59,420 bases of DNA, from assembly GCA_964469645.1 (NCBI GenBank), contig CAYXZV010000005.1, positions 1 to 59,420 on the forward strand, in the 5' to 3' direction. The stretch's first letter is position 1; each line of letters starts with the position of its first letter. This document shows positions 1 through 59,420 of this stretch, piece by piece. Source of the stretch: an uncultured Methanosarcinales archaeon. Lineage in GTDB: Archaea > Nanobdellota > Nanobdellia > Woesearchaeales > GW2011-AR4. Both the position numbers and the translations under genes were made by a program. The notes below the pieces were generated by a model. The model ran no database searches and was not told the DNA's origin. It was given only the letters and a program-made list of their open reading frames with translations.

Positions 1-1
1 A

Positions 2-241
2 AAAGACACTTTAGGAATAAGAATCCCTGACAACTGGTTCAGTAATTTTGTTTCTGAAATCAACATCCCGATTGTAACAACATCCGTAAATAAAAGCGGA
101 AATGATCCCATGACTTCTTTAGAAGATTTAGACTCAGAAATAAAAGATAAAGTTGATTTTATTGTTTATGAAGGGGAAAAGAACGGAAAACCCAGCAGGA
201 TTATTGATTTAACAGACGATGTTAAAGTTATTGAGAGGTAG
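2..241 (+). CDS. sua5: Sua5/TsaC threonylcarbamoyl-AMP synthase, C-terminal part (5' end cut by window edge)
   Basis: Manual translation KDTLGIRIPDNW...IVTTSVNKSG...PSRIIDLT matches the YrdC motifs GIRIP, TSxNxSG and PSxIID. Confidence 0.8.
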   Translation, partial: KDTLGIRIPDNWFSNFVSEINIPIVTTSVNKSGNDPMTSLEDLDSEIKDKVDFIVYEGEKNGKPSRIIDLTDDVKVIER

Positions 242-251
242 CAAGATTATT

Positions 252-800
252 TTATTGAAGATACCAATCTAGTTTTTGAGTAGCTACGAGAGTTGGTTGA
301 ACTTCTCCAATTTGTCCCTGTGCTACATAACCTCCCTTCAACAGACCATGAAGGGCGTAGTGTATATTGCTGTTTGTCGCTCTGAACTCAAGCGCCTCAA
401 AATCAAAATTTTCTCGTAATAAACCAAGACTAAAGCATGCACTGCCAAATTTGTCAAATTCCTTATATTCTACACTACCTTTTAAGGCTATCATTGCTAA
501 TATAGCTATTGTAGTTTTTTTAATCCCATCATTATCTCTTTTGTCATTGAATGTGTCATCAAGCGTCTTTCCAAGTCTTTCATTTAAAGTTCCATAGAGT
601 AGATTTCCAATATTCGCAGGCATATTATTCCCAGCCACATAATTGTGCAGCCTTGGCAAATTTTCAGAAGGCCCTTCTGCTTCGTAAGAAGAATGTGCCA
701 GCAAGTAGTTTCTATGTATCTCCTCCCATTGAAATGGCACCATTTCTTTGTCTGGCTTTGGCTCTGGCCCTGCGCCCATCTTAGAAAAATGTAACTTCAC
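252..800 (-). CDS. Hypothetical protein (true start may be ACG at 923)
   Basis: 182-aa ORF with no recognised motif; frame is open upstream to 929. Confidence 0.55.
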   Translation of the reverse strand: MKLHFSKMGAGPEPKPDKEMVPFQWEEIHRNYLLAHSSYEAEGPSENLPRLHNYVAGNNMPANIGNLLYGTLNERLGKTLDDTFNDKRDNDGIKKTTIAILAMIALKGSVEYKEFDKFGSACFSLGLLRENFDFEALEFRATNSNIHYALHGLLKGGYVAQGQIGEVQPTLVATQKLDWYLQ

Positions 801-996
801 TTTTCGGTCTATAGAATCTATTAGAACTAATTCTCCCTCTTCTGTTTCACTTTGTGGTGCAGGACTATTATTTGCAGTATTACTCCCAAAGAACCTTCCT
901 AACAGATTAACAAATTTTTTCGTTTCTACTCACTCCCATTAAAAATTATAAATCACAACACAATTTCAACGAGATATATAAATCTTTTCAATGTTC

Positions 997-1668
997 TTAT
1001 TTTATAAAATCCAACTCATCCATGCCAATAACATTCTTTTTATCTCTATCGTCAGCTATTCTCGGACAAGCGGTATTTACCCAGAAATCAATGAAAGGAA
1101 AGTTTTCCATCTCCGTTGCATCTAAAGTATCAAAAACAAAGATAAAGCATTTCTTGCCTTTCTCTTCCAATTCTTTTTTTATTTCTTTAGCTTTATTGTA
1201 ACTATATTGTCCAGGTTTTATCGTAACCATTATTCCAATATTCTCGGCACTAAGAAATTTCATGTATTTTATTTTTTTAATTTTTTTATAATCCTCAATT
1301 TCTTTTTCATCTAATTTAGAAAATATACTTGAAACCGGATTGAATGTAAAAACTTCTTTTTTAGTGGATAAAGCAACACCTAATGGATGGAACTCACCGG
1401 AACCAATATACAAGAAAGCATCTACATCATCTTGTATCTTTGTAGCAGCACCGACATCACAGCCAAGCAGCTGACCAGCATTTCTTTGCTTCAGTTTATC
1501 AATAAAAACTGATTTTCCACTATCTTCCAAATACTTTCTAATTTCATCAACTTTACCTAAAAATTGCGTTGTCGTGACTAAACCAATTTTTTTAGGCAGT
1601 TTATCTACCAAAATCTTACCGAAATCAACTTTTCCAGTATATCTTGTCTGCAAAAATACTGCTTTCAT
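997..1668 (-). CDS. dph2: Diphthamide synthesis protein Dph2-like, lacking the N-terminal domain
   Basis: GQLLGCD, GSGEFHP and VNTACPRI motifs; ATG at 1668 lies ~25 nt from a TTTATAAA box. Confidence 0.85.
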   Translation of the reverse strand: MKAVFLQTRYTGKVDFGKILVDKLPKKIGLVTTTQFLGKVDEIRKYLEDSGKSVFIDKLKQRNAGQLLGCDVGAATKIQDDVDAFLYIGSGEFHPLGVALSTKKEVFTFNPVSSIFSKLDEKEIEDYKKIKKIKYMKFLSAENIGIMVTIKPGQYSYNKAKEIKKELEEKGKKCFIFVFDTLDATEMENFPFIDFWVNTACPRIADDRDKKNVIGMDELDFIK

Positions 1669-1747
1669 AATATAAAGAAACCCAATTTGATTTATAAATG
1701 CTACCAAAACCACAATCTTTTTAAACAAAATACCTATTCCAACGAAT

Positions 1748-1791
1748 ACCTATGATTGATGATGATCTGTAATAGCAGGTCTGAGTGAGGT
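1748..1791 (+). promoter_or_regulatory. Kink-turn / box C/D-like motif in the rpl7ae 5' UTR
   Basis: ACC/GGT stem, UAU bulge and tandem GA/AG pairs, plus UGAUGA...CUGA enclosing a short hairpin. Confidence 0.65.
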
Positions 1792-1840
1792 TTAAATTCT
1801 AATAGAATACCTCGATTAATAAACATAGATGGGGGATAAA

Positions 1841-2185
1841 ATGGCATCAATAGAAGTTCCAAAGGAATTAGTAGATAAGGTTTATGAAGCTATAGAAACA
1901 GCAAAGACATCTGGTAAAATAAAGAAAGGCACTAACGAGACTACCAAAGCTATAGAGAAAGGAAAAGCTAAGTTAGTTGCAATAGCAAAAGACGTTACTC
2001 CTCCTGAAATAACAATGCACATACCAATGATTGCAGAGGAGAAGGATGTGCCATGCTTTACGGTTCCAAGCAAAGAGGAATTAGGAGCAGCAGCCGGAAT
2101 CCAGGTTGGAACAGGCAGCGTCGTTATAACTGAGGAAGGGGAAGCAAAAAACATAGTAAAGGAAGTAATCAATAAAGCGAAGTAA
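1841..2185 (+). CDS. rpl7ae: 50S ribosomal protein L7Ae
   Basis: KIKKGTNETTKAIEKG, IAKDVTPPEI, VPSKEELGAAAG. Confidence 0.97.
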   Translation: MASIEVPKELVDKVYEAIETAKTSGKIKKGTNETTKAIEKGKAKLVAIAKDVTPPEITMHIPMIAEEKDVPCFTVPSKEELGAAAGIQVGTGSVVITEEGEAKNIVKEVINKAK

Positions 2186-2186
2186 T

Positions 2187-2483
2187 ATGGAAAAAGATAA
2201 TGCAAGCCCTCAAAGGCAAAGAGGACAAAGACCAGTACAGGAAAAAAAAGGAGCTGTTAATTTTTCATTCGCAACTCCAGCTAAGGTAGAAGAAATTATA
2301 GAGAGGACAGGAACAAGGGGAGAAGCCATACAGATAAGGTGCAGAATCTTAGATGGCAGAGATAAAAACAAAATATTGAGAAGAAATATCCGAGGTCCTA
2401 TACAGGTTGGAGACGTTTTGATGCTAAGGGAAACAGAGATAGAAGCAAGAAGATTAAAGAAATCAGGCAGAGGTCTGGGTTAA
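2187..2483 (+). CDS. rps28e: 30S ribosomal protein S28e with N-terminal extension
   Basis: RTGTRGEAIQIRCRIL...RNIRGPIQVGDVLMLRETE; follows L7Ae. Confidence 0.93.
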   Translation: MEKDNASPQRQRGQRPVQEKKGAVNFSFATPAKVEEIIERTGTRGEAIQIRCRILDGRDKNKILRRNIRGPIQVGDVLMLRETEIEARRLKKSGRGLG

Positions 2484-2484
2484 A

Positions 2485-2673
2485 ATGGCAAAATGCACCT
2501 TTTGTGGTATTACCATGCCACCAGGAACCGGAAAGCTATTTGTTCAGAAAGATGCGAAAATCTTATATTTCTGCTCTTCTAAATGTGAGAAAAACATGCT
2601 AAAACTGAGAAGAAAGCCGATAAAGACAAAATGGAGCGGCAGATACACAAAAATAGCACAAAAGGCAGAATGA
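2485..2673 (+). CDS. rpl24e: 50S ribosomal protein L24e
   Basis: CTFCG...PGTG...FCSSKCEKN...KW. Confidence 0.96.
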   Translation: MAKCTFCGITMPPGTGKLFVQKDAKILYFCSSKCEKNMLKLRRKPIKTKWSGRYTKIAQKAE

Positions 2674-3173
2674 CAAAACAACAGACATTGGTTTTGATAA
2701 AACCAGACGGATTGGAGAAATCACTGACAGGCAATATAATCACCGAACTTGCTGACACTGATTTAACACTTGTAGGTTCTAAAATTGTCCAAGTCACCAG
2801 AGAGTTGGCCGAAGAACATTACCAGAACCTGAAAGAGGAAAAATTCTTCAATGAACTGATAAAATACATAATGGGGGAATTCCATGTCAAAAGGGTTTTG
2901 GCTTTGGTTTACTATGGGGATAATGCAATTAAAAAAGTAAGAGATGTTATTGGAGAAACCGATCCTGAAAAGGCAGAACCTACATCTATCAGAGGAAAAT
3001 ATGGAAGAATAACTCAAGAAGGAGTTTTCGAAAACGTTGTTCATGCTTCTGAAAACGAGAAGGAAGCTGAACGAGAGATTAAGTTATGGTTCAGGCCAAA
3101 AGAACTTATACGCACAATCTACCCTACAGAATCTAAAGAAGTGAAAAAAACAGAATTTTTTTGGAAAACATAG
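2670..3173 (+). CDS. ndk: Nucleoside diphosphate kinase
   Basis: TLVLIKPDG, SIRGKYG, NVVHASE (catalytic His). Confidence 0.96.
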   Translation: MTKQQTLVLIKPDGLEKSLTGNIITELADTDLTLVGSKIVQVTRELAEEHYQNLKEEKFFNELIKYIMGEFHVKRVLALVYYGDNAIKKVRDVIGETDPEKAEPTSIRGKYGRITQEGVFENVVHASENEKEAEREIKLWFRPKELIRTIYPTESKEVKKTEFFWKT

Positions 3174-3206
3174 TTTTTTCTAAAAATTTGATCTAGGAGG
3201 AAAATT

Positions 3207-5387
3207 ATGGCAGAAAAGATGGTTGACAGGGTCATGCAGATCATGCAGAAACCCACTAACATAAGGAACATTGCTATTTGCGCTCATATTGATCACGGAA
3301 AAACAACTTTTTCTGATAATCTATTAGCAGGAGCAGGCATGATGTCTAAGGAAGATGCAGGCAAAGCTCTAAAATTGGATTTCCACGAAGACGAGCAGGA
3401 AAGAGGGATAACAATAGATACTGCATCTGTTTCCATGGTTCATAGTTTCGAAAATGAAGAATTCCTGATTAATTTGCTTGACACACCAGGCCACGTCGAT
3501 TTTGGCGGCGATGTTACACGGGCAATGCGTGCATCAGATGGTGCTATTGTTCTTGTGGATGCAGTTGAGAGTATCATGCCTCAAACAGAGACAGTTTTGC
3601 GACAAGCGTTAAGAGAGCTTGTAAAGCCTACATTATTCATAAACAAAGTTGACAGGTTAATTAAAGAGCTGCAATTGACACCTGAACAGATGCAGGAGCG
3701 TTTTATAAAAATAATCAGTTCTGTTAATAAGCTTATAATGGAAATTGCACCTAAGGGTTATGGAGAAAAATGGCAGGTAAATGTTCAGGACGGTTCAGTA
3801 TGTTTTGGTTCTGCATTCCATAATTGGGCATTATCAATTCCATATATGCAGAAAAAAGGCATAACGTTCAAGGATGTCATAGAAGCTTACACTTCTCAGG
3901 ATGACAAATATAAAGAATTAGCGGATAAAGCCCCATTGCACGAGGTTGTTCTTAACATGGTAATAAACCACTTGCCGAATCCTGTTGACTCTCAAGCTTA
4001 CAGGATCCCAAGAATATGGCATGGTGACATGGAAAGCGAAGATGGAAAATCCTTAGTGCAGTGTAACTCTAAAGGTCCTTTATATTTTGTCATAACAAAG
4101 ATTGTCATTGATCCTCAAGCAGGCGAGATATCTGCTGGAAGATTATTTTCAGGAACAGTAACTAAAGGAACTGATGTTTACCTAAACAGATTAAAGCAAA
4201 AATCAAAGATACAGCAGGTTTTTATCTATAACGGGGCAAAAAGAGAGATTGTCGATAATGTTTTGGCTGGAAATGTTTTGGGTGTTGCAGGTGTCAAAGC
4301 AAATGCAGGAGAGACAATAACTTTGGACGAAAATGGAACTGCTTTTGAGAAAATTACCCATATATTTGATCCAGTTGTTACAAAAGCAATAGAAGCCAAG
4401 AAACCAAGCGATCTTCCGAAATTAATTGAAGTTTTAAGGATGGTTGGTAAAGAAGATCCTACAATAAAGATTGAAATCAATGAAGAGACCGGAGAGCATC
4501 TACTGCACGGAATGGGAGAATTACATTTGGAAGTCATAGAAAACCGAATAAAGACAGAGAAAGGTGTTGAAGTTTCAACTTCCCCACCAATAGTTGTTTA
4601 TCGTGAGACAATAACAAAACCTTCCCAGGAGATTGCTGGAAAAACTCCTAACAAGCATAATCTTTTCTTTTTTAAAGCGGAGCCCTTAGAGGATTCAATC
4701 TCTGAAGCCATAAAAAAAGACGAGATACAAGAAGGGAGGATAAAGAAAAAAGATTTGGAATTAAGGGACAAATTAGTAGAATGTGGAATGGATAGCAAGA
4801 CTGCTTTAAAGGTAAAGGACGTTTTTAATGGTAATATGTTTTTGGATATGACCCGTGGTCAGGTGCATGTCGGAGAAGTCATTGAGATGCTTCTGGATAT
4901 GTTCGAGGATGTCATGTCAAAAGGGCCGTTAGCTCATGAACCATGCTTAAAGGTCAAGGTTATGCTTACAGACATGAAACTGCATGAAGATGCAATACAT
5001 CGTGGTCCAGCCCAAGTTTATCCTGCTGTAAGGGAAGGTATCCGTGGAGCGATGTTAACTTCTAGGCCTTTAATTTACGAACCATATCAAATACAAAGGA
5101 TAGAAGCTCCATCAGATTTTTTAGGTGAAATTTCAAAGTTAATATCTAACAAAAGAGGCCAGTTATTGGATGCCCAGCAGGAAGGAAATTTATCCATAAT
5201 TAAAGCTAAGTTGCCTGTAGGGGAGATGTTCGGCTGGTCTTCAGATTTAAGATCCGCTACTGGAGGTAGAGGTTCTAGCAGCTTAGTCGACCAGATGTAT
5301 GAGAAGCTGCCCGAGGAATTACAACCGCGCATTGTTAAACAGATAAGAGACAGGAAAGGTTTGAGTGAAGCCGAGGTAGGAGTTTAA
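3207..5387 (+). CDS. fusA: Archaeal elongation factor 2
   Basis: AHIDHGKT, RGITI, DTPGHVDF, NKVD; diphthamide loop HEDAIHRGPAQ. Confidence 0.98.
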   Translation: MAEKMVDRVMQIMQKPTNIRNIAICAHIDHGKTTFSDNLLAGAGMMSKEDAGKALKLDFHEDEQERGITIDTASVSMVHSFENEEFLINLLDTPGHVDFGGDVTRAMRASDGAIVLVDAVESIMPQTETVLRQALRELVKPTLFINKVDRLIKELQLTPEQMQERFIKIISSVNKLIMEIAPKGYGEKWQVNVQDGSVCFGSAFHNWALSIPYMQKKGITFKDVIEAYTSQDDKYKELADKAPLHEVVLNMVINHLPNPVDSQAYRIPRIWHGDMESEDGKSLVQCNSKGPLYFVITKIVIDPQAGEISAGRLFSGTVTKGTDVYLNRLKQKSKIQQVFIYNGAKREIVDNVLAGNVLGVAGVKANAGETITLDENGTAFEKITHIFDPVVTKAIEAKKPSDLPKLIEVLRMVGKEDPTIKIEINEETGEHLLHGMGELHLEVIENRIKTEKGVEVSTSPPIVVYRETITKPSQEIAGKTPNKHNLFFFKAEPLEDSISEAIKKDEIQEGRIKKKDLELRDKLVECGMDSKTALKVKDVFNGNMFLDMTRGQVHVGEVIEMLLDMFEDVMSKGPLAHEPCLKVKVMLTDMKLHEDAIHRGPAQVYPAVREGIRGAMLTSRPLIYEPYQIQRIEAPSDFLGEISKLISNKRGQLLDAQQEGNLSIIKAKLPVGEMFGWSSDLRSATGGRGSSSLVDQMYEKLPEELQPRIVKQIRDRKGLSEAEVGV

Positions 5388-5591
5388 ATGGCAAGAATAC
5401 ATGGAAGAGTAAGAAGAAAGCTCCAGATGTTCAGGAGCAGGAAGAAAAGCAGCAAGAAAAAACCCAAAACCTTTAAATCAGAAGAAGCTGCAAAGAAATA
5501 CGCAGAAGCAAAGGACTTTAAGAATTATAAATTGGTTAATTTACAGCCATTTAATCCTAAAAAGACAAAGATTAAGATTGTTGTTGAGTGA
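5388..5591 (+). CDS. Small basic hypothetical protein coupled to aEF-2
   Basis: ATG directly follows the fusA stop; 67 aa, K/R-rich. Confidence 0.7.
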   Translation: MARIHGRVRRKLQMFRSRKKSSKKKPKTFKSEEAAKKYAEAKDFKNYKLVNLQPFNPKKTKIKIVVE

Positions 5592-6042
5592 TAAATTTAT
5601 TTCTTTTAACAATTCTAATAGATAGGTATATGATTAAACTTGCAATTAAAATATAAATAGATTGTTCGGGCCATATCCAGTTGAGTGTGTAATTAGCAGT
5701 CGATATTGGGTATAATAACCTGGTTCCCATTATAGTAAAGTGCTTCATCGTCAGATCAGACAGGAAATGGCTTGCAGCACCAATACTAAAAAATAAAAAA
5801 GTCTTGAACTTATCATACCTGAATAAGGGTGCTATAATGATGCCTGACAACAACATCATAAACGGCGTATGGAAATTAATAAACGAAACAACTGGTGGAA
5901 GTTCGAAATAAAAAAATAATAACTGTATTTTTGGCAGTATATCCGGAGCCAACGCTCCAAATACTACTAAACTCTTCTTCTTTATGCCAAATACCTCTGC
6001 TATTATCAATGCTATCAGCAAATGGCTCAGCCAGTCAGGCAT
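5572..6042 (-). CDS. Membrane-bound metal-dependent hydrolase (YdjM-like)
   Basis: MPDWLSH, GALAPD, HT, SHFLSD motifs and transmembrane segments. Confidence 0.8.
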   Translation of the reverse strand: MPDWLSHLLIALIIAEVFGIKKKSLVVFGALAPDILPKIQLLFFYFELPPVVSFINFHTPFMMLLSGIIIAPLFRYDKFKTFLFFSIGAASHFLSDLTMKHFTIMGTRLLYPISTANYTLNWIWPEQSIYILIASLIIYLSIRIVKRNKFITQQQS

Positions 6043-6466
6043 CTTCAAAACCCCTCCAAGTAATTTTCCATTCCATGAAGAATATTATTATGAATAAAAT
6101 AAACGCAAAAACTGAAAAGCCGTACAGGACATAATTGTAGTTATAATTATGGAAATCAATCAGTTCTATTACTCCGTTTTTTTTATAATTAAGAAATACT
6201 GTTGATTCTCCAAGTGTGGGCCTTTCGATGTTTCCAATAACTTTCACATCCCTGTTTCCAAAATTAATGTAAAAGTGATCTTGGCTGATGTTGACGATTT
6301 TCACCAGGTGCTCGCCATTTATCCCTCCATATTTCTGCGGATTCTCTACATAGTTCCCTATACTAAAACGATCTTTGTCAGTAACGCTATTCACGTTCTC
6401 GTGCAAAAATAGGCTTATCGCTAGAACAATCACCAGAATATACCACAGCCTACTTAGTTTTCCCAA
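6035..6466 (-). CDS. Hypothetical membrane protein
   Basis: N- and C-terminal hydrophobic helices; overlaps the next gene. Confidence 0.7.
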   Translation of the reverse strand: MGKLSRLWYILVIVLAISLFLHENVNSVTDKDRFSIGNYVENPQKYGGINGEHLVKIVNISQDHFYINFGNRDVKVIGNIERPTLGESTVFLNYKKNGVIELIDFHNYNYNYVLYGFSVFAFILFIIIFFMEWKITWRGFEDA

Positions 6467-6479
6467 TTTTCACCCCAAA

Positions 6480-6551
6480 TGCCCCTACCGAGAATCGAAC
6501 TCGGGTCACAAAGTCCGCAACCTTGTATTATATCCACTAAACCATAGGGGC
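6480..6551 (-). tRNA. tRNA-Arg(GCG)
   Basis: Acceptor GCCCCUA/UAGGGGC, anticodon arm CAAGG-UUGCGGA-CUUUG, T-loop UUCGAUU; CCA not encoded. Confidence 0.93.
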
Positions 6552-6585
6552 GTAGAATTCATTAATCATCTTCAATATATAAATA

Positions 6586-7068
6586 TTATTTAATTACTTT
6601 AATAAAGAACTCTTTCACTACATTGCTCTTAAAATCAGCAAAAGTATGAAAGAAATCTTTTACAGTCCTATTCTCAAACTCTAAAACCTTGTGCGCAAAA
6701 ACATCATTACTCAAGCTTTCTTTGAATCTTTTGCCTTTGAAGGAAGCCAAAACAACTTCTTTATTATTAACATAACCTGGATCTATATTTACAGCTCTTT
6801 TATTGTCATCAGAACAGAATTCGTCCTCAATCTGGCTGCATATTATCTTTAGGTTTGCTAGATCATCTCTATCGATCTTGTTGTCAAAAACAATTATTGT
6901 TTTCTTCAAACCAGAACCAAATTCTTCTTCATAATCCTCTGTAAAATTAAAATCATACTCAGGACTTTCAGAAACAACATTTCCAAAGTTATCCTTTAAT
7001 TCATTTACTACATTGGTTAGCATTTCTTTGTCTTTATACATCAAAGCAAAAAACAATAAGTTATCCAT
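6586..7068 (-). CDS. DUF4416-like protein
   Basis: Y(E)EEFG-L-K and RxVNIDPGY...VVLAS pattern. Confidence 0.7.
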   Translation of the reverse strand: MDNLLFFALMYKDKEMLTNVVNELKDNFGNVVSESPEYDFNFTEDYEEEFGSGLKKTIIVFDNKIDRDDLANLKIICSQIEDEFCSDDNKRAVNIDPGYVNNKEVVLASFKGKRFKESLSNDVFAHKVLEFENRTVKDFFHTFADFKSNVVKEFFIKVIK

Positions 7069-7069
7069 A

Positions 7070-8623
7070 TTAATATCCTCCTAAACTAATCTGCCCCTTC
7101 CTCTTCCCACTATGAACTTCTTTAATCTCCTGTCCAACCTGCTTCTTGACATTCAAAGCAACACTTTTGCCAAGAATTTGAACTAATTTAACAACATCAG
7201 CTTTCTTTACATCTCCAACATCTTTAATTCTATTATAAAATAATTTCCTTGCTCTGACTCTTCCAACACCTTTTATCTTTATTAACGGCAATAATTCTTC
7301 TTTGACGCCATGCTTTAATCTTAGCCTTAATTTCACTATTTCTTTATTCAGCTGCTGATAGCTCAGAATCCTGCTTATTTCCTCTGTAGCATACAGCAGC
7401 CAGTCAGCAATGCCTAATTTTGACCTCAATTCACCAGGCCTTGTGTTATAGCTTTCAAGCAAATACTCTTCAGTTTTTTCATCAATCCATTCATCCATCA
7501 TCAAAGCAGTTTTGAAACTGTTAACATAATCCTCATACTCCGGTTCGTATAAAGAAGGTTCTTTCTCCAATAATAAATCATTATTCTTAACCAATTCTTC
7601 CTGTATTTTTTCCTGTTCCTTGACTCCAACCCTTAACAAAGGCCTTATTTCCAATGTATGGCTGACCATCTGTAAAAAAGAAATCTCTTTTGGCTTTTTA
7701 TTTGAAGCTCTCTGCAAGCAGGTAATAAAGAAATGCGCAGTTAAAGGATCTATATAAAGCTCAGCAACTCTTTTTCCCATCAAAGTTGCTTTTATCTTTT
7801 CATCATCCTCAATTTTATCTGCAGAGACAAAATCTTCTTTTTCCCTCTCAATAAATTCCCACTCTTCCAGTAAATCAAGCATTTTGTCTATTATCAAAAC
7901 TAACTTGTCCATATCAACAAACTGATAAGCCCAAAAAGTCTTGCCAAAAAAATCAACAATCTTCTTCTTTGTATTTACAAAATTTGCAGCTATCAAACTC
8001 AATAAATATGTACGTAAAACCGGTTCTACTGCTAATTTAGAGTAAATATCTTCTGGCTCACCTAAAACATACCCTTCATGCAGTTTTTTCTTCTCATTCT
8101 CACTTACAGCAACGCAAATAGCTTCTCCAACATTGTCATATTTAGGTCTTCCAGCTCTGCCAGCCATCTGTAGATACTCCAAGACAGGAATATATGCCAT
8201 TCCTCTTGGACCAAATCTTCGTAAATCCTTAAGAATAACTCTGAAAGCAGGTAAGTCCAAACCATAAGCTAGGGTAGGAGTAGAACAAATTATTTTTATT
8301 GTTCCCTCCTTAAAATTATCTTCAATTAACTCTCGTTGTTTTGCAACTAAACCGGCATGATGGAAAGCAATGCCTTTTTTTATGCATAAAGCCAACCTAT
8401 GGCACTGTTTCGTAGGGCTGGATATGGCTTTCAAGACTTTTTCACTCAACTCCATAAGCTTCTCACTATCAGTTTTGATCTTCTTGGCAATATCTTCAGC
8501 AGTTTTCTCTGCGCTTCTCTTTGTATTAGCAAAAACCAAGGCTTGCTTGCCTATCTTTATAGTATCTAAAGCTAAATCTAAAGCACCATTACCAGTCTCA
8601 GAAGAAATTTTTTTGTTAGGCAT
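7070..8623 (-). CDS. hel308: Hel308/Ski2-like helicase lacking the N-terminal RecA1 domain
   Basis: ALVFANTKR, AFHHAGL, STPTLAYG, QMAGRAGRP, winged-helix/ratchet region and HhH (GVGRVRARKL); no Walker A or DExH. Confidence 0.85.
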   Translation of the reverse strand: MPNKKISSETGNGALDLALDTIKIGKQALVFANTKRSAEKTAEDIAKKIKTDSEKLMELSEKVLKAISSPTKQCHRLALCIKKGIAFHHAGLVAKQRELIEDNFKEGTIKIICSTPTLAYGLDLPAFRVILKDLRRFGPRGMAYIPVLEYLQMAGRAGRPKYDNVGEAICVAVSENEKKKLHEGYVLGEPEDIYSKLAVEPVLRTYLLSLIAANFVNTKKKIVDFFGKTFWAYQFVDMDKLVLIIDKMLDLLEEWEFIEREKEDFVSADKIEDDEKIKATLMGKRVAELYIDPLTAHFFITCLQRASNKKPKEISFLQMVSHTLEIRPLLRVGVKEQEKIQEELVKNNDLLLEKEPSLYEPEYEDYVNSFKTALMMDEWIDEKTEEYLLESYNTRPGELRSKLGIADWLLYATEEISRILSYQQLNKEIVKLRLRLKHGVKEELLPLIKIKGVGRVRARKLFYNRIKDVGDVKKADVVKLVQILGKSVALNVKKQVGQEIKEVHSGKRKGQISLGGY

Positions 8624-8662
8624 TAGAAAACAGATAATCAGTAATAATATAAATTTGTTGTT

Positions 8663-10549
8663 TTAGACAACCACAACATCCCAAACCTTAGTTACACTCT
8701 CAACACCATCCGATACAGTAACCTCAACTTTCTTGCTTCCAGTACTTGAAAATATCCTTTGGTGCTGGTTTTCGCCTTCAAATTTGCTAAAAAAGCCAAA
8801 ATCCCAGGAATAAGTTAAAGAATCACTATCAACATCGACTGCATTTACCTCAAAAAGTATTGGTTTGTTTTTAACTGCAATTAAATTATCGCTGAACTCG
8901 ACTATTTCTGGCGCTTTATTCATATCCAAAACAGTAATCTTTACCTTTTTGGAATCTACATCAGCACCATCAAAAGCAGCAAAATCAACATTAAATTCCT
9001 TAGCAGTTCCGTTCACAACATCAAAATCTGGTTTCCATAAAAAAAGATTGTCCTTAAAAGAAGCACCCATAGGCAATCCATCAGCAGAAAAACTAACAGC
9101 ATCATTATCTTTATCATCAGCATTTAATACAATTCTTAATTCATCTCCTTCCTCAACTTCAAAATTATCCAGCATATTGAACTCAGGCTTTCTATTTACA
9201 TCATTGACTTTTACATTAATAAACTTTGTTTCTGTATGGTAGCTGTCAGAAGCAACTATCTTGACAATATAAGAACCAGCATCATCAAACCCGGTTTTTT
9301 TCTTGTCCCTGTTCATAAACCCAGAATATGAAAATGAAACTTTATCACCATCAGGATCGTTATATTTTGCATCAATCACTATTTCCTCACCTTCATTTAC
9401 TTTTATATCTTCTATACTTTCAAGAACAAACGGCCTGTTAGAGTCTTTTACAGTTATCCTTACTGCCCTCTCATCCCTTAATGCATTGCTCTGGGCGATG
9501 AAATTAATATCCACACTTTTCCTTAACAGCCTAAACATATCAAGTACATAGTGAAAAACATTCTCTTTCTGTACATAGTCATAGCCGGGAGTCCATCTGA
9601 ATACATTTCCTTCTAATTTTGCATTTGAAGGAATATCTTCAACAGATATGCTTACAGCATCATCATCCTTATCAACTGCTTCCAATTCTATAACAACCGG
9701 TTCATTTTCTTTCACACTTGCACCCTTCAAATTAACAAATTTTGGAGGCCTGTCGTCATTCTGCACAATAATCTTGACAGTTTTCTCTCCAGTAAAGTCT
9801 TTTCCAAAAACGCTTACTTTCACATCATACTCACCAGAATCGCCATAGCCTGTTTTCCACTTATTATTCTGTAAAGGCTCGGAAATCTCATAGCTCAATC
9901 CATACTTCCTGAAATTAGGAAGTTTCAAACGTGCTGTCTCTGTCTCTAAAACAGTGACATCTTCAATCTGGGCTAAAAAAGAGTCAAGGTCAACATCATT
10001 AACATTTACATTCCATTCATGGCTTACCTCTGAAACATCATCACTGACAGAAAATCTTACAGTATAGCTGCCAGAGTCTTTGTAGCTAGTTTCAAACACC
10101 ATATTCTCAGCAGAAGAAACAATTTCATCATTTACCTTCCAGGTATAGCTTAACTCATCCTCATTTAAATCAAAGACAGTAACTTTGAACTTTACCTTAC
10201 CTCCTTCATCAATCTCAACATTATCTTCTTTTGGTGAAAATTTTTCTATGACTGGTTTTTCTTCTTTTCTACTGACTATTATCGAAACTTCTTCACTTAC
10301 AACATTTTCACCATCACTTACCACTATTGTAGCTACATATTCACCAGCATCCCCATAAGTTGTCTGCCACTCTCCTTTCCTATCTAACGGCTCTGTAAAA
10401 GTATAAATAAGCTTATCAGCATCAGGATCTTCCACATCAATACCTAAACTTAACTTTTCTGTTTCTTCAATCTCAAAGACCTTCAAAGAGCTAGCTGTAT
10501 AGATAAAACTAATGAATAATACCAGAAGTAATAAAATTATTTTCTTCAT
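8663..10549 (-). CDS. Secreted multi Ig-like/cadherin/PKD repeat surface protein
   Basis: Signal peptide; repeated DxDxDxLxY, WxT(T)YGD(A/S)GxY, SDG, NRxP units; C-terminal PKD-like YSWDFG. Confidence 0.85.
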   Translation of the reverse strand: MKKIILLLLVLFISFIYTASSLKVFEIEETEKLSLGIDVEDPDADKLIYTFTEPLDRKGEWQTTYGDAGEYVATIVVSDGENVVSEEVSIIVSRKEEKPVIEKFSPKEDNVEIDEGGKVKFKVTVFDLNEDELSYTWKVNDEIVSSAENMVFETSYKDSGSYTVRFSVSDDVSEVSHEWNVNVNDVDLDSFLAQIEDVTVLETETARLKLPNFRKYGLSYEISEPLQNNKWKTGYGDSGEYDVKVSVFGKDFTGEKTVKIIVQNDDRPPKFVNLKGASVKENEPVVIELEAVDKDDDAVSISVEDIPSNAKLEGNVFRWTPGYDYVQKENVFHYVLDMFRLLRKSVDINFIAQSNALRDERAVRITVKDSNRPFVLESIEDIKVNEGEEIVIDAKYNDPDGDKVSFSYSGFMNRDKKKTGFDDAGSYIVKIVASDSYHTETKFINVKVNDVNRKPEFNMLDNFEVEEGDELRIVLNADDKDNDAVSFSADGLPMGASFKDNLFLWKPDFDVVNGTAKEFNVDFAAFDGADVDSKKVKITVLDMNKAPEIVEFSDNLIAVKNKPILFEVNAVDVDSDSLTYSWDFGFFSKFEGENQHQRIFSSTGSKKVEVTVSDGVESVTKVWDVVVV

Positions 10550-10572
10550 TTTTCATTTTACAGATAAAATGA

Positions 10573-11688
10573 CTATTTTTGGACTATGTCAAGTATTACT
10601 GGTGGTCTGTTGACATTCTCTATAGATATTGTAAATTCTTGGCTTGTTGTATCAACACCGTCTGAAACCGTAACAGTAACTGGGTGCTTGCCAGTATCAT
10701 CATAAGTTGTTTCCCATGTAAACACATTTCCATCCTGCACAAACCTACTGTCATCAATTGAATAGCTTATCTCATCACCATCTTCATCCCATGCTTCCAG
10801 CTCAATAACGACAGTGTCTGTTTCACTTGCTTCTATGTCACCAACCTCGCTAAGTATAGGTTTCCTGTTTACATTACCCACAGTAACGCTCCATATCTTC
10901 TCTGTATCAAACAATCCGTCAGTGACAGTAACTTTTACCGTGTGTGACCCAGAATCATCATAGGTTGTTTGATATTCAACAGAATCATCATTGCCGATAT
11001 CTGTACCATCTAATTTCCATGCATACCTTAAAACATCATCATTCAGGTCAGAAGATACAACACTGAATGCTAATGTGTCAGTTTCCTGGACTTCGATAGC
11101 TGTTTCTTCCGGCCTAAAACTTTCAAGTACAGGAGCTTCTTCTTTCCTGTTTACAATCATCAAAACTTCTTTGGTTGCTGTCAGTAAGCCGTCGCTTGCA
11201 GTTACAGTAACTGTATATTCACCAGCATCTCCATAAGTTGTCTGCCATTCTCCATTGTCATCCAATGGGCTTGTGAACGTAAAATCTAGCACATCCTGGT
11301 CAGGATCTTCTGCCTGAGGAACCAGGCTTACAAGTTCTGTTTCTTCCACAATAAGCACAGTTGCATCTTCAGGAATTACTACTCCTTCTTCCTCCTCTTC
11401 AATAATAATGTCTACTTCCTCTGTTATCACTTCTACCTCTATGTCTACGTCTTCATCAATTTCTTCTGCTTCTTCCATCTCATCTTCTACTTCTGTAAAA
11501 TCTTCCTCTTCAAAAAGTTCTTCATCAATTAGTTCAACATCTATCTCTTCAGCTTCCACTAAATCACCCTCTTCAGAATCGTTTTCTTGCTGAGACTGCT
11601 TTATGTAAAGAGTATTGTAAACATCACAGGCACTAATAAAGAATATAGAGAAAATCACCAATACAATCAAAATTTCCTTTTTCATCAT
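10573..11688 (-). CDS. Putative lipoprotein with acidic linker and Ig-like/cadherin repeats
   Basis: Signal with ISAC lipobox, E/D-rich stretch, GEWQTTYGDAGEY shared with the neighbouring gene. Confidence 0.8.
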   Translation of the reverse strand: MMKKEILIVLVIFSIFFISACDVYNTLYIKQSQQENDSEEGDLVEAEEIDVELIDEELFEEEDFTEVEDEMEEAEEIDEDVDIEVEVITEEVDIIIEEEEEGVVIPEDATVLIVEETELVSLVPQAEDPDQDVLDFTFTSPLDDNGEWQTTYGDAGEYTVTVTASDGLLTATKEVLMIVNRKEEAPVLESFRPEETAIEVQETDTLAFSVVSSDLNDDVLRYAWKLDGTDIGNDDSVEYQTTYDDSGSHTVKVTVTDGLFDTEKIWSVTVGNVNRKPILSEVGDIEASETDTVVIELEAWDEDGDEISYSIDDSRFVQDGNVFTWETTYDDTGKHPVTVTVSDGVDTTSQEFTISIENVNRPPVILDIVQK

Positions 11689-11821
11689 ACGCCTCTTTAT
11701 TATTTGTAATTATTCTAAAATAACAACTTATATTTAAACTTTTTGGGTAGTGAAAAATTGTTTGGAAGAAACCTTTATTTTTTTATTACTGTTTTTCAAG
11801 AACATTAGTTAAAATTGTGAA

Positions 11822-11908
11822 TGGGCCTGCCAGGATTTGAACCTGGGACCAATCGATTTCCAGCATAGCTATCAGTCGATCATTCTAACCAGACTGAACT
11901 ACAGGCCC
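11822..11908 (-). tRNA. tRNA-Ile(GAU) with 12-nt intron at 37/38 (11858-11869)
   Basis: Acceptor GGGCCUG/CAGGCCC; anticodon arm AUCGA-CUGAUA[intron]A-UCGAU; 87 nt = 75 + 12. Confidence 0.9.
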
Positions 11909-11937
11909 GTGAATTGTGGCTTGCTGTAAAATAAAAA

Positions 11938-12073
11938 CGCCCTCGACCAGACTCGAACTGGTGATCTTTCCCAACTTAAGAAAATTAATTCTTAAACTTA
12001 TGGTGTCTAACTTTGCAGGTAACAGCTTCGTAGTCTCTGGACTCATACGCTTTACCTACTAAGCTACGAGGGC
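11938..12073 (-). tRNA. tRNA-Asn(GUU) with three introns (30/31, 37/38, 43/44)
   Basis: Removing 12027-12043, 12005-12019 and 11968-11998 gives a 73-nt cloverleaf with arm UAUGG-CUGUUAA-CCAUA and G73; each intron has a BHB-like fold. Confidence 0.88.
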
Positions 12074-12098
12074 ATGACATCTAAGAATAAGAATTTTG

Positions 12099-12169
12099 TT
12101 TAAATATGTTTCGGCATTGTGCGCACCCGCACACCAGTGTGCGGTACTACGTACCGCACGTCCCGAGAC
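12099..12169 (+). repeat. Dispersed palindromic element, copy A
   Basis: TTTAAA, 24-nt core GCGCACCCGCACACCAGTGTGCGG, hairpin, CCCGAGAC end. Confidence 0.75.
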
Positions 12170-12257
12170 TAGACAATTAATTCATAAATTTTTTTATTAT
12201 TCAAAACACAGAATAACTGATAAAAATAGAAAAAAAAATAAAAAAAACAATAAGAAA

Positions 12258-12503
12258 CTATCTTCTCTTCTTCCTTCTTCCGCCTCTGACCATCTTAGCC
12301 ATTGAGACATCGCCTTTCTTATCTATAAAGTATAGATATCCAGACTTTTTCTTAACTCCTACTTTAGCAACAACTTGTATTTTGCTTTTTCCTCTTTTCT
12401 TGCCGCGAGCCATTTTAGCTCTTGAAACGTTACCTTTTTTATCCAAGAAATATAGGTAACCTTTTTCTCTTTTTACTCCAACTTTTGCAACTTTTTGTGC
12501 CAT
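12258..12503 (-). CDS. Small basic protein made of two tandem ~35-aa repeats
   Basis: VAKVGVKxxxGYLYFxDKKGxVSxAKMxRG occurs twice. Confidence 0.85.
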   Translation of the reverse strand: MAQKVAKVGVKREKGYLYFLDKKGNVSRAKMARGKKRGKSKIQVVAKVGVKKKSGYLYFIDKKGDVSMAKMVRGGRRKKRR

Positions 12504-12612
12504 TACAACATCTCCTCCTATTTTTTTAGTTTATTAGACGAACCACCCGTCTTATGTTTTAATTTTTGCACGCTACCTTCTATTTAAAGGTTTCGTTTTT
12601 CCGACGGTGAAA

Positions 12613-13362
12613 TTACTCCAGAAGGAGTAATGACATCATTATTAAAACTCCAAGGACAATAGCAATGAATTGCAATAAAGATTTTTTGGCATCAACTTCC
12701 TTATGTATCTCAGGTATTAGGTCTGATCCTGCTATGTAAATAAAAGTTCCTGCTGCAAATGGAACTAAAAATGTGGTAATGTTTTCTAAGTATGAGCTGA
12801 TCAATAATGAAACAATTGCTCCTAAAACTGCAGTTAAGGCTGTAACAAAATTATAAAACAAAGCTTTCCCTTTTGAAAATCCTCCGTGCAATAAAACCCC
12901 AAAATCCCCTATCTCTGAAGGGACTTCATGCAGTATGACTGCTAAAGTTGTCGCAATTCCTACAGGTACGCTTGCCAAATAACTTGCACCAATTATTATA
13001 CCGTCTATAAAGTTATGCACTCCATCTCCCAACAGATTCATCATGGCAAACGGATGAATGTGCTCTTTTGAACTTGGTATATGGCAGTGTCTCCAGTGGA
13101 TAAACTTCTCAATAATGAATGAGAATCCGATTCCAAACAAGACATAAAGTGAAATACTCGGGCTAAAGCCAGCTTCCTCAACAACTTCCGGCAGCAAATG
13201 AATGAAAGCATCCCCAAACAATGCTCCGGCAGAAAAACTTACCATATACAACAAAATTTTTTTTAATTTATCCGCTTTGACAGCAAATGTCAATAAGCCT
13301 AAAAAAGATATAGAGCTGACTATTAATACACTTACTATTGAATAAAGCCAAATGTTTGCCAT
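12613..13362 (-). CDS. zupT: ZIP family zinc transporter
   Basis: SAGAL, His-rich loop HWRHCH, GDGVHNFIDG, LHEVPSEIGDF. Confidence 0.93.
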   Translation of the reverse strand: MANIWLYSIVSVLIVSSISFLGLLTFAVKADKLKKILLYMVSFSAGALFGDAFIHLLPEVVEEAGFSPSISLYVLFGIGFSFIIEKFIHWRHCHIPSSKEHIHPFAMMNLLGDGVHNFIDGIIIGASYLASVPVGIATTLAVILHEVPSEIGDFGVLLHGGFSKGKALFYNFVTALTAVLGAIVSLLISSYLENITTFLVPFAAGTFIYIAGSDLIPEIHKEVDAKKSLLQFIAIVLGVLIMMSLLLLE

Positions 13363-13392
13363 TTTGTTAATAAAAACCTAAACATTTATAAA

Positions 13393-13419
13393 TCTTATTG
13401 ATTTTCATTATCAATAAGA
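13393..13419. promoter_or_regulatory. Fur/Zur-box-like inverted repeat between divergent ZIP and Fur-family genes
   Basis: TCTTATTGAT-N7-ATCAATAAGA; reverse-strand core TGATAATGAAAATCA resembles the 7-1-7 Fur box; adjacent to TTTATAAA. Confidence 0.75.
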
Positions 13420-13443
13420 AATAAAAGACAAAATTTCTAAACA

Positions 13444-13830
13444 ATGCCAAAATTATCAAGACAAACAGAGCAAAAAACTTTGTTGGAAAAGGAATTAAGC
13501 AACGTGCATTCTTTTTTTACAGCAGAAGATTTGCACAATAAAGTAAAAAATAATAAAATTGGAATGGCAACAGTTTACAGATTCTTAAGAGAATTAAAGA
13601 ATAAAAATAAGCTTCATTCTTATATTTGCAATAGAAGATTCATTTACTCAAAAAATAAAAGCAACCATTGCCACTTTGCATGTCAGGAATGTAGCAAAGT
13701 GATTCATATCGATATAGATACCCTTGATTTTCTGAAGAAAAATGTTAAAGGAGACATATGCCATTTCCAGATAGATGTTGAAGGAATTTGTAATGACTGC
13801 CAAAATAAGAAAAAATTAAAAACATACTAA
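13444..13830 (+). CDS. Fur-family metalloregulator (probably Zur)
   Basis: FTAEDL, ATVYRFL, HCHFACQEC, GICNDC; divergent from ZIP. Confidence 0.9.
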   Translation: MPKLSRQTEQKTLLEKELSNVHSFFTAEDLHNKVKNNKIGMATVYRFLRELKNKNKLHSYICNRRFIYSKNKSNHCHFACQECSKVIHIDIDTLDFLKKNVKGDICHFQIDVEGICNDCQNKKKLKTY

Positions 13831-13844
13831 AAACACAAATTCTA

Positions 13845-15098
13845 ATGAAAACTATTGCAGATTTACAGGTCCACTCAAGATTCAGCAGAGCAACTTCTAA
13901 ACAGCTTAATTTGGAAAATTTAGAAAAATTCGCAAGAATTAAAGGTTTGAATCTTTTAGGTACAGGTGACATAACGCATCCTAAATGGCTTAAAGAGCTA
14001 AAGCAAGGATTAACTGAAGATGGTTCTGGAATCCTTAAATCAAAATCAGATTTTAATTTTGTTTTGCAGGGAGAAGTATCTAATATATACACGCAGGACG
14101 GCAAAGGAAGAAGAATTCATAATGTTGTCCTGGCAAAAAATTTTGATATAGCGGAGCAAATACAGGAAGCGCTAAAGAAAAAAGGACGCATAGATTATGA
14201 CGGAAGGCCAATCTTCGGTTTTTCGTGCCCAGAATTAGTAGAGATGATGAAAAACATCGACGAGAAAATAGAAATAATCCCTGCACATGCATGGACGCCT
14301 TGGTTTTCTCTATTTGGTTCAATGTCAGGTTTTGATTCTGTTGAAGAATGCTTTAAGGACCAGACAAAGCATATTCATGCCATTGAAACCGGTTTAAGCT
14401 CAGATCCTGCAATGAACTGGCGCTTATCACAATTAGATAAATACACTTTAGTGAGCAGTTCTGATGCTCATAGCTTCTGGCCATGGCGTATAGGACGTGA
14501 AGCAAACGTTTTTGATATAGAACCAACATATGACAATCTAATAAATTCAATAAGGACAAAAAAAGGATTTTTGAATACAATAGAAGTTGATCCTAATTAT
14601 GGAAAATATCATTTAGATGGTCACAGAGCATGCAATGTTTGTTTAGAACCAAAAGAATCCCTGAAAAACAAGAATATCTGCCCTAAATGCAAAAAACCCT
14701 TAACAGTTGGAGTTTTGCAAAGAGTAGAACAATTAGCAGACAGGGAAGATGGCTTCAAACCAAAAGATGCAATTCCATTTAAATCATTGATCCCTTTGTC
14801 AGAAATATTATCATCATTACTAAACACAAGCGTCGCAACAAAAAAAGTATTCGCCGAATATTATAAATTAATCAAAAATTTTGAAACCGAATTTAATATT
14901 TTATTGGAAGCAAAAAAAGAAGATTTAGCAAAAGTCACTGATGAAAAGATTGCAGATGCAATTATTGCAATAAGAGAAGGAAAAGTAAAGATAAAGCCGG
15001 GTTATGATGGAGTCTATGGACAGCCGGTATTTGATAATAAAGTTGAAGAAACAGGACTCAAGAAAAATAAGCAGGAAGGATTGAATAAGTTTTTTTGA
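13845..15098 (+). CDS. endoQ: Endonuclease Q family (PHP domain plus Zn finger)
   Basis: DLQVHSRFSRATS, IPAHAWTPW, ETGLSSDP, SDAHS, GKYHLDGHRAC, CPKC, PGYDGVYG. Confidence 0.9.
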   Translation: MKTIADLQVHSRFSRATSKQLNLENLEKFARIKGLNLLGTGDITHPKWLKELKQGLTEDGSGILKSKSDFNFVLQGEVSNIYTQDGKGRRIHNVVLAKNFDIAEQIQEALKKKGRIDYDGRPIFGFSCPELVEMMKNIDEKIEIIPAHAWTPWFSLFGSMSGFDSVEECFKDQTKHIHAIETGLSSDPAMNWRLSQLDKYTLVSSSDAHSFWPWRIGREANVFDIEPTYDNLINSIRTKKGFLNTIEVDPNYGKYHLDGHRACNVCLEPKESLKNKNICPKCKKPLTVGVLQRVEQLADREDGFKPKDAIPFKSLIPLSEILSSLLNTSVATKKVFAEYYKLIKNFETEFNILLEAKKEDLAKVTDEKIADAIIAIREGKVKIKPGYDGVYGQPVFDNKVEETGLKKNKQEGLNKFF

Positions 15099-15149
15099 TG
15101 TAGCATTCTAATCGACAAATTTAAATACATTCTATTCAAATAATAAATT

Positions 15150-15812
15150 ATGAACAACACTTTACTGTCTTCTATAAGCAAAAAAGCAATTAACGAGTTT
15201 AGGAAAGATTTATTGCAGATGCTAAGGTTAGGAAAAGGTATGGATAAATATTATGCAGAATCAAATTCAGATCTGGATGTTTACTTCAAAAAATTCAGTT
15301 CTCTAATAGATACCTTCAACAAAAAATACAAGAACTTAAAATTAAAGATGGCAAAAAAGACAAATGAAGTAGAGCTTAAAATTCTTTTAAATGAAAAAAG
15401 CGTAAGAGATTGTTTTGAGAATGCTGCATCAAAGATCCTTGGCGTGCAGGCATTAGGAACATCTAAGTTTGGAGCAGCTATGGTTTCAGAAGCAGAAGCA
15501 TTCACAAATGAGCTGGAAAAGACAAAAAACAAATTATACATAACTTACTACAATCCGCAGACAGGAACAGCGAATGTATTTCTGCAGTATGACAAGAAAG
15601 AAAAGAAAGTGCAGCTTGTTTATGATCTGGAAGAGATTGAAAACGAGCCAAGCCCCGAGTTTCAATTAACATCTTATTACGCATTAAATCAGCCATATAA
15701 TAAAAAAATAGACATACACGACGAAGGCACTACTTTAGGATTTTCAGAAGTGCCTTATCATGCAGAAAAAGCAGAATATTTCAGAAAATTTGACCCGCAT
15801 ATAAGTGAATGA
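15150..15812 (+). CDS. Hypothetical protein
   Basis: 220-aa ORF with host-like codon use and its own TATA box. Confidence 0.7.
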   Translation: MNNTLLSSISKKAINEFRKDLLQMLRLGKGMDKYYAESNSDLDVYFKKFSSLIDTFNKKYKNLKLKMAKKTNEVELKILLNEKSVRDCFENAASKILGVQALGTSKFGAAMVSEAEAFTNELEKTKNKLYITYYNPQTGTANVFLQYDKKEKKVQLVYDLEEIENEPSPEFQLTSYYALNQPYNKKIDIHDEGTTLGFSEVPYHAEKAEYFRKFDPHISE

Positions 15813-16676
15813 TCAAAACTCTTTCAGAAATTTTATCAATTGATTAGCCTTCTCGAACTCAAGAAATTCTTTTTTCGTAAGTGCAGGTATATCTTTTGGT
15901 TTTTTTTTGTTGAATATAACCAAATTATCTGCATCCAGTAGCTTAGATAAGGAAGAAAAATCACGTTTTGTCTTGTCCCCTATTCCTGTAAGTATTAGCT
16001 GGTCGTCTTTTTTTGCTATGATGTCAAAAGGTGTTTTATTTGTGTCAGCAGCTTCAAAACCCAAGTCGACATATTTCTTTGAAAAGTCAGATTTATGTTT
16101 TCCTCCGATTATATTGTTTGTTGAAAAAATATTTATCTGATTAAAGACCCTATGCCCAAAAATACCATAAATTTTCATTGCCTTACTTATGGTTATTTCT
16201 GAATCTCCTTTCTCGTATTTATCCATCATCCTGCTGGTTACGCCGACTTTTTTTGATAAGTAATTCAACGAGTAGCCTTTCTCTTCCCTTTTCTTCCTTA
16301 ATTTGTCGCCATCTATGGAAACAGTAAAACCGGCTTGAGTTCTTCTTACAAACGGAAATTTGTTTTTAATGGAATTAACAAAAGTATTGAAGTTAAAAGT
16401 ATATAGATCAAATCTGGTATAGAGGACATTATCTTCCAGTTTATCTCCTGCCTTTTCTGCAATTATTATTGGAACAGCACCTATGTAAGATGAAATAGTG
16501 TCCATAGCATCAGTATATTCCTTGCTTACAGCATTAGCATCTTCCAGAACTTTTATCAATAGTATTTTGCCTTGTTTCCTGGCAAGAAGATCAAAGCATG
16601 TTCTTGTAAGTGTCTTTACCGTAAACCCATCCTTCAAAAGGAACACTGCCAGCTTGTCAATAATCTTATTTTTCAT
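15813..16676 (-). CDS. Archaeal Xre-type HTH transcription regulator (COG1395-like)
   Basis: N-terminal nuclease-like fold (FDLLARK...LLIKV), central HTH LRKKREEKGYSL...VGVT...KYEKG. Confidence 0.85.
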   Translation of the reverse strand: MKNKIIDKLAVFLLKDGFTVKTLTRTCFDLLARKQGKILLIKVLEDANAVSKEYTDAMDTISSYIGAVPIIIAEKAGDKLEDNVLYTRFDLYTFNFNTFVNSIKNKFPFVRRTQAGFTVSIDGDKLRKKREEKGYSLNYLSKKVGVTSRMMDKYEKGDSEITISKAMKIYGIFGHRVFNQINIFSTNNIIGGKHKSDFSKKYVDLGFEAADTNKTPFDIIAKKDDQLILTGIGDKTKRDFSSLSKLLDADNLVIFNKKKPKDIPALTKKEFLEFEKANQLIKFLKEF

Positions 16677-16776
16677 AGTATGATCAATATCCTCCTCTTA
16701 TTAAAAATGTTTCTGATATAATGCCTTAGTTATTTATTGATAAACTTTATAAACAAACTATTTTACAAAAATCACT

Positions 16777-17307
16777 ATGATTGTAACAATATCCGGAAAA
16801 GCGGGTTCTGGAAAAAGCACCGTTGCAAAGCAGTTGGCAAAAAAGCTCAAACTGAAGCATTATTCTATAGGGGACTTAATGAGACAGCTTGCCAAAGAAA
16901 GGAAAATGTCTTTAACTAGATTGAGTAAGTTGGCAGAAAAAGACAAATCAATAGATTTAGAACTTGATAAAAAGACAATCGCGTTGAGAGAGGAAGATAA
17001 CTTTGTCATTGATGGAAGGCTAACAGCCCATTTCCTGCCTTATGCAGATCTTAAGGTATTCCTGGATTGTAATGATAAAACCAGGGCAGAAAGGATATTG
17101 AAAGAAAAAAGGCATGATGAAAAAAGCAAAAACATCAAAGAATTGATCAAAAAGATAAAGCAGCGCGAAAAAAGCGAAAGGAAGCGGTACAATAAGATTT
17201 ATGGCATCGATTACCAGGATAAAAAATTATACGATTTGATGATTGACACGACAAGCTTAAGCATAGAGGAAGTTTTGGTTGTGATTGAAGGGGCCATGGA
17301 AGATTAA
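16777..17307 (+). CDS. cmk: Cytidylate kinase (archaeal type)
   Basis: ISGKAGSGKST, SIGDLMR, VIDGRL, YGID. Confidence 0.93.
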   Translation: MIVTISGKAGSGKSTVAKQLAKKLKLKHYSIGDLMRQLAKERKMSLTRLSKLAEKDKSIDLELDKKTIALREEDNFVIDGRLTAHFLPYADLKVFLDCNDKTRAERILKEKRHDEKSKNIKELIKKIKQREKSERKRYNKIYGIDYQDKKLYDLMIDTTSLSIEEVLVVIEGAMED

Positions 17308-17346
17308 ATAAAATTGAGTATTGGATTAAAATTATTGTATTAAAGA

Positions 17347-18207
17347 CTAGCTTCTCCCAGGTATCACCAATTTAGAATATGGAATAACTAATGCTAAATG
17401 CATTGGAAATCTTTGCAAAACATAAGCAGCAAAGTGACCCATTTCATGTGCAAATCCATAAAGAGATGCAACTTCAGGAGTTACACTTAAACTTTCTTGC
17501 TGCTGAGATATTTCTTGCTGAGAAAATATCATTATAGGGTAAGTTGTGATTTTTCTTCTATAAGCCAAACGACCATTCGTATCTATTGAAGCCATTTCTG
17601 GATCGTAATCATGGCCCAACAAGAAGGAATTACCGTTTTCATGCCCAATAACAGATATGCCATTTTCCAGGGTTGCAGCAACGTCTTCCTCTCTTGTCTT
17701 TCTTTTGTTAACCTTAACATTTCTAAGAGATGAAAAATAAGTTTCAGAAAATCTGCCGCCTTTTAACCGCGTGAGCCAATTAATAAAATAATCTACAAAA
17801 TTTTGATTAGTCAATCCTCTAATATCTCCTAAGTTTATATCTTCTAAATCATCCATGGTTTGCTCAGGAAATGGTATGTCCATATAGCTAAAAACTCTTC
17901 TGGTTAAGTCTATTGCAAATGCCTCATTAAACATTCCTAAGCTTAAGGTTAAGCCCAAGAGTTTTCTTTCTAAAGGGCTTGGTCTAGTTGTCTCTCTTAC
18001 TCTTGTTTCGATACCTTCTATAGCAGAACCTTGCTCAATGTTTTCAAGATAAGCATGTGGTGGTAGTGTGTCTCTAAGTGCTGTAAAGAAATGAGCAGAG
18101 TGCTCTCCAAGCACATGCGCAAAAGCATCTGTAAGTTGCTGCCCATGTCTATCTAAAACACTATTAAGGCTATCAATACTCCCCCTATATGCAAAGGAAT
18201 TTTCCAT
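17347..18207 (-). CDS. Orphan protein with C-terminal HExxH motif
   Basis: GFAHEMGH near the C-terminus; own TATA box. Confidence 0.6.
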   Translation of the reverse strand: MENSFAYRGSIDSLNSVLDRHGQQLTDAFAHVLGEHSAHFFTALRDTLPPHAYLENIEQGSAIEGIETRVRETTRPSPLERKLLGLTLSLGMFNEAFAIDLTRRVFSYMDIPFPEQTMDDLEDINLGDIRGLTNQNFVDYFINWLTRLKGGRFSETYFSSLRNVKVNKRKTREEDVAATLENGISVIGHENGNSFLLGHDYDPEMASIDTNGRLAYRRKITTYPIMIFSQQEISQQQESLSVTPEVASLYGFAHEMGHFAAYVLQRFPMHLALVIPYSKLVIPGRS

Positions 18208-18312
18208 GACTCAGAGTAATACACGACAGTTTAAAAACCTTAGGAAAAAGATTAAAAAACAACAAAACTTATAAACAAACTTCAATTTCAAAAATTTAAT
18301 TCTTGAATCAAA

Positions 18313-18978
18313 ATGGAAAAAATTTCAAAAAAAGATTTCATTGAAATCGAATATACTGGCAAGCTTAAGGAAGACAATGCAGTATTTGACACGACCAGTG
18401 AAAAGGTTGCAAAGGAAAACAATCTTGACCTGCATACCGGTTATGAGCCCGTTGTTGTTTGCATCGGGGAAGAGCAGCTTTTGAAAGGTCTCGATAAAAA
18501 CCTAGAAGGAAAAGAGATAGGAAAGGAATATGATTTTGATATTAAACCGGAAGATGCTTTTGGAAGCAAGAATGCAAAACTCATACAGCTGATCCCAACT
18601 TCTAAATTCAAGCAGCAAAACATACAGCCTATGCCAGGAATGCAGCTGAATATTGATGGTGTGGTAGGAACAATAAAGACAGTCAGCGGGGGAAGAACTT
18701 TAGTGGACTTTAACCATCCATTGGCAGGAAAAGATCTTTCATATAATGTGAAAATCAATAAAAAAGTAACAGATGATAAGGAAAAACTGAAAGGATACTT
18801 AAAGCTAAGCTTAGGCACAAAAGATTTTGAAGTAGAGTTGAATAATGGAGATGCCAAAGTAAAGCTAAAGAATGATATACCAAAAGAAGCTCAAGAAACT
18901 TTAAGCAAAAAGATAACTGAAATAATATCAACCATTAAAAAAGTTGAATTTACCGTCAGTAATAACAAAAAAGCGTAA
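18313..18978 (+). CDS. Long-type FKBP peptidyl-prolyl isomerase
   Basis: IEYTG, FDTT, PEDAFG, VDFNHPLAGK, archaeal C-terminal domain. Confidence 0.93.
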   Translation: MEKISKKDFIEIEYTGKLKEDNAVFDTTSEKVAKENNLDLHTGYEPVVVCIGEEQLLKGLDKNLEGKEIGKEYDFDIKPEDAFGSKNAKLIQLIPTSKFKQQNIQPMPGMQLNIDGVVGTIKTVSGGRTLVDFNHPLAGKDLSYNVKINKKVTDDKEKLKGYLKLSLGTKDFEVELNNGDAKVKLKNDIPKEAQETLSKKITEIISTIKKVEFTVSNNKKA

Positions 18979-19006
18979 CTAAAATCTTCTCTGTGGAGTT
19001 AAAGTT

Positions 19007-19073
19007 GTCTCGGGGTATCGAAGATACCCCCATACGCTAGTGTGCAGGCATGCACAAAAACGCATAGTTTAAA
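19007..19073 (-). repeat. Dispersed palindromic element, copy C (abuts the ftsZ promoter)
   Basis: Reverse strand: TTTAAA, core GCATGCCTGCACACTAGCGTATGG, GGGGTATC-TTC-GATACCCC hairpin, CCCGAGAC. Confidence 0.75.
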
Positions 19074-19118
19074 TATAAGTATGGGTCATTATTAAAATTA
19101 TCATTCAAGAGGGGTAAG

Positions 19119-20264
19119 TTGGAACCGGAAATAAGCAATGCACAAACAGACACAGTTTCTCAGTCAAACCCATCAATTTCAGAGCAAAATCCGTCTATGT
19201 CTTCTCAAGGTGCTGATACAAATATTGATGCTGAGCTTGAACAGCTTTTAGCAAAGCAACGCGCTGCAATTAAAGTTGTTGGTGCAGGCGGCGGCGGCAA
19301 CAATACTATCCAAAGAATATCCGAAGTTGGCATCATAGGCGCTGAAACAGTTGCAATCAATACCGATGCTCAGGATTTGCTTTATACTAACGCTAATAAG
19401 AAGATTTTAATCGGAAGAGAATTGACTAAAGGCCTTGGCGCAGGCTCCGAACCAAGGATAGGTGAAGAAGCAGCCCGCGAACAAGAAGTAGAAATTAAAA
19501 AGTCATTGCAGGGTTGCGATATGGTCTTTATTACTTGCGGTCTTGGTGGTGGAACCGGTACTGGCTCAGCCCCAGTCATAGCAGATGTTGCAAAAAAGAT
19601 AGGTGCTTTGACAGTAGGCATTGTAACATTGCCTTTTTCAATGGAAGGGCAAAGAAGATATGAAAATGCTGTTATCGGCCTTGAAAAAATGGAGCAGACT
19701 GTCGATACATTAATTGTCATACCAAATGAAAAATTATTGGAATTAGCGCCAGAACTTCCTTTACATACAGCTTTTAAGGTAGCAGATGAAATATTAACAA
19801 ATGCAGTTAAGGGTATTGCAGAACTAGTGACAAAAACAGGTTTAGTTAACTTAGATTTTGCAGATATAAGAGCTGTAATGAAACAAGGAGGAGTGGCTTT
19901 AATCGGTGTAGGAGAAAGCGATACAGAAAACAGAGCAGTAGAAGCAGTTGAAAAAGCCGTTAATAACCCTCTATTGGATGCTGATATCTCCGGCGCAAAC
20001 GGAGCTTTGATAAACGTCATTGGTGGGGAAGACATGACTTTGGATGAAGCACGAAAAGTTGTTGAGACAGTATCAGAAAAGCTTGATGACGATGCAAGAA
20101 TAATATGGGGCGCGCAAATAAGCAAGGATCTGGAAAAGACCATAAGGACAATGCTTATTGTAACAGGAGTCAAAAGTTCACAAATCCTGGGTTCAGGAAT
20201 CCAAACAACAGATAAAAGAAAAGAAGAGATAGAATCAGAGCTAGGAATAGAATTTCTTGATTAA
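19119..20264 (+). CDS. ftsZ: Cell division protein FtsZ
   Basis: [28 protein letters not shown]; TTG start. Confidence 0.98.
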
Positions 20265-20266
20265 AA

Positions 20267-20455
20267 ATGAACTTCAATTCTTATTGGGTAAAATTTAAAA
20301 GCTTCATTAACGAGTCTGCAAGAGTCTTGAAAGTGACAAGAAAACCCAATAAAATGGAGTTCAAGACAATAGTTAAAGTGTCAGGTTTAGGCATGATAAT
20401 TGTAGGCCTTATGGGCTTCGTGATTACAATGACAAAACAGTTGCTTTTTCCCTAA
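20267..20455 (+). CDS. secE: Protein translocase SecE/Sec61-gamma
   Basis: RVLKVTRKP...EF...G.G...GLMGF; ftsZ-secE-spt5 order. Confidence 0.93.
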   Translation: MNFNSYWVKFKSFINESARVLKVTRKPNKMEFKTIVKVSGLGMIIVGLMGFVITMTKQLLFP

Positions 20456-20564
20456 AGATTTATAAATAGCAAAAAAATCACATTCACTATTACTCTTTTT
20501 TACTTTTTACCCAGACTTAAAGGTCCAGGTAGAAAGCTAATGAGTAATAAATTATGATCTAAAG

Positions 20565-21041
20565 ATGGAACAAGAATCAGCGATATACGGCTTAAGAGTC
20601 ACCGCTAATAGGGAAGACCAGGTAATGGATTTCATTGTAGCTAATGCTCAAAGAAAAAAGTTAGAGGTTTATTCAGTCATAAGGCCTCATGGAATGCGCG
20701 GTTATATCTTTCTAGAAGCTGGCAACAAGACAGATGCAGAGCAAGCAGCCTTTAATGTTCCTTACGCTAGAGGTATTTTACCCAAAACAGTTGAATACAA
20801 AGAGATAGAGCACATGCTGGAGCAGGTAAAGCACGAAGTTAATATCCAGAAGAACGATATTGTTGAAATTATTTCAGGTCCATTTAAGCGCGAACAGGCA
20901 AAAATAACAAGAATAGACAAACAAAAAGAGGAAGTTGTTGTTGAACTCTTGGAAGCAGCTGTCCCTATCCCAATAACAGTTAAGATGGATGCTGTCAAGG
21001 TCATCAGGAGAGAGACTGAAGAAGAGGAAAAGCCGGAATAA
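20565..21041 (+). CDS. spt5: Transcription elongation factor Spt5 (NusG)
   Basis: NGN domain (GYIFLEA) and KOW (VEIISGPFK). Confidence 0.96.
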   Translation: MEQESAIYGLRVTANREDQVMDFIVANAQRKKLEVYSVIRPHGMRGYIFLEAGNKTDAEQAAFNVPYARGILPKTVEYKEIEHMLEQVKHEVNIQKNDIVEIISGPFKREQAKITRIDKQKEEVVVELLEAAVPIPITVKMDAVKVIRRETEEEEKPE

Positions 21042-21054
21042 GTTCATAATTCTT

Positions 21055-21624
21055 TTATCTGGAAAATCTTTGAACTCTAAAACCCCCAAGATCATTTTCC
21101 ATTGATTCTAGGGCCTCTATGATTTTTCTCGTAAACGCAGCCATTTGATTATAAAAAGAAATCGCGTGATGGAAGTTAAGTAGCTTGACAGGCATCTCAA
21201 CTGATTTTGTACTCTTTGCGCCAATGCCGAACACAACCTTACTGCTTCTTTTTGTTTGCTCAAGCATGGTTTCCATGAGTTCAAAATGGGTAAGTAGCGA
21301 ATTAGCAGTTTCCTTTGTCTGTTGGATTTCTGACACTATCGTGCTAGCATCTCCAGACAGATGTTCCTGCAAATCATCATATGTACCTACTTTCTGCCTT
21401 CTTTGCTCCATGGCTTTAAGAATTTCAACATCACGTCGTAGCTTTCTCATGTCTTCGACGAGTCTATGAACAATCATAACTACAGCGGTACTGGACTCCT
21501 TGGCCTTGTGCAGCTTTTCAATTTCAATATTTTCTAATGCCTCTGCAGTGTGTAAATCTTCATCTATCTTGTCGATTTCAGGGGGTAGCTGCGGACGTCT
21601 TAATAATCTCCTTATTATCCTCAT
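21055..21624 (-). CDS. Orphan helical protein inserted between spt5 and rpl11
   Basis: 189-aa ORF antisense to the cluster, with its own TTTAAATA box. Confidence 0.6.
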   Translation of the reverse strand: MRIIRRLLRRPQLPPEIDKIDEDLHTAEALENIEIEKLHKAKESSTAVVMIVHRLVEDMRKLRRDVEILKAMEQRRQKVGTYDDLQEHLSGDASTIVSEIQQTKETANSLLTHFELMETMLEQTKRSSKVVFGIGAKSTKSVEMPVKLLNFHHAISFYNQMAAFTRKIIEALESMENDLGGFRVQRFSR

Positions 21625-21753
21625 ATATAATGTTTTATCAGAATTATTATTTAAATCTTTTCAAAGAGTAAACCAGTCGTAGATTCAGATTAAAAAATTC
21701 CGAAACCCTTATAAACAAAATTTAATTTCTAAGCGCTATAACAAATAATAAAA

Positions 21754-22569
21754 ATGGCATCACAAACAGTCGAATCATTAGTACCTGGAGGAAAGGCAAC
21801 TGCAGCGCCTCCGCTAGGGCCTGCTTTAGGACCGTTAGGGGTCAATATAGGCCAGGTAGTTGCAGATATAAACAAAAAAACTTCTGCTTTTAATGGTATG
21901 CAGGTTCCTGTCAAAGTTATCGTAGATGTGGATACAAAGGAATTTGAGATTGATGTCGGAACACCGCCTGCTTCTTCATTAGTTTTAAAGGAAGCCGGAA
22001 TAGAAAAAGGTTCTGGAAACCCAAAAACAGACAAGGTTGCTGATATTCTTATTGAACAGATAATCAAGGTTGCAAAGATGAAAGAAAACAATCTTTTAGG
22101 TAAGACTTTGAAAGAAAAAGTAAAGGAGATTATCGGAACTTGCAACTCAATGGGTATTTTGGTGGAAGGAAAGCCGGCAGTTGAAACCATAAAGGACGTT
22201 AATGAAGGCAAATTCGATAAGGAAATAAAAGAAGAAAAGACAGAACTTTCTGCAGAAGAGAAAGCTAAATTGGAAGAAAAGAAAAAGAAACTTGCTGAAG
22301 AGATGGAGAAAAGACGTGCAGAATTCGAAAAAACCGCTAAAGAGATCATTGATTCAATGGCTGGCAAGGAAAGAGGAGAGATTAAGGCTAAATTATCAGA
22401 AGCTGATATTCCAGATGCAATAATCAAGGAATTATTGCCAGTTGAAGGAGAAGCAGCTGTTCCAGGAGCAGAAGGCGCAGCACCAGTTGAAGGAGCACCG
22501 GCTGAAGGCGCAGCACCAGAAGCTAAAGCAGAAGAAAAGAAAGAAGAGCCAAAAGAGAAGAAGAAATAA
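21754..22569 (+). CDS. rpl11: 50S ribosomal protein L11 with long C-terminal extension
   Basis: GGKATAAPPLGPALGP, PPASSL, GTCNSMG. Confidence 0.96.
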   Translation: MASQTVESLVPGGKATAAPPLGPALGPLGVNIGQVVADINKKTSAFNGMQVPVKVIVDVDTKEFEIDVGTPPASSLVLKEAGIEKGSGNPKTDKVADILIEQIIKVAKMKENNLLGKTLKEKVKEIIGTCNSMGILVEGKPAVETIKDVNEGKFDKEIKEEKTELSAEEKAKLEEKKKKLAEEMEKRRAEFEKTAKEIIDSMAGKERGEIKAKLSEADIPDAIIKELLPVEGEAAVPGAEGAAPVEGAPAEGAAPEAKAEEKKEEPKEKKK

Positions 22570-22574
22570 TTATC

Positions 22575-23456
22575 TCAAAAGATTTTATCACTTCTTTTAT
22601 AATTCACATTATTTTTTTCCAGTAGTTCTAAAATCCTTGCTTTTTCCTTGCCTAAGCCTTTCCAATCCAGCAAAACAAACTTGGCATTGCACTTTTCCAT
22701 CGCTTCTTTAATCAAATTCTCATCTAAACTATCTAAATTGTGTTTTGCACATATATGTCCAACAGCAAGATCGCTTTTTAACATTGCCTTGTTCGCAACA
22801 TGATTATAATGTGAACCACCAATGACAAAAACAGATTCATAGTTTTTTTTCTCAATATTTTCATTCTTTGTTGTTTCATTGTTTTTTTTATTTGATGTAT
22901 TATTATTCGTTGCAGCAAAACCATTGCACTTTTCAATTGCCTTAATTACAGACTTTGCAACTATATCTGCACCTTCTTTATCCCCCCAATACTTTTCATT
23001 GCTTCCAAGCTCAACAAATAATAATGGTTTTTCCATGAAAGGTCCATGATGTGTAGCTTCCAGGGTAGCTTCATATTCAGAATTCTCAACATTTTTATTC
23101 AACTCAATAAACATATTTTTTAATAAACTAGGATAAGAATGACATAAGGTTTTATCTTTCCCACCTTTATCAGCTTCTCCGAAATTTCCTATTGGATGGC
23201 AAGTTAACGACGCACGACCTTCAGCAGCTTTATGTTTAGAAAGAAAAACAAAAACATCTGCATCTATCTTTTTATCAAGATCATTTGCATGAATCATCTC
23301 AGAATTAATCGTATATAATTTTATATCGTTTAATTCAAATATATTATTATCCTCAAATTCTTCTTCTAACTTATTGAAGCTAAAATTATTGATCAAATTC
23401 TCTTTGATGTTAGTACTCGCTATTTCTTTCGAATAGGAAATGAGTGCAATGTTCAT
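22575..23456 (-). CDS. dtdA: Archaeal D-aminoacyl-tRNA deacylase
   Basis: SKH, CHPIGN, EATHHGP, VELGS, GGSHY, GHI. Confidence 0.92.
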   Translation of the reverse strand: MNIALISYSKEIASTNIKENLINNFSFNKLEEEFEDNNIFELNDIKLYTINSEMIHANDLDKKIDADVFVFLSKHKAAEGRASLTCHPIGNFGEADKGGKDKTLCHSYPSLLKNMFIELNKNVENSEYEATLEATHHGPFMEKPLLFVELGSNEKYWGDKEGADIVAKSVIKAIEKCNGFAATNNNTSNKKNNETTKNENIEKKNYESVFVIGGSHYNHVANKAMLKSDLAVGHICAKHNLDSLDENLIKEAMEKCNAKFVLLDWKGLGKEKARILELLEKNNVNYKRSDKIF

Positions 23457-23505
23457 TATTAATGTATTTCCAGAGCTGAAATAAAAATTTTCCCTTTTCT
23501 TCTAA

Positions 23506-23610
23506 ATAAGTATATAAATAAGTATAAATATAAGTATCTATTTAAATAAAATACCAGCTAAAATCGTAATGTTTAAATATAAGTATCTAAATAAGAATAA
23601 AAATAAGTAT
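23506..23610 (+). repeat. Two triplets of ATAAGTAT direct repeats with 12-bp period
   Basis: Copies at 23506, 23518, 23530 and 23579, 23591 (ATAAGAAT), 23603. Confidence 0.85.
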
Positions 23611-23640
23611 ATATACCTTAATTCCATATGAACTCCAGAG

Positions 23641-23668
23641 TCAAAAGCCAACTTTCGTTGGCTTTTGA
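23641..23668. promoter_or_regulatory. Perfect 12-bp hairpin upstream of the AbrB-like gene
   Basis: TCAAAAGCCAAC-TTTC-GTTGGCTTTTGA. Confidence 0.75.
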
Positions 23669-23692
23669 TTTATACTCTAATAGGTCCTTAAT

Positions 23693-23860
23693 ATGCCAAC
23701 AGAATTCAAAAGAAAACTCTACAGAAGAGGTTCTAGCTTTGAAACAACTATTCCTATGCCTTTGCTTTTTGCTTTAGACAAGAAAAAGAAGTACAATGTA
23801 GTCTTTGCTTTTGATGCTGATGCCAATAAATGGTATGTTAAATTTGAAGAACGAAAATGA
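23693..23860 (+). CDS. AbrB/MazE-like swapped-hairpin small DNA-binding protein (55 aa; absent from the ORF track)
   Basis: MPTEFKRKLYRRGSSFETTIPMPLL matches the RK-x3-G-x-S-x3-TIP pattern. Confidence 0.75.
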   Translation: MPTEFKRKLYRRGSSFETTIPMPLLFALDKKKKYNVVFAFDADANKWYVKFEERK

Positions 23861-23869
23861 GGTGGAAAC

Positions 23870-24166
23870 ATGTATAGATTTACGAAGTTTTTGGGCTCGT
23901 TAGAGCATTATGAGTTAGTTAAATTGAAGAAAGGGCTGGAAAAAGGAACAATAGATTTTGAAAAAGAGATACAGGACCGTATAAAAGAGCATGAAAAAAG
24001 ACATTCGAAATTCTGCGCAACATGCTCAAATACATTAGACCACTATAATCCAAATAATTACACGATTATATTCGGCCCTGAAGATTTCAGGAAAAAAGCC
24101 TCCTTTTGCGGATTGGATTGCCTGGAATATTTTATGATAAATATGAAACAAATGAAAAAAGTGTAG
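23870..24166 (+). CDS. Small Cys4 (TRASH-like) metal-binding protein
   Basis: CATC...FCGLDC; SD GAGGTG upstream. Confidence 0.75.
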   Translation: MYRFTKFLGSLEHYELVKLKKGLEKGTIDFEKEIQDRIKEHEKRHSKFCATCSNTLDHYNPNNYTIIFGPEDFRKKASFCGLDCLEYFMINMKQMKKV

Positions 24167-24175
24167 GTGATAAAA

Positions 24176-24295
24176 ATGCAGAAAAAATTGAATAATTTTT
24201 CAGAGAATAAAAACCTAAGTTATGCAAAATACATAGAAGAGATTACATTCGAGCAATTAAAGAAAATTTCTGTTGTTAATGATTATGTAAATTAA
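24176..24295 (+). CDS. 39-aa micro-ORF
   Basis: SD AGGTGA 5 nt upstream; operon position. Confidence 0.5.
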   Translation: MQKKLNNFSENKNLSYAKYIEEITFEQLKKISVVNDYVN

Positions 24296-24310
24296 AAAAA
24301 GGTGGTGTAA

Positions 24311-24415
24311 ATGGAAATAAATGAAATATGTGAAATAACCGGAAAGACACGGGATGAAATAGAAAAAATGTTGGAGAAGGATGATGTCATAGAGCTTAAA
24401 TTGACGGAAAAATAG
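24311..24415 (+). CDS. 34-aa micro-ORF (MEINEICEITGKTRDEIEKML...)
   Basis: SD AGGTGG upstream; helix-turn-helix-like sequence. Confidence 0.55.
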   Translation: MEINEICEITGKTRDEIEKMLEKDDVIELKLTEK

Positions 24416-24436
24416 TAGGAATAAAGTATCACTAAA

Positions 24437-27064
24437 ATGCATGATGAGCCTATTGATGAAATTTTTAAGGCATTGAACTCAAAAAAAGAGGGCCTGACAG
24501 AGAAAGAAGCAGAGTTAAGATTAAAAAAATACGGCTATAACGAAATAAAAGAAGAAAAGAGGATTTCTCCAATAAAAATTTTCCTCCAACAATTTAATTC
24601 TGCCGTTGTATATATCCTGATAGCTGCCTTAGTTATTTCTATATTTATCGGAGAACAGATAGATGCAGTTGTTATAGGGATAATACTGATCCTGAATGCA
24701 TTATTCGGTTTTTATCAGGAATATCGGGCAGAAAAATCAATAGAAGCGCTCAAAAAATTAGCAAGCTTAAAAGCTACTGTTCTAAGGGATGGAAAAGAAA
24801 AAGAGATAGATGCAAAACTCTTAGTCCAAGGAGATATAATTGTATTGGCAGAAGGGGACAAGATCCCGGCTGATTCAAGGATATTTGAATTGGCCAATCT
24901 ACAGACTCTGGAAGCTGCATTGACAGGAGAAAGCACCCCGGTTAAAAAAGAGCTTAAAGTTTTAGCAGAAAAAACACCTTTGGCAGATAGGATCAATATG
25001 ACATTTTCCGGGACCGTTATAACCTGCGGTAAAGGAAGAGCAGTTGTTACAGGAACCGGAATGAAATCCGAAATAGGAAAAATAGCAAAACTAATGCAGG
25101 AAACAGAAGAGGAAAAAACACCTCTGCAAAAAAAATTGGATCAGCTTGGAAAATTGCTCGGAGCTTTGACAATAGTCATTTCCATAATTGTCTTTTTGGG
25201 GGGAATTTTTAAAGGTGGTGATTTAATAGAATTTTTTATCATAGCCGTAGCTCTTGCTGTTGCTGCCATTCCCGAAGGATTGCCTGCAGTAGTTACAATC
25301 GGATTGTCCATAGGCTCCCAGAAGATGGTTAAAAGGAACGCTTTGATCCGTAAGCTGCCTTCAGTCGAGACTCTCGGTTCAACAACTGTTATCTGTTCAG
25401 ATAAGACAGGAACCCTGACAAAAAATGAAATGACTGTCAAGAAAATATACACTTGTAACAAGATCATTGATGTTACAGGTTCCGGTTACGAGAAAAAAGG
25501 AGGATTTCTGTTCAATAATAAAAAAATCAGCACCAAAGAGATTGAATTATTATTAAAAATAGGTACATTAAACAACGATGCTTCTTTGAATGATGGTAAT
25601 GTTATTGGAGACCCTACCGAAGCTTCCTTGATTGTTTCTGCTGCAAAAGCCGGCCTGAAAAAAGAAGAGCTGGAAAAAAAGCATAAGAGGATCGATGAGA
25701 TACCTTTCACTTCAGAAAGAAAAATAATGACTACAATACATGATTTCAATAGCGAAAAACTTGCTTTTGTAAAAGGAGCGCCTGAAGTCGTGCTTAAGCT
25801 TTGCAAGTCCGTTTATGAAAACGGCAAAATAAAGAAATTGACAGAAGCAAAGAGAAAAGAGATTCTGCAGATAAACCAACAATTTGCTAATAGTGCTTTA
25901 AGAGTCTTAGGTTTTGCTTTCAAGACAGTCATGAATAAGGACAGGACTGAAAAAAACCTTACTTTTGTCGGTTTGCAGGGAATGATTGACCCTCCAAGAG
26001 AAGAGATCAAGGGAGCAATAAGTAAATGCAGGAGAGCAGGAATAAATGTCATTATGATAACAGGTGATCATGAAATAACAGCCAGAGCCATAGGAAAAGA
26101 GATTGGATTAGAAGGAAAAAGCTTGACCGGGCAGCAGCTGGAAAAAATCTCCAATTTTGATAAAATCGTTGAGGATATAGCAATATATGCTCGTGTCAAT
26201 CCTGAGCACAAGATAAAAATCGTTGATGCTTTAAAGAAAAAAGGGCATATTGTTGCGATGACCGGAGACGGAGTAAATGACGCACCAGCATTAAAGAAAG
26301 CAGATATTGGAGTAGGGATGGGCATTACAGGCACTGATGTTGCTAAAGAATCTTCTGATATGATCCTAACAGATGATAATTTTGCATCTATAGTGAATGC
26401 AGTTGAAGAAGGTCGTGGAATATATGGCAATATAAAGAAGTTTGTTGAATATCTGCTGTCCTCAAATTTAGGAGAGATTTTGACATTATTCACCGCCATA
26501 ATGATCGGTTTACCTTTACCTTTGATTGCCATAATGATCCTATGGATAAACTTAGTTACTGATGGGTTGCCGGCACTAGCTTTAAGCGTTGATCCTTCTG
26601 ATCCTAACATAATGGAGCAAAAACCGAGGAATCCAAAAGAAAAGATTATCTCAAATCCTATTATAGTGAGGATGATTATTGTTGGAATCACTATGATGAT
26701 TGGAACACTTGCAATTTTCAAAATTTACAATCCAGAAGCAAATTTGATGTATGCGCAAACAATAGCGTTTTCCACATTGATGTTCTACCAGATGTTCAAT
26801 GTGTTGAACTGCCGCTCTGAATTCAATTCATTGTTCAAGATAGGGGTTTTTTCAAACATGAAGCTTTGGGGTGCAATATTAATCTCAGTATTGCTGCAGA
26901 TTTTAGTCATACACACACCATTAAGCATATTTTTCAAAACAGTACCTTTAACATTTATGGACTGGATCTATGTTGTTTTGGTTTCAAGCAGTGTGTTGAT
27001 AATAGTTGAGATCTATAAATTTGCAGTGGCTAAATTTAACCCTAATGTCTGTAAGACTGCATGA
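24437..27064 (+). CDS. P-type II (Ca2+-type) cation-transporting ATPase
   Basis: [30 protein letters not shown]. Confidence 0.96.
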
Positions 27065-27125
27065 TAACTTTATTTTTTCTATTGTTGATGTAAGATTTAT
27101 AAATGGAACTCCTTAACCAACAGAT

Positions 27126-29159
27126 ATGGAACTAAAACAGGTATGCCAGGAAATCCTGGAAGAGGCAAAGAAAAACAACGTCCAAGATTTAAAGAAATTT
27201 AACCGTATTAAACTTAAGGTTCTGAATAGATTGAAATATAAGAAAATCCCTAAAAACGCTACTATAGCTTCCTTAGCATCAGAACAAGACAAGAAAATAT
27301 TCAAGAAAATTCTTTCAATGAAGCCTGTAAGAACATTATCCGGTGTCGCACCTATTGCTTTGATGACTGACCCTTATCCCTGCCCGCATACGCTTAAAGG
27401 CATTGGCCCATGCACTTACTGTCCTGGAGGTCCCGGAAGCCCTTTTGGAGATGTTCCGCAAAGCTATACTGGCAAAGAGCCTAGTACTAGAAGAGCTATA
27501 AGAAACCATTACGACCCTTATCTTGGAACATTCAATAGGTTAGAACATTACATTGCTATGAATTCTGTTCCTGAGAAAACTGAAGTTATATTGCAAGGAG
27601 GAACTTTTCCTTTCATGCCCAATATCTACCAGGATTATTTTGTCAAGTACTTGCTTAAGGCGATGAACGACTTTTCAAGACTGTTTTACGATGAAAATGG
27701 AATTGATATGAAAAAATTCAATACTTTCTTTGAAATGCCTTCTGACATAAAAGACAAAGAAAGAACCGAAAGGATACAGAAAAAACTATTCCACATCAAG
27801 AATTTGGATCTAAGCGACAAAAAAACTTTGGATACAATAAATAATTTATTTTTTAATAATAATTCAATGAATAATGGAAATAAAAATATTGGGAAAAATA
27901 ATAATGAAATAATAGTACAATGGAAAAAATTCAATGAAAAAATAAACAATGAACAAAAAAACAATGAAAATAATAATTTAATTACAATAAAAAACTATTC
28001 AAATAATAATAAAAATAATAATATAAAAAATATTGAAAATAAAAATAATAATTCTAATGAACTAAACCCAAACATTGCAGCAATGAAAACAGTATTAAAA
28101 AAAGTCAACGAACAAAACAATAATTCTATCACATTAGAACAAGCCCAGAAAGAGAACGAAACCGCTAAAATTAGATGTATCGGATTGACAATAGAGACGA
28201 AAAGCGATTATGGAAAATTAATTCATGGGAATCAAATGCTGAAACTAGGATGCACAAGAATAGAATTAGGCATACAAAGCATTTATGATAAAGTTCTGGA
28301 AAAAACAAACAGAGACAACACTGTACAGGATAATATAGAATCAATAAGGATATTGAAAGACTTAGGGTTCAAGATAAATGCACATTACATGCCAGGTTTG
28401 CCTCTAACAACTAAAGCAATGGATCAAAAAGGACTAAGAGCACTATTTGAAGATCCTGATTACAAACCAGACATGTTGAAAATATACCCTTGTATGGTTA
28501 TGCCCGGAACTAAATTGTATGATGATTGGAAATCCGGAAAGTTTAAGCCGCTAACAACTAAAGAAGCTGCAGAATTGATTGCAGAGATGTTTTCTTACGT
28601 TCCTGAATGGTGTAGGATAATGCGCGTTCAAAGAGATATTCCAACTTATATGACTTCATCAGGAGTGGATAAGACTAATTTAAGGCAGTATGTAGATAAG
28701 ATATGCAAGGAAAAAAACATCAATCCAAGAGATATAAGAGCGAGAGAAGCAGGAATGAATAATAAAGACATATTAAAAAATATAAATATAAAAATAATTG
28801 AATATGAAGCATCTCATGGAAAAGAATTTTTTATTGAAGCAGAAGATGAGGAAGAAGATATTTTGATTGGATATTGCCGTTTAAGATTTTCATCCCAATC
28901 CTTAAGAAAAGAAATCACTAAAGATTCTGCTTTGATTAGGGAATTGCATGTTTATTCATTAGCAGTAGGGCTTGGCAAAACATCTGAAGACAGCTTACAA
29001 CATCGCGGAATAGGTAAAAAACTGATGGAAAAAGCAGAGGAAATAGTAAAACAAAAAGGAAAAAACAAAATTGTTGTAATAGCAGGTATTGGAGCAAGAG
29101 AATATTTCAAAAAACTAGGATATGAGCGTGATGGGCCTTACATGTCCAAACAAATATAA
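27126..29159 (+). CDS. elp3: Elp3 tRNA U34 acetyltransferase (radical SAM plus KAT) with Asn-rich insertion
   Basis: CPH...CTYC, QSYTG, GGTF, ELGIQS, LKIYP, RVQRDIP, IRELHVY, QHRGIG. Confidence 0.96.
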   Translation: MELKQVCQEILEEAKKNNVQDLKKFNRIKLKVLNRLKYKKIPKNATIASLASEQDKKIFKKILSMKPVRTLSGVAPIALMTDPYPCPHTLKGIGPCTYCPGGPGSPFGDVPQSYTGKEPSTRRAIRNHYDPYLGTFNRLEHYIAMNSVPEKTEVILQGGTFPFMPNIYQDYFVKYLLKAMNDFSRLFYDENGIDMKKFNTFFEMPSDIKDKERTERIQKKLFHIKNLDLSDKKTLDTINNLFFNNNSMNNGNKNIGKNNNEIIVQWKKFNEKINNEQKNNENNNLITIKNYSNNNKNNNIKNIENKNNNSNELNPNIAAMKTVLKKVNEQNNNSITLEQAQKENETAKIRCIGLTIETKSDYGKLIHGNQMLKLGCTRIELGIQSIYDKVLEKTNRDNTVQDNIESIRILKDLGFKINAHYMPGLPLTTKAMDQKGLRALFEDPDYKPDMLKIYPCMVMPGTKLYDDWKSGKFKPLTTKEAAELIAEMFSYVPEWCRIMRVQRDIPTYMTSSGVDKTNLRQYVDKICKEKNINPRDIRAREAGMNNKDILKNINIKIIEYEASHGKEFFIEAEDEEEDILIGYCRLRFSSQSLRKEITKDSALIRELHVYSLAVGLGKTSEDSLQHRGIGKKLMEKAEEIVKQKGKNKIVVIAGIGAREYFKKLGYERDGPYMSKQI

Positions 29160-29160
29160 A

Positions 29161-30114
29161 ATGCCAACAGAAATCCCAAATTCAGAAGAAATTGAATTCA
29201 AAGAGAAATTCATAGAACGTTATAAGAACTTAACAGACTTCAATGAATTTAAAAAATACTCTTTATCATTTCTTAGAAGATCAATCAGAATAAACACCTT
29301 AAAGATATCAGTAGAAGAACTAAAGAAAAGATTGGAGAAGAACTGGAACTTAGAGCAGATACCCTGGTGCCAAGAAGGATTCTATATTGAACATATAAAA
29401 AAAGAAAGAAGAGATATTGGAAATTTAATAGAACATTCTTTGGGTTATTTCTATACCCAGGAAGCAGCTTCTATGATCCCTCCTTTAGTTCTGGAGCCAA
29501 AGGAAACTGACGTTGTTTTAGATATAGCAGCTTCTCCAGGAAGCAAAACAACCCAGATAGCTGCAATGATGAAAAATAAAGGAATTTTGATCGCAAATGA
29601 TTATCAGATACCTAGGATAAAGCCTTTAAGCTTAAACCTACAAAGATGCGGAATAACTAACTGTGTAATTACATTGATGCATGGCCAGAGATTCTATAAT
29701 TCCAACATAAAATTTGACAAAATCTTGGTGGATGCACCTTGTTCCGGAACAGGAACCATAAGGAAATCTCTAAAAACATTAAGAATCTGGAATCCAAATA
29801 TGGTAAAACGATTGTCAATAACACAAAAACAGCTTATAGAGACAGCTTTCAACACATTAAAGCCAAACGGAACTTTAGTCTACTCAACATGCTCCAATGA
29901 GCCGGAAGAAAACGAAGCAGTAATTGATTTTTTACTGGATAAATATGATAATGCAGAAGTAGAAGAGATAAACTTGAAAGAGATAAAGAGAAGCAACCCA
30001 ATCTTAGAGTTTGACAACAATAAATATAATGAAGAAATAAAAAAATGCTTAAGAATCTGGCCTCAGGATAATGATAGTGAGGGCTTCTTTGTCGCCAAGA
30101 TAAAGAAATTCTAA
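29161..30114 (+). CDS. RsmB/NOL1/NOP2 family RNA m5C methyltransferase
   Basis: QEAASM, DIAASPGSKT, DAPCSGTG, YSTCS. Confidence 0.95.
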   Translation: MPTEIPNSEEIEFKEKFIERYKNLTDFNEFKKYSLSFLRRSIRINTLKISVEELKKRLEKNWNLEQIPWCQEGFYIEHIKKERRDIGNLIEHSLGYFYTQEAASMIPPLVLEPKETDVVLDIAASPGSKTTQIAAMMKNKGILIANDYQIPRIKPLSLNLQRCGITNCVITLMHGQRFYNSNIKFDKILVDAPCSGTGTIRKSLKTLRIWNPNMVKRLSITQKQLIETAFNTLKPNGTLVYSTCSNEPEENEAVIDFLLDKYDNAEVEEINLKEIKRSNPILEFDNNKYNEEIKKCLRIWPQDNDSEGFFVAKIKKF

Positions 30115-30801
30115 CTAATTCTTTTTCTTAGCAATCCTGGTTTTCTTAACTACTTTAAGCTTACGGCCTACTTTATGTCCGTTAGTAGCATGGCCATTTC
30201 CATTACCTAAAGAATGCCCATTCCCATTCAGAACCATAGAATGCCCATTACCAAGAGCATTACCTGCTGTAGCAAGACCATTGCCCATTTTGGCAAACCC
30301 ATTCGTTGCATGCAGCTCCTTTATCTTTTCCTGCAAGAACATAATAGTCTTATTGTTATCCTGTAAATTTAATAGGCTTCCGCATTCAGGACATTTAAAC
30401 TCAAAATCAGTAGCTTTGTCAAAGTTAACCCTTACACAAGCGCTTGGACAAAGGTATATATTGCCCCTATTAGCTTCCTCATGTGCAAGCCTTTCGGTAA
30501 ACTTCTTGATCTTAGAATAATGAACGTTCTTCATAAGATCCTTAATCCTTTTCTTGTTAAAGGTCCAGTAGCTTATATACCAGCCTTTCTGCCTGTCCTT
30601 TTTCCTGTAGTAAGTGACCAAATTATGGTTATAAAGCCTATACAGAATGTTCCGAATCTCATGAATATCAGATTTTACCTTTTCAGCTATTTTAAAATCA
30701 GAAATATTCTTCTTATCCTTAAGAAATTCAACTACTTTTAAACTATCTTCTCCAACTACTTCTTTTACTGTATCATATATTTTTGTGTTTGTTATTTTCA
30801 T
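30115..30801 (-). CDS. tfe: Transcription factor E (TFIIE-alpha) with low-complexity tail
   Basis: Winged helix IRNILYRL...GWYISYW and Zn ribbon CPSAC...CPECG. Confidence 0.92.
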   Translation of the reverse strand: MKITNTKIYDTVKEVVGEDSLKVVEFLKDKKNISDFKIAEKVKSDIHEIRNILYRLYNHNLVTYYRKKDRQKGWYISYWTFNKKRIKDLMKNVHYSKIKKFTERLAHEEANRGNIYLCPSACVRVNFDKATDFEFKCPECGSLLNLQDNNKTIMFLQEKIKELHATNGFAKMGNGLATAGNALGNGHSMVLNGNGHSLGNGNGHATNGHKVGRKLKVVKKTRIAKKKN

Positions 30802-31143
30802 TTTTAACTACATTACCCCACTATTAATTTTCTTAAATTACACCCCATGAATATGAAAAATCCCACCAAGGCTTATACAGGAGAAAAGAGGTGATCAAAA
30901 CTCCTACACATCCCTCGACGGTGGGATAATTGAAAATGATTCCAGCCTCTTGCCTCTATTGCTTGTTTTAATTCCACCCTTCCCAAAATTAGATGGGAAT
31001 ATTTAACCCCCTTTAATCGCTATAATCGGTCCAGAACTACATTCTGTTCAGTAGGACCTAGCAAAGAGTTTAGGCATCGCTACTATATAAATTCTCCTAT
31101 ACTCCAAAACCACCTTTTTAAAGTATTCATTGGAAAGCATATA

Positions 31144-31244
31144 TTTAAAGCTTTCGGTTTTTACGTGCCCGTACAACAGTGTATGGGGTGATAAACAAGC
31201 GACACACTTCGTGCGGTTCGGCGCTACGCTCAATCACCCGAGAC
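31144..31244 (+). repeat. Dispersed palindromic element, copy B
   Basis: TTTAAA, core ACGTGCCCGTACAACAGTGTATGG, CTTCG/CTACG motifs, CCCGAGAC. Confidence 0.7.
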
Positions 31245-31293
31245 TTCGAAGGTACAGAAAATTATATATAAACCATCTAAATAAGGCTAGAAG

Positions 31294-31728
31294 ATGGAAA
31301 AACAAAAATCAGCAGGCGCAATCGTCTTTATAAAGGAAAAAAAGCCTATTTACCTTCTTTTGCACTATGAGGAAGGGCATTGGGACTTCCCAAAAGGGCA
31401 TATCGAAGCAGGCGAGAGTGATACTGATACTATAAAAAGAGAAGTAAAAGAAGAAACCGGAATCAAAGATGTTGAAATTATAAGAGATTTTAAAGAAAAA
31501 ATGCAGTATTACTTCAAGTTTAACAATGAATTAATCAACAAAACTGTTGTGTTCTATTTAGCAAAAACAGAAACAAAGAAAGTAAAGCTCTCTTTTGAGC
31601 ATATTGGCTCAACATGGCTCCCTTACAAAGAAGCAATAGAAAAATTGACTTTCAAGAATGCAAAGGAAATATTAAAAAAGGCCAATAAATTTATAAAAAC
31701 AAATAAGACTTTGGATGAGTTTAGCTAA
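31294..31728 (+). CDS. NUDIX hydrolase, Ap4A hydrolase-like
   Basis: HWDFPKGHIEAGE...REVKEETG. Confidence 0.92.
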   Translation: MEKQKSAGAIVFIKEKKPIYLLLHYEEGHWDFPKGHIEAGESDTDTIKREVKEETGIKDVEIIRDFKEKMQYYFKFNNELINKTVVFYLAKTETKKVKLSFEHIGSTWLPYKEAIEKLTFKNAKEILKKANKFIKTNKTLDEFS

Positions 31729-32521
31729 AATGGCAGGAAGAATACAAAAAGCAAGAAAAGCATATGAAACTAAAGATATAGAATCAACAAAAAAAGCGCA
31801 TACAGCCAAAGCCATAAAATCTGCTGAAGAACATCATACATCTACAGGTTCTTATGTTGGTGATTTTGTCTATGGCGCAATAGATGGTTCTGTAACCACA
31901 TTTGCTGTTGTTTCCGGAGTTGCAGGAGCAGCATTATCCGCAAATGTTGTCATAATTCTTGGTTTAGCTAACTTATTTGCAGACGGCTTTTCGATGGCTG
32001 TTGGAAACTACTTAAGCTCAAAATCAGATAAAGAATTCATTGAAAAAGAACGCGCTAGAGAGGAATGGGAAATAAAGCATTATCCTGAAGGGGAAGTAGA
32101 AGAAATAAGATCAATTTTCAAGAAAAAAGGCTTCAAAGACAAGCAATTAGAAGCTGCAGTAAAAACCATAACTTCCAATAAAAAAGTATGGGTGGACACA
32201 ATGATGGCTGATGAGCTTAATCTTCTGGAAGATAAAACTTCTCCAGTAAAAAAAGGAGCAGTAACATTCATTTCATTTTTATTAGTTGGTGCAATACCTT
32301 TGATCCCTTATATACTATCATTTTTTTCTGAAGCAATAAAATCTAGTGTTTATACATTATCGATTATAATGACTTTCATAGCCTTCTTCTTCATCGGCTC
32401 TGCAAAAGTCTATGTAACAAAAAAGAACTGGTTAATTAGCGGCTTAGAAACCTTACTTGTAGGAGGAGCTGCTGCAATAATAGCTTATGCAATTGGATTT
32501 TTCTTGAGAGGATTGGCGTAA
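31715..32521 (+). CDS. VIT1/CCC1 family Fe/Mn transporter
   Basis: VYGAIDG, GLANLFADGFSMAVGNY, EREEWEI...PEGE. Confidence 0.92.
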   Translation: MSLAKMAGRIQKARKAYETKDIESTKKAHTAKAIKSAEEHHTSTGSYVGDFVYGAIDGSVTTFAVVSGVAGAALSANVVIILGLANLFADGFSMAVGNYLSSKSDKEFIEKERAREEWEIKHYPEGEVEEIRSIFKKKGFKDKQLEAAVKTITSNKKVWVDTMMADELNLLEDKTSPVKKGAVTFISFLLVGAIPLIPYILSFFSEAIKSSVYTLSIIMTFIAFFFIGSAKVYVTKKNWLISGLETLLVGGAAAIIAYAIGFFLRGLA

Positions 32522-32589
32522 GTATTGTCACTGTATAGTGGTTATAAAATAGAAAGATTTAAATAGTAGAAGTTTCTTTATAACTTCCT

Positions 32590-33579
32590 ATGAGTCTCGA
32601 ACTTGTATTACAGGATACACACACAGGACAGCTTCATGTAATTACAGGACCGACTATATTTGGGCGAGCGCCCACACCGGAAGGTTCTAAGGGGGTATTA
32701 CAAGTTGATGGTTCTAGAATAAATGTTTCCAGGAACCATTGCATTGTTGAACTTCAACCTAGTGGTTATGTTGTTAGAGATTTGGGCAGCACTAACGGAA
32801 CAGAGCTTACTACAAAATTGGGTTCCAACGAGAGAAGGCCTATTGGGATAGAGGATATCTTAGTATTGGATAGAAGTGAAGGTTGGGGTTATATGGTTGT
32901 TGGTATAAAAGACCCCAAAAAAAGCCATGCTCTTCTTATCGGCTATCCAGGTACACCTGGATCAGGGAATTATCTTCCAGGTGTTAAAAATGATATTGAA
33001 GCTATGAAGCCCGCACTGGAACAACGAGATTATTCTGATAGAACAACAGTTCTTTTTGATTATAATGCAACAGAATCAAATATAATGAATCAATTAGAAA
33101 GAATGGCCTCACAGTCAACGGAACATTCTCAAAATATAATCTATTTTACAGGACATGGAGCTAAGAATGGCCATATGTTGATAGCAGATGGTCTTTTAGA
33201 TCCACAGAAAATGCTTGACAAAATTGCAAATATCCCGGGAAATAAAGCGGTTGTTTTTGACATGTGTTATGCAGGTAATGTTCTTAACGAACAAAGTTAT
33301 AGGGTACCTCGTAATACACTTGTTCTAACAGCTTCTACAGAATATGAACAATCTGCAGAAGGTCAAATTGATCAGATTGGTGGAACTAAGAACGGATATT
33401 TCACTGGTGCTCTCCTTTCCGAACTCAATGATAACTCTAGGCCTGTTGACTTGCGTAGAGTAGGTATTAATCTACAGAAATTTGGTCTTCCGCAACATAG
33501 TATTAGCATACCTCAAAGCCCGATGCAGGGACATGAGGGTGTAATATGGTTTGTTATGGACCCTGTTGGATATAAATAA
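32590..33579 (+). CDS. FHA domain fused to a caspase/metacaspase (C14) domain
   Basis: FHA: FGR, SRNH, DLGSTNGT; caspase: ALLIG, NDI, YFTGHG, FDMCYAG. Confidence 0.85.
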   Translation: MSLELVLQDTHTGQLHVITGPTIFGRAPTPEGSKGVLQVDGSRINVSRNHCIVELQPSGYVVRDLGSTNGTELTTKLGSNERRPIGIEDILVLDRSEGWGYMVVGIKDPKKSHALLIGYPGTPGSGNYLPGVKNDIEAMKPALEQRDYSDRTTVLFDYNATESNIMNQLERMASQSTEHSQNIIYFTGHGAKNGHMLIADGLLDPQKMLDKIANIPGNKAVVFDMCYAGNVLNEQSYRVPRNTLVLTASTEYEQSAEGQIDQIGGTKNGYFTGALLSELNDNSRPVDLRRVGINLQKFGLPQHSISIPQSPMQGHEGVIWFVMDPVGYK

Positions 33580-33717
33580 AACTTCTATAGGAACTATCTA
33601 AACAGTATTATATTAGAAATATCAAAAAGCAGACAGATTTAGTATTCTTTAGAAATAAACCTCAGTAAATAAAAAAATACAAAAAACATTATAAACCAGT
33701 AAATTACAGTTCTTAAT

Positions 33718-35418
33718 ATGAAAAACCCCGAAGTAGCAGAACTTCTAAGGAATATAGCACAGTTATTAGAGATCAAAGAAGAATTAGTTTTCAAGATAAG
33801 AGCATATGAAAAAGCAGCTTTAGTTATAGAAGATCTTGACGAAGACATAGAAGAAGTATGGAAGCAAGGAAAATTAGATGATATTCCTGGAGTTGGTGAA
33901 GCTCTAACAAAAAAAATTTCTGAATTCCTGGAAAAAGGTAAATTAGAATATTATGAAAAACTAAAGAAAAAAGTTCCTGTCAAGATAGAAGAATTAGGCC
34001 GCGTTCAGGGTTTAGGCCCAAAAACCATTATGAAGCTCTATAAGGAACTCGGAGTTAAAAACCTTAAAGATTTAGAAAGAGCAGCGAAAAAGAAAAAAAT
34101 TGAAAATATTGAAGGTCTTGGTGAAGTAGTAGAAAAAAACATACTAAAGAGCATTGAATTTGTAAGATCTTCCGGAAACAGAATATTATTAGGAATTGCC
34201 TTAGATACAGCAGAAGACATTGTTTCTAAATTAAAGAAACTAAAAGAAGTAAATAAAGTAGAGGTTGCAGGATCTCTAAGAAGAAGAAAAGAAACGGTTG
34301 GAGATATTGATATCCTAGTCACAACAAAAAATCCAAACAAAGTAATTGATTTCTTTACAAAAGGTGCTGAACAAGTTCTAGCTAAAGGCCCGACAAAAGC
34401 TTCCGTTAGGCTTGAAGGAATGCAAGTAGACCTAAGAGTTTTACCTGAAAAACATTATGGTGCAGCTTTATTGTACTTCACAGGCTCTCAACAACACAAT
34501 ATTGCTCTAAGAAAGATAGCAATCAAAAAAAGAATGAAATTATCCGAATATGGTGTTTTTCTTAAAAAAGGCAATAAATTGATTGCAAGCAAAACAGAAG
34601 AAGAATGCTACAAAAAATTAGGATTAAAATACATTGAACCTGAAATAAGAGAAGATGAAGGTGAAATTCAATTAGCAATGAAAAACAAGCTTCCAAAACT
34701 TATAGGATACAATGACCTCAAAGGAGACCTGCAGATGCACTCTAAATATTCTGATGGCAATAATACAATAATGGAAATGGCACAGGCAGCAAAGAAATTA
34801 GGCCATGAATATATCTGTTTAACAGATCACATAGGAAAAACCTTCCAAATTGCAAATTCAATGAACGAAAAAAGAGTTAAAAAACAAAGAAAAGAAATTG
34901 ATAAAATAAAAATAAAAAATTTCACAATTCTACAAGGCGGTGAAGTGAATATTCTTGATTCTGGTAAATTAGACATAGAAAATAATGTTTTAAAACAATT
35001 GGACATAGTTTTAGCTTCTATCCATTCAGGATTCAAGAATCCAAAAGAAAAAATAACAAAAAGAATTACCAAAGCAATGGAAAACGAGCATGTTGATATA
35101 ATAGCACATCCTTCCGGGCGTTTGATCAACCAAAGACCTTCAATAGAATTAGATATTGATAAGTTATTGGAAAATGCTAAGAAAACCAACACAATATTGG
35201 AAATAAACGCTACTCCTCAAAGACTGGATTTAAAAGATATCCACGTAAAAGTAGCAATCAAAGCTAAAGTTAAATTATCCATAGGAACAGATTCTCATAA
35301 TGTTGATCAGTTAAGAAACTACAAACTAGGAATTGCAACTGCAAGGCGTGGTTGGTCAACAAAAAAAGACATAATTAACACTTATTCTGTTAAGGATATG
35401 TTGAAATTTTTGAAATAA
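33718..35418 (+). CDS. polX: DNA polymerase X with PHP domain
   Basis: HhH repeats, GSLRR, GDIDIL, YFTGS, MHSKYSDG, TDH, IIAHP, GTDSH. Confidence 0.95.
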   Translation: MKNPEVAELLRNIAQLLEIKEELVFKIRAYEKAALVIEDLDEDIEEVWKQGKLDDIPGVGEALTKKISEFLEKGKLEYYEKLKKKVPVKIEELGRVQGLGPKTIMKLYKELGVKNLKDLERAAKKKKIENIEGLGEVVEKNILKSIEFVRSSGNRILLGIALDTAEDIVSKLKKLKEVNKVEVAGSLRRRKETVGDIDILVTTKNPNKVIDFFTKGAEQVLAKGPTKASVRLEGMQVDLRVLPEKHYGAALLYFTGSQQHNIALRKIAIKKRMKLSEYGVFLKKGNKLIASKTEEECYKKLGLKYIEPEIREDEGEIQLAMKNKLPKLIGYNDLKGDLQMHSKYSDGNNTIMEMAQAAKKLGHEYICLTDHIGKTFQIANSMNEKRVKKQRKEIDKIKIKNFTILQGGEVNILDSGKLDIENNVLKQLDIVLASIHSGFKNPKEKITKRITKAMENEHVDIIAHPSGRLINQRPSIELDIDKLLENAKKTNTILEINATPQRLDLKDIHVKVAIKAKVKLSIGTDSHNVDQLRNYKLGIATARRGWSTKKDIINTYSVKDMLKFLK

Positions 35419-35516
35419 AAAACAAAATTCGAACTTTGTTCATAAAGAGTAGCAATTTACTTTTTTATTTTTTTATTCAAAATGCTTAAAAATGATTAAG
35501 TAAAGTACATGTTCTA

Positions 35517-36629
35517 ATGACAAATTTCGATGAAGAGATTAATCGAGCAGCTGAAAGAGAGGAAATAATTGAGACAAAAGAGTTAAAAAGAGCATATCGA
35601 TTAATTTCACATGTTGATGATAGCATATATAATTTTGCGAGTGGGCCAAGACCTGTCGATCTAAACAACCGTGAGATAGTAAGACCATGGATGGTTGACC
35701 TAATAAGAGCAGGTCGTTTGATTCATGATGCAAAAAAACATCATGAGAGAGTTAAAGAACTCGCTAACAAATTATATAGAGATATCAGAAACTTAAGAAA
35801 TCCCCCAAAAGGAGAAACAATCACCGGCTTTCTAACACAAGGAGAACTAGATACTTTATCGCTCGCTAATAACCTTGCGGCTGACCTCTCGAAAATAATG
35901 GAAGAGTATTTGAACACCCTTAAGTGGATTGGCAGCGGACAAACTAGAGAACGTGAAGTAACTTACGGTGGGCCACGTTTATATCCAGCACCTCATTTAA
36001 GGGCTGAACGGGCTAATCGGAGGTTTAAGAGCCTTCCAGAAATTCTTGATGATATTAAGTCTGTAATTGATGCATTACATGATTTATTGGCTATAGAAAA
36101 GAAAATGGAATCTTATTTTGAATTCGCTAGAGAGACTGGTCAAGAAGCTAAAAGGGAAGAAGTAATTGAAACCAGAGAATTGATGCATGCAAAACAAATA
36201 CTGACAAGAGTTCATAATTTTCTTGATGAACTGGGAAAACCACCTGATAGTGTTGCAGCAAGGTACTTAAATAATCCTGCAGTCTATAAGCCCTTAGGTC
36301 GTAATCTCGAAATTGCTGCTCGTCTTGTTGCAGACACCAATAGACACCACAAACATCTAAGCGAACTTGCTGAGAGAATATACCGTGCTTTAAGCGCCTC
36401 TTTGACTGAGGAGGAAATAAAGACTCTAAGATTAATATACCATCATATGAGAGACAAACTTTCTGGCATAGTCGATGAATTAGACCGTGTTATCAAAAGT
36501 GTTGGTAGTGGCCATAGTTATTCAAGTGATGTGAGATCTGACCTTCTTAAAGTTCTTCCTGAAATTGACGATGTAATCTACGTATTAGATCATTTTAAAT
36601 CCATAGAAAGGAAACTGCAAGGCAGATAG
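35517..36629 (+). CDS. Orphan helical protein with internal duplication
   Basis: REEIIETKEL...HH-R..ELA-KLYR and REEVIETREL...HH-H..ELA-RIYR. Confidence 0.7.
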   Translation: MTNFDEEINRAAEREEIIETKELKRAYRLISHVDDSIYNFASGPRPVDLNNREIVRPWMVDLIRAGRLIHDAKKHHERVKELANKLYRDIRNLRNPPKGETITGFLTQGELDTLSLANNLAADLSKIMEEYLNTLKWIGSGQTREREVTYGGPRLYPAPHLRAERANRRFKSLPEILDDIKSVIDALHDLLAIEKKMESYFEFARETGQEAKREEVIETRELMHAKQILTRVHNFLDELGKPPDSVAARYLNNPAVYKPLGRNLEIAARLVADTNRHHKHLSELAERIYRALSASLTEEEIKTLRLIYHHMRDKLSGIVDELDRVIKSVGSGHSYSSDVRSDLLKVLPEIDDVIYVLDHFKSIERKLQGR

Positions 36630-36740
36630 AGGCTGGGCAGCAAAAAAAGATATAATAAACACGAATTCTGTCAAAGATATGCTTAAGCAATTGAAATAAA
36701 TTCAAAAAATATATAAAGCTCCTATCTGCATCATAACTAA

Positions 36741-37730
36741 ATGGTTAATGTAGCAATTAACGGTTTCGGCCGCATAGGAAGGTTGGTTCTGAGGGTAGGT
36801 TTAAAGGAAAAAAGCCTTAATTTTGTCGCTATTAATGATCTTACAGATGCTAAAACTCTGGCACATCTGCTTAAACACGATACAGTTCATGGAACTTTAG
36901 ATGCTAAAATAGAATCTGGAAACAATTATATCAAAATAAACGGGAAAAAATTAGTTGTTTTATCAGAAAAAGACCCTGCAAAACTTCCATGGAAAAAGTT
37001 TAAAGTTGATGTTGTTGTCGAAAGCACTGGAAGATTTAGAAAAGAAGCAGATTTGAAGCACCATCTAGAATGCGGAGCAAAAAAAGTTCTATTATCAGCT
37101 CCTGGAAAAGGAGGAGATGTAAAAACTATTGTTTTAGGCGCAAACGATAAAGAAGCTAAAGACCTTAAAATATTGTCAAACGCTTCCTGCACAACCAACA
37201 GCTTAGTTCCTGTTGTAAAAGTTTTAGATGAGGAATTTGGAATTGAAAAAGGTTTCATGTCAACAATACACGCATATACAAATGACCAAAGATTGTTGGA
37301 TCTGCCGCATAAGGATTTACGAAGAGGCCGTGCAGCTGCCGCTAATATAATCCCAACAACAACCGGTGCAGCTAAAGCTATTGGAGAAGTTTTAACACAT
37401 CTAAAAGGAAAAATGGATGGTTTATCTTTTCGTGTGCCAGTACCTTGCGGCTCAATAACCGATTTTACATGCTTGTTAAAGAAAGAAACAACTGCAGAAG
37501 AAGTAAACAAGGCAATGAAAAAAGCTTCTCAAACTCATTTGAAAGGTATTTTAGAGTATTCAGAAGAGCCTTTGGTATCATCAGATATCATAGGGAATAA
37601 CCATTCATCTATATTCGATTCAGGACTGACAAAAGTAAATGGAAAATTAGCAAAAGTCTGCGCATGGTACGATAACGAATGGGGTTTTTCTGTAAGAATG
37701 GTTGATATGTTGAAGTTGATGGGGAAATAA
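36741..37730 (+). CDS. gap: Class I (bacterial-type) glyceraldehyde-3-phosphate dehydrogenase
   Basis: NGFGRIGR, SNASCTTN, WYDNEWG. Confidence 0.97.
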   Translation: MVNVAINGFGRIGRLVLRVGLKEKSLNFVAINDLTDAKTLAHLLKHDTVHGTLDAKIESGNNYIKINGKKLVVLSEKDPAKLPWKKFKVDVVVESTGRFRKEADLKHHLECGAKKVLLSAPGKGGDVKTIVLGANDKEAKDLKILSNASCTTNSLVPVVKVLDEEFGIEKGFMSTIHAYTNDQRLLDLPHKDLRRGRAAAANIIPTTTGAAKAIGEVLTHLKGKMDGLSFRVPVPCGSITDFTCLLKKETTAEEVNKAMKKASQTHLKGILEYSEEPLVSSDIIGNNHSSIFDSGLTKVNGKLAKVCAWYDNEWGFSVRMVDMLKLMGK

Positions 37731-37750
37731 TATCTTGTCTTAAATTGAAA

Positions 37751-38413
37751 ATGGATGTTGTCATTGAAAACAATTCTGGAGCAGACTTAATTGTTGGTCA
37801 TTTAATTATTGAAAACCTACAAAACAAGAAAAACAGAAATAAAGGGATGGAAAGGGAAGTAAGTGCGCTACAAAAGGAAGTCAAAGCAAATCAGGATAAA
37901 TTTCTTAATACAGAAACATTAAAAGCATATGAAGAATTCATAAACTCTTCTCAAAGCGCTATTGAATCAAAAGACCCAGGTCCTAAAATTCTTATAGATC
38001 TTATTCTGAAGAATGGTTATTTACCCACTGTATCTAGAGTAGTTGATTGCATGAATATAATCTCTATTAAAACCGGTTTGACAATCAGCATATGGGATAA
38101 AGACAAAGTAAAAGGAAATATTGTTTACAAATTATCCCAAGGAGGAGAAAAGTATTTACCTTTCATGGGGGAAGAAGTTGAACTCTTAAAAGATGAGTTA
38201 GTTGCATTTGATGATGAAAAGATACTGTGTTTAGTCAGGTATAGAGATTCTCAATACGCTCCAGTTACATTGGAAACAAGTAATATCATAGTGCATATCC
38301 AGGGGGTAAAAGGAATTAAAAAAGATGTAATTGAGAATGCTCTTGATGAATTGGAAAAATTGCTACTGGAAACCACAAATGGCCAGACAAATGAAAAGAA
38401 GATAGTTACTTAA
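37751..38413 (+). CDS. B3/B4 (PheRS-beta-like) tRNA-editing domain protein
   Basis: LPTVSRVVDCMNIIS...I..WDKD..KG...GGEKY...D. Confidence 0.8.
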   Translation: MDVVIENNSGADLIVGHLIIENLQNKKNRNKGMEREVSALQKEVKANQDKFLNTETLKAYEEFINSSQSAIESKDPGPKILIDLILKNGYLPTVSRVVDCMNIISIKTGLTISIWDKDKVKGNIVYKLSQGGEKYLPFMGEEVELLKDELVAFDDEKILCLVRYRDSQYAPVTLETSNIIVHIQGVKGIKKDVIENALDELEKLLLETTNGQTNEKKIVT

Positions 38414-39036
38414 GAAACAGCTTTCAAAACACCATCAAATTCTTCTTCTGGAGTTCCAGAACCATCCACATCAACTAAACTCCCTTTCTCTTTATAATAA
38501 TTTATCAAAGGCTCTGTTTTTTCCCTGTACACTTTCAATCTTTCCTTTACAGCTTCCGGTTTGTCGTCTTCCCTTCCATATAAATCTCCAGAACACTTAT
38601 CACAAATGCCTTCCCTGTTTGGTTTTATATATTCCAAATGATAAATAAAGCCGCATTTGCTGCACACTCTCCTTTTCCCTATTCTGTCTATGATAACATT
38701 ATCATCTGCCTGTATATTGACAACTTTGTCAATCTTAATTGTTTTAGCAATTTCATCTGCCTGATTAATGGTTCGAGGAAAACCGTCTAAAATAAAGCCA
38801 TCCTTGCAATCTTTTCTGTTTAACCTTTCTTTTATCATTTCAATTACCAAATCATCAGGCACTAAACCGCCTTTATCCATGAAAGATTTAGCTTTTACTC
38901 CCAGTTCTGTTTTTTCAGAGACATTTTCTCTTAACATGTCACCTGTAGCTATATGTGGAATTTTTATTTTCTTACTTAGCTTTACTGCAGCAGTTCCTTT
39001 TCCTATTCCAGGCGGTCCTAATAATACTATGTTCAT
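38410..39036 (-). CDS. adk: Adenylate kinase, bacterial type with Zn lid
   Basis: GPPGIGKGT, TGDMLR, LDGFPRT, CSKC...CDKC. Confidence 0.96.
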   Translation of the reverse strand: MNIVLLGPPGIGKGTAAVKLSKKIKIPHIATGDMLRENVSEKTELGVKAKSFMDKGGLVPDDLVIEMIKERLNRKDCKDGFILDGFPRTINQADEIAKTIKIDKVVNIQADDNVIIDRIGKRRVCSKCGFIYHLEYIKPNREGICDKCSGDLYGREDDKPEAVKERLKVYREKTEPLINYYKEKGSLVDVDGSGTPEEEFDGVLKAVS

Positions 39037-39130
39037 TTTAATCACAATGATAATCTACTTGGTTCTTTTATATCTTTCTTCTGTGGTGGGGTGGGATTCT
39101 TCATGTTGTATAACTCCTAATGGGGAGGTC

Positions 39131-39152
39131 AAAAATGCTGCGAAGCAGCATT
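39131..39152 (-). terminator. Hairpin plus U-tract terminator
   Basis: AATGCTGC-TTC-GCAGCATT-TTT directly after the stop codon. Confidence 0.6.
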
Positions 39153-39618
39153 AGCCGAGATATCCTACATCTTCCTCAATGCTAGATTCTTTGCTCCAAG
39201 ATTCTTTTATTTTGCTCAGATAAGAAACTAACTCTTTTTTCATATCTGCCCATTCATTAAAAAATCCATTCAAAAACTCAACTTGTTGTTTCTCATCATT
39301 CCTTAAAACGACTTCCACTATGCTCCTTTCTGCCTTCATCATCTTCTTGAACAATACATACATCTCATTTTTTTCATCATCTGAAAGGTATCTTATCTCA
39401 TACATGCTGCTTAAAGAAGACGCATCCGGATGTACCAAGTTTCCAATAACTTCAATATAGAATTCTAATTTTTCAACTATCTTTCTTAGTATATTCTTGA
39501 TAAGGAATCTTTTGCTTTCTAAATTACTTATCTCAAACTCAGAATCCAGTTCATTGAATTTAGGCAATTTGTATTTCTTGCTTAACTTATAATATTCCTG
39601 CTCTATTTCATTTGCCAT
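39151..39618 (-). CDS. Hypothetical protein
   Basis: 155 aa with host-like composition. Confidence 0.75.
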   Translation of the reverse strand: MANEIEQEYYKLSKKYKLPKFNELDSEFEISNLESKRFLIKNILRKIVEKLEFYIEVIGNLVHPDASSLSSMYEIRYLSDDEKNEMYVLFKKMMKAERSIVEVVLRNDEKQQVEFLNGFFNEWADMKKELVSYLSKIKESWSKESSIEEDVGYLG

Positions 39619-39660
39619 GTTAGAAGTTTGGTATTAAATGGGGGTTTTTATGCTTTATGC

Positions 39661-40548
39661 TTATTGCGTCAAAACAACAACATTCCCATCATCATCAATT
39701 AAGATAGAATGTTCTGCCTGGGATATCATCCCTTTATCTTTATCAGCTAAAGGCGGATGTCCATGCAACATCCCTAGCTGTTCCATCTCTTTAAGCCCGA
39801 ATTTGGCTTTTGCGCCTAATTTTCTAGTTAACCATCTTGTTGTAAATGGAAGATTTTCATAACTTTCAATTTCTTTCAGGACTTGCCTTGTTATCATATT
39901 CCTTACCGGTTTTTTACTTCCTAACTCAAAAACTGTTGCAGTTCCAGCATCTTGCACAACGCCTGCGCCGGTACTTGCAAATGGTTCAATGGCAAAAACC
40001 ATTCCTTTCTCTATCTTTGTTTCATCACCATTATCAAAATTAGGTATGCTTGGTTTTGTATGTATTTCATACTGTCCTAAACCATGACCGGATAAATTTC
40101 TAACCGGAGCATAACCATATTTATTGATAGTCTCCTGAATTGTTTTTCCTATCTCCCCTAAAGTAACTCCCTGTTTTATTATTTTAACAGCATTATCTAA
40201 GGCTTCCTGCGCAGCTTTAACTAAGTCTGAATATTTACCAGATAAATCAACTGTAACAGCAGTATCCCCGATAAAGCCATCAACATGCACACCAACATCC
40301 AGACAAACTAACTGATCAGAAAGAATTGTTTTATCCTCATCATCCGGACAGTAATGTGCAGCTATATGGTTGCAAGATATTTGAGCAGGAAAAGCCGGTT
40401 TTCCTCCTAATTCTTTTATTTTTTCTTCTACCTTATCTAAAACTTCAGTCATGGAAGCGTCTTTAACTATGAGGCTTTTACCATATTCTCTAACTTCTGC
40501 AGTTATCTTACCTGCTTTCTTTAATTTCTCAACATCTTCCTTATCCAT
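39661..40548 (-). CDS. map: Methionine aminopeptidase type II
   Basis: AAHY, DVGVHVDG..GDTA, NLSGHG, AIEPF, EHS. Confidence 0.96.
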   Translation of the reverse strand: MDKEDVEKLKKAGKITAEVREYGKSLIVKDASMTEVLDKVEEKIKELGGKPAFPAQISCNHIAAHYCPDDEDKTILSDQLVCLDVGVHVDGFIGDTAVTVDLSGKYSDLVKAAQEALDNAVKIIKQGVTLGEIGKTIQETINKYGYAPVRNLSGHGLGQYEIHTKPSIPNFDNGDETKIEKGMVFAIEPFASTGAGVVQDAGTATVFELGSKKPVRNMITRQVLKEIESYENLPFTTRWLTRKLGAKAKFGLKEMEQLGMLHGHPPLADKDKGMISQAEHSILIDDDGNVVVLTQ

Positions 40549-40579
40549 ATAGAAGAAGATTCAAGTTTGATTTATAATC

Positions 40580-41587
40580 TTAACGATTATAAACTTCAGG
40601 ATTACTGAAACTTTCACTTCCAGTACATTTTCCAGTTTTGTGTTCAATATTCAAGGTATCTTCATCCATTAATTGAACTAAAATCTTACCTGAAGGTACA
40701 GCTTCAAATTCCCTAACAGGACTACTGCCTTCATAACAATAAACAGTTCCATCTACCGTTACTTGAGAAAATTCCCTGTTGATTTTTCCGGAAGTTTTAG
40801 GAATGAATTTATACAAAGAAGGTCCAGTAAATATTCCCGCTATGGAAACTACCTGTATAGAAGGATCTTCATAATGATTAATAAAAGAAAGGTATACATT
40901 CCAATCAACTACATATTCTTCTGGTGAAGATTCATGGAACCAGTTTCCCTTTATGGTATTTGCAACATCCTGCATCAAAATACCGCAAGTTCCGTCTTTA
41001 CGTTCAATTAAATCATAGAATTTCTGTTTCATGTTCTCAGGGTAATAATCGAATGCACAATTTAGAAATTGATCTCTTGTAGGATACCTTTCCGGTTTAA
41101 TAAAATTCAATGGCTTTCTTAGATCTATCAATCCAAAATCAAAATTACCTTGCTTTAATCCAACTTCTCCTAATAACGTACCTTCTTCTACTTTGTCTAA
41201 ATTAATTACTTTTGTGCATGAACCTTCTGACGAAAAAGATTCACATTCAACTTTGTCTGCTATTTCCTTTACTTCATCCGATATAGTTTTGATATGATTG
41301 TAATAGCCAATTATATCTTTACATAATGCAAAAAAGATGGAATAATCGATTGGATCCTGTGTCATCCCTTCAGTCCACCATACACCGGTTATATGAATGT
41401 CAGCCGGTGCATACAATGGGTAGGCATAACTTGTTTCATACTCTCCTAAGTGTATGTGTGGATGCTGCGTCGGAAAAGTGTGTCCAGGTGGTCCTAAATT
41501 CCCTAATGGTGTTATTGATTCAACATCATTCATATCCACTGGAAACGTTGTAAATAATTCATCAGCACATTCAGGCAACAGTGTCAT
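40580..41587 (-). CDS. Probable exported protein, N-terminally truncated
   Basis: PLGNL...HTFPT-H, several Cys pairs; no signal peptide or promoter at the 5' end. Confidence 0.6.
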   Translation of the reverse strand: MTLLPECADELFTTFPVDMNDVESITPLGNLGPPGHTFPTQHPHIHLGEYETSYAYPLYAPADIHITGVWWTEGMTQDPIDYSIFFALCKDIIGYYNHIKTISDEVKEIADKVECESFSSEGSCTKVINLDKVEEGTLLGEVGLKQGNFDFGLIDLRKPLNFIKPERYPTRDQFLNCAFDYYPENMKQKFYDLIERKDGTCGILMQDVANTIKGNWFHESSPEEYVVDWNVYLSFINHYEDPSIQVVSIAGIFTGPSLYKFIPKTSGKINREFSQVTVDGTVYCYEGSSPVREFEAVPSGKILVQLMDEDTLNIEHKTGKCTGSESFSNPEVYNR

Positions 41588-42539
41588 TTCATCTTCACCA
41601 GAAGAAGGTCTTCACCAAGGTTGCATTGAAAATGGGGATTATATAGGAAAAGACGCTTGTGATGAAGTGATATGGGATGAGACAGGTAGACCTCCTGATG
41701 AATGTTTTGAAGAAGGAGAGTTCATAGGAGGAGATTTTTGCAGGGAATTAACAGGAGAAGATTTTGGAGGAGCTCCTTTTGATGAATGTGTGGACGGAAT
41801 TGAATATGTAGGCCATGAAGAATGCGGAGTGATTATGGGATGGGGTGTAGATGACGGTGATGGAATGTCACCTCCAGAATGCCTGGAGGGCGGAAGATAC
41901 ATAGGAGATGAAGAATGCATGCAGCTAATTGATCCCGGATGTGTAAACTTAGGAGCAAGTGACTGGGAGCAATGCCACAACATCATGAAAGAAAAATACG
42001 GCGCATCACCTGATGAATGTTTCGAAGGAGAAGGAATCAGATTCATAGGAGAATTACAATGCGCAATCATAATAGAAGAGATGTATGGAGGAGGAGGTGG
42101 ACACGGAACAGCCCCTGACTATTGCTTCGATGAAAATGAGGGGTATATAGGAGATGAAGCATGCAGCGCTTTGAATGATGAGTTAGGAGGCGGTGGCAGC
42201 GGTGGAGACCACGGAACTGCACCTGATTACTGCTTTGATGAAGATGACAACTACATAGGAAATGATGCCTGCAGTGCGTTGCATGAAGAGTTCTTTTCTG
42301 GTGAAAAAGATCATGGAACAGCCCCTGACTACTGCTTCGACGAAGCTGACGATTACATTGGAGATGAAGCATGCAGCGCTTTGAATGACGAATTTGCAGA
42401 AGAAGAAATTGAAGACTTATATGACGAAATCGATGGCCTTGAAGGGGATCTTTTTGAAGATTATGACGATTTCGAAGACGACTTTAAAGACTTTGATGAA
42501 GAATTTGAGGATGACTTCGAAGAAGAAACAGAAGATTGA
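41454..42539 (+). CDS. Acidic Cys-repeat protein (credible coding from ~41600; true start missing)
   Basis: Eight copies of PDxCF(D/E)-x2-5-(Y/F)IG-x3-C and an acidic tail. Confidence 0.65.
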   Translation: MCGCCVGKVCPGGPKFPNGVIDSTSFISTGNVVNNSSAHSGNSVISSSPEEGLHQGCIENGDYIGKDACDEVIWDETGRPPDECFEEGEFIGGDFCRELTGEDFGGAPFDECVDGIEYVGHEECGVIMGWGVDDGDGMSPPECLEGGRYIGDEECMQLIDPGCVNLGASDWEQCHNIMKEKYGASPDECFEGEGIRFIGELQCAIIIEEMYGGGGGHGTAPDYCFDENEGYIGDEACSALNDELGGGGSGGDHGTAPDYCFDEDDNYIGNDACSALHEEFFSGEKDHGTAPDYCFDEADDYIGDEACSALNDEFAEEEIEDLYDEIDGLEGDLFEDYDDFEDDFKDFDEEFEDDFEEETED

Positions 42540-42576
42540 TTTCTATAAAATTATCGTTCACAGTCCAAAACTATGC

Positions 42577-42597
42577 GAAATTTACTTCGTAAATTTC
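42577..42597. terminator. Hairpin between convergent genes
   Basis: GAAATTTAC-TTC-GTAAATTTC. Confidence 0.55.
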
Positions 42598-42602
42598 TTT
42601 AA

Positions 42603-42878
42603 TTACAGTCCGAAACTGTCAGAAAACTCTTTTATTCTGTCAAACTCCAACAAAAACTTATGCCCTTGCTCTTTCATAAGGATCATCTTTTTGCCTTTTA
42701 CTGACTGCTCTTCAATCATCCCTTTCTTTGTGAGCATATCTACATATTCCTTCAGCTTTGCATGTGATAAATTGGATTTATACAAGAGATGAGTGGGTTT
42801 GATCTTGCCCCCTTTATCCCGGATTGATCTAAGTATATCTGCAATTATCTCTAACCTCCCACGTCTTTTTACCCTCAT
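42603..42878 (-). CDS. Winged-helix transcription regulator
   Basis: RGRLEIIADIL, PTHLLYKSNLS, EQGHKFL. Confidence 0.85.
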   Translation of the reverse strand: MRVKRRGRLEIIADILRSIRDKGGKIKPTHLLYKSNLSHAKLKEYVDMLTKKGMIEEQSVKGKKMILMKEQGHKFLLEFDRIKEFSDSFGL

Positions 42879-43606
42879 TTTACACGCTTTGGTTTCTTCC
42901 TAAAGATCAGTATGAATGGTATCAGAAGATATATGAATCCAAGCAGTTGGATCAATTCAGCTACCACATAGATAGTCCTTGAGTATACGACAAAAATAAA
43001 AAAAGCCTGCGAAACCAAAAGTATGCTGAATGCAATCAATACAAATTTTGCGTTCTCGCTTTTGATTTCCCCATAGTTTTGGAAATATGAATAGGTTATG
43101 AGCAGAAGCAAAACAAATGTTGTAGCATAAAATAATTGGTAATGTATAGCACTAATCCACGTTGCAAGAAATATAAAATATACCAAAAGCACAATAACTC
43201 TCAGATTTTTCCACCTAAGCTTTGAGATTATTAAAAACAAAATCATAAATCCTAGCAGAGTAAAGAAAGTAAATGTAATGAATGCCAGCGCATTGATCTT
43301 AAACAGGCTTAATCCTGCAAATACTTGTTGAATTGTACTTCCAAGCGTAGTTCTTGTAATTTCTGGCTTATAGATCGCCAAGGTCCCGATAATTTTTGCG
43401 ATAAACGCAAAAGTCAAGGCTAAAAAAGCAGTGCTGAAGTATGCATATTTGTTCTCCTTTGTTAATTTAAAGCATTTATAGCTGTAATATACAAGAAGTA
43501 CACTGACTATGATTGCTATTAACTCAATGATAGAATCAAAGCCATAGAACCATTCTGGGCTGAATACATAATAACGAAGCCCGTATGGTACACTCTCAAA
43601 TACCAT
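42875..43606 (-). CDS. Polytopic (~7 TM) membrane protein coupled to the winged-helix gene
   Basis: About seven hydrophobic segments; 4-nt overlap with the winged-helix gene. Confidence 0.8.
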   Translation of the reverse strand: MVFESVPYGLRYYVFSPEWFYGFDSIIELIAIIVSVLLVYYSYKCFKLTKENKYAYFSTAFLALTFAFIAKIIGTLAIYKPEITRTTLGSTIQQVFAGLSLFKINALAFITFTFFTLLGFMILFLIISKLRWKNLRVIVLLVYFIFLATWISAIHYQLFYATTFVLLLLITYSYFQNYGEIKSENAKFVLIAFSILLVSQAFFIFVVYSRTIYVVAELIQLLGFIYLLIPFILIFRKKPKRVK

Positions 43607-43810
43607 AGCTTAAAAAAGCCGTTTTCCCTTTATAAACTTTATGCATCCTAGTTCTGTATCAGCTGTTCATAATGATTAATAAAGACCCTTCCAACCTAGT
43701 ATTATGACCAACTAAACACCTCCAGACGTTTTTTGGTTCATAAATCAGGAGCAAGCTTTTGACACCCTCTTTTTGCTTGCTCTTGATAACTTTTTTATTC
43801 TTAGAATGTC

Positions 43811-43836
43811 AAAAACCACCAATTAGAAATTGGTGG
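43811..43836 (-). terminator. Hairpin plus U5 terminator after slyD
   Basis: CCACCAATT-TCT-AATTGGTGG-TTTTT. Confidence 0.7.
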
Positions 43837-43847
43837 AATTCCGTTGT

Positions 43848-44273
43848 TTAAGCAATATCCACAACTTTGAGCTTGAAGTTCAGATTCTTCCCGGCTAAAG
43901 GGGGATTTAAATCAACAGTTATGTCTTTGTCTGAAACTTCCTTTATCTTTACCGGAAACTGCTGTCCCTGAGGTGTCTTCACCATAAGGACCATTCCTGC
44001 TTTAGGTTCCTGTTCTTTAGGCAGCTGATCCCTAGGTATCTTTTTAGTTAATTCTGGATTATAGTCACCGTAAGCATCTTTTGATTCTATCTTTACGCTC
44101 TTTTCTTCTCCTTTTTCCATGCCGACAATAGCATCATCAAACCCTTTTATCACTTTTCCTGTACCGGCTTCGAATTCCAGAGGCTCACGACCTTCTGACG
44201 AATCAAAGACAGTGCCGTCATCCAATGTTCCTGTATACTCAACCTTTACCTTATCTCCTTTCTTTATAGCCAT
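43848..44273 (-). CDS. slyD: Short FKBP-type PPIase (SlyD-like)
   Basis: VEYTGTLDDGTVFDSS, VIKGFD, AYG, DLNPPLAGK. Confidence 0.93.
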   Translation of the reverse strand: MAIKKGDKVKVEYTGTLDDGTVFDSSEGREPLEFEAGTGKVIKGFDDAIVGMEKGEEKSVKIESKDAYGDYNPELTKKIPRDQLPKEQEPKAGMVLMVKTPQGQQFPVKIKEVSDKDITVDLNPPLAGKNLNFKLKVVDIA

Positions 44274-44412
44274 CATTATCACCAATCCACGAAAAAATAA
44301 GCAAGAAGCCCATTTAAACGTTTTTGTATCTAGTTTTACCAAGTATTATTTAAGTCTTTTTCATAAAAAACCAAAAAAAAAGAATTCTCAATCCCGTTCC
44401 TAATTCAGTTAA

Positions 44413-44673
44413 TTACTCTTCTTTATTTTCAGGTTCAGAGCTTTCTTCACCCGCAGGTTCAGAACTTTCAGCGCTGTCTCCAGCACCTTTTGTAACATTA
44501 ACAGCCTTTGGGCCTCTGTCTCCTTCTTCTACATCGAAGGTAACAGCGTCGTTCTCATTCAAGGTAACGCCTTCTCCCAATCCTGTCTGATGTACAAAAT
44601 ACTCTTTGCCGTCTTCTCCGGAAATGAATCCAAAGCCTTTACCGGCATTAAAAAATTTTACTGTTCCATTCAT
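44413..44673 (-). CDS. cspA: Cold-shock protein with acidic tail
   Basis: GTVKFFN..KGFGFI, YFVHQT, GPKAVNV. Confidence 0.93.
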
Positions 44674-44739
44674 TTTATTCCTCACAATTTATTTTATTTC
44701 TCCTTAGATTAACATCATCATATTTAAATATTACTAAAA

Positions 44740-45402
44740 TCAGTACAATATCCCAACAACAATGCCTTCTATATCCTCAAACCTTACCTTATCAGGATCT
44801 TCTTTATGGTAATTGTCTCCTTTTGTTATGAAATAAACTTCATCTTTATCTTTCCCTATTTTAATTACTCTATGGACAAAAGCATAATCATAGCCATCAA
44901 CTTCATAAGCGATTATATCTCCAACTTTAATCTCACTTGCAGATTTAGGTTTTACTTCTATTGTAGTTGTACCCTCATCAATCAAAGGATCCATTGAATT
45001 GCTGTCAATAAATTTCCTTGATTTTGAGTTTTTGATGTCTATTCTAACACTATTGCTGAATACACTTACATCATCATCCTTAATCCTGTTTGTAGGGCTT
45101 TCTTTTTCCTCGCCATTCAGCTTCTTTTCCTCAACAATCACAACTTCTTTTTCTACATATTTTGGAATGAAAACTTTCTCTTTAATTACATGCCCAGTCA
45201 TAAGTGGAATCTTATCACTACCATCTTTCACATACAACGTTTCAGTACAAATAATCTCTCCACTATCTTCTTTGCATTCCTCTTCCTTGATCATGCTATC
45301 AAACAATAGTTTACCAGAATCAGCCTTATCCATATAATTAGCACTAACTAGAACTGCAACTAAAACTAGTGCTAAAACCATCCCCAACTTAAGTAATTTC
45401 AT
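44740..45402 (-). CDS. Signal peptidase I (S26) family protein
   Basis: SNSMDP, VGDII, FVHRV, FITKGDN. Confidence 0.85.
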   Translation of the reverse strand: MKLLKLGMVLALVLVAVLVSANYMDKADSGKLLFDSMIKEEECKEDSGEIICTETLYVKDGSDKIPLMTGHVIKEKVFIPKYVEKEVVIVEEKKLNGEEKESPTNRIKDDDVSVFSNSVRIDIKNSKSRKFIDSNSMDPLIDEGTTTIEVKPKSASEIKVGDIIAYEVDGYDYAFVHRVIKIGKDKDEVYFITKGDNYHKEDPDKVRFEDIEGIVVGILY

Positions 45403-45472
45403 AGTACAGAATATAGAATAAGTAGTATATAAAGGTTTCTATTTTGTTGTTACTTTAGAATGGTGAAATAAA

Positions 45473-45546
45473 TGAGCCTGTCCGGATTCGAACCGGAATC
45501 AATCGGTCCGAAGCCGACCGCATTATCCAGGTTGTGCTACAGGCCC
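45473..45546 (-). tRNA. tRNA-Arg(UCG)
   Basis: Acceptor GGGCCUG/CAGGCUC, anticodon arm GUCGG-CUUCGGA-CCGAU, T-loop UUCGAAU. Confidence 0.94.
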
Positions 45547-45725
45547 ATAAACAATACTTAATTATCTCAATTTATAAATTATTCTCTAAATTTTAGTTAT
45601 ATAGTAATGGAACTAGATAATTTACTAATAATTCCAATACTATATCAGGAAAACACAAACTACTCTTTATCAATCATTTGTGTTTTTCCGCTATATTTAT
45701 ATTATTCCTACATTTAACCATTCTT

Positions 45726-46955
45726 ATGAATTACAATCAGATTCTTGAAGAGCTATACAGCCTGGAATGTGTAAAGTTCAAGCAGACATTGGCAAACATG
45801 AAGTTATTGCTAAAAAAATTGGACAATCCACAAAAAAACTTAAAATGCATACATGTTGCAGGAACTAATGGAAAAGGTTCTGTTTGTGCAATGCTCTCTT
45901 ACATATTGCAGGATGCAGGCTATAAAGTGGGCATGTATACCTCTCCACACTTAAAGAAATTCAACGAAAGGATAAGAATAAACAACAAACTAATAACAGA
46001 CAAAGAAATAATCCAATATTATCTAAGAGTAAAAAAACACGTTACTGACCAAACTTTCTTTGAAATAACAACAACAATGGCTTTTCTTTATTTCAAGGAA
46101 AAAAATGTCGATTTTGCAGTAATAGAAACCGGTTTAGGTGGGAGATTAGATACAACTAATGTCATAACGCCATTGATTTCTGTAATAACAAATATTGGCA
46201 TTGAACATACAGAATATTTAGGAAAAACAATAGAAAAGATAACGAAAGAAAAAGCAGGTATCATCAAAAAAAATGTCCCAGTCGTTACAGCGGCAGAAGG
46301 AAAAGCATTAGCTGCAATAAAAAAAATTTCCAATAAAAAAAATTCAAAGTTAATAATAATCAATAGAAATAAAATAAAAATAAATTATAATAATAAAAAT
46401 AATATTGGAAAAAATAATTATTGGAATTTCGATTTTAATGGATATAAAAACATTGAACTGAAAAACTTAAATGGACAATTTCAAGCACTCAATGCCGCAA
46501 TAGCAATAAAGACAATAGAAACATTAAAAAACAATAAAAAAATAAAAATCAATAAAAATAATGTAAAAAACGGATTAAAAAACACAAAATGGCCTGGCAG
46601 ATTCCAATTTCTAGAAAAAAATGTTCTTATCGATTCCGCGCACAATCCTTCTGGCTTCAAAACCCTTGTCAAAGAATTAAAGAATTTAAAATATAACAAA
46701 TTAATCCTTATAGCAGGTTTTTCAGACGACAAAGACATAAAAACAATATCAAAAATACTCGAAACAGACAAAACAATAATAACAAAATCAGATAATTTCA
46801 AGGCTGTAGAACCAAAAACAATAAAAAAATATTTCAATAATTCAAAAATAATAAATAACCCAAAACAAGCATTAAAATACGCAAAAACTATAACTAAAGA
46901 CAATGATCTAATATTAATTACAGGTTCAATATTTTTAGTTGGTGAATTTTTATGA
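45726..46955 (+). CDS. folC: Folylpolyglutamate/dihydrofolate synthase
   Basis: HVAGTNGKGS, YTSPHL, ETGLGGRLDTTN, EKAGI, WPGRF, DSAHN, TGS. Confidence 0.95.
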   Translation: MNYNQILEELYSLECVKFKQTLANMKLLLKKLDNPQKNLKCIHVAGTNGKGSVCAMLSYILQDAGYKVGMYTSPHLKKFNERIRINNKLITDKEIIQYYLRVKKHVTDQTFFEITTTMAFLYFKEKNVDFAVIETGLGGRLDTTNVITPLISVITNIGIEHTEYLGKTIEKITKEKAGIIKKNVPVVTAAEGKALAAIKKISNKKNSKLIIINRNKIKINYNNKNNIGKNNYWNFDFNGYKNIELKNLNGQFQALNAAIAIKTIETLKNNKKIKINKNNVKNGLKNTKWPGRFQFLEKNVLIDSAHNPSGFKTLVKELKNLKYNKLILIAGFSDDKDIKTISKILETDKTIITKSDNFKAVEPKTIKKYFNNSKIINNPKQALKYAKTITKDNDLILITGSIFLVGEFL

Positions 46956-47335
46956 AAAAAGACTGGAAGCATGAAATTGCCAGGGATTTAATGGCTTTTG
47001 GCAGCATTATTTTCTACCTGATTGTCCTTGCAAGATCAACCATAGGAGAATATTTTACCTTTGTCTACCAGCTTCTGATTGCTTTGGCATTATTAACCAT
47101 ATCATCTTTCATAATAAAAGATGCAAACCAGCGCATAGCAAGAGCTTTCGTCTTATTGATATTCACAAGCTTGTTTTACAAAGATGTTCCCTTTACAGTC
47201 TTTGCTTCCTTACTGTGGATTCTTATGATAGGAGCAGCTTTCTACATCAAGATAAGCAAGAAATCAATATACAAAGGAATAGTTCTAGGAGTTATAACAG
47301 CAATAATAAGTTATTATTTGAGTTTCGTAGTTTAA
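46952..47335 (+). CDS. Small membrane protein, possibly degenerate PAP2-like
   Basis: Four hydrophobic segments; overlaps the folC stop. Confidence 0.65.
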   Translation: MKKDWKHEIARDLMAFGSIIFYLIVLARSTIGEYFTFVYQLLIALALLTISSFIIKDANQRIARAFVLLIFTSLFYKDVPFTVFASLLWILMIGAAFYIKISKKSIYKGIVLGVITAIISYYLSFVV

Positions 47336-47350
47336 AAAATAGAAGTGAAA

Positions 47351-47962
47351 TTAATTATTTAGTTCTCCTGAAAGCATTCTATATTTTAGATCTAGCAAAC
47401 CAGTTACTTCCTCTTCACTAAACATTTGTCTTAAATGATCTGTAGTTCCAAATTTCGTTGGATTGTCCTTCCTGTCAAATAAAGTTCTTTTATCTAATAA
47501 CAATTGATCTTGTAAATCACCAACCACAATTCCATCTTCTACTAAACTATTCACGCAATTAATAACAACTTCTGAAGCAAGCAAAGAGCCATTTAAAAAT
47601 GACATATATTCGCTTTCAGGTATGCTTCCATTTCTACATGATTTCATATATCCATCGGCAATTCTATTGTATACAGAATGTAAATCATCTCCCTCACTCA
47701 AATAATGCATCCATTGATTAAATTTCTCAAAAAATCCTTTTTGGAAATTCATATCACCACTAACTATCTGGTCTACAGCAACTAAATCTTTGATTCCATT
47801 ATCTCCAAGAAATAAATCCAATCCAAGCTTATAACCCTTAGCTTCTGCCTCAGTTTGTGGTTTAAATGGCCGATAACTCTCTCTTCCTCTTTGTACAGCC
47901 TGGACTAACACTGAATCTCCAGCTATACCAATTTCACTTGCTTCCTCTTCTAAGTGTACCAT
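47351..47962 (-). CDS. Orphan hypothetical protein
   Basis: 203 aa; own TTTAAA box ~28 nt upstream. Confidence 0.6.
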   Translation of the reverse strand: MVHLEEEASEIGIAGDSVLVQAVQRGRESYRPFKPQTEAEAKGYKLGLDLFLGDNGIKDLVAVDQIVSGDMNFQKGFFEKFNQWMHYLSEGDDLHSVYNRIADGYMKSCRNGSIPESEYMSFLNGSLLASEVVINCVNSLVEDGIVVGDLQDQLLLDKRTLFDRKDNPTKFGTTDHLRQMFSEEEVTGLLDLKYRMLSGELNN

Positions 47963-48029
47963 ATAAAAACCAGTATTTCTACCCCTTTTTAAATCTTTCT
48001 ATTTATAACTACTCTAAAGAAGTAACAAA

Positions 48030-49925
48030 TTACTTAATCCTAACACTCTCCAAATTCCTTGGAGCAACTGTTTCTAACCTGAATTGCTTATGCATTGAAG
48101 AAGCTAGATCTAAACATCTTGAACTTTCTCCGTGATTGACAATAATCTTCTTAGGCCTTGGTTCGCATCTTGAGACGAAATTCAGCAATTGTGTACGATT
48201 ACTGTGCCCGGAAAACCCTTCAACTGTATGTACAGCAAGATTAATAGGCACAACTTCATTTTTACCGTTGTGGCCATCAGTTGTATATTCCTTTTCTCCT
48301 CTTTGGATACGCCTACCTAACGATCCTTCACCTTGATAGTTAACGAATATCATTGAGTTCTTCTTATTGTCAGCTAAATGCCTTAAATACTCTACAGAAG
48401 GACCGCCTTGCAGCATTCCTGAAGTGGCCAATATGACGCATGGTCCTGTCTCTTCAATGATCTGCCTTCTTTCCTCCTTGCTTCCTACTCTTTTGAATAT
48501 CTCCGATAAGAACGGATTTTGATCTTTGTGAAAGATTAATTTCCTTATAGAGCTGTTCAAAAACTCAGGATAAGCAGTATGTATCGCAGTCACGTCCCAG
48601 ATCAATCCATCAATAAAGACAGGTATCTTTTCCATCATTCCAGTTCTTACCATATTCTCAATTACAATCATTATCTCCTGGCTTCTTCCTACTCCTAATG
48701 TAGGTATCAAAACTTTTCCACCGCGCTTTATAGTTTCCTGCACAATTTTTTTAAGTTCAATATCGCTTTCATTCCTTTCTGTCCCGTTGCAGTCTTTCCC
48801 ACCATAAGTAGATTCCAGGAGCAATGTTTCCAAACGAGGAAATACAGTAACCGCAGGATCTAAAAGAGAAGTTCTTCCATACTTCTGGTCAGCAGAGTAT
48901 AAGATGTTGTGCAGACCGTTTCCAACATGCAGGTGAACCATGCATGAACCTAAAATATGGCCTGCATTGTACATAGTAATCCTGACATCAGGAGTCACAT
49001 CACTGACTTCCTCATACTCTAAAGTGATGGTATGTTTTACCATCTCCTTTATGTCTTCTGTGGTAAAGATAGGATCTTTGCCTTCTGTCCTTTGAATCTT
49101 GATGTAGTCCAGAAGCATCAATGCCATAACATCTCTTGTTGGCTCTGTACAGTAAACTGGTCCTCTATACCCATACTTAAACAAGTATGGCACAAAACCA
49201 GAATGATCCACGTGTGCGTGGCTTACGATAACTGCATCTAACTCATTGATATTGAATTCAGGAGCTTCCAAATAAGGATATGGGTGCTGGTCAGAAGCAA
49301 CATCTACTCCGCAATCCAACAACACCCTGCTTTCTGGTGTTTGTAAAAGTAAACAGCTTCTTCCTACCTGGCGAGCGCTGCCTAAATAACTCATCCTTAT
49401 CCATTCTTCTTTCTTCTCTCTAATCCAGCCGTCATAGATCCTATGACCAACTTTATCCAAAAACTTTCTCCTATACTCGCTGTTTTGATACAAGACAGAC
49501 CTTATTGTTTCAATTAATTTTGACCTTATAGCAGGCTTCCTGTTGATCAAAGGCACCCAGAAAGTCTTGCTTCTGATATCCCTTAAGATTGAGCCTTGCT
49601 TTCCTATTGCCAGTCCAGGTTTCTCAGCTTCAATCACCACTCTTGATCTTTGAGGGTCGAAAAGTACCTGGTCAACTCCTGCTTCTTCAGGAATTATTTT
49701 TTTGATCTCTTTTTCAGCTTTTTCCTCATCCATTGTTACCTTCGGATCCGGCCTTAGCTCTACTCTTTTCTTTATATTGTCAACTACTTTTTTGATAAGC
49801 CCGTTATTGTTCAGGAAGAAATCCTTATCTTTTGTGTACAGTACAATGTTTGCGCCTTCAAAACTCGCTTCGCTAATCTTGTCACTAGGCAAATTCTTCA
49901 GTATTTCCTTGATTATTTCTACCAT
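48030..49925 (-). CDS. fttA: aCPSF1/FttA beta-CASP ribonuclease with KH domains
   Basis: KPGLAIGK, SHAHVDH, AGHILG, ESTYG, ATSGML, GFSGHS, NHGE. Confidence 0.96.
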   Translation of the reverse strand: MVEIIKEILKNLPSDKISEASFEGANIVLYTKDKDFFLNNNGLIKKVVDNIKKRVELRPDPKVTMDEEKAEKEIKKIIPEEAGVDQVLFDPQRSRVVIEAEKPGLAIGKQGSILRDIRSKTFWVPLINRKPAIRSKLIETIRSVLYQNSEYRRKFLDKVGHRIYDGWIREKKEEWIRMSYLGSARQVGRSCLLLQTPESRVLLDCGVDVASDQHPYPYLEAPEFNINELDAVIVSHAHVDHSGFVPYLFKYGYRGPVYCTEPTRDVMALMLLDYIKIQRTEGKDPIFTTEDIKEMVKHTITLEYEEVSDVTPDVRITMYNAGHILGSCMVHLHVGNGLHNILYSADQKYGRTSLLDPAVTVFPRLETLLLESTYGGKDCNGTERNESDIELKKIVQETIKRGGKVLIPTLGVGRSQEIMIVIENMVRTGMMEKIPVFIDGLIWDVTAIHTAYPEFLNSSIRKLIFHKDQNPFLSEIFKRVGSKEERRQIIEETGPCVILATSGMLQGGPSVEYLRHLADNKKNSMIFVNYQGEGSLGRRIQRGEKEYTTDGHNGKNEVVPINLAVHTVEGFSGHSNRTQLLNFVSRCEPRPKKIIVNHGESSRCLDLASSMHKQFRLETVAPRNLESVRIK

Positions 49926-50004
49926 TTATACACCTAATTAGAATTTTTTTCAGTATTGGTTATGTATATTTAATTTTGAAATTATGGTTTTTTAAAAGAA
50001 TAAC

Positions 50005-50649
50005 TTATACCTCGATTTTTGTGTCTATTTCTTTTGTTAAGACTTTCTTCACGCCATCTTTAGTTATGGTCACGACATCCATCCCGTTTCCGGATGCTAT
50101 ATCTCTCTGGATAGCTGCATTTATTGATTTTCCTGCCAGCTTAATCCCTTCTTCTACGCTCATGTTTTTCTTGTATAACGTTTCTAGTACACCATAGACC
50201 ATGACACTTCCTGATCCTGATGTGTTATAATCGTCAATTTCCGCAATGCTTCCGTCAGGGCTTAAATCATAAATATGGAATCCTGCTTCATCTTTCCCGC
50301 CAACAATAAAATGTGATATCCCTGGAATCATGCTCATCTTTCTTATATTGTTGTAAACCATCATTGCTAAAAGATTTGCAGCTTCCTTGACAGTATTACT
50401 CCTGTCTGTCCTTATCTGCTTCAGCTTTAATTCCGCTTTGATGTATTTTGCCAATAATTGTACATCAGAAACTGTTCCCGCAACAGTCACAGCTATGTTG
50501 TCTGTTATGTTGATTATCTTATCGAAATTCTTGTTTGCGATCAAATATCCTGATGTTGCTCTTTTATCAGCAGCTAATACAACCCCATCTTTGCACATCA
50601 AAGCTAAAGTTGTCGTGCCTGTTTTCATTAATTCCTTGTCTTCAACCAT
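50005..50649 (-). CDS. psmB: Proteasome beta subunit
   Basis: Propeptide then KTG/TTT, AADKR, SGSG, RDIASG. Confidence 0.96.
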   Translation of the reverse strand: MVEDKELMKTGTTTLALMCKDGVVLAADKRATSGYLIANKNFDKIINITDNIAVTVAGTVSDVQLLAKYIKAELKLKQIRTDRSNTVKEAANLLAMMVYNNIRKMSMIPGISHFIVGGKDEAGFHIYDLSPDGSIAEIDDYNTSGSGSVMVYGVLETLYKKNMSVEEGIKLAGKSINAAIQRDIASGNGMDVVTITKDGVKKVLTKEIDTKIEV

Positions 50650-50732
50650 TTTTTATCTAAGAACTCTTAATTTAAGAGATATGTATGTTATATTTAAAGA
50701 TTACGGTTTTGTTAAATACAAAAGAAAATAAT

Positions 50733-51491
50733 TTACCTTAAACTCTTCTCGAACATGTCATTTAAAGCACCTACAAAATAAGGGCTTTTTATCCATACTC
50801 CTGAATGAAACTCAGGATCTTTTGAACCCATGATGAAGAATACTTCTTCATTGTCGATATTTACAAACCTTCCATCGTGTTTTGTGCTAAGGACTTCCAT
50901 TCCAGCATCAACATTTGCATTAGGAATGTTTGTATAAAACTTAACCTTGACTTTTTTCTTTGCTAAATTGTCTTTTACTTTCCTTAAGACTTTGACCTTG
51001 TTTTTTATTCCTTCTTCATTTGTAACTATGGTTACATTCTTTTTAGCTCTCAAAAGCATTTCTTTAATGAATCTGTTAACATTATTCCTTCCGACAACAG
51101 AATCTGTTATGTTTTCCACATCAACTTTCTTTATGCCTGTCTTATGCAAAAGCTCAAGCTCTTCAAAAATATCAGTTTCTGCTAGGTTTTCCACTATTTC
51201 TATTTGCTGATCTGCTTCTTCTTGTAATTTTTTCTTAACCCTGTCAACAACCGCTTCTGGCTGTACTGCTATGTATTTTATCGGCTTCCCTATCTTCATT
51301 ATGATAAAGCCTTTCTTCTCTAATGATTCAAGAACATCATAACATCTGCTTCTTGGAACTCCTGATATCTCAGCTAGCTCAGATGCAGCTGCTATACCTC
51401 TGCTAAGCAAAGAAGTCCATATCTTTATCTCGTAAATATTCAGTTTAAAACGTTCCCTTAATTCCTGTAATGTTTCTTTTTGCAGTAACAT
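50733..51491 (-). CDS. TrmB family transcription regulator
   Basis: LNIYE, SGVPRSRCYDVLESLEKKG. Confidence 0.92.
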   Translation of the reverse strand: MLLQKETLQELRERFKLNIYEIKIWTSLLSRGIAAASELAEISGVPRSRCYDVLESLEKKGFIIMKIGKPIKYIAVQPEAVVDRVKKKLQEEADQQIEIVENLAETDIFEELELLHKTGIKKVDVENITDSVVGRNNVNRFIKEMLLRAKKNVTIVTNEEGIKNKVKVLRKVKDNLAKKKVKVKFYTNIPNANVDAGMEVLSTKHDGRFVNIDNEEVFFIMGSKDPEFHSGVWIKSPYFVGALNDMFEKSLR

Positions 51492-51581
51492 TTTGTAACT
51501 TAGAATGGTTTACTTGTATTTAAAGGTTTCTATTTATTTGTTACTTTAAAGTGAGGACACATTAGATTAGTCTAAATTCTG

Positions 51582-51615
51582 GCTTTCGTACATTAATGTC
51601 AGTAAAACTTTATTC
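51582..51615 (+). repeat. 34-bp imperfect dispersed repeat, copy 1
   Basis: 27/34 identity to 58597-58630. Confidence 0.45.
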
Positions 51616-51627
51616 TAAGAGAAAAAG

Positions 51628-51987
51628 TTACTTAGCCTTCTCTATTTCAGTTGCTATTCTTATAAGATCATCAGCCTTGTAAGTTTCAAAAGGAATATCA
51701 TGTAATTGCGCTTCTTTACGAGCCCACCCTTTTGGAAGATATGTCGGTATTGGGAAACCTGCATATAGGTTACCATCATCCATATGATAATAATTAAGCG
51801 GTCCAGCAAACCACTTAAATCTACCTTCCATGGATGGCTTACCAAGTATAAGCAAGCCTTTATGACCTTTTTCCATTAACTCTTGAACACCTTGTCTGCA
51901 GAATTCTGCTAATCCAAATCGTGCCCTTTCTATTGCAGCAGCATCTGTTCCTGCTTCTTGCACTCTTTGATGATATTGTTGTACCAT
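51628..51987 (-). CDS. Orphan hypothetical protein
   Basis: 119 aa; own TATA box. Confidence 0.6.
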   Translation of the reverse strand: MVQQYHQRVQEAGTDAAAIERARFGLAEFCRQGVQELMEKGHKGLLILGKPSMEGRFKWFAGPLNYYHMDDGNLYAGFPIPTYLPKGWARKEAQLHDIPFETYKADDLIRIATEIEKAK

Positions 51988-52079
51988 TTTATCTTTAAGG
52001 TATTCTATTCCTATTTAAAAAACCTACTCTTAAATCAGATTGCAAAAACAAAACTAAAAAATAAAGAAATAAAAGAAGC

Positions 52080-53162
52080 TTACTCACTTCTCTTTCTCAT
52101 TAATGATGCTACTAGTAAGATTGCTATCAAAACAAGCAATACTTCTCCAACAACCAGAGCAACTAAAAATCCTGAACTTTCGAACAATGATTTTTCCTCA
52201 GTTACTGGTAATGAAGGAGCACTTACTGTTCCAGCACTTACAACGTCTGTAGGAGTTGTGTCTGTTGGAAGATTAACAACAACATCGCTGTCTTCCTCCT
52301 CTTCCTCATCAGCAAAGATCTCACACTGAGCTACAATTAACTCAGCAGTCTCAGTTTCAGTCTCAGCGCCATCATTAAATGTAGCTGTTGATTGTACTGT
52401 GTAGATTCCAGGAGCAACTTCCTGTGGTACTGTCATTGTAAATGTCTTTCTGAATTTGCTGTCATCATCGAATGGATCGTTAGTTAGGTCAAACAGTTCC
52501 CTGAAGCTAACAGCTAGTTCAGCATTAACAATTTCCAATGAAACATCATCTTCATCATCAGCACCTGTGTTTATAACAGTTGTTGATAGCTGAACAGTTC
52601 TGCCGCATTTGATCTCTGAAGGAGTTAATGTATTTCTCAAAAACTTAACTTCATTGTCTTCTTTCTGAACCTCTAGTTCAAGAGCATATTCAACTGCATG
52701 TCCGGTTCCGTTCTCATCGTCACCTTCCACTTCAATCAAAACATCATAGTCTCCTTCGTCAACTTCAAGAGGTATCTTAAATTCAATAGTTACATCATTA
52801 TTCTTTCCGTCTTTTAGATCCTTAATCTCATCTTCTTCATCAAGATCATCATCGTCATCTATACCTTCTATTGTTACTGTAACTTCGATATCTTCAATTT
52901 CAAGTTCTTCTTCATTAGTAAAATTATTTGTTGCCTCTATTGTAAATTTAACAGTGTCTCCTGGTCTTGCTTCTTCTTTTATCTTTTCATCATAATCCAT
53001 ATTCTTGTGAGTCTTGCTTCCAACTTTAACATCAACATCAGTTATAAGAAGTTTTCCGCCGTTGCTTGTACCTGTAATTAAACCATCTTCATTTAGAGCC
53101 ATAGCAATAGGCACAATTAATAGAACCATAAACAATCCCAATATAACACTTAGTTTATTCAT
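52080..53162 (-). CDS. Acidic surface (S-layer/CARDB-like) protein with C-terminal membrane anchor
   Basis: Signal peptide, beta-rich acidic domains, T/P linker, TM helix plus RKRSE. Confidence 0.8.
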   Translation of the reverse strand: MNKLSVILGLFMVLLIVPIAMALNEDGLITGTSNGGKLLITDVDVKVGSKTHKNMDYDEKIKEEARPGDTVKFTIEATNNFTNEEELEIEDIEVTVTIEGIDDDDDLDEEDEIKDLKDGKNNDVTIEFKIPLEVDEGDYDVLIEVEGDDENGTGHAVEYALELEVQKEDNEVKFLRNTLTPSEIKCGRTVQLSTTVINTGADDEDDVSLEIVNAELAVSFRELFDLTNDPFDDDSKFRKTFTMTVPQEVAPGIYTVQSTATFNDGAETETETAELIVAQCEIFADEEEEEDSDVVVNLPTDTTPTDVVSAGTVSAPSLPVTEEKSLFESSGFLVALVVGEVLLVLIAILLVASLMRKRSE

Positions 53163-53380
53163 TTTTTATTGACCCCATATTATTATTTGATTATCTTTAA
53201 CCTGTGAAAACGCTACTAGTATTTAAATGTTTTGTTATTGGACAATGGTAACGCCAAATATGAGCAGCGGTCGAAAAAGCCCTATATATAGTAGTACAAA
53301 AGAACCTTATTCAAATTTAGAATAAATGCTGCACTGATACTTCACTCAACCGGAAGCTTTCATGTTGTGATACATTCAAT

Positions 53381-54493
53381 TTAACAAGCATAGGCTTTTA
53401 AATCAAAAATAAAATCAATAAATTCCTTATCACCGATTGGAGTTATATCATTTACTCTGAATTCTACAATATTTCTTTTAATTGAATCCAAAGGTACAGA
53501 AGCAACTTTTGAGAGTTTAATTAGATATTCAACATTTACATAGTCTCTTTTACTATTAAGAATATTAAAGAACATATTTGGTTGTGCACCAATCAAAAAA
53601 GCAAGTTGTCTCTGGCTAAAATGTTTAATTAAGAATAATTTTCTTTTTAATTCTGAGTTAATTTTGCAACTAAATTTGGTAATTTTTAATTTACTTAAAA
53701 ATTTAAATTCTTTGCGAGCATTCAAACAAAATAAATCAATTTTCCAGAGCTTATGATAATTTTTCCAGTTGGTAATTTGAATATATCTTTCTCCTTTTGT
53801 TTCCTTGAATATCTGCTTTGAAGTAACACCTTCGAATTGTAATAATTTCTGGACAAAATTTGCTAATTTTTCTTCTTTATCAAAAGATAAATGATATGCA
53901 ATGTAGGAGATATAATTCTCTTTTCTCACAATACCGATGCTTCCTTCTGCCGCAAATAAACCTCTTAAAAAAGCTCTTCTTAGTACAGAATTATTTGAAA
54001 AATCATTTTCCAATATCCTTTCAATTATTTTGCCAAAAATATTCCTCAATATAACACTACTAATCTGCATACTAATACATTCTTCTTTGTACCTTTTTGA
54101 GTGTTGGAGGTTAATTTTAGTTGTAGGAACACCAAGATGCTTTGCCCATTTCTCAACACTATTAATTTGAAATATTTTGTACCTTAGTTGATATCTAATA
54201 CCTGTTATTTTTAGATTTAATCTATTTGTGAAAAAGTCAAGCATGAACTTTACCATATCTCCATCTTTAGAAGTAAAATCTAAATGATGTTTATCGTTGG
54301 ATAGTTTACCATCACCTATGTACATACTAACCGCTTCCATAAATTCTTTATCGACATGAATTACTTTTGGAAGGATACTGGGATTAGGAGAACTACCCCT
54401 ACTTTTATTTAAGTAATACACCTTAATCTGATCATCTTCAATTTTTTCTACTATCCAATCTTTTGGAACTAACTTTTCTACATTTATTTCCAT
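53381..54493 (-). CDS. Free-standing two-motif LAGLIDADG endonuclease with C-terminal HTH
   Basis: EAVSMYIGDG and FLRGLFAAEG; FSQRQLAFLIG...YLIKLSKV is HTH-like; SD GGAG before ATG 54493. Confidence 0.85.
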   Translation of the reverse strand: MEINVEKLVPKDWIVEKIEDDQIKVYYLNKSRGSSPNPSILPKVIHVDKEFMEAVSMYIGDGKLSNDKHHLDFTSKDGDMVKFMLDFFTNRLNLKITGIRYQLRYKIFQINSVEKWAKHLGVPTTKINLQHSKRYKEECISMQISSVILRNIFGKIIERILENDFSNNSVLRRAFLRGLFAAEGSIGIVRKENYISYIAYHLSFDKEEKLANFVQKLLQFEGVTSKQIFKETKGERYIQITNWKNYHKLWKIDLFCLNARKEFKFLSKLKITKFSCKINSELKRKLFLIKHFSQRQLAFLIGAQPNMFFNILNSKRDYVNVEYLIKLSKVASVPLDSIKRNIVEFRVNDITPIGDKEFIDFIFDLKAYAC

Positions 54494-54509
54494 TTTGATC
54501 AAACTCCAG

Positions 54510-54658
54510 AATCTCAATCTGTGTTGAGATTTCTTTTCAAATCTTAAAAGAAATCTCTCTGAAGGAAAAAGGGGACGTTTAGCGAATCTGCATAAGTGAT
54601 TTTCTTGTCGTTTTTGACCGAAAATCACAATTTAGCAGATGAGCGTGTCCTCTTTTTC
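54510..54658. ncRNA. Highly structured leader/ncRNA upstream of the LAGLIDADG gene
   Basis: Nested stems 54565-54658; 12-bp hairpin 54526-54557; alternative hairpin 54510-54531. Confidence 0.55.
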
Positions 54659-54732
54659 TAGAATTAGTAGATTAACTCCTTTATATATCTCACGCGCAAA
54701 TGTCCAGTGCAGTATAAGCAATGTCCAGTGGT

Positions 54733-55830
54733 TCAAGGTAGCCATGAATTAGGATTCTTAAGTTTCTTAGGAAGGTAATCACTCATAACAAAATTTAACC
54801 CATGTTTAGACAACGCTTGTTGCTCTGCTCTTACTTTCATCTTTATCTGTTGCTGAATTGCATTCTGCCATTCCTTATAGTGCTTTATGAATGGATCATT
54901 CTTAAGAGCATCTTTGCCCCTCTTAATGTCTACTTCCTTCAAAGGATGTGTAGGTAATTTATAATCTACAATATCTTGGGGAGTGATTCCTATAAATTTT
55001 GCATTAGGCACACAAAAATATTGATTAATATGCGCAGCGTTTCCTGAGCCAACCTTAAGACTTCGATATATATTTGCGTACGCGTACATGTCACCATCTG
55101 CGAAAACATATACATCTAATTTCCTCTCATCACTTAATCTACGAATAAATCTACGTAAGGCTCTGGTAGGCACACCACCCATAGAAACTAAAATACAATT
55201 AGCCTTTTTCCAATAGTTATGTTTCACAAGCCTTTGAAACATACCTGCTGTCTCTATCGCTAAAATGAATTTAGCATTGGTTTCAAATTTCAGATGCTCA
55301 ACAGATGTAGGTATTGAATATGCACCGGAACCAAACTTAGTACAATCAATCTTTATCTGCTTCCCGGTATCAGGATCTTTGTCAACAACAATTAATTTTC
55401 CTGCAACTTCTCCACCTTTTTCTTCCGGAATAAAACCAAGCTGTTCGCGATTAACCATCATCATCGCTTCCAAGTCATCCATGACTGTATCAGATTCCGG
55501 CTGCTCCTTGAAGGCAGCTTCTGCCCAGTTCTTAGAGATATAGTACATCTCTCTCTTTGTTGTTATGTCCTCTTCTTTGATAATGCTTTTTGCATGCGCC
55601 ATCATGCGCAAAGTCTGCGCAAAAGTTTTAATAGTAGAAGCGGTCATAGTCCTTTCCTTCATCTTCCCCAACAATTCAAAAAAACCTTCTTTAGGATCAT
55701 ACTTTACATTAGTCAATGCACGAAGAGGCATCTTTAGCTCAGGAGCTTTTTTCTTTTTTATTCTGGAATAGACATTACTTGCTGTATCTTCTATTTCCTT
55801 TATCACTGAAGTGGATGACGTTTTTTTCAT
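54733..55830 (-). CDS. top6A: DNA topoisomerase VI subunit A
   Basis: TKREMYY (catalytic Tyr), AIET, GVP, DGD, EQQA. Confidence 0.96.
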   Translation of the reverse strand: MKKTSSTSVIKEIEDTASNVYSRIKKKKAPELKMPLRALTNVKYDPKEGFFELLGKMKERTMTASTIKTFAQTLRMMAHAKSIIKEEDITTKREMYYISKNWAEAAFKEQPESDTVMDDLEAMMMVNREQLGFIPEEKGGEVAGKLIVVDKDPDTGKQIKIDCTKFGSGAYSIPTSVEHLKFETNAKFILAIETAGMFQRLVKHNYWKKANCILVSMGGVPTRALRRFIRRLSDERKLDVYVFADGDMYAYANIYRSLKVGSGNAAHINQYFCVPNAKFIGITPQDIVDYKLPTHPLKEVDIKRGKDALKNDPFIKHYKEWQNAIQQQIKMKVRAEQQALSKHGLNFVMSDYLPKKLKNPNSWLP

Positions 55831-55891
55831 TTGATTTGTGTATTATTTTATTTATTTTTATTTGTATTGAATTTTTTTTATTGTTTTTAAA

Positions 55892-57589
55892 TTATTGAAC
55901 TTCTTTCGATTCTTTTTCTCCTTTTTCCTCACTACCATCTTCTGCACCTTCATCTTTTCCTATCTTCGCAAACTCTTCATCATATTCCAAATTCTTGGCT
56001 TCTATCTCTTCCAATGCGCCTCGCTTTTTCTCAAGAATTTCCGACAATAAACTTTCAATCTTTTTCTCATCCGCATCTTTCAATTTTAACAGTTCCTTTA
56101 ATGCATCTCCAACATGAGGTATGAACATCTTTATGTAATCTCTTTTCTTGCCTTCAAACTGAATGCGCCTCTTCTTGCCTACATAGCTAGCAAGCTTCCT
56201 GCCACAATCCTGCAAAGCCAATTTGATCTCTTTGACAATCTCAGGATAATGTGCTATAGCTTCCTTGCTCTCAGAAGTAAAAGGAACCCATACAGAAGCG
56301 ATATGGACAACTAAAGTTACAGGTCCTATAGGCAACGCTCCACGACTCTGGCTTAACCCATAATTTCTCCAAACAGTATTTATTACAGATCTAGTGACAG
56401 CACAAGCACCTTGTTGATACAATAAAGGAACCCTATTTGCATATCTTAAAAGATGCATGCTTTCTTCTGCATTTTGTTCACCACCATAAGCAATGCCTGC
56501 TTCAACAATAAATGGATTGCCTCTGTAAACGCTTGGAGGCCTTGTGATTGCAGCATAAAACTCTGCATTTATCTCTTTTTTCAAACCTTTTTCCAACAAT
56601 TCCTGGCCAATTGGGCTTATGCAATCAATTGGAGGAGAAATTATTTTTGTTTTTTTAATACCTTCAATTAATTTCTCTGCAATTTCTCTGGAAACATTTT
56701 TTGGTTTTGTATTCGGAAGTACAGCAGCATTCTCACAGATCTGCTTAGCAGTTCCCGAACCGACTCTTGAAAATTCGCTCGTCAAAAAACTTTGCAGTGT
56801 CCTTGCTTCTGTCATACTAAGCATAGACAACAAGACACCAATCTCTATGCCATACGGATGCGGTTTGATTTCAACAGCTTTCTTAGGCAGCTGTTCAGAA
56901 GCTTTTGCGAAAATTATCTGCTCAGCTTTTGGATTGGTATATATTAATGTAATATGTGGATTAACGATAGCAGTTTGTTTCAGATATTGATCAACACTTT
57001 GGTCGCCTTTCTGGTAACTTCCTTCTAAATCCATTTCTATTCTTGTTCCATGCTCTTTATTCCATTTGACAGTCTCCTCTTTTAAGATTTGAGGTTTGTT
57101 ATTCTGTGTATCGATATGCAGCTCATAGTATTGTGCATCATGTCTCTTGCTTATTCTGGATGTAATGCGAGCAGGCTTTCCTGTTGTTAATTGTGCATAC
57201 AAGACAGAAGCGCTTATTCCAATACCTTGTTGACCTCGCGATTGGGACAATTTGAAGAATTTGCTTCCATACAACAATTTTGCAAAAATATTCGGAATCT
57301 GTTTCTTGACAATCCCCGGACCATTGTCTTCGACAACAACCCTGAACTTATTTTCTGACAGCTCTATAAGCTCGACATTTATTTCTGGTAAAACATTAGC
57401 TTCCTCGCAAGCATCCAAAGAATTATCAACTGCTTCCTTGATTGTAGTCAACAATGATTTTCTGGGATTATCAAACCCAAGCAAATGCCTGTTCTTCTCG
57501 AAAAAACTGGCTACAGAAATCTCTCTTTGCTTCTTTGCCAACTCAATTGCTATCGGCAGTTCTTCTTTTTTAGATTCCTCTTTTGCCAT
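55892..57589 (-). CDS. top6B: DNA topoisomerase VI subunit B
   Basis: [39 protein letters not shown]. Confidence 0.97.
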
Positions 57590-57699
57590 TTCCAAAAATT
57601 TAAGATAGAACTTGTTTAAATAATTAATTGTTTTGAAGAATTTATTTTTATTAGTTTTACTACAAAGGTTTAAAAGTTTCAACCTTTTACCAACTTTTT

Positions 57700-57915
57700 A
57701 TGGTTGACGTACATCCTCTGGCACAATTCGGATTATACGCTACATTTGGTTGGTATGCTGCAGACTATCTACAAGCTAAATTACAAACACCTTTAAGAGC
57801 TTCTATGATGGGGACAAGTGAGTTAGAAGAAAAGGTAGCGAGTTACACCCCACTTGGAAAATTTTTATTTCCATTTATTTATTTAGCATATAGAAATGAA
57901 TTAAAAGATAGATAG
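57700..57915 (+). CDS. Orphan small protein
   Basis: 71 aa; TTTAAA 26 nt upstream. Confidence 0.5.
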   Translation: MVDVHPLAQFGLYATFGWYAADYLQAKLQTPLRASMMGTSELEEKVASYTPLGKFLFPFIYLAYRNELKDR

Positions 57916-57967
57916 GTTTTTGACTTAATCTAAGACCAAAATTAAATTACAACCGCAAGATAATAAA

Positions 57968-58516
57968 TCAAACCATCTCCATCGCATTCTTCCTTTTCAT
58001 ATCTCTTCTTTTGTTCTCTAACCATTTATAGACGCTTGCATGCGTACTGCCCCTCAATAAAGCTTCAACAGCCCTTTTTGCAACAGCAGCCGATTCAGCA
58101 GTCCCGATGATGCAGATCGATTTTCCGTAAACAGAAATGTATGATTCAGAAAGCTCTTCTATAAGTTCTCTTGACCTTCCCTCTCTTCCAATGACCCTGC
58201 CTTTCAGCCTCAATAAAGTATTTTTTGATTTCCCTGTAAATTCTGTCAGATTGATATATTCAAAAACATAATCCTGTTTCAGCAATAATTTTGCAATGTC
58301 TGGATTGAAGCCGCGGCCTATAGCCCGCACTACCTCACGAGCAGTGTACAATCCTAAGGCATCCTTGCCATAAATGAATATATCCCCTTCCAAAGAATCA
58401 ACTTTTATCTGAGTTTTTGTATCAGATTCTATATTTTTCTTAACTTCACCTTTCTTTCCGATCAAAACCGCAACTCTCTCTTGCGGTATCTTTAGTTCAT
58501 ATGAATAGGAGGTCAT
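57968..58516 (-). CDS. KH-domain rRNA-processing protein (Dim2/Pno1-like)
   Basis: RVAVLIGKKG, AIGRGF, KGRVIGREG, RGSTH..VY. Confidence 0.93.
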   Translation of the reverse strand: MTSYSYELKIPQERVAVLIGKKGEVKKNIESDTKTQIKVDSLEGDIFIYGKDALGLYTAREVVRAIGRGFNPDIAKLLLKQDYVFEYINLTEFTGKSKNTLLRLKGRVIGREGRSRELIEELSESYISVYGKSICIIGTAESAAVAKRAVEALLRGSTHASVYKWLENKRRDMKRKNAMEMV

Positions 58517-58596
58517 AGTGAAAGTGAAATTATTAGTCATTATTAAAGGTTTTGGGATTTTTTAAATCAATATTAATGATTTTACACAATACACGT

Positions 58597-58630
58597 GCTT
58601 TTGTACATTAATACGAGTAAACTTTCATTC
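58597..58630 (+). repeat. 34-bp imperfect dispersed repeat, copy 2
   Basis: 27/34 identity to 51582-51615. Confidence 0.45.
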
Positions 58631-58672
58631 AACTCGAAAGTATTATAAATAAATCTATAATGGTTAAATTCT

Positions 58673-58966
58673 ATGGCTTCATTTCAAGCAATTGCAACAT
58701 TTTTTTCACAACTACGAGAAGCACGTGTAGAAGACCCAAATAGAAAACTACGTTGGGAAATAAACACAATCCCAGAGCCTGGACAAGAACGTGAAACACC
58801 TACACAAGGAGATGTGTTAGACTATTTAACACTTGTAGATGGGAGCAATGCAAGACGTCATGGATTATATATTCGAGCATCCCTATCATCATCTGAAGTT
58901 GATCAAATGAGAGAATCAACTGATTTGGGTTCAAGGGCCAATTACCTAGTTATGAAATTAGTCTAA
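58673..58966 (+). CDS. Orphan hypothetical protein
   Basis: 97 aa; TTATAAATA box upstream. Confidence 0.55.
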   Translation: MASFQAIATFFSQLREARVEDPNRKLRWEINTIPEPGQERETPTQGDVLDYLTLVDGSNARRHGLYIRASLSSSEVDQMRESTDLGSRANYLVMKLV

Positions 58967-59061
58967 AATTGACCTTAACAGTATATTCATTTATAGAGTT
59001 CTGAATTATAAAATATGTGAGAAAATCTTTATACGTGGTTATTGTGCAAAGCCAATCTTAA

Positions 59062-59147
59062 CGAAACCTTTAAACACCGGAAAATTCAAGAGAATTTTCT
59101 AGTTTAAAGGTCTTGGAAATTTCTCAGATTTCCAAAACCTTTAAATA
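59062..59147 (+). promoter_or_regulatory. Tandem BRE-TATA promoters of the rRNA gene
   Basis: CGAAACCTTTAAAC (TATA at 59069) and CAAAACCTTTAAATA (TATA at 59140), followed by a hairpin-rich leader. Confidence 0.6.
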
Positions 59148-59366
59148 CAACATATATTTACAATTGAGTTATCACCACCGACGATATTTTAGATATTCAA
59201 ATTCTAAAATTTAACATTGGATTTTCCAATTACGTGCTTGATATCTTTATTGAGTATGTTTAGTTTTGTAATATTGCGACCAATACAAAAGCGTAAAGCA
59301 AATCCTAAGGATCTTAAAACAGAAATTCTGTTGTATTCAGCGAACTGAATGCTCTGGATTTTGAAA

Positions 59367-59420
59367 AATCCTGTTGATCCTGCGGGAGGTTGCTGCTATT
59401 GGGATTCGACTAAGCCATGC
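59367..59420 (+). rRNA. rrs: 16S rRNA 5' end (cut by window edge)
   Basis: AATCCTGTTGATCCTGCGGGAGG...GCTATT...CGACTAAGCCATGC matches the archaeal SSU 5' consensus. Confidence 0.92.

Follow-up and report, generated by a model that had tools for sequence, protein, structure and literature searches.

A family of short two-hairpin repeats at promoter edges in DPANN archaea

Three short palindromic sequences of a marine archaeal scaffold are copies of a previously undescribed family of two-hairpin repeats, about 60 bases long, present in marine and groundwater DPANN archaea (Woesearchaeota/Nanoarchaeota). This family is an archaeal counterpart of the REP/BIME elements of bacteria, but one unusually partial to promoters: judged from orthologous loci with and without the element, its arms are shown to have gone in at the upstream edge of pre-existing promoters, repeatedly and with a single orientation. 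To our knowledge, REP/BIME-type repeats and domesticated transposases are regarded as a bacterial speciality and none have been described in Archaea, and the ultra-small DPANN genomes are, as far as we know, thought to be nearly repeat-free.

Three copies in the window

The window, meaning the whole stretch of 59,420 nucleotides that was analysed, is a marine Woesearchaeota/Nanoarchaeota scaffold with 35% GC. A sequence-only reading had described three copies of an element there, with a shared TTTAAA, a 24-nt core and a common end, and all three were found where it had placed them. The degenerate core, with three or fewer mismatches allowed, matched the 59.4 kb only at 12121-12144 (+), 19030-19053 (-) and 31163-31186 (+), and a comparison with shuffled sequence, which had been proposed as a check, gave 0.00 expected core matches against the 3 found. 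The motif CCCGAGAC occurred exactly three times in the window, each time as the 3' end of one copy (0.24 expected; 0 of 100 shuffles gave three occurrences), so that core and end motif were both confined to these sites. The TTTAAA hexamers lie at 12099-12104, 19068-19073 and 31144-31149. The copies and the promoters beside them are as follows.

12117..12181, plus strand: copy 1, subtype C (nhmmer match 12118-12169, E=3e-7), with the invariant T at 12117, hairpin 1 (stem 12118-12123, loop 12124-12127, stem 12128-12133), a variant hairpin 2 at 12139-12159 (GTGCGGTAC-TAC-GTACCGCAC), CCCGAGAC at 12162-12169 and a tail of about 12 nt (TAGACAATTAAT) whose end is approximate.
12099..12116, minus strand: host promoter of tRNA-Asn, predating copy 1, which reads GCCGAAACATA-TTTAAAC on the minus strand.
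19007..19057, minus strand: copy 2, subtype A, consensus-like (nhmmer E=1e-16), with the T at 19057, hairpin 1 at 19056-19041, the linker at 19040-19031, hairpin 2 at 19030-19012 (GGGGTATC-TTC-GATACCCC), GAGAC at 19011-19007 and a variable tail reaching about 18979.
19058..19075, plus strand: host promoter of ftsZ, predating copy 2 (AAAACGCATAG-TTTAAATA).
31159..31254, plus strand: copy 3, subtype B with an expanded hairpin 2 (nhmmer profile match), with the T at 31159, hairpin 1 at 31160-31175 (5 of 6 pairs), the linker at 31176-31185, a hairpin 2 whose outer stem (GGGTGAT 31186-31192, ATCACCC 31233-31239) encloses 40 nt, GAGAC at 31240-31244 and the tail TTCGAAGGTA to 31254.
31142..31158, minus strand: host promoter of the third site, predating copy 3, which reads AAAACCGAAAGC-TTTAAATA on the minus strand.

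The C-TAC-G and C-TTC-G hairpin loops that had been read in these copies are present. The expanded hairpin 2 of copy 3, of the form GGGTGAT...GTTCGCTACGCTCA...ATCACCC, was also found in L024, L027, L036, L039 and L046.

Distribution and structure of the family

A scan for more copies with an nhmmer profile, another check that had been proposed, gave 107 further matches, 85 of them nearly complete, in related archaeal genomes and metagenomes (423 kb of AT-rich DNA), and 0 matches in 81 kb of the close relatives L004 to L008. Two pattern scans of viral contigs found 0 copies, and the matches of the genome scan in bacteria (L009, L012, L013, L015, L017, L019 and L020) were rejected as chance matches in DNA of 60-71% GC. 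Searching the whole window against Rfam 15 returned only tRNAs above the gathering threshold and nothing meaningful at E <=10 around copies 1 and 3; with no match in Rfam or in the literature searched, the family is, as had been supposed, an undescribed one.

The consensus unit, one arm of about 60 nt, reads T-TGTRCR-NNCC-YGYACA (hairpin 1), a 10-nt linker, an 8-bp hairpin 2 with a triloop, GAGAC and a tail. Hairpin 1 has a 6-bp stem (TGTRCR/YGYACA) closing an NNCC loop and begins 3 nt upstream of the core of the sequence-only reading; the linker is conserved (MYAGYGTATN), while the tail after GAGAC is short and variable (8-12 nt). The repeat starts with an invariant T, one base before TGTRC, at 47 of 47 sites. 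The GAGAC tag (GTCTC on the other strand) is invariant or nearly so and, with A19, G20, T23 and T25, makes up the strongly conserved unpaired positions. Hairpins 1 and 2 differ from each other, and there is no complementarity between the two ends (TTGTRC and GAGAC), so that a single arm has no terminal inverted repeats. Partial copies that keep only the hairpin-1 end also occur.

The stems of hairpins 1 and 2 were paired in 97.6% of cells, with many compensatory changes (both-side changes in 117 stem cells versus 39 in shuffles), and slid-stem controls reached only 24-55% pairing. The hairpin previously seen inside the 24-nt core (CCYGYACA/YGTRYGG) was only 73% paired over 47 copies, versus 97% for the alternative stem, and was rejected as a conserved structure. 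Stem bases were free to change, from GC to AT at five pairs or more, with the pairing kept, and this drift of sequence under constant pairing is the mark of a single strand that folds on itself, not of a duplex site whose sequence is recognised. It makes the earlier suggestion of a global activator site unlikely, and it likewise speaks against a transcription-factor operator or UAS in the form of a conserved duplex dyad.

Watson-Crick pairs made up 639 of the 658 stem pairs and G.T pairs only 3. In 32 of 47 copies the loop of hairpin 2 was TNC with a closing C-G pair, so that the complementary strand reads C-GNA-G; the GNA triloops that had been claimed thus do dominate, on one strand. C-GNA-G is a known hyperstable DNA mini-hairpin. 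The nearly complete Watson-Crick pairing, the scarcity of G.T and the GNA loops argue for a fold that would act at the DNA rather than the RNA level.

Insertion beside existing promoters

The TTTAAA and the 13-16 nt that follow it had been taken for a part of the element, which was thought to supply or target promoters. Our comparisons showed that they belong to the host promoter and that the repeat begins at the invariant T. Empty orthologous sites, which had been suggested as a check, were found at all three window loci, and the tRNA-Asn, ftsZ and third-site promoters are present near base-for-base in element-free relatives. Copy 1 is missing from the orthologous site in L004, L005 and L006; the tRNA-Asn TATA lies 25 nt upstream of the tRNA 5' end at 12074, and the promoter sequence TTTGTTTAAATATGTTTCGGC is identical in the element-free L004 and L005 and a few bases different in L006. 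Copy 2 is missing from L004, L005, L006 and L008, in which the FKBP stop codon abuts the ftsZ BRE/TATA, and the ftsZ promoter AAAAACAAATAR-TTTAAATATAAGT is kept without the element in L004 to L008. The third-site promoter drives some 300 nt of conserved non-coding sequence that precede tfe; AAAAACCGAAAGGTTTAAATATAT and the non-coding sequence downstream are both conserved in L068 and L070, and L071 has AAAAACCGAAAG with a variant TATA. At this site L068 and L071 carry no copy, and L070 has a pair, of different subtypes and at the same junction (AAAACCGAAAG) as copy 3 of the window. Because empty orthologous sites keep the same BRE/TATA, the element lands beside the promoter and is not its source; the promoter was accordingly rejected as a part of the repeat, the identity of the flanks being 0.48 versus 0.82 for the element.

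A possible long duplication was noticed by eye at the ftsZ site (18 of 23 matches), where the flank test was not significant (p = 0.66).

The claimed link to outward-facing promoters held across the family. When TATA-like hexamers within 30 nt of the hairpin-1 end were considered, 36 of 37 lay 10-14 nt from it, and no comparable peak of TATA distance was seen on the tail side. The hairpin-1 end of promoter-adjacent copies lies 3-5 bp upstream of the BRE; other copies lie 2-4 nt upstream of a start codon, and some are inside operons. On the hairpin-1 side, 39 of 54 nearest ORFs face away from the element, and the start of the nearest ORF is mostly 33-63 nt or 2-4 nt from it; the A-run on the BRE side and the asymmetry of TTTAAATA likewise point away from the element. 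The insertion sites share only the T at -1, which alone is invariant, the flanks being otherwise merely A/T-rich. A single promoter edge carries different subtypes in related genomes at the L016/L049/L051 site. The same promoter edge is shown to have been occupied independently in different lineages, one site in two lineages.

These regularities also bear on the idea that the host keeps the element as a promoter-upstream module (a docking site for a structure-specific protein, or an insulator or supercoil sink that would separate two back-to-back promoters, or the end of one gene from the promoter after it) that works only at the BRE edge, with mobility supplying copies and selection fixing those that are well placed. 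Such a module would fit the fixed TATA distance and orientation, the pairs positioned exactly between divergent promoters, the strong conservation of the unpaired A19, G20, T23, T25 and GAGAC, the use of the same edge by different subtypes (site 3 and the L016/L049/L051 site), and the insertions that abut the BRE at the tRNA-Asn site and site 3 even though 44-50 nt of spacer are free there. However, the same promoters run without the element in close relatives, and about half of the sites, including operon junctions and nested copies, are not beside a promoter, and we consider this explanation unlikely.

Arrangement of copies

Copies were found single, in tail-to-tail pairs, in tandem and nested (as in L030), and the copy number varies between lineages. 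The 20 tail-to-tail pairs join two partners of unlike subtype through linkers of 15/16 nt (GGCTTGAGATnnnGCA) or 19/20 nt that are conserved across different genomic sites. Each pair has two precise outer ends, and neither fixed short target duplications nor flanking direct repeats were seen around pairs. With the empty sites, the differences of copy number between lineages and the nested and tandem copies, the family is evidently, from its genomic distribution, a mobile, non-autonomous and interspersed one, as the sequence-only reading had proposed.

Direct repeats of variable length flank the copies of L033 (31 nt, 28/31 identical), L028 (22 nt), L031 (11 nt) and L030 (12-13 nt); their enrichment had a permutation p of 0.012-0.018, and those of L033, L028 and L031 all start with AAAA at the precise end. 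Spread through RNA or by copy-choice, SINE-like or by template switch, in which the GUCUC...GCACA strand would be copied from its precise 3' end at a nick in an A/T-run, would yield copies whose 5' end varies and whose target duplications differ in length. These direct repeats, the variable tail, the partial copies that retain the hairpin-1 end only and the mismatches that favour G.U on the GUCUC...GCACA strand (10 versus 3) agree with it, and SINE-like traits (variable duplications, a precise 3' end and a variable 5' end) are seen in some single copies but not in pairs. We hold it to be improbable: no reverse transcriptase was found, wobble pairs are almost nil (1.5% on the GUCUC...GCACA strand and 0.5% on the other), pairs are precise at both outer ends and lack flanking repeats, the A-run is a feature of the target and not an element tail, and many copies stand upstream of promoters, in positions that should give rise to no steady transcript.

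That each copy is a small RNA gene, read inward from the adjacent TTTAAA, is the least probable explanation, for although a TATA-like box stands at a fixed distance and the element forms a GC-rich island in DNA of 35% GC, it was rejected in view of the outward polarity of the BRE-like A-run and of TTTAAATA, of a spacing of only 10-14 nt that would put the start, about 22 nt downstream, inside hairpin 1, and of the near absence of wobble pairs, and it is further opposed by the service of these promoters to tRNA-Asn and ftsZ in element-free relatives, by the lack of an Rfam match and by the copies that abut start codons inside operons.

Candidate enzyme and mechanism

No transposase was found in the annotated 42 kb of the window, and no RAYT-like ORF among the 1473 ORFs of the examined loci (phmmer and motif screens with a RAYT consensus). 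When the motif was relaxed to HUH/Y, the screen gave one solo IS200-like Y1 gene, at 2408-3016 of L010 (Y1_Tnp, Pfam E=5e-32). The element copy of L010 and its flanks match L044, from a 126-kb contig with at least 5 element copies, and homologues of the L010 Y1_Tnp, 63-92% identical, are annotated in Woesearchaeota and Nanoarchaeia. The flanks of the Y1 gene carried no element hairpins and had a different, unrelated conserved hairpin instead. The search for a RAYT/TnpA gene that had been advised thus yielded no RAYT and only this solo transposase in relatives, and no transposase gene flanked by element hairpins was found in the examined loci. Matches to K07491 (RAYT) have been reported in Nanobdellota (a preprint).

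We favour, as the probable explanation, DNA-level mobile repeats inserted beside existing promoters, whose arms would be copied in trans, by an enzyme that recognises single-stranded DNA in its folded form. The obvious candidate would be a Y1 HUH transposase of the IS200/RAYT kind, of which one is conserved in element-bearing relatives. The DNA immediately upstream of active promoters, AT-rich and easy to melt, may be where donor hairpins and target alike become single-stranded, which would account for the promoter-edge bias, and selection in a very compact genome may remove the insertions that damage a BRE, a TATA or a coding end. Against trans-mobilisation stand the element hairpins, which flank no transposase gene found; the annotated part of the window, which lacks such a gene; and direct repeats of 11, 12-13, 22 and 31 nt, which are not known from IS200/IS605 or REP/RAYT. 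One precise and one variable end would fit a one-ended or copy-choice process equally, and promoter adjacency could reflect selection, for function or for harmlessness, rather than targeting.

A more specific proposal, which we put forward only tentatively and regard as rather doubtful, is that the element homes actively to promoters bound by TBP/TFB, at their upstream edge (about -40), through contact with the initiation complex or by way of DNA that transcription has melted through negative supercoiling, possibly by means of a domesticated Y1. If true, such homing would be a prokaryotic analogue of the promoter targeting of Ty3, Ty1 or Tf1.

Discussion

The family resembles the REP/BIME/REPIN elements in being made of short GC-rich extragenic palindromes, in tens of copies and several subtypes per genome, with a short conserved unpaired tag beside the stem, inverted dimers of unlike partners with conserved linkers, mosaic clusters, lineage-specific abundance and turnover at orthologous sites. 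It differs in its archaeal host, in a unit of two different hairpins and a conserved linker where a REP has one hairpin, in its tag (GAGAC/GTCTC instead of GTAG or CGTC, which arise here only by chance from the variable base before GTCTC), in lying at a start codon or at the 5' edge of a promoter, where REPs mostly lie at the 3' ends of genes, in the long variable direct repeats flanking some copies, and in that no repeat-flanked RAYT was found in the examined loci. Surveys have found REP/RAYT only in Bacteria (PMC3733652, PMC6006769). A REP/RAYT-like system here, if true, would be the first in Archaea.

Like the family, the miniature elements derived from IS200/IS605 (PATEs, moved by a Y1 HUH TnpA) lack terminal inverted repeats; their ends are asymmetric, their two subterminal hairpins differ from each other, and bases left unpaired next to the stems are conserved. 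The Y1_Tnp gene family is present in the same lineages as the repeats. However, IS200/IS605 leaves no target duplication, whereas repeats of 11-31 nt occur here, it inserts 3' of a fixed target of 4-5 nt, a point on which the family may differ, only a single T being invariant at the junction here, and the hairpins in the flank of the Y1 gene itself are unrelated to the element.

The Correia elements of Neisseria and promoter-sited bacterial MITEs are also small non-autonomous repeats upstream of genes, and they can alter transcription units. Correia elements bring along a promoter and an IHF site and have terminal inverted repeats and a TA duplication, unlike the present family, in which a host promoter was there before the insertion. 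Classical traits of DDE-type MITEs are absent, with no inverted termini on single arms and direct repeats that, where present, vary in length; pairs do have inverted arms but no flanking repeats. The likeness to Ty3, Ty1, Tf1 and the Dictyostelium TRE5-A is one of mode only: these eukaryotic promoter-targeting retrotransposons also integrate a set, short way from the transcription initiation machinery and use promoter edges more than once. They are autonomous, code for an integrase or an endonuclease and are tethered to TFIIIB, Pol III or Sap1.

The family may be a new case of promoter-directed integration, and if the elements affect transcription, they would offer streamlined genomes a cheap means of promoter rewiring or insulation. 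Their repeated landing within a few bases of the BRE makes them a natural marker of archaeal promoters in uncultured lineages, and the profile can be used for annotating these repeats, which disrupt gene calling where operon genes meet and leave behind fragments of former starts and stops.

Repeat family and its distribution

The family has three members in the window:
12117..12181 (+), copy 1, at the tRNA-Asn gene
19007..19057 (-), copy 2, upstream of ftsZ
31159..31254 (+), copy 3, at the third site, whose promoter (31142..31158, -) lies upstream of tfe

The sequence-only reading, which had proposed one repeat family with a 24-nt core, placed the three copies exactly, and with up to three mismatches allowed the degenerate core matched the window at these copies only, none being expected by chance. 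The window has three occurrences of CCCGAGAC, all at the end of a copy (0.24 expected; no shuffle reached three), and the copies ranked among the most GC-rich non-coding islands of this 35.1% GC sequence. Because the window corresponds to nearly all of a 60.6 kb TARA Oceans scaffold and its FtsZ shares 84-91% identity with proteins annotated Candidatus Woesearchaeota or Nanoarchaeota, the host is judged to be a marine DPANN archaeon. Rfam at its own thresholds returned three tRNAs only, and nothing meaningful around the copies at E values up to 10; the family is no known RNA.

Scanning one genome per species for the pattern yielded genuine copies in two archaeal MAGs, both AT-rich: Nanoarchaeota B44T1L10, and a bin of 33% GC that carries the label Methanosarcinales. 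The remaining matches were chance, in GC-rich bacteria. The element pair and flanks of the Methanosarcinales-labelled bin (L011) match those of another locus, L053, and the label is probably wrong. Metagenomes contributed 44 further loci, which came from the Hainich aquifer and from marine samples, those of TARA among them. A profile made from 44 distinct compact copies gave 107 matches in 423 kb, 85 of them near full length, which bears out the proposal of a single family. Our search of the published literature found no description of it. The family is thus genuine and not described before, and consists of REP/BIME-like hairpin repeats of DPANN archaea.

Anatomy and folded structure

The unit of about 60 nt is referred to as an arm, two arms joined tail-to-tail as a pair, and the promoter-facing end as the hairpin-1 end.

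Table. Parts of one arm
Arm start (orientation of the sequence-only reading): T, invariant at 47/47 sites
Hairpin 1: TGTRCR-NNCC-YGYACA
Linker after hairpin 1: MYAGYGTATN, conserved
Hairpin 2: GGGNNNNN-NNN-NNNNNCCC
Tag after hairpin 2: GAGAC
Arm tail: 8-12 nt, loosely conserved

Hairpin 1 and the linker set three main subtypes apart. Copy 2 belongs to subtype A. Copy 1 belongs to subtype C and its hairpin 2 is a variant; copy 3, of subtype B, has an expanded hairpin 2 found elsewhere as well. Among 47 distinct 50-mers, pairing of both stems reached 97.6%, compared with 24-55% in slid controls, and 117 cells carried changes in both partners (39 in shuffles). The hairpin originally drawn within the 24-nt core proved to be the wrong one, being only 73% paired. 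Watson-Crick pairs made up 639 of the 658 stem pairs (3 were G.T and 10 A.C), and the hairpin-2 loop was TNC closed by C-G in 32/47 copies, reading C-GNA-G on the opposite strand. The scarcity of wobble pairs and the loops of DNA mini-hairpin type suggest that the structure is important in DNA, probably as a single strand, and not in RNA.

Promoters at empty and occupied sites

We retrieved the orthologous regions of relatives via their FtsZ and TFE proteins. In four relatives (FtsZ identity 90, 90, 87 and 84%), about 50 bp separate the FKBP gene and ftsZ; AAAAACAAATAR-TTTAAATATAAGT lies upstream of ftsZ in all four, and the FKBP stop codon extends into the TATA box. This ftsZ promoter is also that of the window, where about 85 additional bases, copy 2 among them, precede it. 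Upstream of tRNA-Asn, TTTGTTTAAATATGTTTCGGC is present base for base in two related loci (L004 and L005) and is off by a few bases in a third (L006); in all three the sequence then runs on into AT-rich spacer, and in the window copy 1 comes directly after CGGC. The third site is empty in related loci L068 and L071 and holds in L070 a tail-to-tail pair of differing subtypes, whose promoter-proximal junction, |AAAACCGAAAG, is that of copy 3. The promoter of this site, AAAAACCGAAAGGTTTAAATATAT, is kept in L068 and L070, with a TATA variant in L071. No family copy was found in the 81 kb of L004 to L008. Because the empty sites of relatives keep these promoters, TTTAAA and the 13-16 nt following it are host promoter, and the earlier suggestion that the element supplies the promoter does not hold.

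In relatives (L004, 9900-10020) the FKBP stop codon overlaps the ftsZ BRE/TATA junction, which leaves no intergenic spacer; in the window (18940-19075) the FKBP gene is shorter by one codon at its C-terminal end and stops before the inserted element. The left flank of copy 2, AACAAAAAAGCGTAACTAAAATC, may be a decayed promoter duplicate, without statistical support. Three window genes, at 13444-13830 (+), 17347-18207 (-) and 21055-21624 (-), one encoding a FUR-family regulator and two hypothetical proteins, are absent from the syntenic regions of L004 to L008; in an otherwise collinear region they are lineage-specific gains.

Position of the insertions

Upstream of the hairpin-1 end, 37 TATA-like hexamers were found within 30 nt, and 36 of these ended 10-14 nt from the element, in support of the reported link between the family and promoters. 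This spacing was common to single copies and both outer ends of pairs, and the tail side of single copies gave no TATA-distance peak. The hexamer-aligned outward consensus reads TTTAAATA and is A-rich at -3 to -5 (BRE-like). The nearest ORF on the hairpin-1 side was directed away from the element in 39/54 cases, and its start was mainly 33-63 nt off, as expected of leaderless or short-leader genes, or else 2-4 nt off. With orthologous sites collapsed, 24 of 47 were promoter-adjacent and at least five abutted a start codon; many of the remaining sites abut another copy.

The promoter lies outside the repeat, since identity was 0.48 in the flanks versus 0.82 in the element. Copies were inserted next to already existing promoters and start codons, the same end always facing the gene. 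At the tRNA-Asn site and the third site a spacer of 44-50 nt is free and the insertions nonetheless abut the BRE, and the same promoter edge is occupied by differing subtypes in related genomes, which argues for targeting, or selection for the BRE-edge position, beyond mere tolerance.

Arrangements and junctions

Twenty site-distinct tail-to-tail pairs were found; in most of them the linker is of 15/16 nt (consensus GGCTTGAGATnnnGCA) or of 19/20 nt (TGGGnnCTTTTGAATRCTCA, the partner arm's end being CCCGAAAC). Linker sequence is similar from one genomic site to another, and the arms of a pair mostly belong to unlike subtypes. Locus L022 has partial copies in tandem, locus L030 has a nested insertion, and in some pairs one partner is truncated; bacterial BIMEs have the same mosaic look. 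A shorter related repeat lacking GAGAC is nested in a family member at L030 10552-10594; it reads TTTACG-TTGC-CGTAAA, a 7-nt linker and GGGGTGC-TTT-GCACCCC, and may represent a further, miniature family built on the same two-hairpin plan.

At operon junctions direct repeats flank the element and both genes stay intact. These repeats measured 31 nt in L033 (28/31 identical), 22 nt in L028 and 11 nt in L031 and L016, and CTGCACACTAGTR (12-13 nt) flanks the nested copy of L030. In 18 independent single copies, the bases flanking the hairpin-1 end recurred past the tail more than in mismatched controls (permutation p = 0.012-0.018); no flanking direct repeats were seen for pairs. The precise hairpin-1 end, variable tail and variable-length duplications fit no standard transposase and would be compatible with a one-ended, copy-choice or RNA-mediated process.

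Candidate enzyme

No transposase, integrase or reverse transcriptase was found in the annotated 42 kb of the window. Our screen of 1473 ORFs from all loci returned one Y1 HUH gene, at L010 2408-3016 (-) (Y1_Tnp by Pfam, E=5e-32). The element copy and flanks of L010 are identical to those of L044, a locus on the 126-kb contig that has at least five copies. Homologues of the gene were 63-92% identical, several being annotated Woesearchaeota or Nanoarchaeia, and they form a solo IS200-like Y1 family (about 185 aa, DHLH ... YILEQ) that includes L074 6001-6558 (+). In another lineage the Y1 gene is a solitary one, the next gene is 13 nt away, and the region upstream is both structured and conserved; about 170 nt upstream of the gene are conserved and contain a covarying hairpin (CCGAC-TAAA-GTCGG versus CCAGC-TAAA-GCTGG). 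On account of this solitary setting, close neighbour and structured upstream region, the family resembles a domesticated gene more closely than an active IS. The Y1 transposase is a plausible candidate for the element's mobiliser; a search of the gene's flanks found none of the element's hairpins. In published surveys REP/RAYT systems are confined to Bacteria, and Archaea have classical IS200 transposases only (PMC3733652, PMC6006769); K07491 matches in Nanobdellota appear in a 2026 preprint.

Other features of the window

11950-12074 (-), tRNA-Asn (GTT)
30802-31120 (-), non-coding stretch between the copy-3 promoter and tfe
~53381-54493 (-), 370-aa ORF adjoining the topoisomerase VI genes

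The tRNA-Asn gene went unseen by ARAGORN and gave a 5' fragment only in Rfam because it has three introns: the canonical one at 37/38, an insert of 17 nt within the 5' anticodon stem, and another, of 31 nt, that follows the anticodon stem. Among relatives, L004 has the canonical intron only and L006 is intronless. The 17-nt insert holds TCCAGAGACTAC; a degenerate family member on the minus strand at L018 2208 has the identical sequence as its 3' end and tail. The stretch of about 300 nt before tfe, conserved in L068 and L070, had no Rfam match and probably encodes a structured RNA that annotation has missed; within it, GATCACCTC is similar to the 16S rRNA 3' end. The 370-aa ORF may, on a weak LAGLIDADG_3 match, encode a free-standing homing endonuclease.

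Follow-up and report, generated by a model that had tools for sequence, protein, structure and literature searches.

A probable self-regulating operon, with repeats at a 12-bp period in its control region, headed by a tiny putative DNA-binding protein from an undescribed archaeal family

In a 59,420-nucleotide stretch of archaeal DNA (the whole of the analysed sequence, referred to here as the window), a small operon is preceded by two rows of short direct repeats, which raises the question of what these repeats are for and which protein reads them. The DPANN archaea, to which the Woesearchaeota belong, are uncultured. To our knowledge, almost nothing has been learned about the regulation of their genes. 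We know of no regulator-operator pair described in Woesearchaeota, and a literature search for such a pair returned nothing relevant. We consider it likely that the repeats form the control region of an operon headed by a member of a so far undescribed family of tiny archaeal DNA binders, which would regulate their own synthesis through repeats with a 12-bp period. The candidate regulator is a basic protein of 55 amino acids, encoded by the first gene of the operon (23693..23860, + strand).

The distal operator array (23506..23537, + strand) consists of three exact ATAAGTAT units starting at 23506, 23518 and 23530, and the proximal operator array (23579..23610, + strand) of ATAAGTAT at 23579, ATAAGAAT at 23591 and ATAAGTAT at 23603. 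Both have a period of 12 bp, and ATAAGTA(T) is the core word of their units. The first-pass annotation had described the same unit three times in each of two triplets; the period and five exact units were found again, while the sixth unit, in the middle of the proximal array, has one mismatch to ATAAGTAT and is only near-exact. The distance of 73 bp given for the triplets is correct when measured from first unit to first unit. Exact copies of ATAAGTAT occur six times in the whole window, all on the + strand, compared with 3.8 expected. This total is ordinary and the unusual part is the clustering and phasing, with five of the six copies in one 105-bp stretch and the array being the only case in the window of a 7-base word seen three times at a lag of 12 bp. 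The repeat pattern is genuine and lies far outside what chance would produce. As a palindrome the unit is incomplete (ATA-AG-TAT), and the period of 12 bp does not correspond to the helical repeat.

Based on the archaeal consensus, TTTAAATA at 23573..23580 (+ strand) is the predicted TATA box of the operon promoter, and it shares its final bases with the first proximal unit. With the usual archaeal distance between TATA box and start site, transcription would begin at about 23603, at the end of the proximal array. The proximal array extends from within the TATA box to this predicted start, so that its occupancy would block access of TBP, TFB and RNA polymerase. Downstream of the array lies a lineage-specific leader of about 80 nt (23611..23692, + strand), which contains a hairpin at 23641-23668 and a weak SD-like AGGT at 23682-23685. 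The perfect 12-bp hairpin that had been reported is indeed present: its stem of 12 bp encloses a 4-nt loop (TCAAAAGCCAAC TTTC GTTGGCTTTTGA), and it is one of two perfect hairpins of this size in the 59 kb. The leader folds with -23.4 kcal/mol (z = -5.3). It has no counterpart in most relatives, where the last unit starts 8-21 nt ahead of the ATG (mode 9); the relative L004 has a leader with a hairpin at the corresponding position, with a different sequence. An Rfam search of leader and promoter gave no match. The sequencing runs that contain the locus are DNA metagenomes, and two RNA runs of the same sample had no sampled words in common with the locus.

The usual order of the operon is the 55-aa gene, then a Cys4 protein resembling DUF7576 and then a P2A (Ca-type) ATPase. 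In the window, the 55-aa gene is followed by the gene for a 98-aa protein (Cys98; 23870..24166, + strand, SD GAGGTG), a 38-aa micro-ORF (24179..24295, + strand, SD AGGTGA; 42 aa if read from GTG at 24167), a 34-aa micro-ORF (24311..24415, + strand, SD AGGTGGTG, C-terminus VIELKLTEK) and, as the usual last gene, a P-type ATPase (24437..27064, + strand). Four SD-linked small ORFs had been described before; all four are present, but the 55-aa ORF is preceded by AGGT only, where the other three have a longer SD, and the third has 38 residues from its ATG and not 39. Each of the two micro-ORFs is kept as an ORF in six related loci. The block lies between the DTD2 and ELP3 genes, a position that is syntenic and vertically conserved across the group.

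Cys98 has a helical N-terminal half and a C-terminal Cys4 group (C49/C52/C80/C84, KKASFCGLDCLEYF) with the spacing C-x2-C-x27-C-x3-C. Its description as TRASH-like is not supported. We took the spacing C-x2-C-x19-22-C-x3-C together with a match to the TRASH or YHS profile as defining this domain; the spacing differs, and neither profile matched any of 21 Cys98 homologues at E<=1. Instead, DUF7576 was matched weakly by 20 of the 21 (best E = 6.4e-5, below the cut-off) and was the sole consistent match. The ATPase, matched over its full length, scored above the cut-offs of TIGR01522 (813.8 bits, cut-off 798.3) and TIGR01116 (758.9 bits, cut-off 703.4), and type IIA motifs including DKTGT and PEGLP are visible in its translation, by which it is classified as a P-type IIA ATPase (Ca/PMR1/SERCA). 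Since the operon continues into the Cys4 protein and a Ca-type P2A ATPase in most Woesearchaeota, the module would most likely set the level of a cation pump. The metal-responsive circuit considered in the first-pass annotation does not agree with this pump, which is of the P2A Ca/PMR1/SERCA type, not a heavy-metal P1B ATPase, and is missing in several species.

We compared 80 species loci of Woesearchaeota and Nanoarchaeota that carry the 55-aa gene; these are related species, and all counts from this set are therefore counts of non-independent events. ATAAGTA was found 272 times in the 300-bp stretches upstream of the 55-aa gene (22.7 kb in total) versus 77 times in 1.16 Mb elsewhere, an enrichment of about 180-fold. 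Moreover, in 778 kb of related DNA all 165 ATAAGTA pairs at a lag of 12, 24 or 36 were located within 1 kb upstream of the 55-aa gene, and no phased pair was found away from this upstream region. The distances within the arrays are 12 (61 pairs), 24 (68) and 36 (28), with none of 11 or 13; units of one array are without exception separated by multiples of 12, and the G position of the unit is invariant. A three-unit distal array is found in most of the 80 loci. The proximal row, with three units in the window, has three to four in the relatives, where both the layout of exact outer units around a degenerate inner unit and the overlap of the TATA box with the first unit recur. The repeats are conserved in this set, and their enrichment is exclusive to the promoter of the 55-aa gene; repeat conservation in Woesearchaeota and motif enrichment in promoters were among the checks proposed in the first-pass annotation.

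Between the last distal and the first proximal unit, 27 loci have a gap of 48-52 bp and seven a gap of 58-60 bp; 39 bp and 82 bp occur in one locus each, and 53-57 bp in none. The distal array is located about seven or eight helical turns upstream of the proximal one, which would place it on the same face of the helix, and the gap classes about 10 bp apart bear out the "about seven helical turns" that had been proposed. Cys98 is the next gene after the 55-aa gene in 49 of the 80 loci and absent from 31, and the ATPase is found downstream in 54; in several species the block is without the pump, and the repeats and the 55-aa gene stay. The arrays are also retained where Cys98 or the upstream DTD2 gene is missing, which shows that they follow the 55-aa gene and not its neighbours.

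The 55-aa protein is extremely conserved, with 25 of 55 residues invariant, and its sequence contains 15 K/R versus 9 D/E. Its family comprises about 100 clusters at 50% identity, with 697 homologues at E <= 0.01 among 90%-identity clusters; relatives are encoded in 236 scanned genome stretches, and the members are annotated merely as hypothetical. Pfam and NCBIfam gave no match for the 55-aa protein, Pfam none even at E<=1, and profile searches of the PDB with two alignments of the family found no AbrB or MazE, only spurious Kelch-like matches. PF04014 (SpoVT-AbrB) was touched by one of 25 family members, with E = 0.046, below the curated threshold. The AF2 monomer model (pLDDT 87) has the order β-β-α-β-β, with strands at residues 5-12 and 15-17, a helix at 22-26 and strands at 34-41 and 46-53. 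HHalign placed LYRRGSSFETTIPMPLL in register with the G-x-x-x-x-V-I-P-x-x-L segment of AbrB/MazE, and the alignment with PDB-verified AbrB/Abh/SpoVT/MazE reached a probability of 38% with a score of 21.2, compared with 13.5 or less for 30 shuffled controls; with a 6-sequence template the probability was 70%. A Foldseek search of the monomer model against the PDB found no AbrB or MazE (best E = 0.76, non-significant), and against BFVD one non-significant SpoVT-AbrB match (E = 0.92).

The order of the elements and the HHalign result suggest an AbrB/MazE-like fold for the modelled protein. The label "AbrB-like", given to it before, is only suggestive: the β-β-α-β-β order and the alignment above controls speak for it, while Pfam, the PDB profiles and Foldseek brought no significant match, so that the assignment of the fold is weak. 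Within the family, P0199, a singleton, is the most MazE-like member. Fused two-domain versions also exist, which is consistent with a dimer as the working unit; for one of these, P0121, single-sequence AF2 without an alignment gave a pLDDT of 38.

Which protein reads the repeats can be approached through divergent members of the family, in which other repeat words with the same 12-bp period are found between TATA and ATG. These words are ATGGCATA, three times, in P0213; CAATACATA and TAATACAA, twice each, in P0214; TATAACATA, twice, in P0198; GTAAGGCAT, two to three times, in P0175; and GTAAGTAAA, three times, in P0159. The two-domain protein P0218 has AGTATAGCA in a 12-bp register. Among nine single-domain divergent members examined, the 12-bp array was missing in two, namely L094, which has no array, and L085, which has a 16-bp repeat far upstream. 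Divergent members with unrelated neighbour genes still own different 12-bp arrays. The repeat word covaries with the protein subfamily, which makes the 55-aa protein the likely binder.

The repeats could instead be the operator of another factor, for example the Cys4 protein or an unlinked regulator, in which case the 55-aa protein would not bind DNA but be a small accessory protein or chaperone of the ATPase and Cys4 pair. We regard this as unlikely, since divergent members among unrelated genes have different 12-bp arrays of their own, a pattern that is difficult to account for if the reader is not the family protein itself. The tight linkage of the 55-aa gene to the ATPase (54/80) and Cys98 (49/80) would suit such an accessory role, but the arrays stay with the 55-aa gene when one or both of these genes are missing. 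It also speaks for this reading that searches among DNA-binding families and folds gave nothing significant for the 55-aa protein; against it, the protein is basic and its AbrB/MazE-type motif aligns above controls.

Overall, the repeats have the features of an autoregulated operator: they are specific for their own promoter, overlap the core promoter, are conserved across species and covary with the protein. The autoregulated module proposed in the first-pass annotation is very probable in view of a conserved, gene-specific repeat control region and an operon headed by a small basic protein, and the family most likely consists of undescribed, very small archaeal DNA-binding proteins that regulate themselves. 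From the sequence we infer that the 55-aa protein is the binder and that its binding would be repressing, and we infer likewise its fold and the physiological signal. The 55-aa protein, as a probable dimer with a β-β-α-β-β AbrB/MazE-like fold, would sit side by side on the ATAAGTA(T) direct repeats 12 bp apart. A filled proximal row would keep TBP, TFB and RNA polymerase off the promoter, and this occlusion would shut down the protein's own operon, resulting in negative autoregulation. The distal row with its three perfect units would probably act together with the proximal one through bridging or looping, and the response would become sharper. The lineage of the window has additionally acquired the leader of about 80 nt with its stable hairpin and SD, as well as the two micro-ORFs. 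A symmetric dimer on direct repeats would be an unusual arrangement.

A more far-reaching reading, which we hold to be quite unlikely, sees in the family a group of mini transcription factors of archaea in which a code leading from protein to operator could be read. Every subfamily would have its own 7-9-bp word, and these words would always be set on a lattice of 12 bp extending between TATA box and start site. The member in Woesearchaeota might in addition be a promoter-proximal factor reading the widespread TATA-nnAGT element, including that of ftsZ, and would in that case be a broad regulator.

The ftsZ promoter had attracted attention through the 16-mer GTTTAAATATAAGTAT (TATA plus one unit), which is present at 19067..19082 (+ strand) as an exact copy of the sequence at 23571, and the gene downstream encodes a true FtsZ. 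It is located 4.4 kb from the 55-aa gene in a separate transcription unit. Among 52 distinct ftsZ promoters of relatives, TAAGTA occurs in five and the looser TATA-nnAGT in 33; the ftsZ promoters mostly read GTAGTT, TTAGTT or TAAGTG, and none of the 52 contains a repeat array. AGT stands at +3..+5 after TATA in the 33 ftsZ promoters mentioned; of 46 other promoters with BRE/TATA, 10 have it there, and of 88 TATA-like words without BRE context none. The 16-mer of ftsZ is, judged by these patterns, probably a common TATA-nnAGT promoter element rather than an operator. A functional analogue of MraZ controlling division genes, as had been suggested, is not supported by an ftsZ promoter with one unit, TAAGTA in only 5/52 promoters and no arrays. 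The first proximal unit of the operon coincides with the same general element, and some of the signal there could be basal-promoter sequence.

In the nearest surviving form of the division-gene idea, the 55-aa protein would act broadly as a promoter-proximal factor reading AAGT or AGT just downstream of TATA boxes at many promoters, including that of ftsZ, with many copies in its own promoter. This would accommodate the distribution of AGT after TATA, the exact 16-mer common to both promoters in the window and the extreme conservation of a protein with relatives in 236 scanned genome stretches. It is nevertheless decidedly improbable: outside its own promoter only single units are found and never an array, the words in ftsZ promoters mostly differ from TAAGTA, TBP or TFB could equally read the AGT element, and there is no link to a division-gene cluster.

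It is very improbable that the repeats are only AT-rich promoter sequence in the form of TATA-like or UP-like elements in tandem, which boost promoter strength and have no dedicated binder. The unit AAATAAGTA does look like one half of a TATA box followed by the general nnAGT element, and in L013, L015, L039 and L048 the distal array begins with a full TATA box. On the other hand, this would leave unexplained the 180-fold enrichment exclusive to one promoter, the invariant G, the strict 12-bp register and the words of divergent members, which are not TATA-like (ATGGCATA, GTAAGGCAT) and have the same period. The window has about 30 TATA words, and TAAGT comes after only three of them. The possibility that ATAAGTAT is generic TATA-flanking sequence was thus rejected for the arrays on enrichment, exclusivity and TATA words, while it applies in part to the single TATA-adjacent unit. 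A toxin-antitoxin-like pair, with the 55-aa protein as an AbrB/MazE-type antitoxin and Cys98 as the toxin, autoregulated through the repeats, is scarcely credible and was rejected along with a defence identity. The layout would fit, with a small first gene of AbrB-like type followed by one for about 100 aa and with a repeat operator in the promoter. Against such a pair, the locus is syntenic and vertically conserved between DTD2 and ELP3, Cys98 is absent from 31/80 loci and unlike known toxins, the 55-aa protein is extremely conserved, and PADLOC and PHROGs gave no match.

The self-regulating 55-aa system that we favour shares single features with several known systems. MraZ, the bacterial dcw-cluster regulator with tandem AbrB-like UPF0040 domains, regulates its own expression by binding to successive direct repeats in the promoter of its operon. 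Both are small β-rich proteins encoded first in their operon, and two-domain fusions exist in the 55-aa family. MraZ repeats are TGGGN with a period of about 10 bp in front of a division and cell-wall cluster, whereas the 55-aa system has a 12-bp period, two arrays, the word ATAAGTA and an operon with a Cys4 protein and a Ca-type pump. The 55-aa protein is moreover a single domain, its neighbours are DTD2, Cys98, the P2A ATPase and ELP3, and the link to ftsZ is not conserved; the MraZ profile did not match it in the Pfam and NCBIfam scans. AbrB, Abh, SpoVT and MazE (PF04014) form a swapped-hairpin β-barrel. The 55-aa protein resembles them in its size, close to a domain of about 50 aa, in the β-β-α-β-β order predicted for it and in the segment G-x-S-x-x-T-I-P-x-x-L, which HHalign places in register with the DNA-binding loop of AbrB/MazE. 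Unlike them, it stays below every curated threshold, and its monomer model has no fold match. AbrB binds degenerate sites, whereas word and spacing are sharply defined in the 55-aa system.

Ss-LrpB from Sulfolobus is an archaeal autoregulator whose own control region, similar to our system, contains three sites at regular intervals, where it binds cooperatively and deforms the DNA. It belongs to the Lrp family with an HTH, and its sites are 15-bp palindromes several helical turns apart, upstream of the promoter. In contrast, the protein described here has 55 aa, and its putative sites are 7-8-bp direct repeats with a 12-bp period over the region from TATA to start. The cop cluster of Sulfolobus, with the regulator CopT/CopR, the TRASH protein CopM and the P1B copper ATPase CopA, has the same order of regulator, small Cys-rich protein and P-type ATPase. 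It differs in that our pump is P2A (PEGLP), the Cys4 protein has no TRASH/YHS match and the regulators are unrelated. Omega, CopG, MetJ and Arc-type repressors are small dimers that polymerise cooperatively on short tandem repeats over a promoter, as we propose for the 55-aa protein. Their fold is ribbon-helix-helix and their sites recur every 7-9 bp, whereas the 55-aa protein is predicted to be mostly β and its period is 12 bp.

Here, sequence alone was enough to name a cis-element and its probable reader. The architecture has sharp contours, with units on a lattice of 12 bp and two helically phased arrays over TATA box and start site. Through the natural "specificity swaps" in the divergent members, the idea can be tested directly in vitro. 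A protein of 55 residues with 25 invariant positions and an exact putative target word is an attractive minimal system for DNA recognition. Finally, the genes for 38, 34 and 55 aa are real conserved genes of a size that is easily overlooked by gene callers.

The word ATAAGTA(T) forms two phased rows between 23506 and 23610, with exact units at 23506, 23518 and 23530 in the distal array (23506-23537) and at 23579 and 23603 in the proximal array (23579-23610). The first-pass annotation had described two repeat triplets, which holds except for the middle unit of the second row (23591), where ATAAGAAT carries one mismatch. The whole 59-kb window contains six exact copies, all on the plus strand, five of them in this interval and the sixth at 19075, and of all its 7-mers only ATAAGTA is repeated threefold with a lag of 12 bp. 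The second row opens with a unit that overlaps a canonical archaeal TATA box, TTTAAATA (23573-23580, +). Further downstream, the perfect 12-bp hairpin (23641-23668, +), the small ORFs and the P-type ATPase are all present as claimed, the hairpin lying inside a leader of about 80 nt that folds far better than shuffled sequences (z = -5.3). The ORFs of 98, 38 and 34 aa are preceded by a clear Shine-Dalgarno sequence, while the 55-aa gene (23693-23860, +), which had also been called SD-linked, has AGGT only.

We scanned one genome per species, giving 236 relatives, and kept 80 loci carrying the 55-aa gene. The 300-bp upstream stretches of these genes, 22.7 kb in all, contain 272 copies of ATAAGTA, compared with 77 on both strands of the remaining 1.16 Mb, where the word is about 180-fold rarer per base. 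Within the arrays, copies are 12 (61 pairs), 24 (68) or 36 bp (28) apart, and distances of 11 or 13 were never seen in the 80 loci. All 165 pairs at one of these three lags in 778 kb of related DNA lie no more than 1 kb upstream of the 55-aa gene, with no phased pair elsewhere. The usual layout comprises a distal array of three mostly exact units, a non-conserved spacer, and a proximal array of three or four units, the first of which overlaps the TATA box; in the proximal array only the inner units are degenerate, the outer ones being exact. The last proximal unit starts 8-21 nt before the ATG (mode 9), and from the usual archaeal TATA-to-start distance, by which we placed the start of transcription, it would sit on the transcription start itself. 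We are highly confident that the arrays are a conserved, dedicated cis-regulatory element. In one clade (L055, on the complete chromosome OY970338.1, with L056, L059, L067 and L051) the region upstream is long and AT-rich and contains as many as ten copies of ATAAGTA, the farthest about 930 bp away; near the TATA box the clade has variant units, ACTAGTAC/ATTAGTAC, which accompany replacement of F by I at position 5 of the 55-aa protein. In two cases (L019 and L037; L018 and L066) a single MAG holds two copies of the gene on different contigs, which may be paralogues or strain mixtures.

The spacing between the two arrays is also constrained. Among 36 non-duplicate two-array loci, which come from related species and are not independent events, the gap between the arrays, taken from the last distal to the first proximal unit, measures 48-52 bp in 27 and 58-60 bp in seven, with one locus each at 39 and 82 bp and none at 53-57 bp. 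First unit to first unit, the arrays are 73-76 or 82-87 bp apart. Since the gap classes differ by about 10 bp, both arrays lie on one face of the helix, an arrangement in keeping with cooperation between the proteins on one array and those on the other.

Which protein reads the repeats is suggested by the family itself. The arrays go with the 55-aa gene, not with its neighbours: they remain in loci that lack the Cys4 gene, the ATPase or the DTD2 gene. Divergent members were identified by exhaustive profile searching (100 clusters at 50% identity) and their contigs compared; their repeat words are different, yet the period (12 bp) and the placement, between TATA box and ATG, are unchanged. At this period, P0213 has ATGGCATA three times, P0214 CAATACATA and TAATACAA twice each, P0198 TATAACATA twice, P0175 GTAAGGCAT two to three times, P0159 GTAAGTAAA three times, P0199 a GTTATAA-like triple and P0151 ATAAGTA/ATAAGTT; in the two-domain P0218, AGTATAGCA forms a register of four units. 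TAAGTA-like words go with proteins of the RKLY-RG-S-ETTIP type, other words with the KLWKRS type. Mainly because the repeat word covaries with the protein subfamily at constant geometry, we consider it likely that the 55-aa protein binds the ATAAGTA arrays. The 12-bp array is absent in two of the nine single-domain divergent members examined, L094, which has no array, and L085. At L085, three exact direct repeats CCAAAATATGCAGGTT with a 16-bp period lie about 150 bp upstream of P0219, the one divergent member with repeats out of the 12-bp register. Another divergent member, P0204 (L091-L093), has a D5_N/DUF5906 primase-helicase gene as its neighbour on contigs rich in GC, and a virus or mobile element probably carries it.

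We found 697 homologues of the 55-aa protein; the 120 best of them, at 78-94% identity, are from Woesearchaeota/Nanoarchaeota and all annotated as hypothetical. In an alignment of 28 sequences, 25 of the 55 residues are invariant. The confident AlphaFold monomer model (pLDDT 87) has the order β-β-α-β-β, which is that of the AbrB/MazE/SpoVT half-barrel, and HHalign aligned LYRRGSSFETTIPMPLL to the AbrB/MazE loop-helix segment. The probability was 70% with a six-sequence template and 38% with a template of five PDB-verified sequences; the score in the latter case was 21.2, compared with at most 13.5 in 30 column-shuffled or reversed controls. Fused two-domain members also occur in the family, as a functionally dimeric protein would lead one to expect. 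The label AbrB-like is suggested by the strand order and an alignment above controls, but Pfam, NCBIfam, PDB profile searches and Foldseek returned no curated or significant match for the family. The fold is probably AbrB/MazE-like, though unproven, and we lean slightly towards an AbrB-type assignment.

We propose that dimers of the 55-aa protein would polymerise along the 12-bp lattice, with a filled proximal array masking the TATA box, the start site and all that lies between them, and so repressing the operon; repression is, by a small measure, the effect we favour. Three perfect units set in helical phase would make the distal array a high-affinity anchor that cooperates with the proximal one. 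The circuit would thereby set the amounts of the regulator, the Cys4 protein and, usually, a Ca-type pump, with the Cys4 protein as candidate partner or sensor for the signal. Small autoregulators with tandem repeats over their own promoter are already a familiar type of system. Distinctive here are the strict 12-bp lattice, the two phased arrays and the natural specificity variants; the family is undescribed and, to our knowledge, no regulator from this archaeal group has been characterised.

The exact 16-mer GTTTAAATATAAGTAT does recur, as had been noted, in the promoters of the 55-aa operon and of a true FtsZ gene. The ftsZ promoter in the window (19068-19082) has one ATAAGTA unit only. Among 52 distinct ftsZ promoters of relatives (L099-L178), TAAGTA follows the TATA box in five and the remainder have GTAGTT, TTAGTT, TAAGTG and the like, with only AGT at +3 to +5 common to 33. 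This AGT is also found in 10 of 46 other BRE/TATA promoters (window and L001-L080), and in none of 88 TATA-like words that lack BRE context. Because ftsZ promoters share the AGT with other BRE/TATA promoters, the 16-mer is best explained as a general TATA-nnAGT promoter element of Woesearchaeota and not as an operator. The first operator unit of the proximal array coincides with this element, which may belong to the basal promoter or be bound by an unknown factor. Given the single unit and the five of 52 promoters, the suggested MraZ-like control of division genes is not supported; nothing speaks for a role of the 55-aa protein at such single sites, one at ftsZ is very unlikely, and the protein's likeness to MraZ is limited to the style of autoregulation. 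The DNA immediately 5' of the TATA box at ftsZ (18985-19060) is AT-rich except for two GC-rich hairpins, GGGGTATCGAAGATACCCCC and GTGTGCAGGCATGCACA.

In the window, the DTD2 gene (D-aminoacyl-tRNA deacylase) lies upstream of the 55-aa gene and divergent from it, as in 46 of the 80 loci, and ELP3 follows the ATPase. The Cys4 gene (23870-24166, +) comes after the 55-aa gene in 49 loci; the ATPase (24437-27064, +) is downstream in 54, in about 14 of these immediately adjacent. Three ATPase-less loci (L013, L031, L048) run straight into ELP3, which shows loss of the pump from a conserved block in which regulator and repeats stayed. The pump belongs to the P2A Ca/PMR1/SERCA type of ATPase, has intact motifs and is not a heavy-metal pump. 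The Cys4 protein has invariant C49, C52, C80 and C84 and the motif KKASFCGLDC. Its description as TRASH-like was not borne out, as neither it nor its homologues (n = 21) match a TRASH or YHS profile and the x27 cysteine spacing is outside the TRASH range; 20 of the 21 homologues match DUF7576 weakly. The 38- and 34-aa ORFs are each kept in six close relatives, with a recognisable SD in four of six loci each. In some cases their order is changed or one stands alone, so both are real micro-genes of the window's subclade. At three distant loci (L047, L060, L078) the 55-aa gene is directly followed by Big_9/PKD or cadherin-like proteins. The window's third TATA+TAAGT promoter (11724-11739, -) belongs to a PKD/Big_9 surface protein gene (10573-11688, -); the two occurrences together may be coincidence.

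Leaders longer than 60 nt were found in a handful of loci only (the window, L002, L004, L005, L062, L079 and L098), with differing hairpin sequences, and the hairpin-bearing leader is lineage-specific. It may act in stability or attenuation, or be an inserted palindromic element. In the relatives named, from different lineages, 60-276 nt separate the proximal array from the ATG, and their hairpins, each strong and mutually unrelated, look like repeated capture of palindromic elements. A recurrent intergenic motif, repeated copies of GTCCAGTG or of GTCCACTAA then GCGACAGAGCC, occurs at 54700-54735 and 5' of the distal array in L028-L030, L034 and L046; at the one locus searched, L029, it had no Rfam match, and it may be part of a small RNA or another regulator's site.

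Elsewhere in the window, two tRNA genes (11822-11908 and 11938-12073, both -) of unusual length, 87 and 136 nt, probably carry introns; the anticodon of the former was not named by ARAGORN, and the latter was seen only in a permissive Rfam search. The region 12099-12590 (about 490 bp) is without an ORF of at least 90 aa and without an Rfam match; it lies between convergent BRE/TATA promoters at 12099 (+) and 12588 (-), contains a GC-rich hairpin (12139-12159) and may encode a non-coding RNA. Ribosomal protein L11 (21754-22569) is 271 aa long, its L11 domains ending near residue 137 and being followed by a long, low-complexity, Lys/Glu/Ala-rich C-terminal extension.

Follow-up and report, generated by a model that had tools for sequence, protein, structure and literature searches.

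The window analysed here, the whole 59,420-nt stretch of DNA, is contig C5 of a 1.13-Mb assembly with 35% G+C. On its minus strand top6B and top6A are followed by a gene for a LAGLIDADG protein, and the 239-nt spacer between top6A and this gene is the site of the whole finding (Table 1). The initial annotation had read the spacer as the structured leader of the LAGLIDADG gene, with a TATA box, a long nested stem and two competing hairpins, and all of these elements could be located at their coordinates. We refer to the long stem as HP1, to the structure adjacent to the Shine-Dalgarno (SD) sequence as HP2, and to the minus strand as the gene strand. In a separate part of the window (11822-11908, minus strand), ARAGORN predicts a tRNA of 87 nt whose type is undetermined and whose anticodon is called with two bases; it is probably an intron-containing tRNA.

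Table 1. Features of the top6A-LAGLIDADG locus, with positions in the window.
Feature	Position	Strand	Details
top6B	55892-57682	minus	
top6A	54733-55830	minus	Pfam TOP6A/Spo11 domains; stop codon 54733-54735
Inserted block (promoter, leader, LAGLIDADG gene, 129-nt tail)	53252-54732	minus	No equivalent in seven same-genus genomes
Distal CACTGGACATT box	54720-54730	minus	Begins 2 nt past the top6A stop codon; identical to the proximal box and in the same orientation, at a distance of 21 nt
Proximal CACTGGACATT box	54699-54709	minus	Presumed operator of a common transcription factor; near-invariant in related cassettes
BRE-like stretch and TATA box	54680-54696	minus	TATA box TATATAAA at 54680-54687; TATA block conserved, at a fixed distance to box and HP1
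HP1	54565-54658	minus	94-nt three-helix hairpin from the predicted transcription start to CUUUUUC; found by folding; covariance model R1, 121 bits
HP1 basal helix	54647-54658 with 54565-54576	minus	GAAAAAGAGGAC with GTCCCCTTTTTC
Anti-SD segment	54558-54564	minus	CUUCAGA; pairs with UCUGGAG in the minimum-energy fold, around the 12-bp hairpin
HP2 type B inner 12-bp hairpin (segments 1:2)	54526-54557	minus	54546-54557 with 54526-54537; arms 100% complementary
Alternative 8-bp hairpin (segments 2:3)	54510-54531	minus	54524-54531 with 54510-54517; -7.5 kcal/mol, z = -4.4
Shine-Dalgarno region	54504-54510	minus	UCUGGAG; 10 nt 5' of the ATG
LAGLIDADG gene	53381-54493	minus	370 aa, C-terminal HTH-like tail; Pfam LAGLIDADG_3, E = 1.1e-7; ATG 54491-54493
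Tail of the inserted block	53252-53380	minus	129 nt, 3' of the LAGLIDADG stop; no counterpart in relatives

In seven genomes of the same genus, top6A and the surface-protein gene that lies beyond the insertion in the window are neighbours without a LAGLIDADG gene in between; unrelated spacers of 168-1227 nt occupy the gap. Homology between the window and these relatives is lost at most about 25 nt past the top6A stop and is regained at about 53251. Because these edges lie directly beside the top6A stop and at about 53251, promoter, leader and gene together constitute one 1.48-kb insertion, and the locus displays the presence/absence polymorphism at an otherwise syntenic site that marks mobile free-standing homing-endonuclease genes. 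The tally of top6A relatives, like that of the covariance-model matches given below, includes one unpublished genome (G005), whose loci were excluded from the alignments and on which no individual claim depends.

Within HP1, the basal helix is continued by inner helices in which ATCTGC pairs with GCAGAT, GTGATTTTC with GAAAATCAC, and GTC with GAC. The 256-nt region folded on the gene strand to -66.7 kcal/mol, compared to -48.2 +/- 4.2 kcal/mol for shuffled sequences (z = -4.4; none of 200 shuffles equalled it), and the opposite strand of the same region gave z = -5.0. A search of Rfam 15 over positions 53000-56000 on both strands, with E-values up to 10, returned nothing near a gathering threshold; the best matches were at chance level (snoR27, 21.7 bits against a threshold of 41; mir-202, 17.7 bits against 51), and the region thus matches none of the Rfam families. 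A tRNA or split-tRNA identity for HP1 was rejected, as ARAGORN finds none there. Nor did the literature searched contain a description of the arrangement.

The same arrangement recurs well beyond this locus. The box together with HP1 is found three times in this genome, on C5, on C28 (81% identity) and on C38 (70%), each time preceding a LAGLIDADG gene; compared by BLASTP, the proteins that these genes encode either share 33% identity or show no detectable similarity. When 151 related genomes were searched with a covariance model of HP1 (R1), 65 of them gave more than 250 matches in all, with up to 16 per genome; the matches covered 51 of the 69 genomes in the same family and extended to several further families of the order. 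An exact HP1 24-mer was also present in 106 metagenome stretches. (A scan of genome contigs for the basal-stem pattern produced many chance bacterial matches, which the covariance model removed.) Placing 31 loci side by side, and measuring spacings in 100 copies, revealed a constant order: the box, about 10 nt, the TATA box, 20-22 nt, HP1 with the consensus GAAAAAGAGAAC ... GTTCTCTTTTTC, about 6 nt, HP2, 7-9 nt and the ATG. An open reading frame (ORF) lies at a constrained distance downstream in 98 of 100 HP1 copies, with the start codon 41-47 nt past HP1 in 67 of the 100. Nearly all genes that follow the cassette are of LAGLIDADG type. Among 29 downstream proteins 20 matched LAGLIDADG_3, and others matched LAGLIDADG_2, Hom_end or the homing-endonuclease-associated HNH_repeat. 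These proteins share a mean column identity of 14%, compared to a mean pairwise identity of 74% for HP1. What had been annotated as a nuclease-associated structured RNA is therefore a nuclease-associated structured element, but it is not the leader of a single gene: it is a real, conserved and previously undescribed promoter-plus-leader module, or cassette, that is portable among the mobile LAGLIDADG genes of Woesearchaeota.

The HP1 alignment shows that its pairing is under selection. In 100 distinct copies, 23 of 32 pairs were altered on both sides (217 cells), 86.6% of cells remained paired, and none of 500 shuffles equalled this result, while slid alignments yielded 7-12 such pairs. The compensatory changes include U-A/A-U (60:38), G-C/C-G (68:15) and C-G/U-A (36:36). 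The absence of covariation had been named among the outcomes that would count against a structured leader; covariation is present both here and in the commoner form of HP2, described below. The compensatory changes, together with an identity spread of 51-100%, argue against conservation purely by recent transfer of identical DNA. Concerted evolution was likewise rejected as the source of the conservation, given that identity is 78% within genomes and 74% between them and that the nearest neighbour of a copy comes from the same genome in 20 of 76 cases.

Genomic context points to a preferred setting for the cassettes. Upstream neighbours of the 100 copies (loci L009-L229) were tandem in 42 cases and divergent in 8; the co-directional upstream gene ends at most 50 nt from the box in 38 cases and 0-5 nt from it in 13, which suggests, from gene order, that cassettes insert at the 3' ends of host genes. 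In a genome of another genus (G030), with only 36% identity in top6A, a cassette likewise lies just past that gene (locus L243, G030:C16:96000-99823, cassette at about 99170-99330), where it precedes an unrelated 281-aa LAGLIDADG gene. A common homing site at top6A was considered and rejected, as the nucleases of the window and of G030 are unrelated (E = 0.048).

Of 100 related cassettes, 89 carry the box in nearly invariant form, with 1.7-1.9 bits at each position, and 11 have no box within 80 nt; a second upstream box, as in the window, is present in many related copies. The distance from the end of the TATA box to the first G of HP1 is 20-22 nt in 67 of the 89 copies, and a T precedes that G. 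The length of this spacer of about 21 nt is kept and its sequence is not, and this pattern, together with the T before the first G, fits transcription starting at the first paired base of HP1, predicted for the window at about 54658. The TATA box of the initial annotation is thus confirmed, and the regular spacing lends support, at the level of sequence, to its proposal that the 5' end of the message would lie at the base of the stem of about 95 nt.

When the genome was searched with the 239-nt spacer, a 31-nt block of it, GCACTGGACATTTGCGCGTGAGATATATAAA, proved to recur at 19 sites. About ten LAGLIDADG genes are headed by the box, and so are genes of other kinds: sites outside the window that carry the CACTGGACAT-TATA block (G000 C10:23675-23705, C29:410-440, C44:4248-4278, and C23:3454-3484 and 4131-4161) precede genes for MCM, a Cas4/PD-(D/E)XK nuclease, an N6/N4 DNA methylase and two small AbrB-like/DUF2683 proteins. 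None of these non-nuclease genes has HP1 or HP2, and the two hairpins occur together at just three nuclease genes of the genome, those on C5, C28 and C38. HP1 and HP2 are therefore specific to nuclease genes. The box, which heads nuclease genes as well as replication and repair genes, would be a host regulatory site common to both and plausibly tied to replication or repair; its distribution suggests an operator for a replication/repair regulon in which the nuclease genes take part.

Two further box sites in the genome are non-coding (G000 C1:14277-14500, plus strand, and C49:650-835, minus strand). One of these promoters is followed by tRNA-like fragments and, about 180 nt downstream, by a tRNA-like sequence, as judged by eye; the other is followed by a GC-rich hairpin, GAGGCAGGGAAG...CCCTGCCTC, and could give rise to a small RNA. 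In addition, a near-palindromic motif, TTTTCAATATAGAAAATAA / TTTTCTATATTGAAAATAA, lies directly 5' of the box at five sites of this genome (G000 C49:836-855, C1:17021-17040, C13:15719-15738, C13:17617-17636 and C24:1028-1047), four of which head ORFs (two with LAGLIDADG_3 matches) and one of which has no ORF. This motif may be a further conserved module.

HP2 occurs in two forms, both of which bring the SD into a helix with an upstream anti-SD segment. The commoner type A reads CUCCAAAGUYUUU ... AAAACUUUGGAG-G. In 67 copies, 10 of its 12 pairs were altered on both sides and 90% of cells were paired, and none of 500 shuffles matched this; in 55 of 71 copies, 3-4 nucleotides of the SD are paired in the minimum-energy fold. 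The anti-SD of type A has often changed from C to U while the SD stays G, giving U.G at three pairs in 13, 5 and 2 copies, respectively, and such U.G pairs opposite a fixed SD are the signature of a gene-strand RNA that needs its SD. The window carries the rarer type B, found in about 12-15 of 100 leaders, in which HP2 is longer and the SD and anti-SD sequences differ from those of type A. Here an outer anti-SD:SD helix encloses an inner hairpin of segments 1 and 2, segment 1 is repeated further downstream, and this repeat, segment 3, is able to pair with segment 2 instead. In the window the 8-bp and 12-bp hairpins share six bases, AAUCUC, and the 8-bp hairpin abuts the SD on its 5' side, so that the competition between them described in the initial annotation is borne out. 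Type-B leaders were compared sequence by sequence, as the MAFFT alignment was out of register on the 5' arm. The 2:3 hairpin is found in 9 of 12 of them, with energies of -5.8 to -11.1 kcal/mol, z <= -3.2 and compensatory changes, although its sequences vary (AAUCUCAA/UUGAGAUU, AAUCUCU/AGAGAUU, GAAUUCUUA/UAAGAGUUC). Because the hairpin is kept in these leaders despite different sequences, the mutually exclusive hairpins are a conserved feature.

Both marks of ribosome-binding-site sequestration, an SD held in a stable helix with an upstream anti-SD and covariation of that pairing, were found. In the modelled ensemble of the window leader the SD nucleotides are 69-98% paired. Masking of the ribosome-binding site by HP2, which would repress translation, is thus well supported by sequence comparison and folding. 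The proposal that the two hairpins form an expression-limiting switch fared less evenly: the part adjacent to the SD has the design of a mask for the ribosome-binding site, but forcing the 2:3 hairpin in the window leader costs 4.1 kcal/mol (-49.5 versus -53.6), and in the model the SD is paired in both states. No mechanism of SD release is visible in this thermodynamic treatment of the two competing HP2 hairpins of the window.

From these observations we propose, as the explanation that we think probable, that the cassette is a portable control unit of free-standing LAGLIDADG homing-endonuclease genes that limits their expression. A promoter with one or two CACTGGACAT boxes 5' of the BRE/TATA element would direct transcription from the first G of GAAAAAG, so that the nuclease mRNA would begin with the fully paired HP1 of about 95 nt, ending in a run of U5. 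HP2 would then pair the SD with the upstream anti-SD, and the message would be made and be poorly translated unless HP2 were opened; the window HP2 would be the rarer three-segment form of this device, in which two inner hairpins compete. The 1.48-kb insertion directly after the top6A stop would have brought in promoter, leader and gene jointly. The most likely effect is that nuclease production is kept low or conditional. As for HP1 itself, it might act as a stabiliser of the 5' end, as a promoter-proximal attenuator by means of its U5 run, or as a terminator for the upstream host gene.

One property of HP1 complicates this proposal. It had been noted that some pairs of the leader are G-U only on the plus strand, and the basal stem does contain A.C on the gene strand that becomes G.U on the plus strand. 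Across the copies, the non-Watson-Crick pairs of HP1 on the gene strand comprised 199 A.C and 61 G.U cells; parsimony on a tree, with the outermost pairs excluded, counted 83 versus 24 wobble events in favour of the opposite strand, and interior G.U pairs in HP1 folds favoured that strand by 149 to 17, compared to 51 versus 29 in the HP2 control. The opposite strand was the stabler one in all 100 copies (mean -35.8 versus -27.2 kcal/mol). The wobbles of HP1 thus fit the strand opposite the gene and those of HP2 the gene strand, and an RNA role of HP1 on the gene strand only does not predict the A.C excess. The much weaker skew of HP2, together with the gene-strand U.G pairs at its anti-SD, makes a general mutational bias an unlikely cause of the HP1 asymmetry. 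Two consensus mismatches (HP1 pair 27-140, and GUCUUU versus AAAAAC in HP2) are T-to-C changes that break gene-strand T4/T5 runs, and these changes may explain part of the wobble skew.

The asymmetry would be accounted for if HP1 acted on the opposite strand, either as a cis-antisense small RNA against the first ~95 nt of the mRNA or as a terminator or insulator hairpin that keeps antisense transcription out of the upstream host gene, with HP2 still serving as the gene-strand translational mask. The wobble counts and the greater stability in every copy agree with such a role, as does the T5 run that ends the hairpin on both strands because its base is A5/T5; moreover, at a distance of 20-25 nt from HP1, the loop of HP2 has the opposite-strand sequence TTTTTTATTTT, and the cassettes mostly follow a co-directional host gene, in 13 cases with its stop almost at the box. 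However, the T-rich block belongs to type A only, and the type-B HP2 of the window is without such a loop. A scan with a matrix built from the BRE/TATA elements of the cassettes, and hence for their own promoter type only, gave a median best score of 2.7 on the opposite strand compared to 2.5 expected by chance; of the two features that would be looked for in cis-antisense control, better preservation of the hairpin on the opposite strand was found and a promoter there was not. The fixed TATA-HP1 spacing on the gene strand, with its non-conserved spacer, also points to a 5' end on the gene strand, and the T-to-C changes could account for part of the asymmetry with no function on the opposite strand. 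Weighing these points, we regard an opposite-strand function of HP1 as possible, if rather unlikely. The more particular version, in which HP1 is strand-asymmetric by design, forming a stable hairpin RNA on the opposite strand (an antisense regulator or a host-gene terminator) and being deliberately weakened on the gene strand, we hold to be unlikely.

The run of five T residues also bears on whether HP1 might mainly be a small RNA gene of its own. Oligo-T runs are a known archaeal termination signal, and transcription that stopped in the U5 run would yield an abundant, blunt hairpin RNA of about 95 nt, with rare read-through producing the nuclease mRNA. The predicted start at the first paired base is in keeping with this, and the A5/U5 base is kept in 79-93% of copies with almost no replacement by G-C, which exceeds what pairing needs. 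On the other hand, HP1 almost never occurs outside the HP2-SD-ORF context, the ORF following it nearly without exception; no trans target is evident, other T4 runs within HP1 are conserved too, and the wobble asymmetry contradicts a purely gene-strand RNA. A small RNA as the main product of HP1 is for these reasons improbable.

HP1 is long, imperfectly palindromic and bounded by terminal inverted repeats of 12 bp, a form that recalls a DNA-level element without any RNA role, such as a miniature inverted-repeat transposable element or a recombination hairpin, and the one-strand G.T wobbles could be traces of a single-stranded DNA intermediate. HP1 is, however, not dispersed independently: this genome holds exactly three copies, all of them within the cassette, and of 100 related copies, 89 have the box at a constant distance and almost every one is accompanied by HP2 and an ORF. 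Homology between copies spans both flanks, no target-site duplications were seen, and the similar identities within and between genomes indicate that there has been no recent burst of HP1 copies. We consider this reading very improbable. A MITE- or REP-like repeat was rejected on the same lack of independent dispersal, and a comparison with integron attC sites was dropped, as the copies are single, dispersed and located 5' rather than 3' of the ORF.

The expression-limiting cassette that we favour has its closest parallel in the homing-endonuclease genes of phage T4 and its relatives. Leader hairpins that sequester the ribosome-binding site have been described for I-TevI, I-TevII, I-TevIII, segB and mobE of Aeh1 (PMC2988022). 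As in those phage genes, where the SD lies about 8 nt from the start codon, a good SD is locked in a stable hairpin that would limit translation, here by prediction, and the nuclease genes are free-standing and lie just 3' of host genes. In contrast, each phage gene has a hairpin of its own, with no sequence relationship to the others, whereas a single conserved cassette stands before hundreds of unrelated genes in an archaeal order. Unmasked transcripts arise in T4 from a late promoter located within the hairpin; such a promoter is not supported here, where the best gene-strand scores across HP2 have a median of 3.9, compared to 2.5 by chance and 12.2 for the real cassette promoters. The T4-type systems also have no counterpart of HP1 or of the common upstream box, and there is no homology between the two.

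Other likenesses concern the strand and the position of HP1. IS10 RNA-IN/RNA-OUT and type I toxin-antitoxin RNAs such as hok/sok combine a folded, translationally silent leader with an antisense regulator. The cassette resembles them in that a potentially harmful gene of a mobile element has a folded leader and that the hairpin folds better on the opposite strand; it differs in that no opposite-strand promoter was found and that an antisense RNA confined to HP1 would leave the SD uncovered. The stabiliser stem-loops at the 5' termini of bacterial mRNAs such as ompA and aprE evolved individually and are defined by experiment. HP1 shares with them, and with promoter-proximal attenuators, a hairpin that is predicted to begin at the first transcribed nucleotide and is followed by a U-run, but its primary sequence is conserved far beyond the needs of a generic stabiliser. 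We know of nothing comparable to the ompA and aprE stabilisers that has been described for archaeal mRNAs.

Homing endonucleases cut chromosomes, and how cells and elements restrain them is a general question that, to our knowledge, has been answered in detail only for the T4-type phages; for DPANN archaea, we are aware of almost no regulation at the RNA level. The cassette would offer a new family of structured RNA, or of strand-specific hairpins, for Rfam, a likely operator of a replication/repair regulon, and a small natural component with which expression could be controlled in archaea. HP1 also poses a concrete puzzle with its strand paradox. If the strand-asymmetric reading of HP1 were true, the cassette would be an archaeal 'safety harness' at the RNA level, one that lets homing-endonuclease genes settle beside essential genes.
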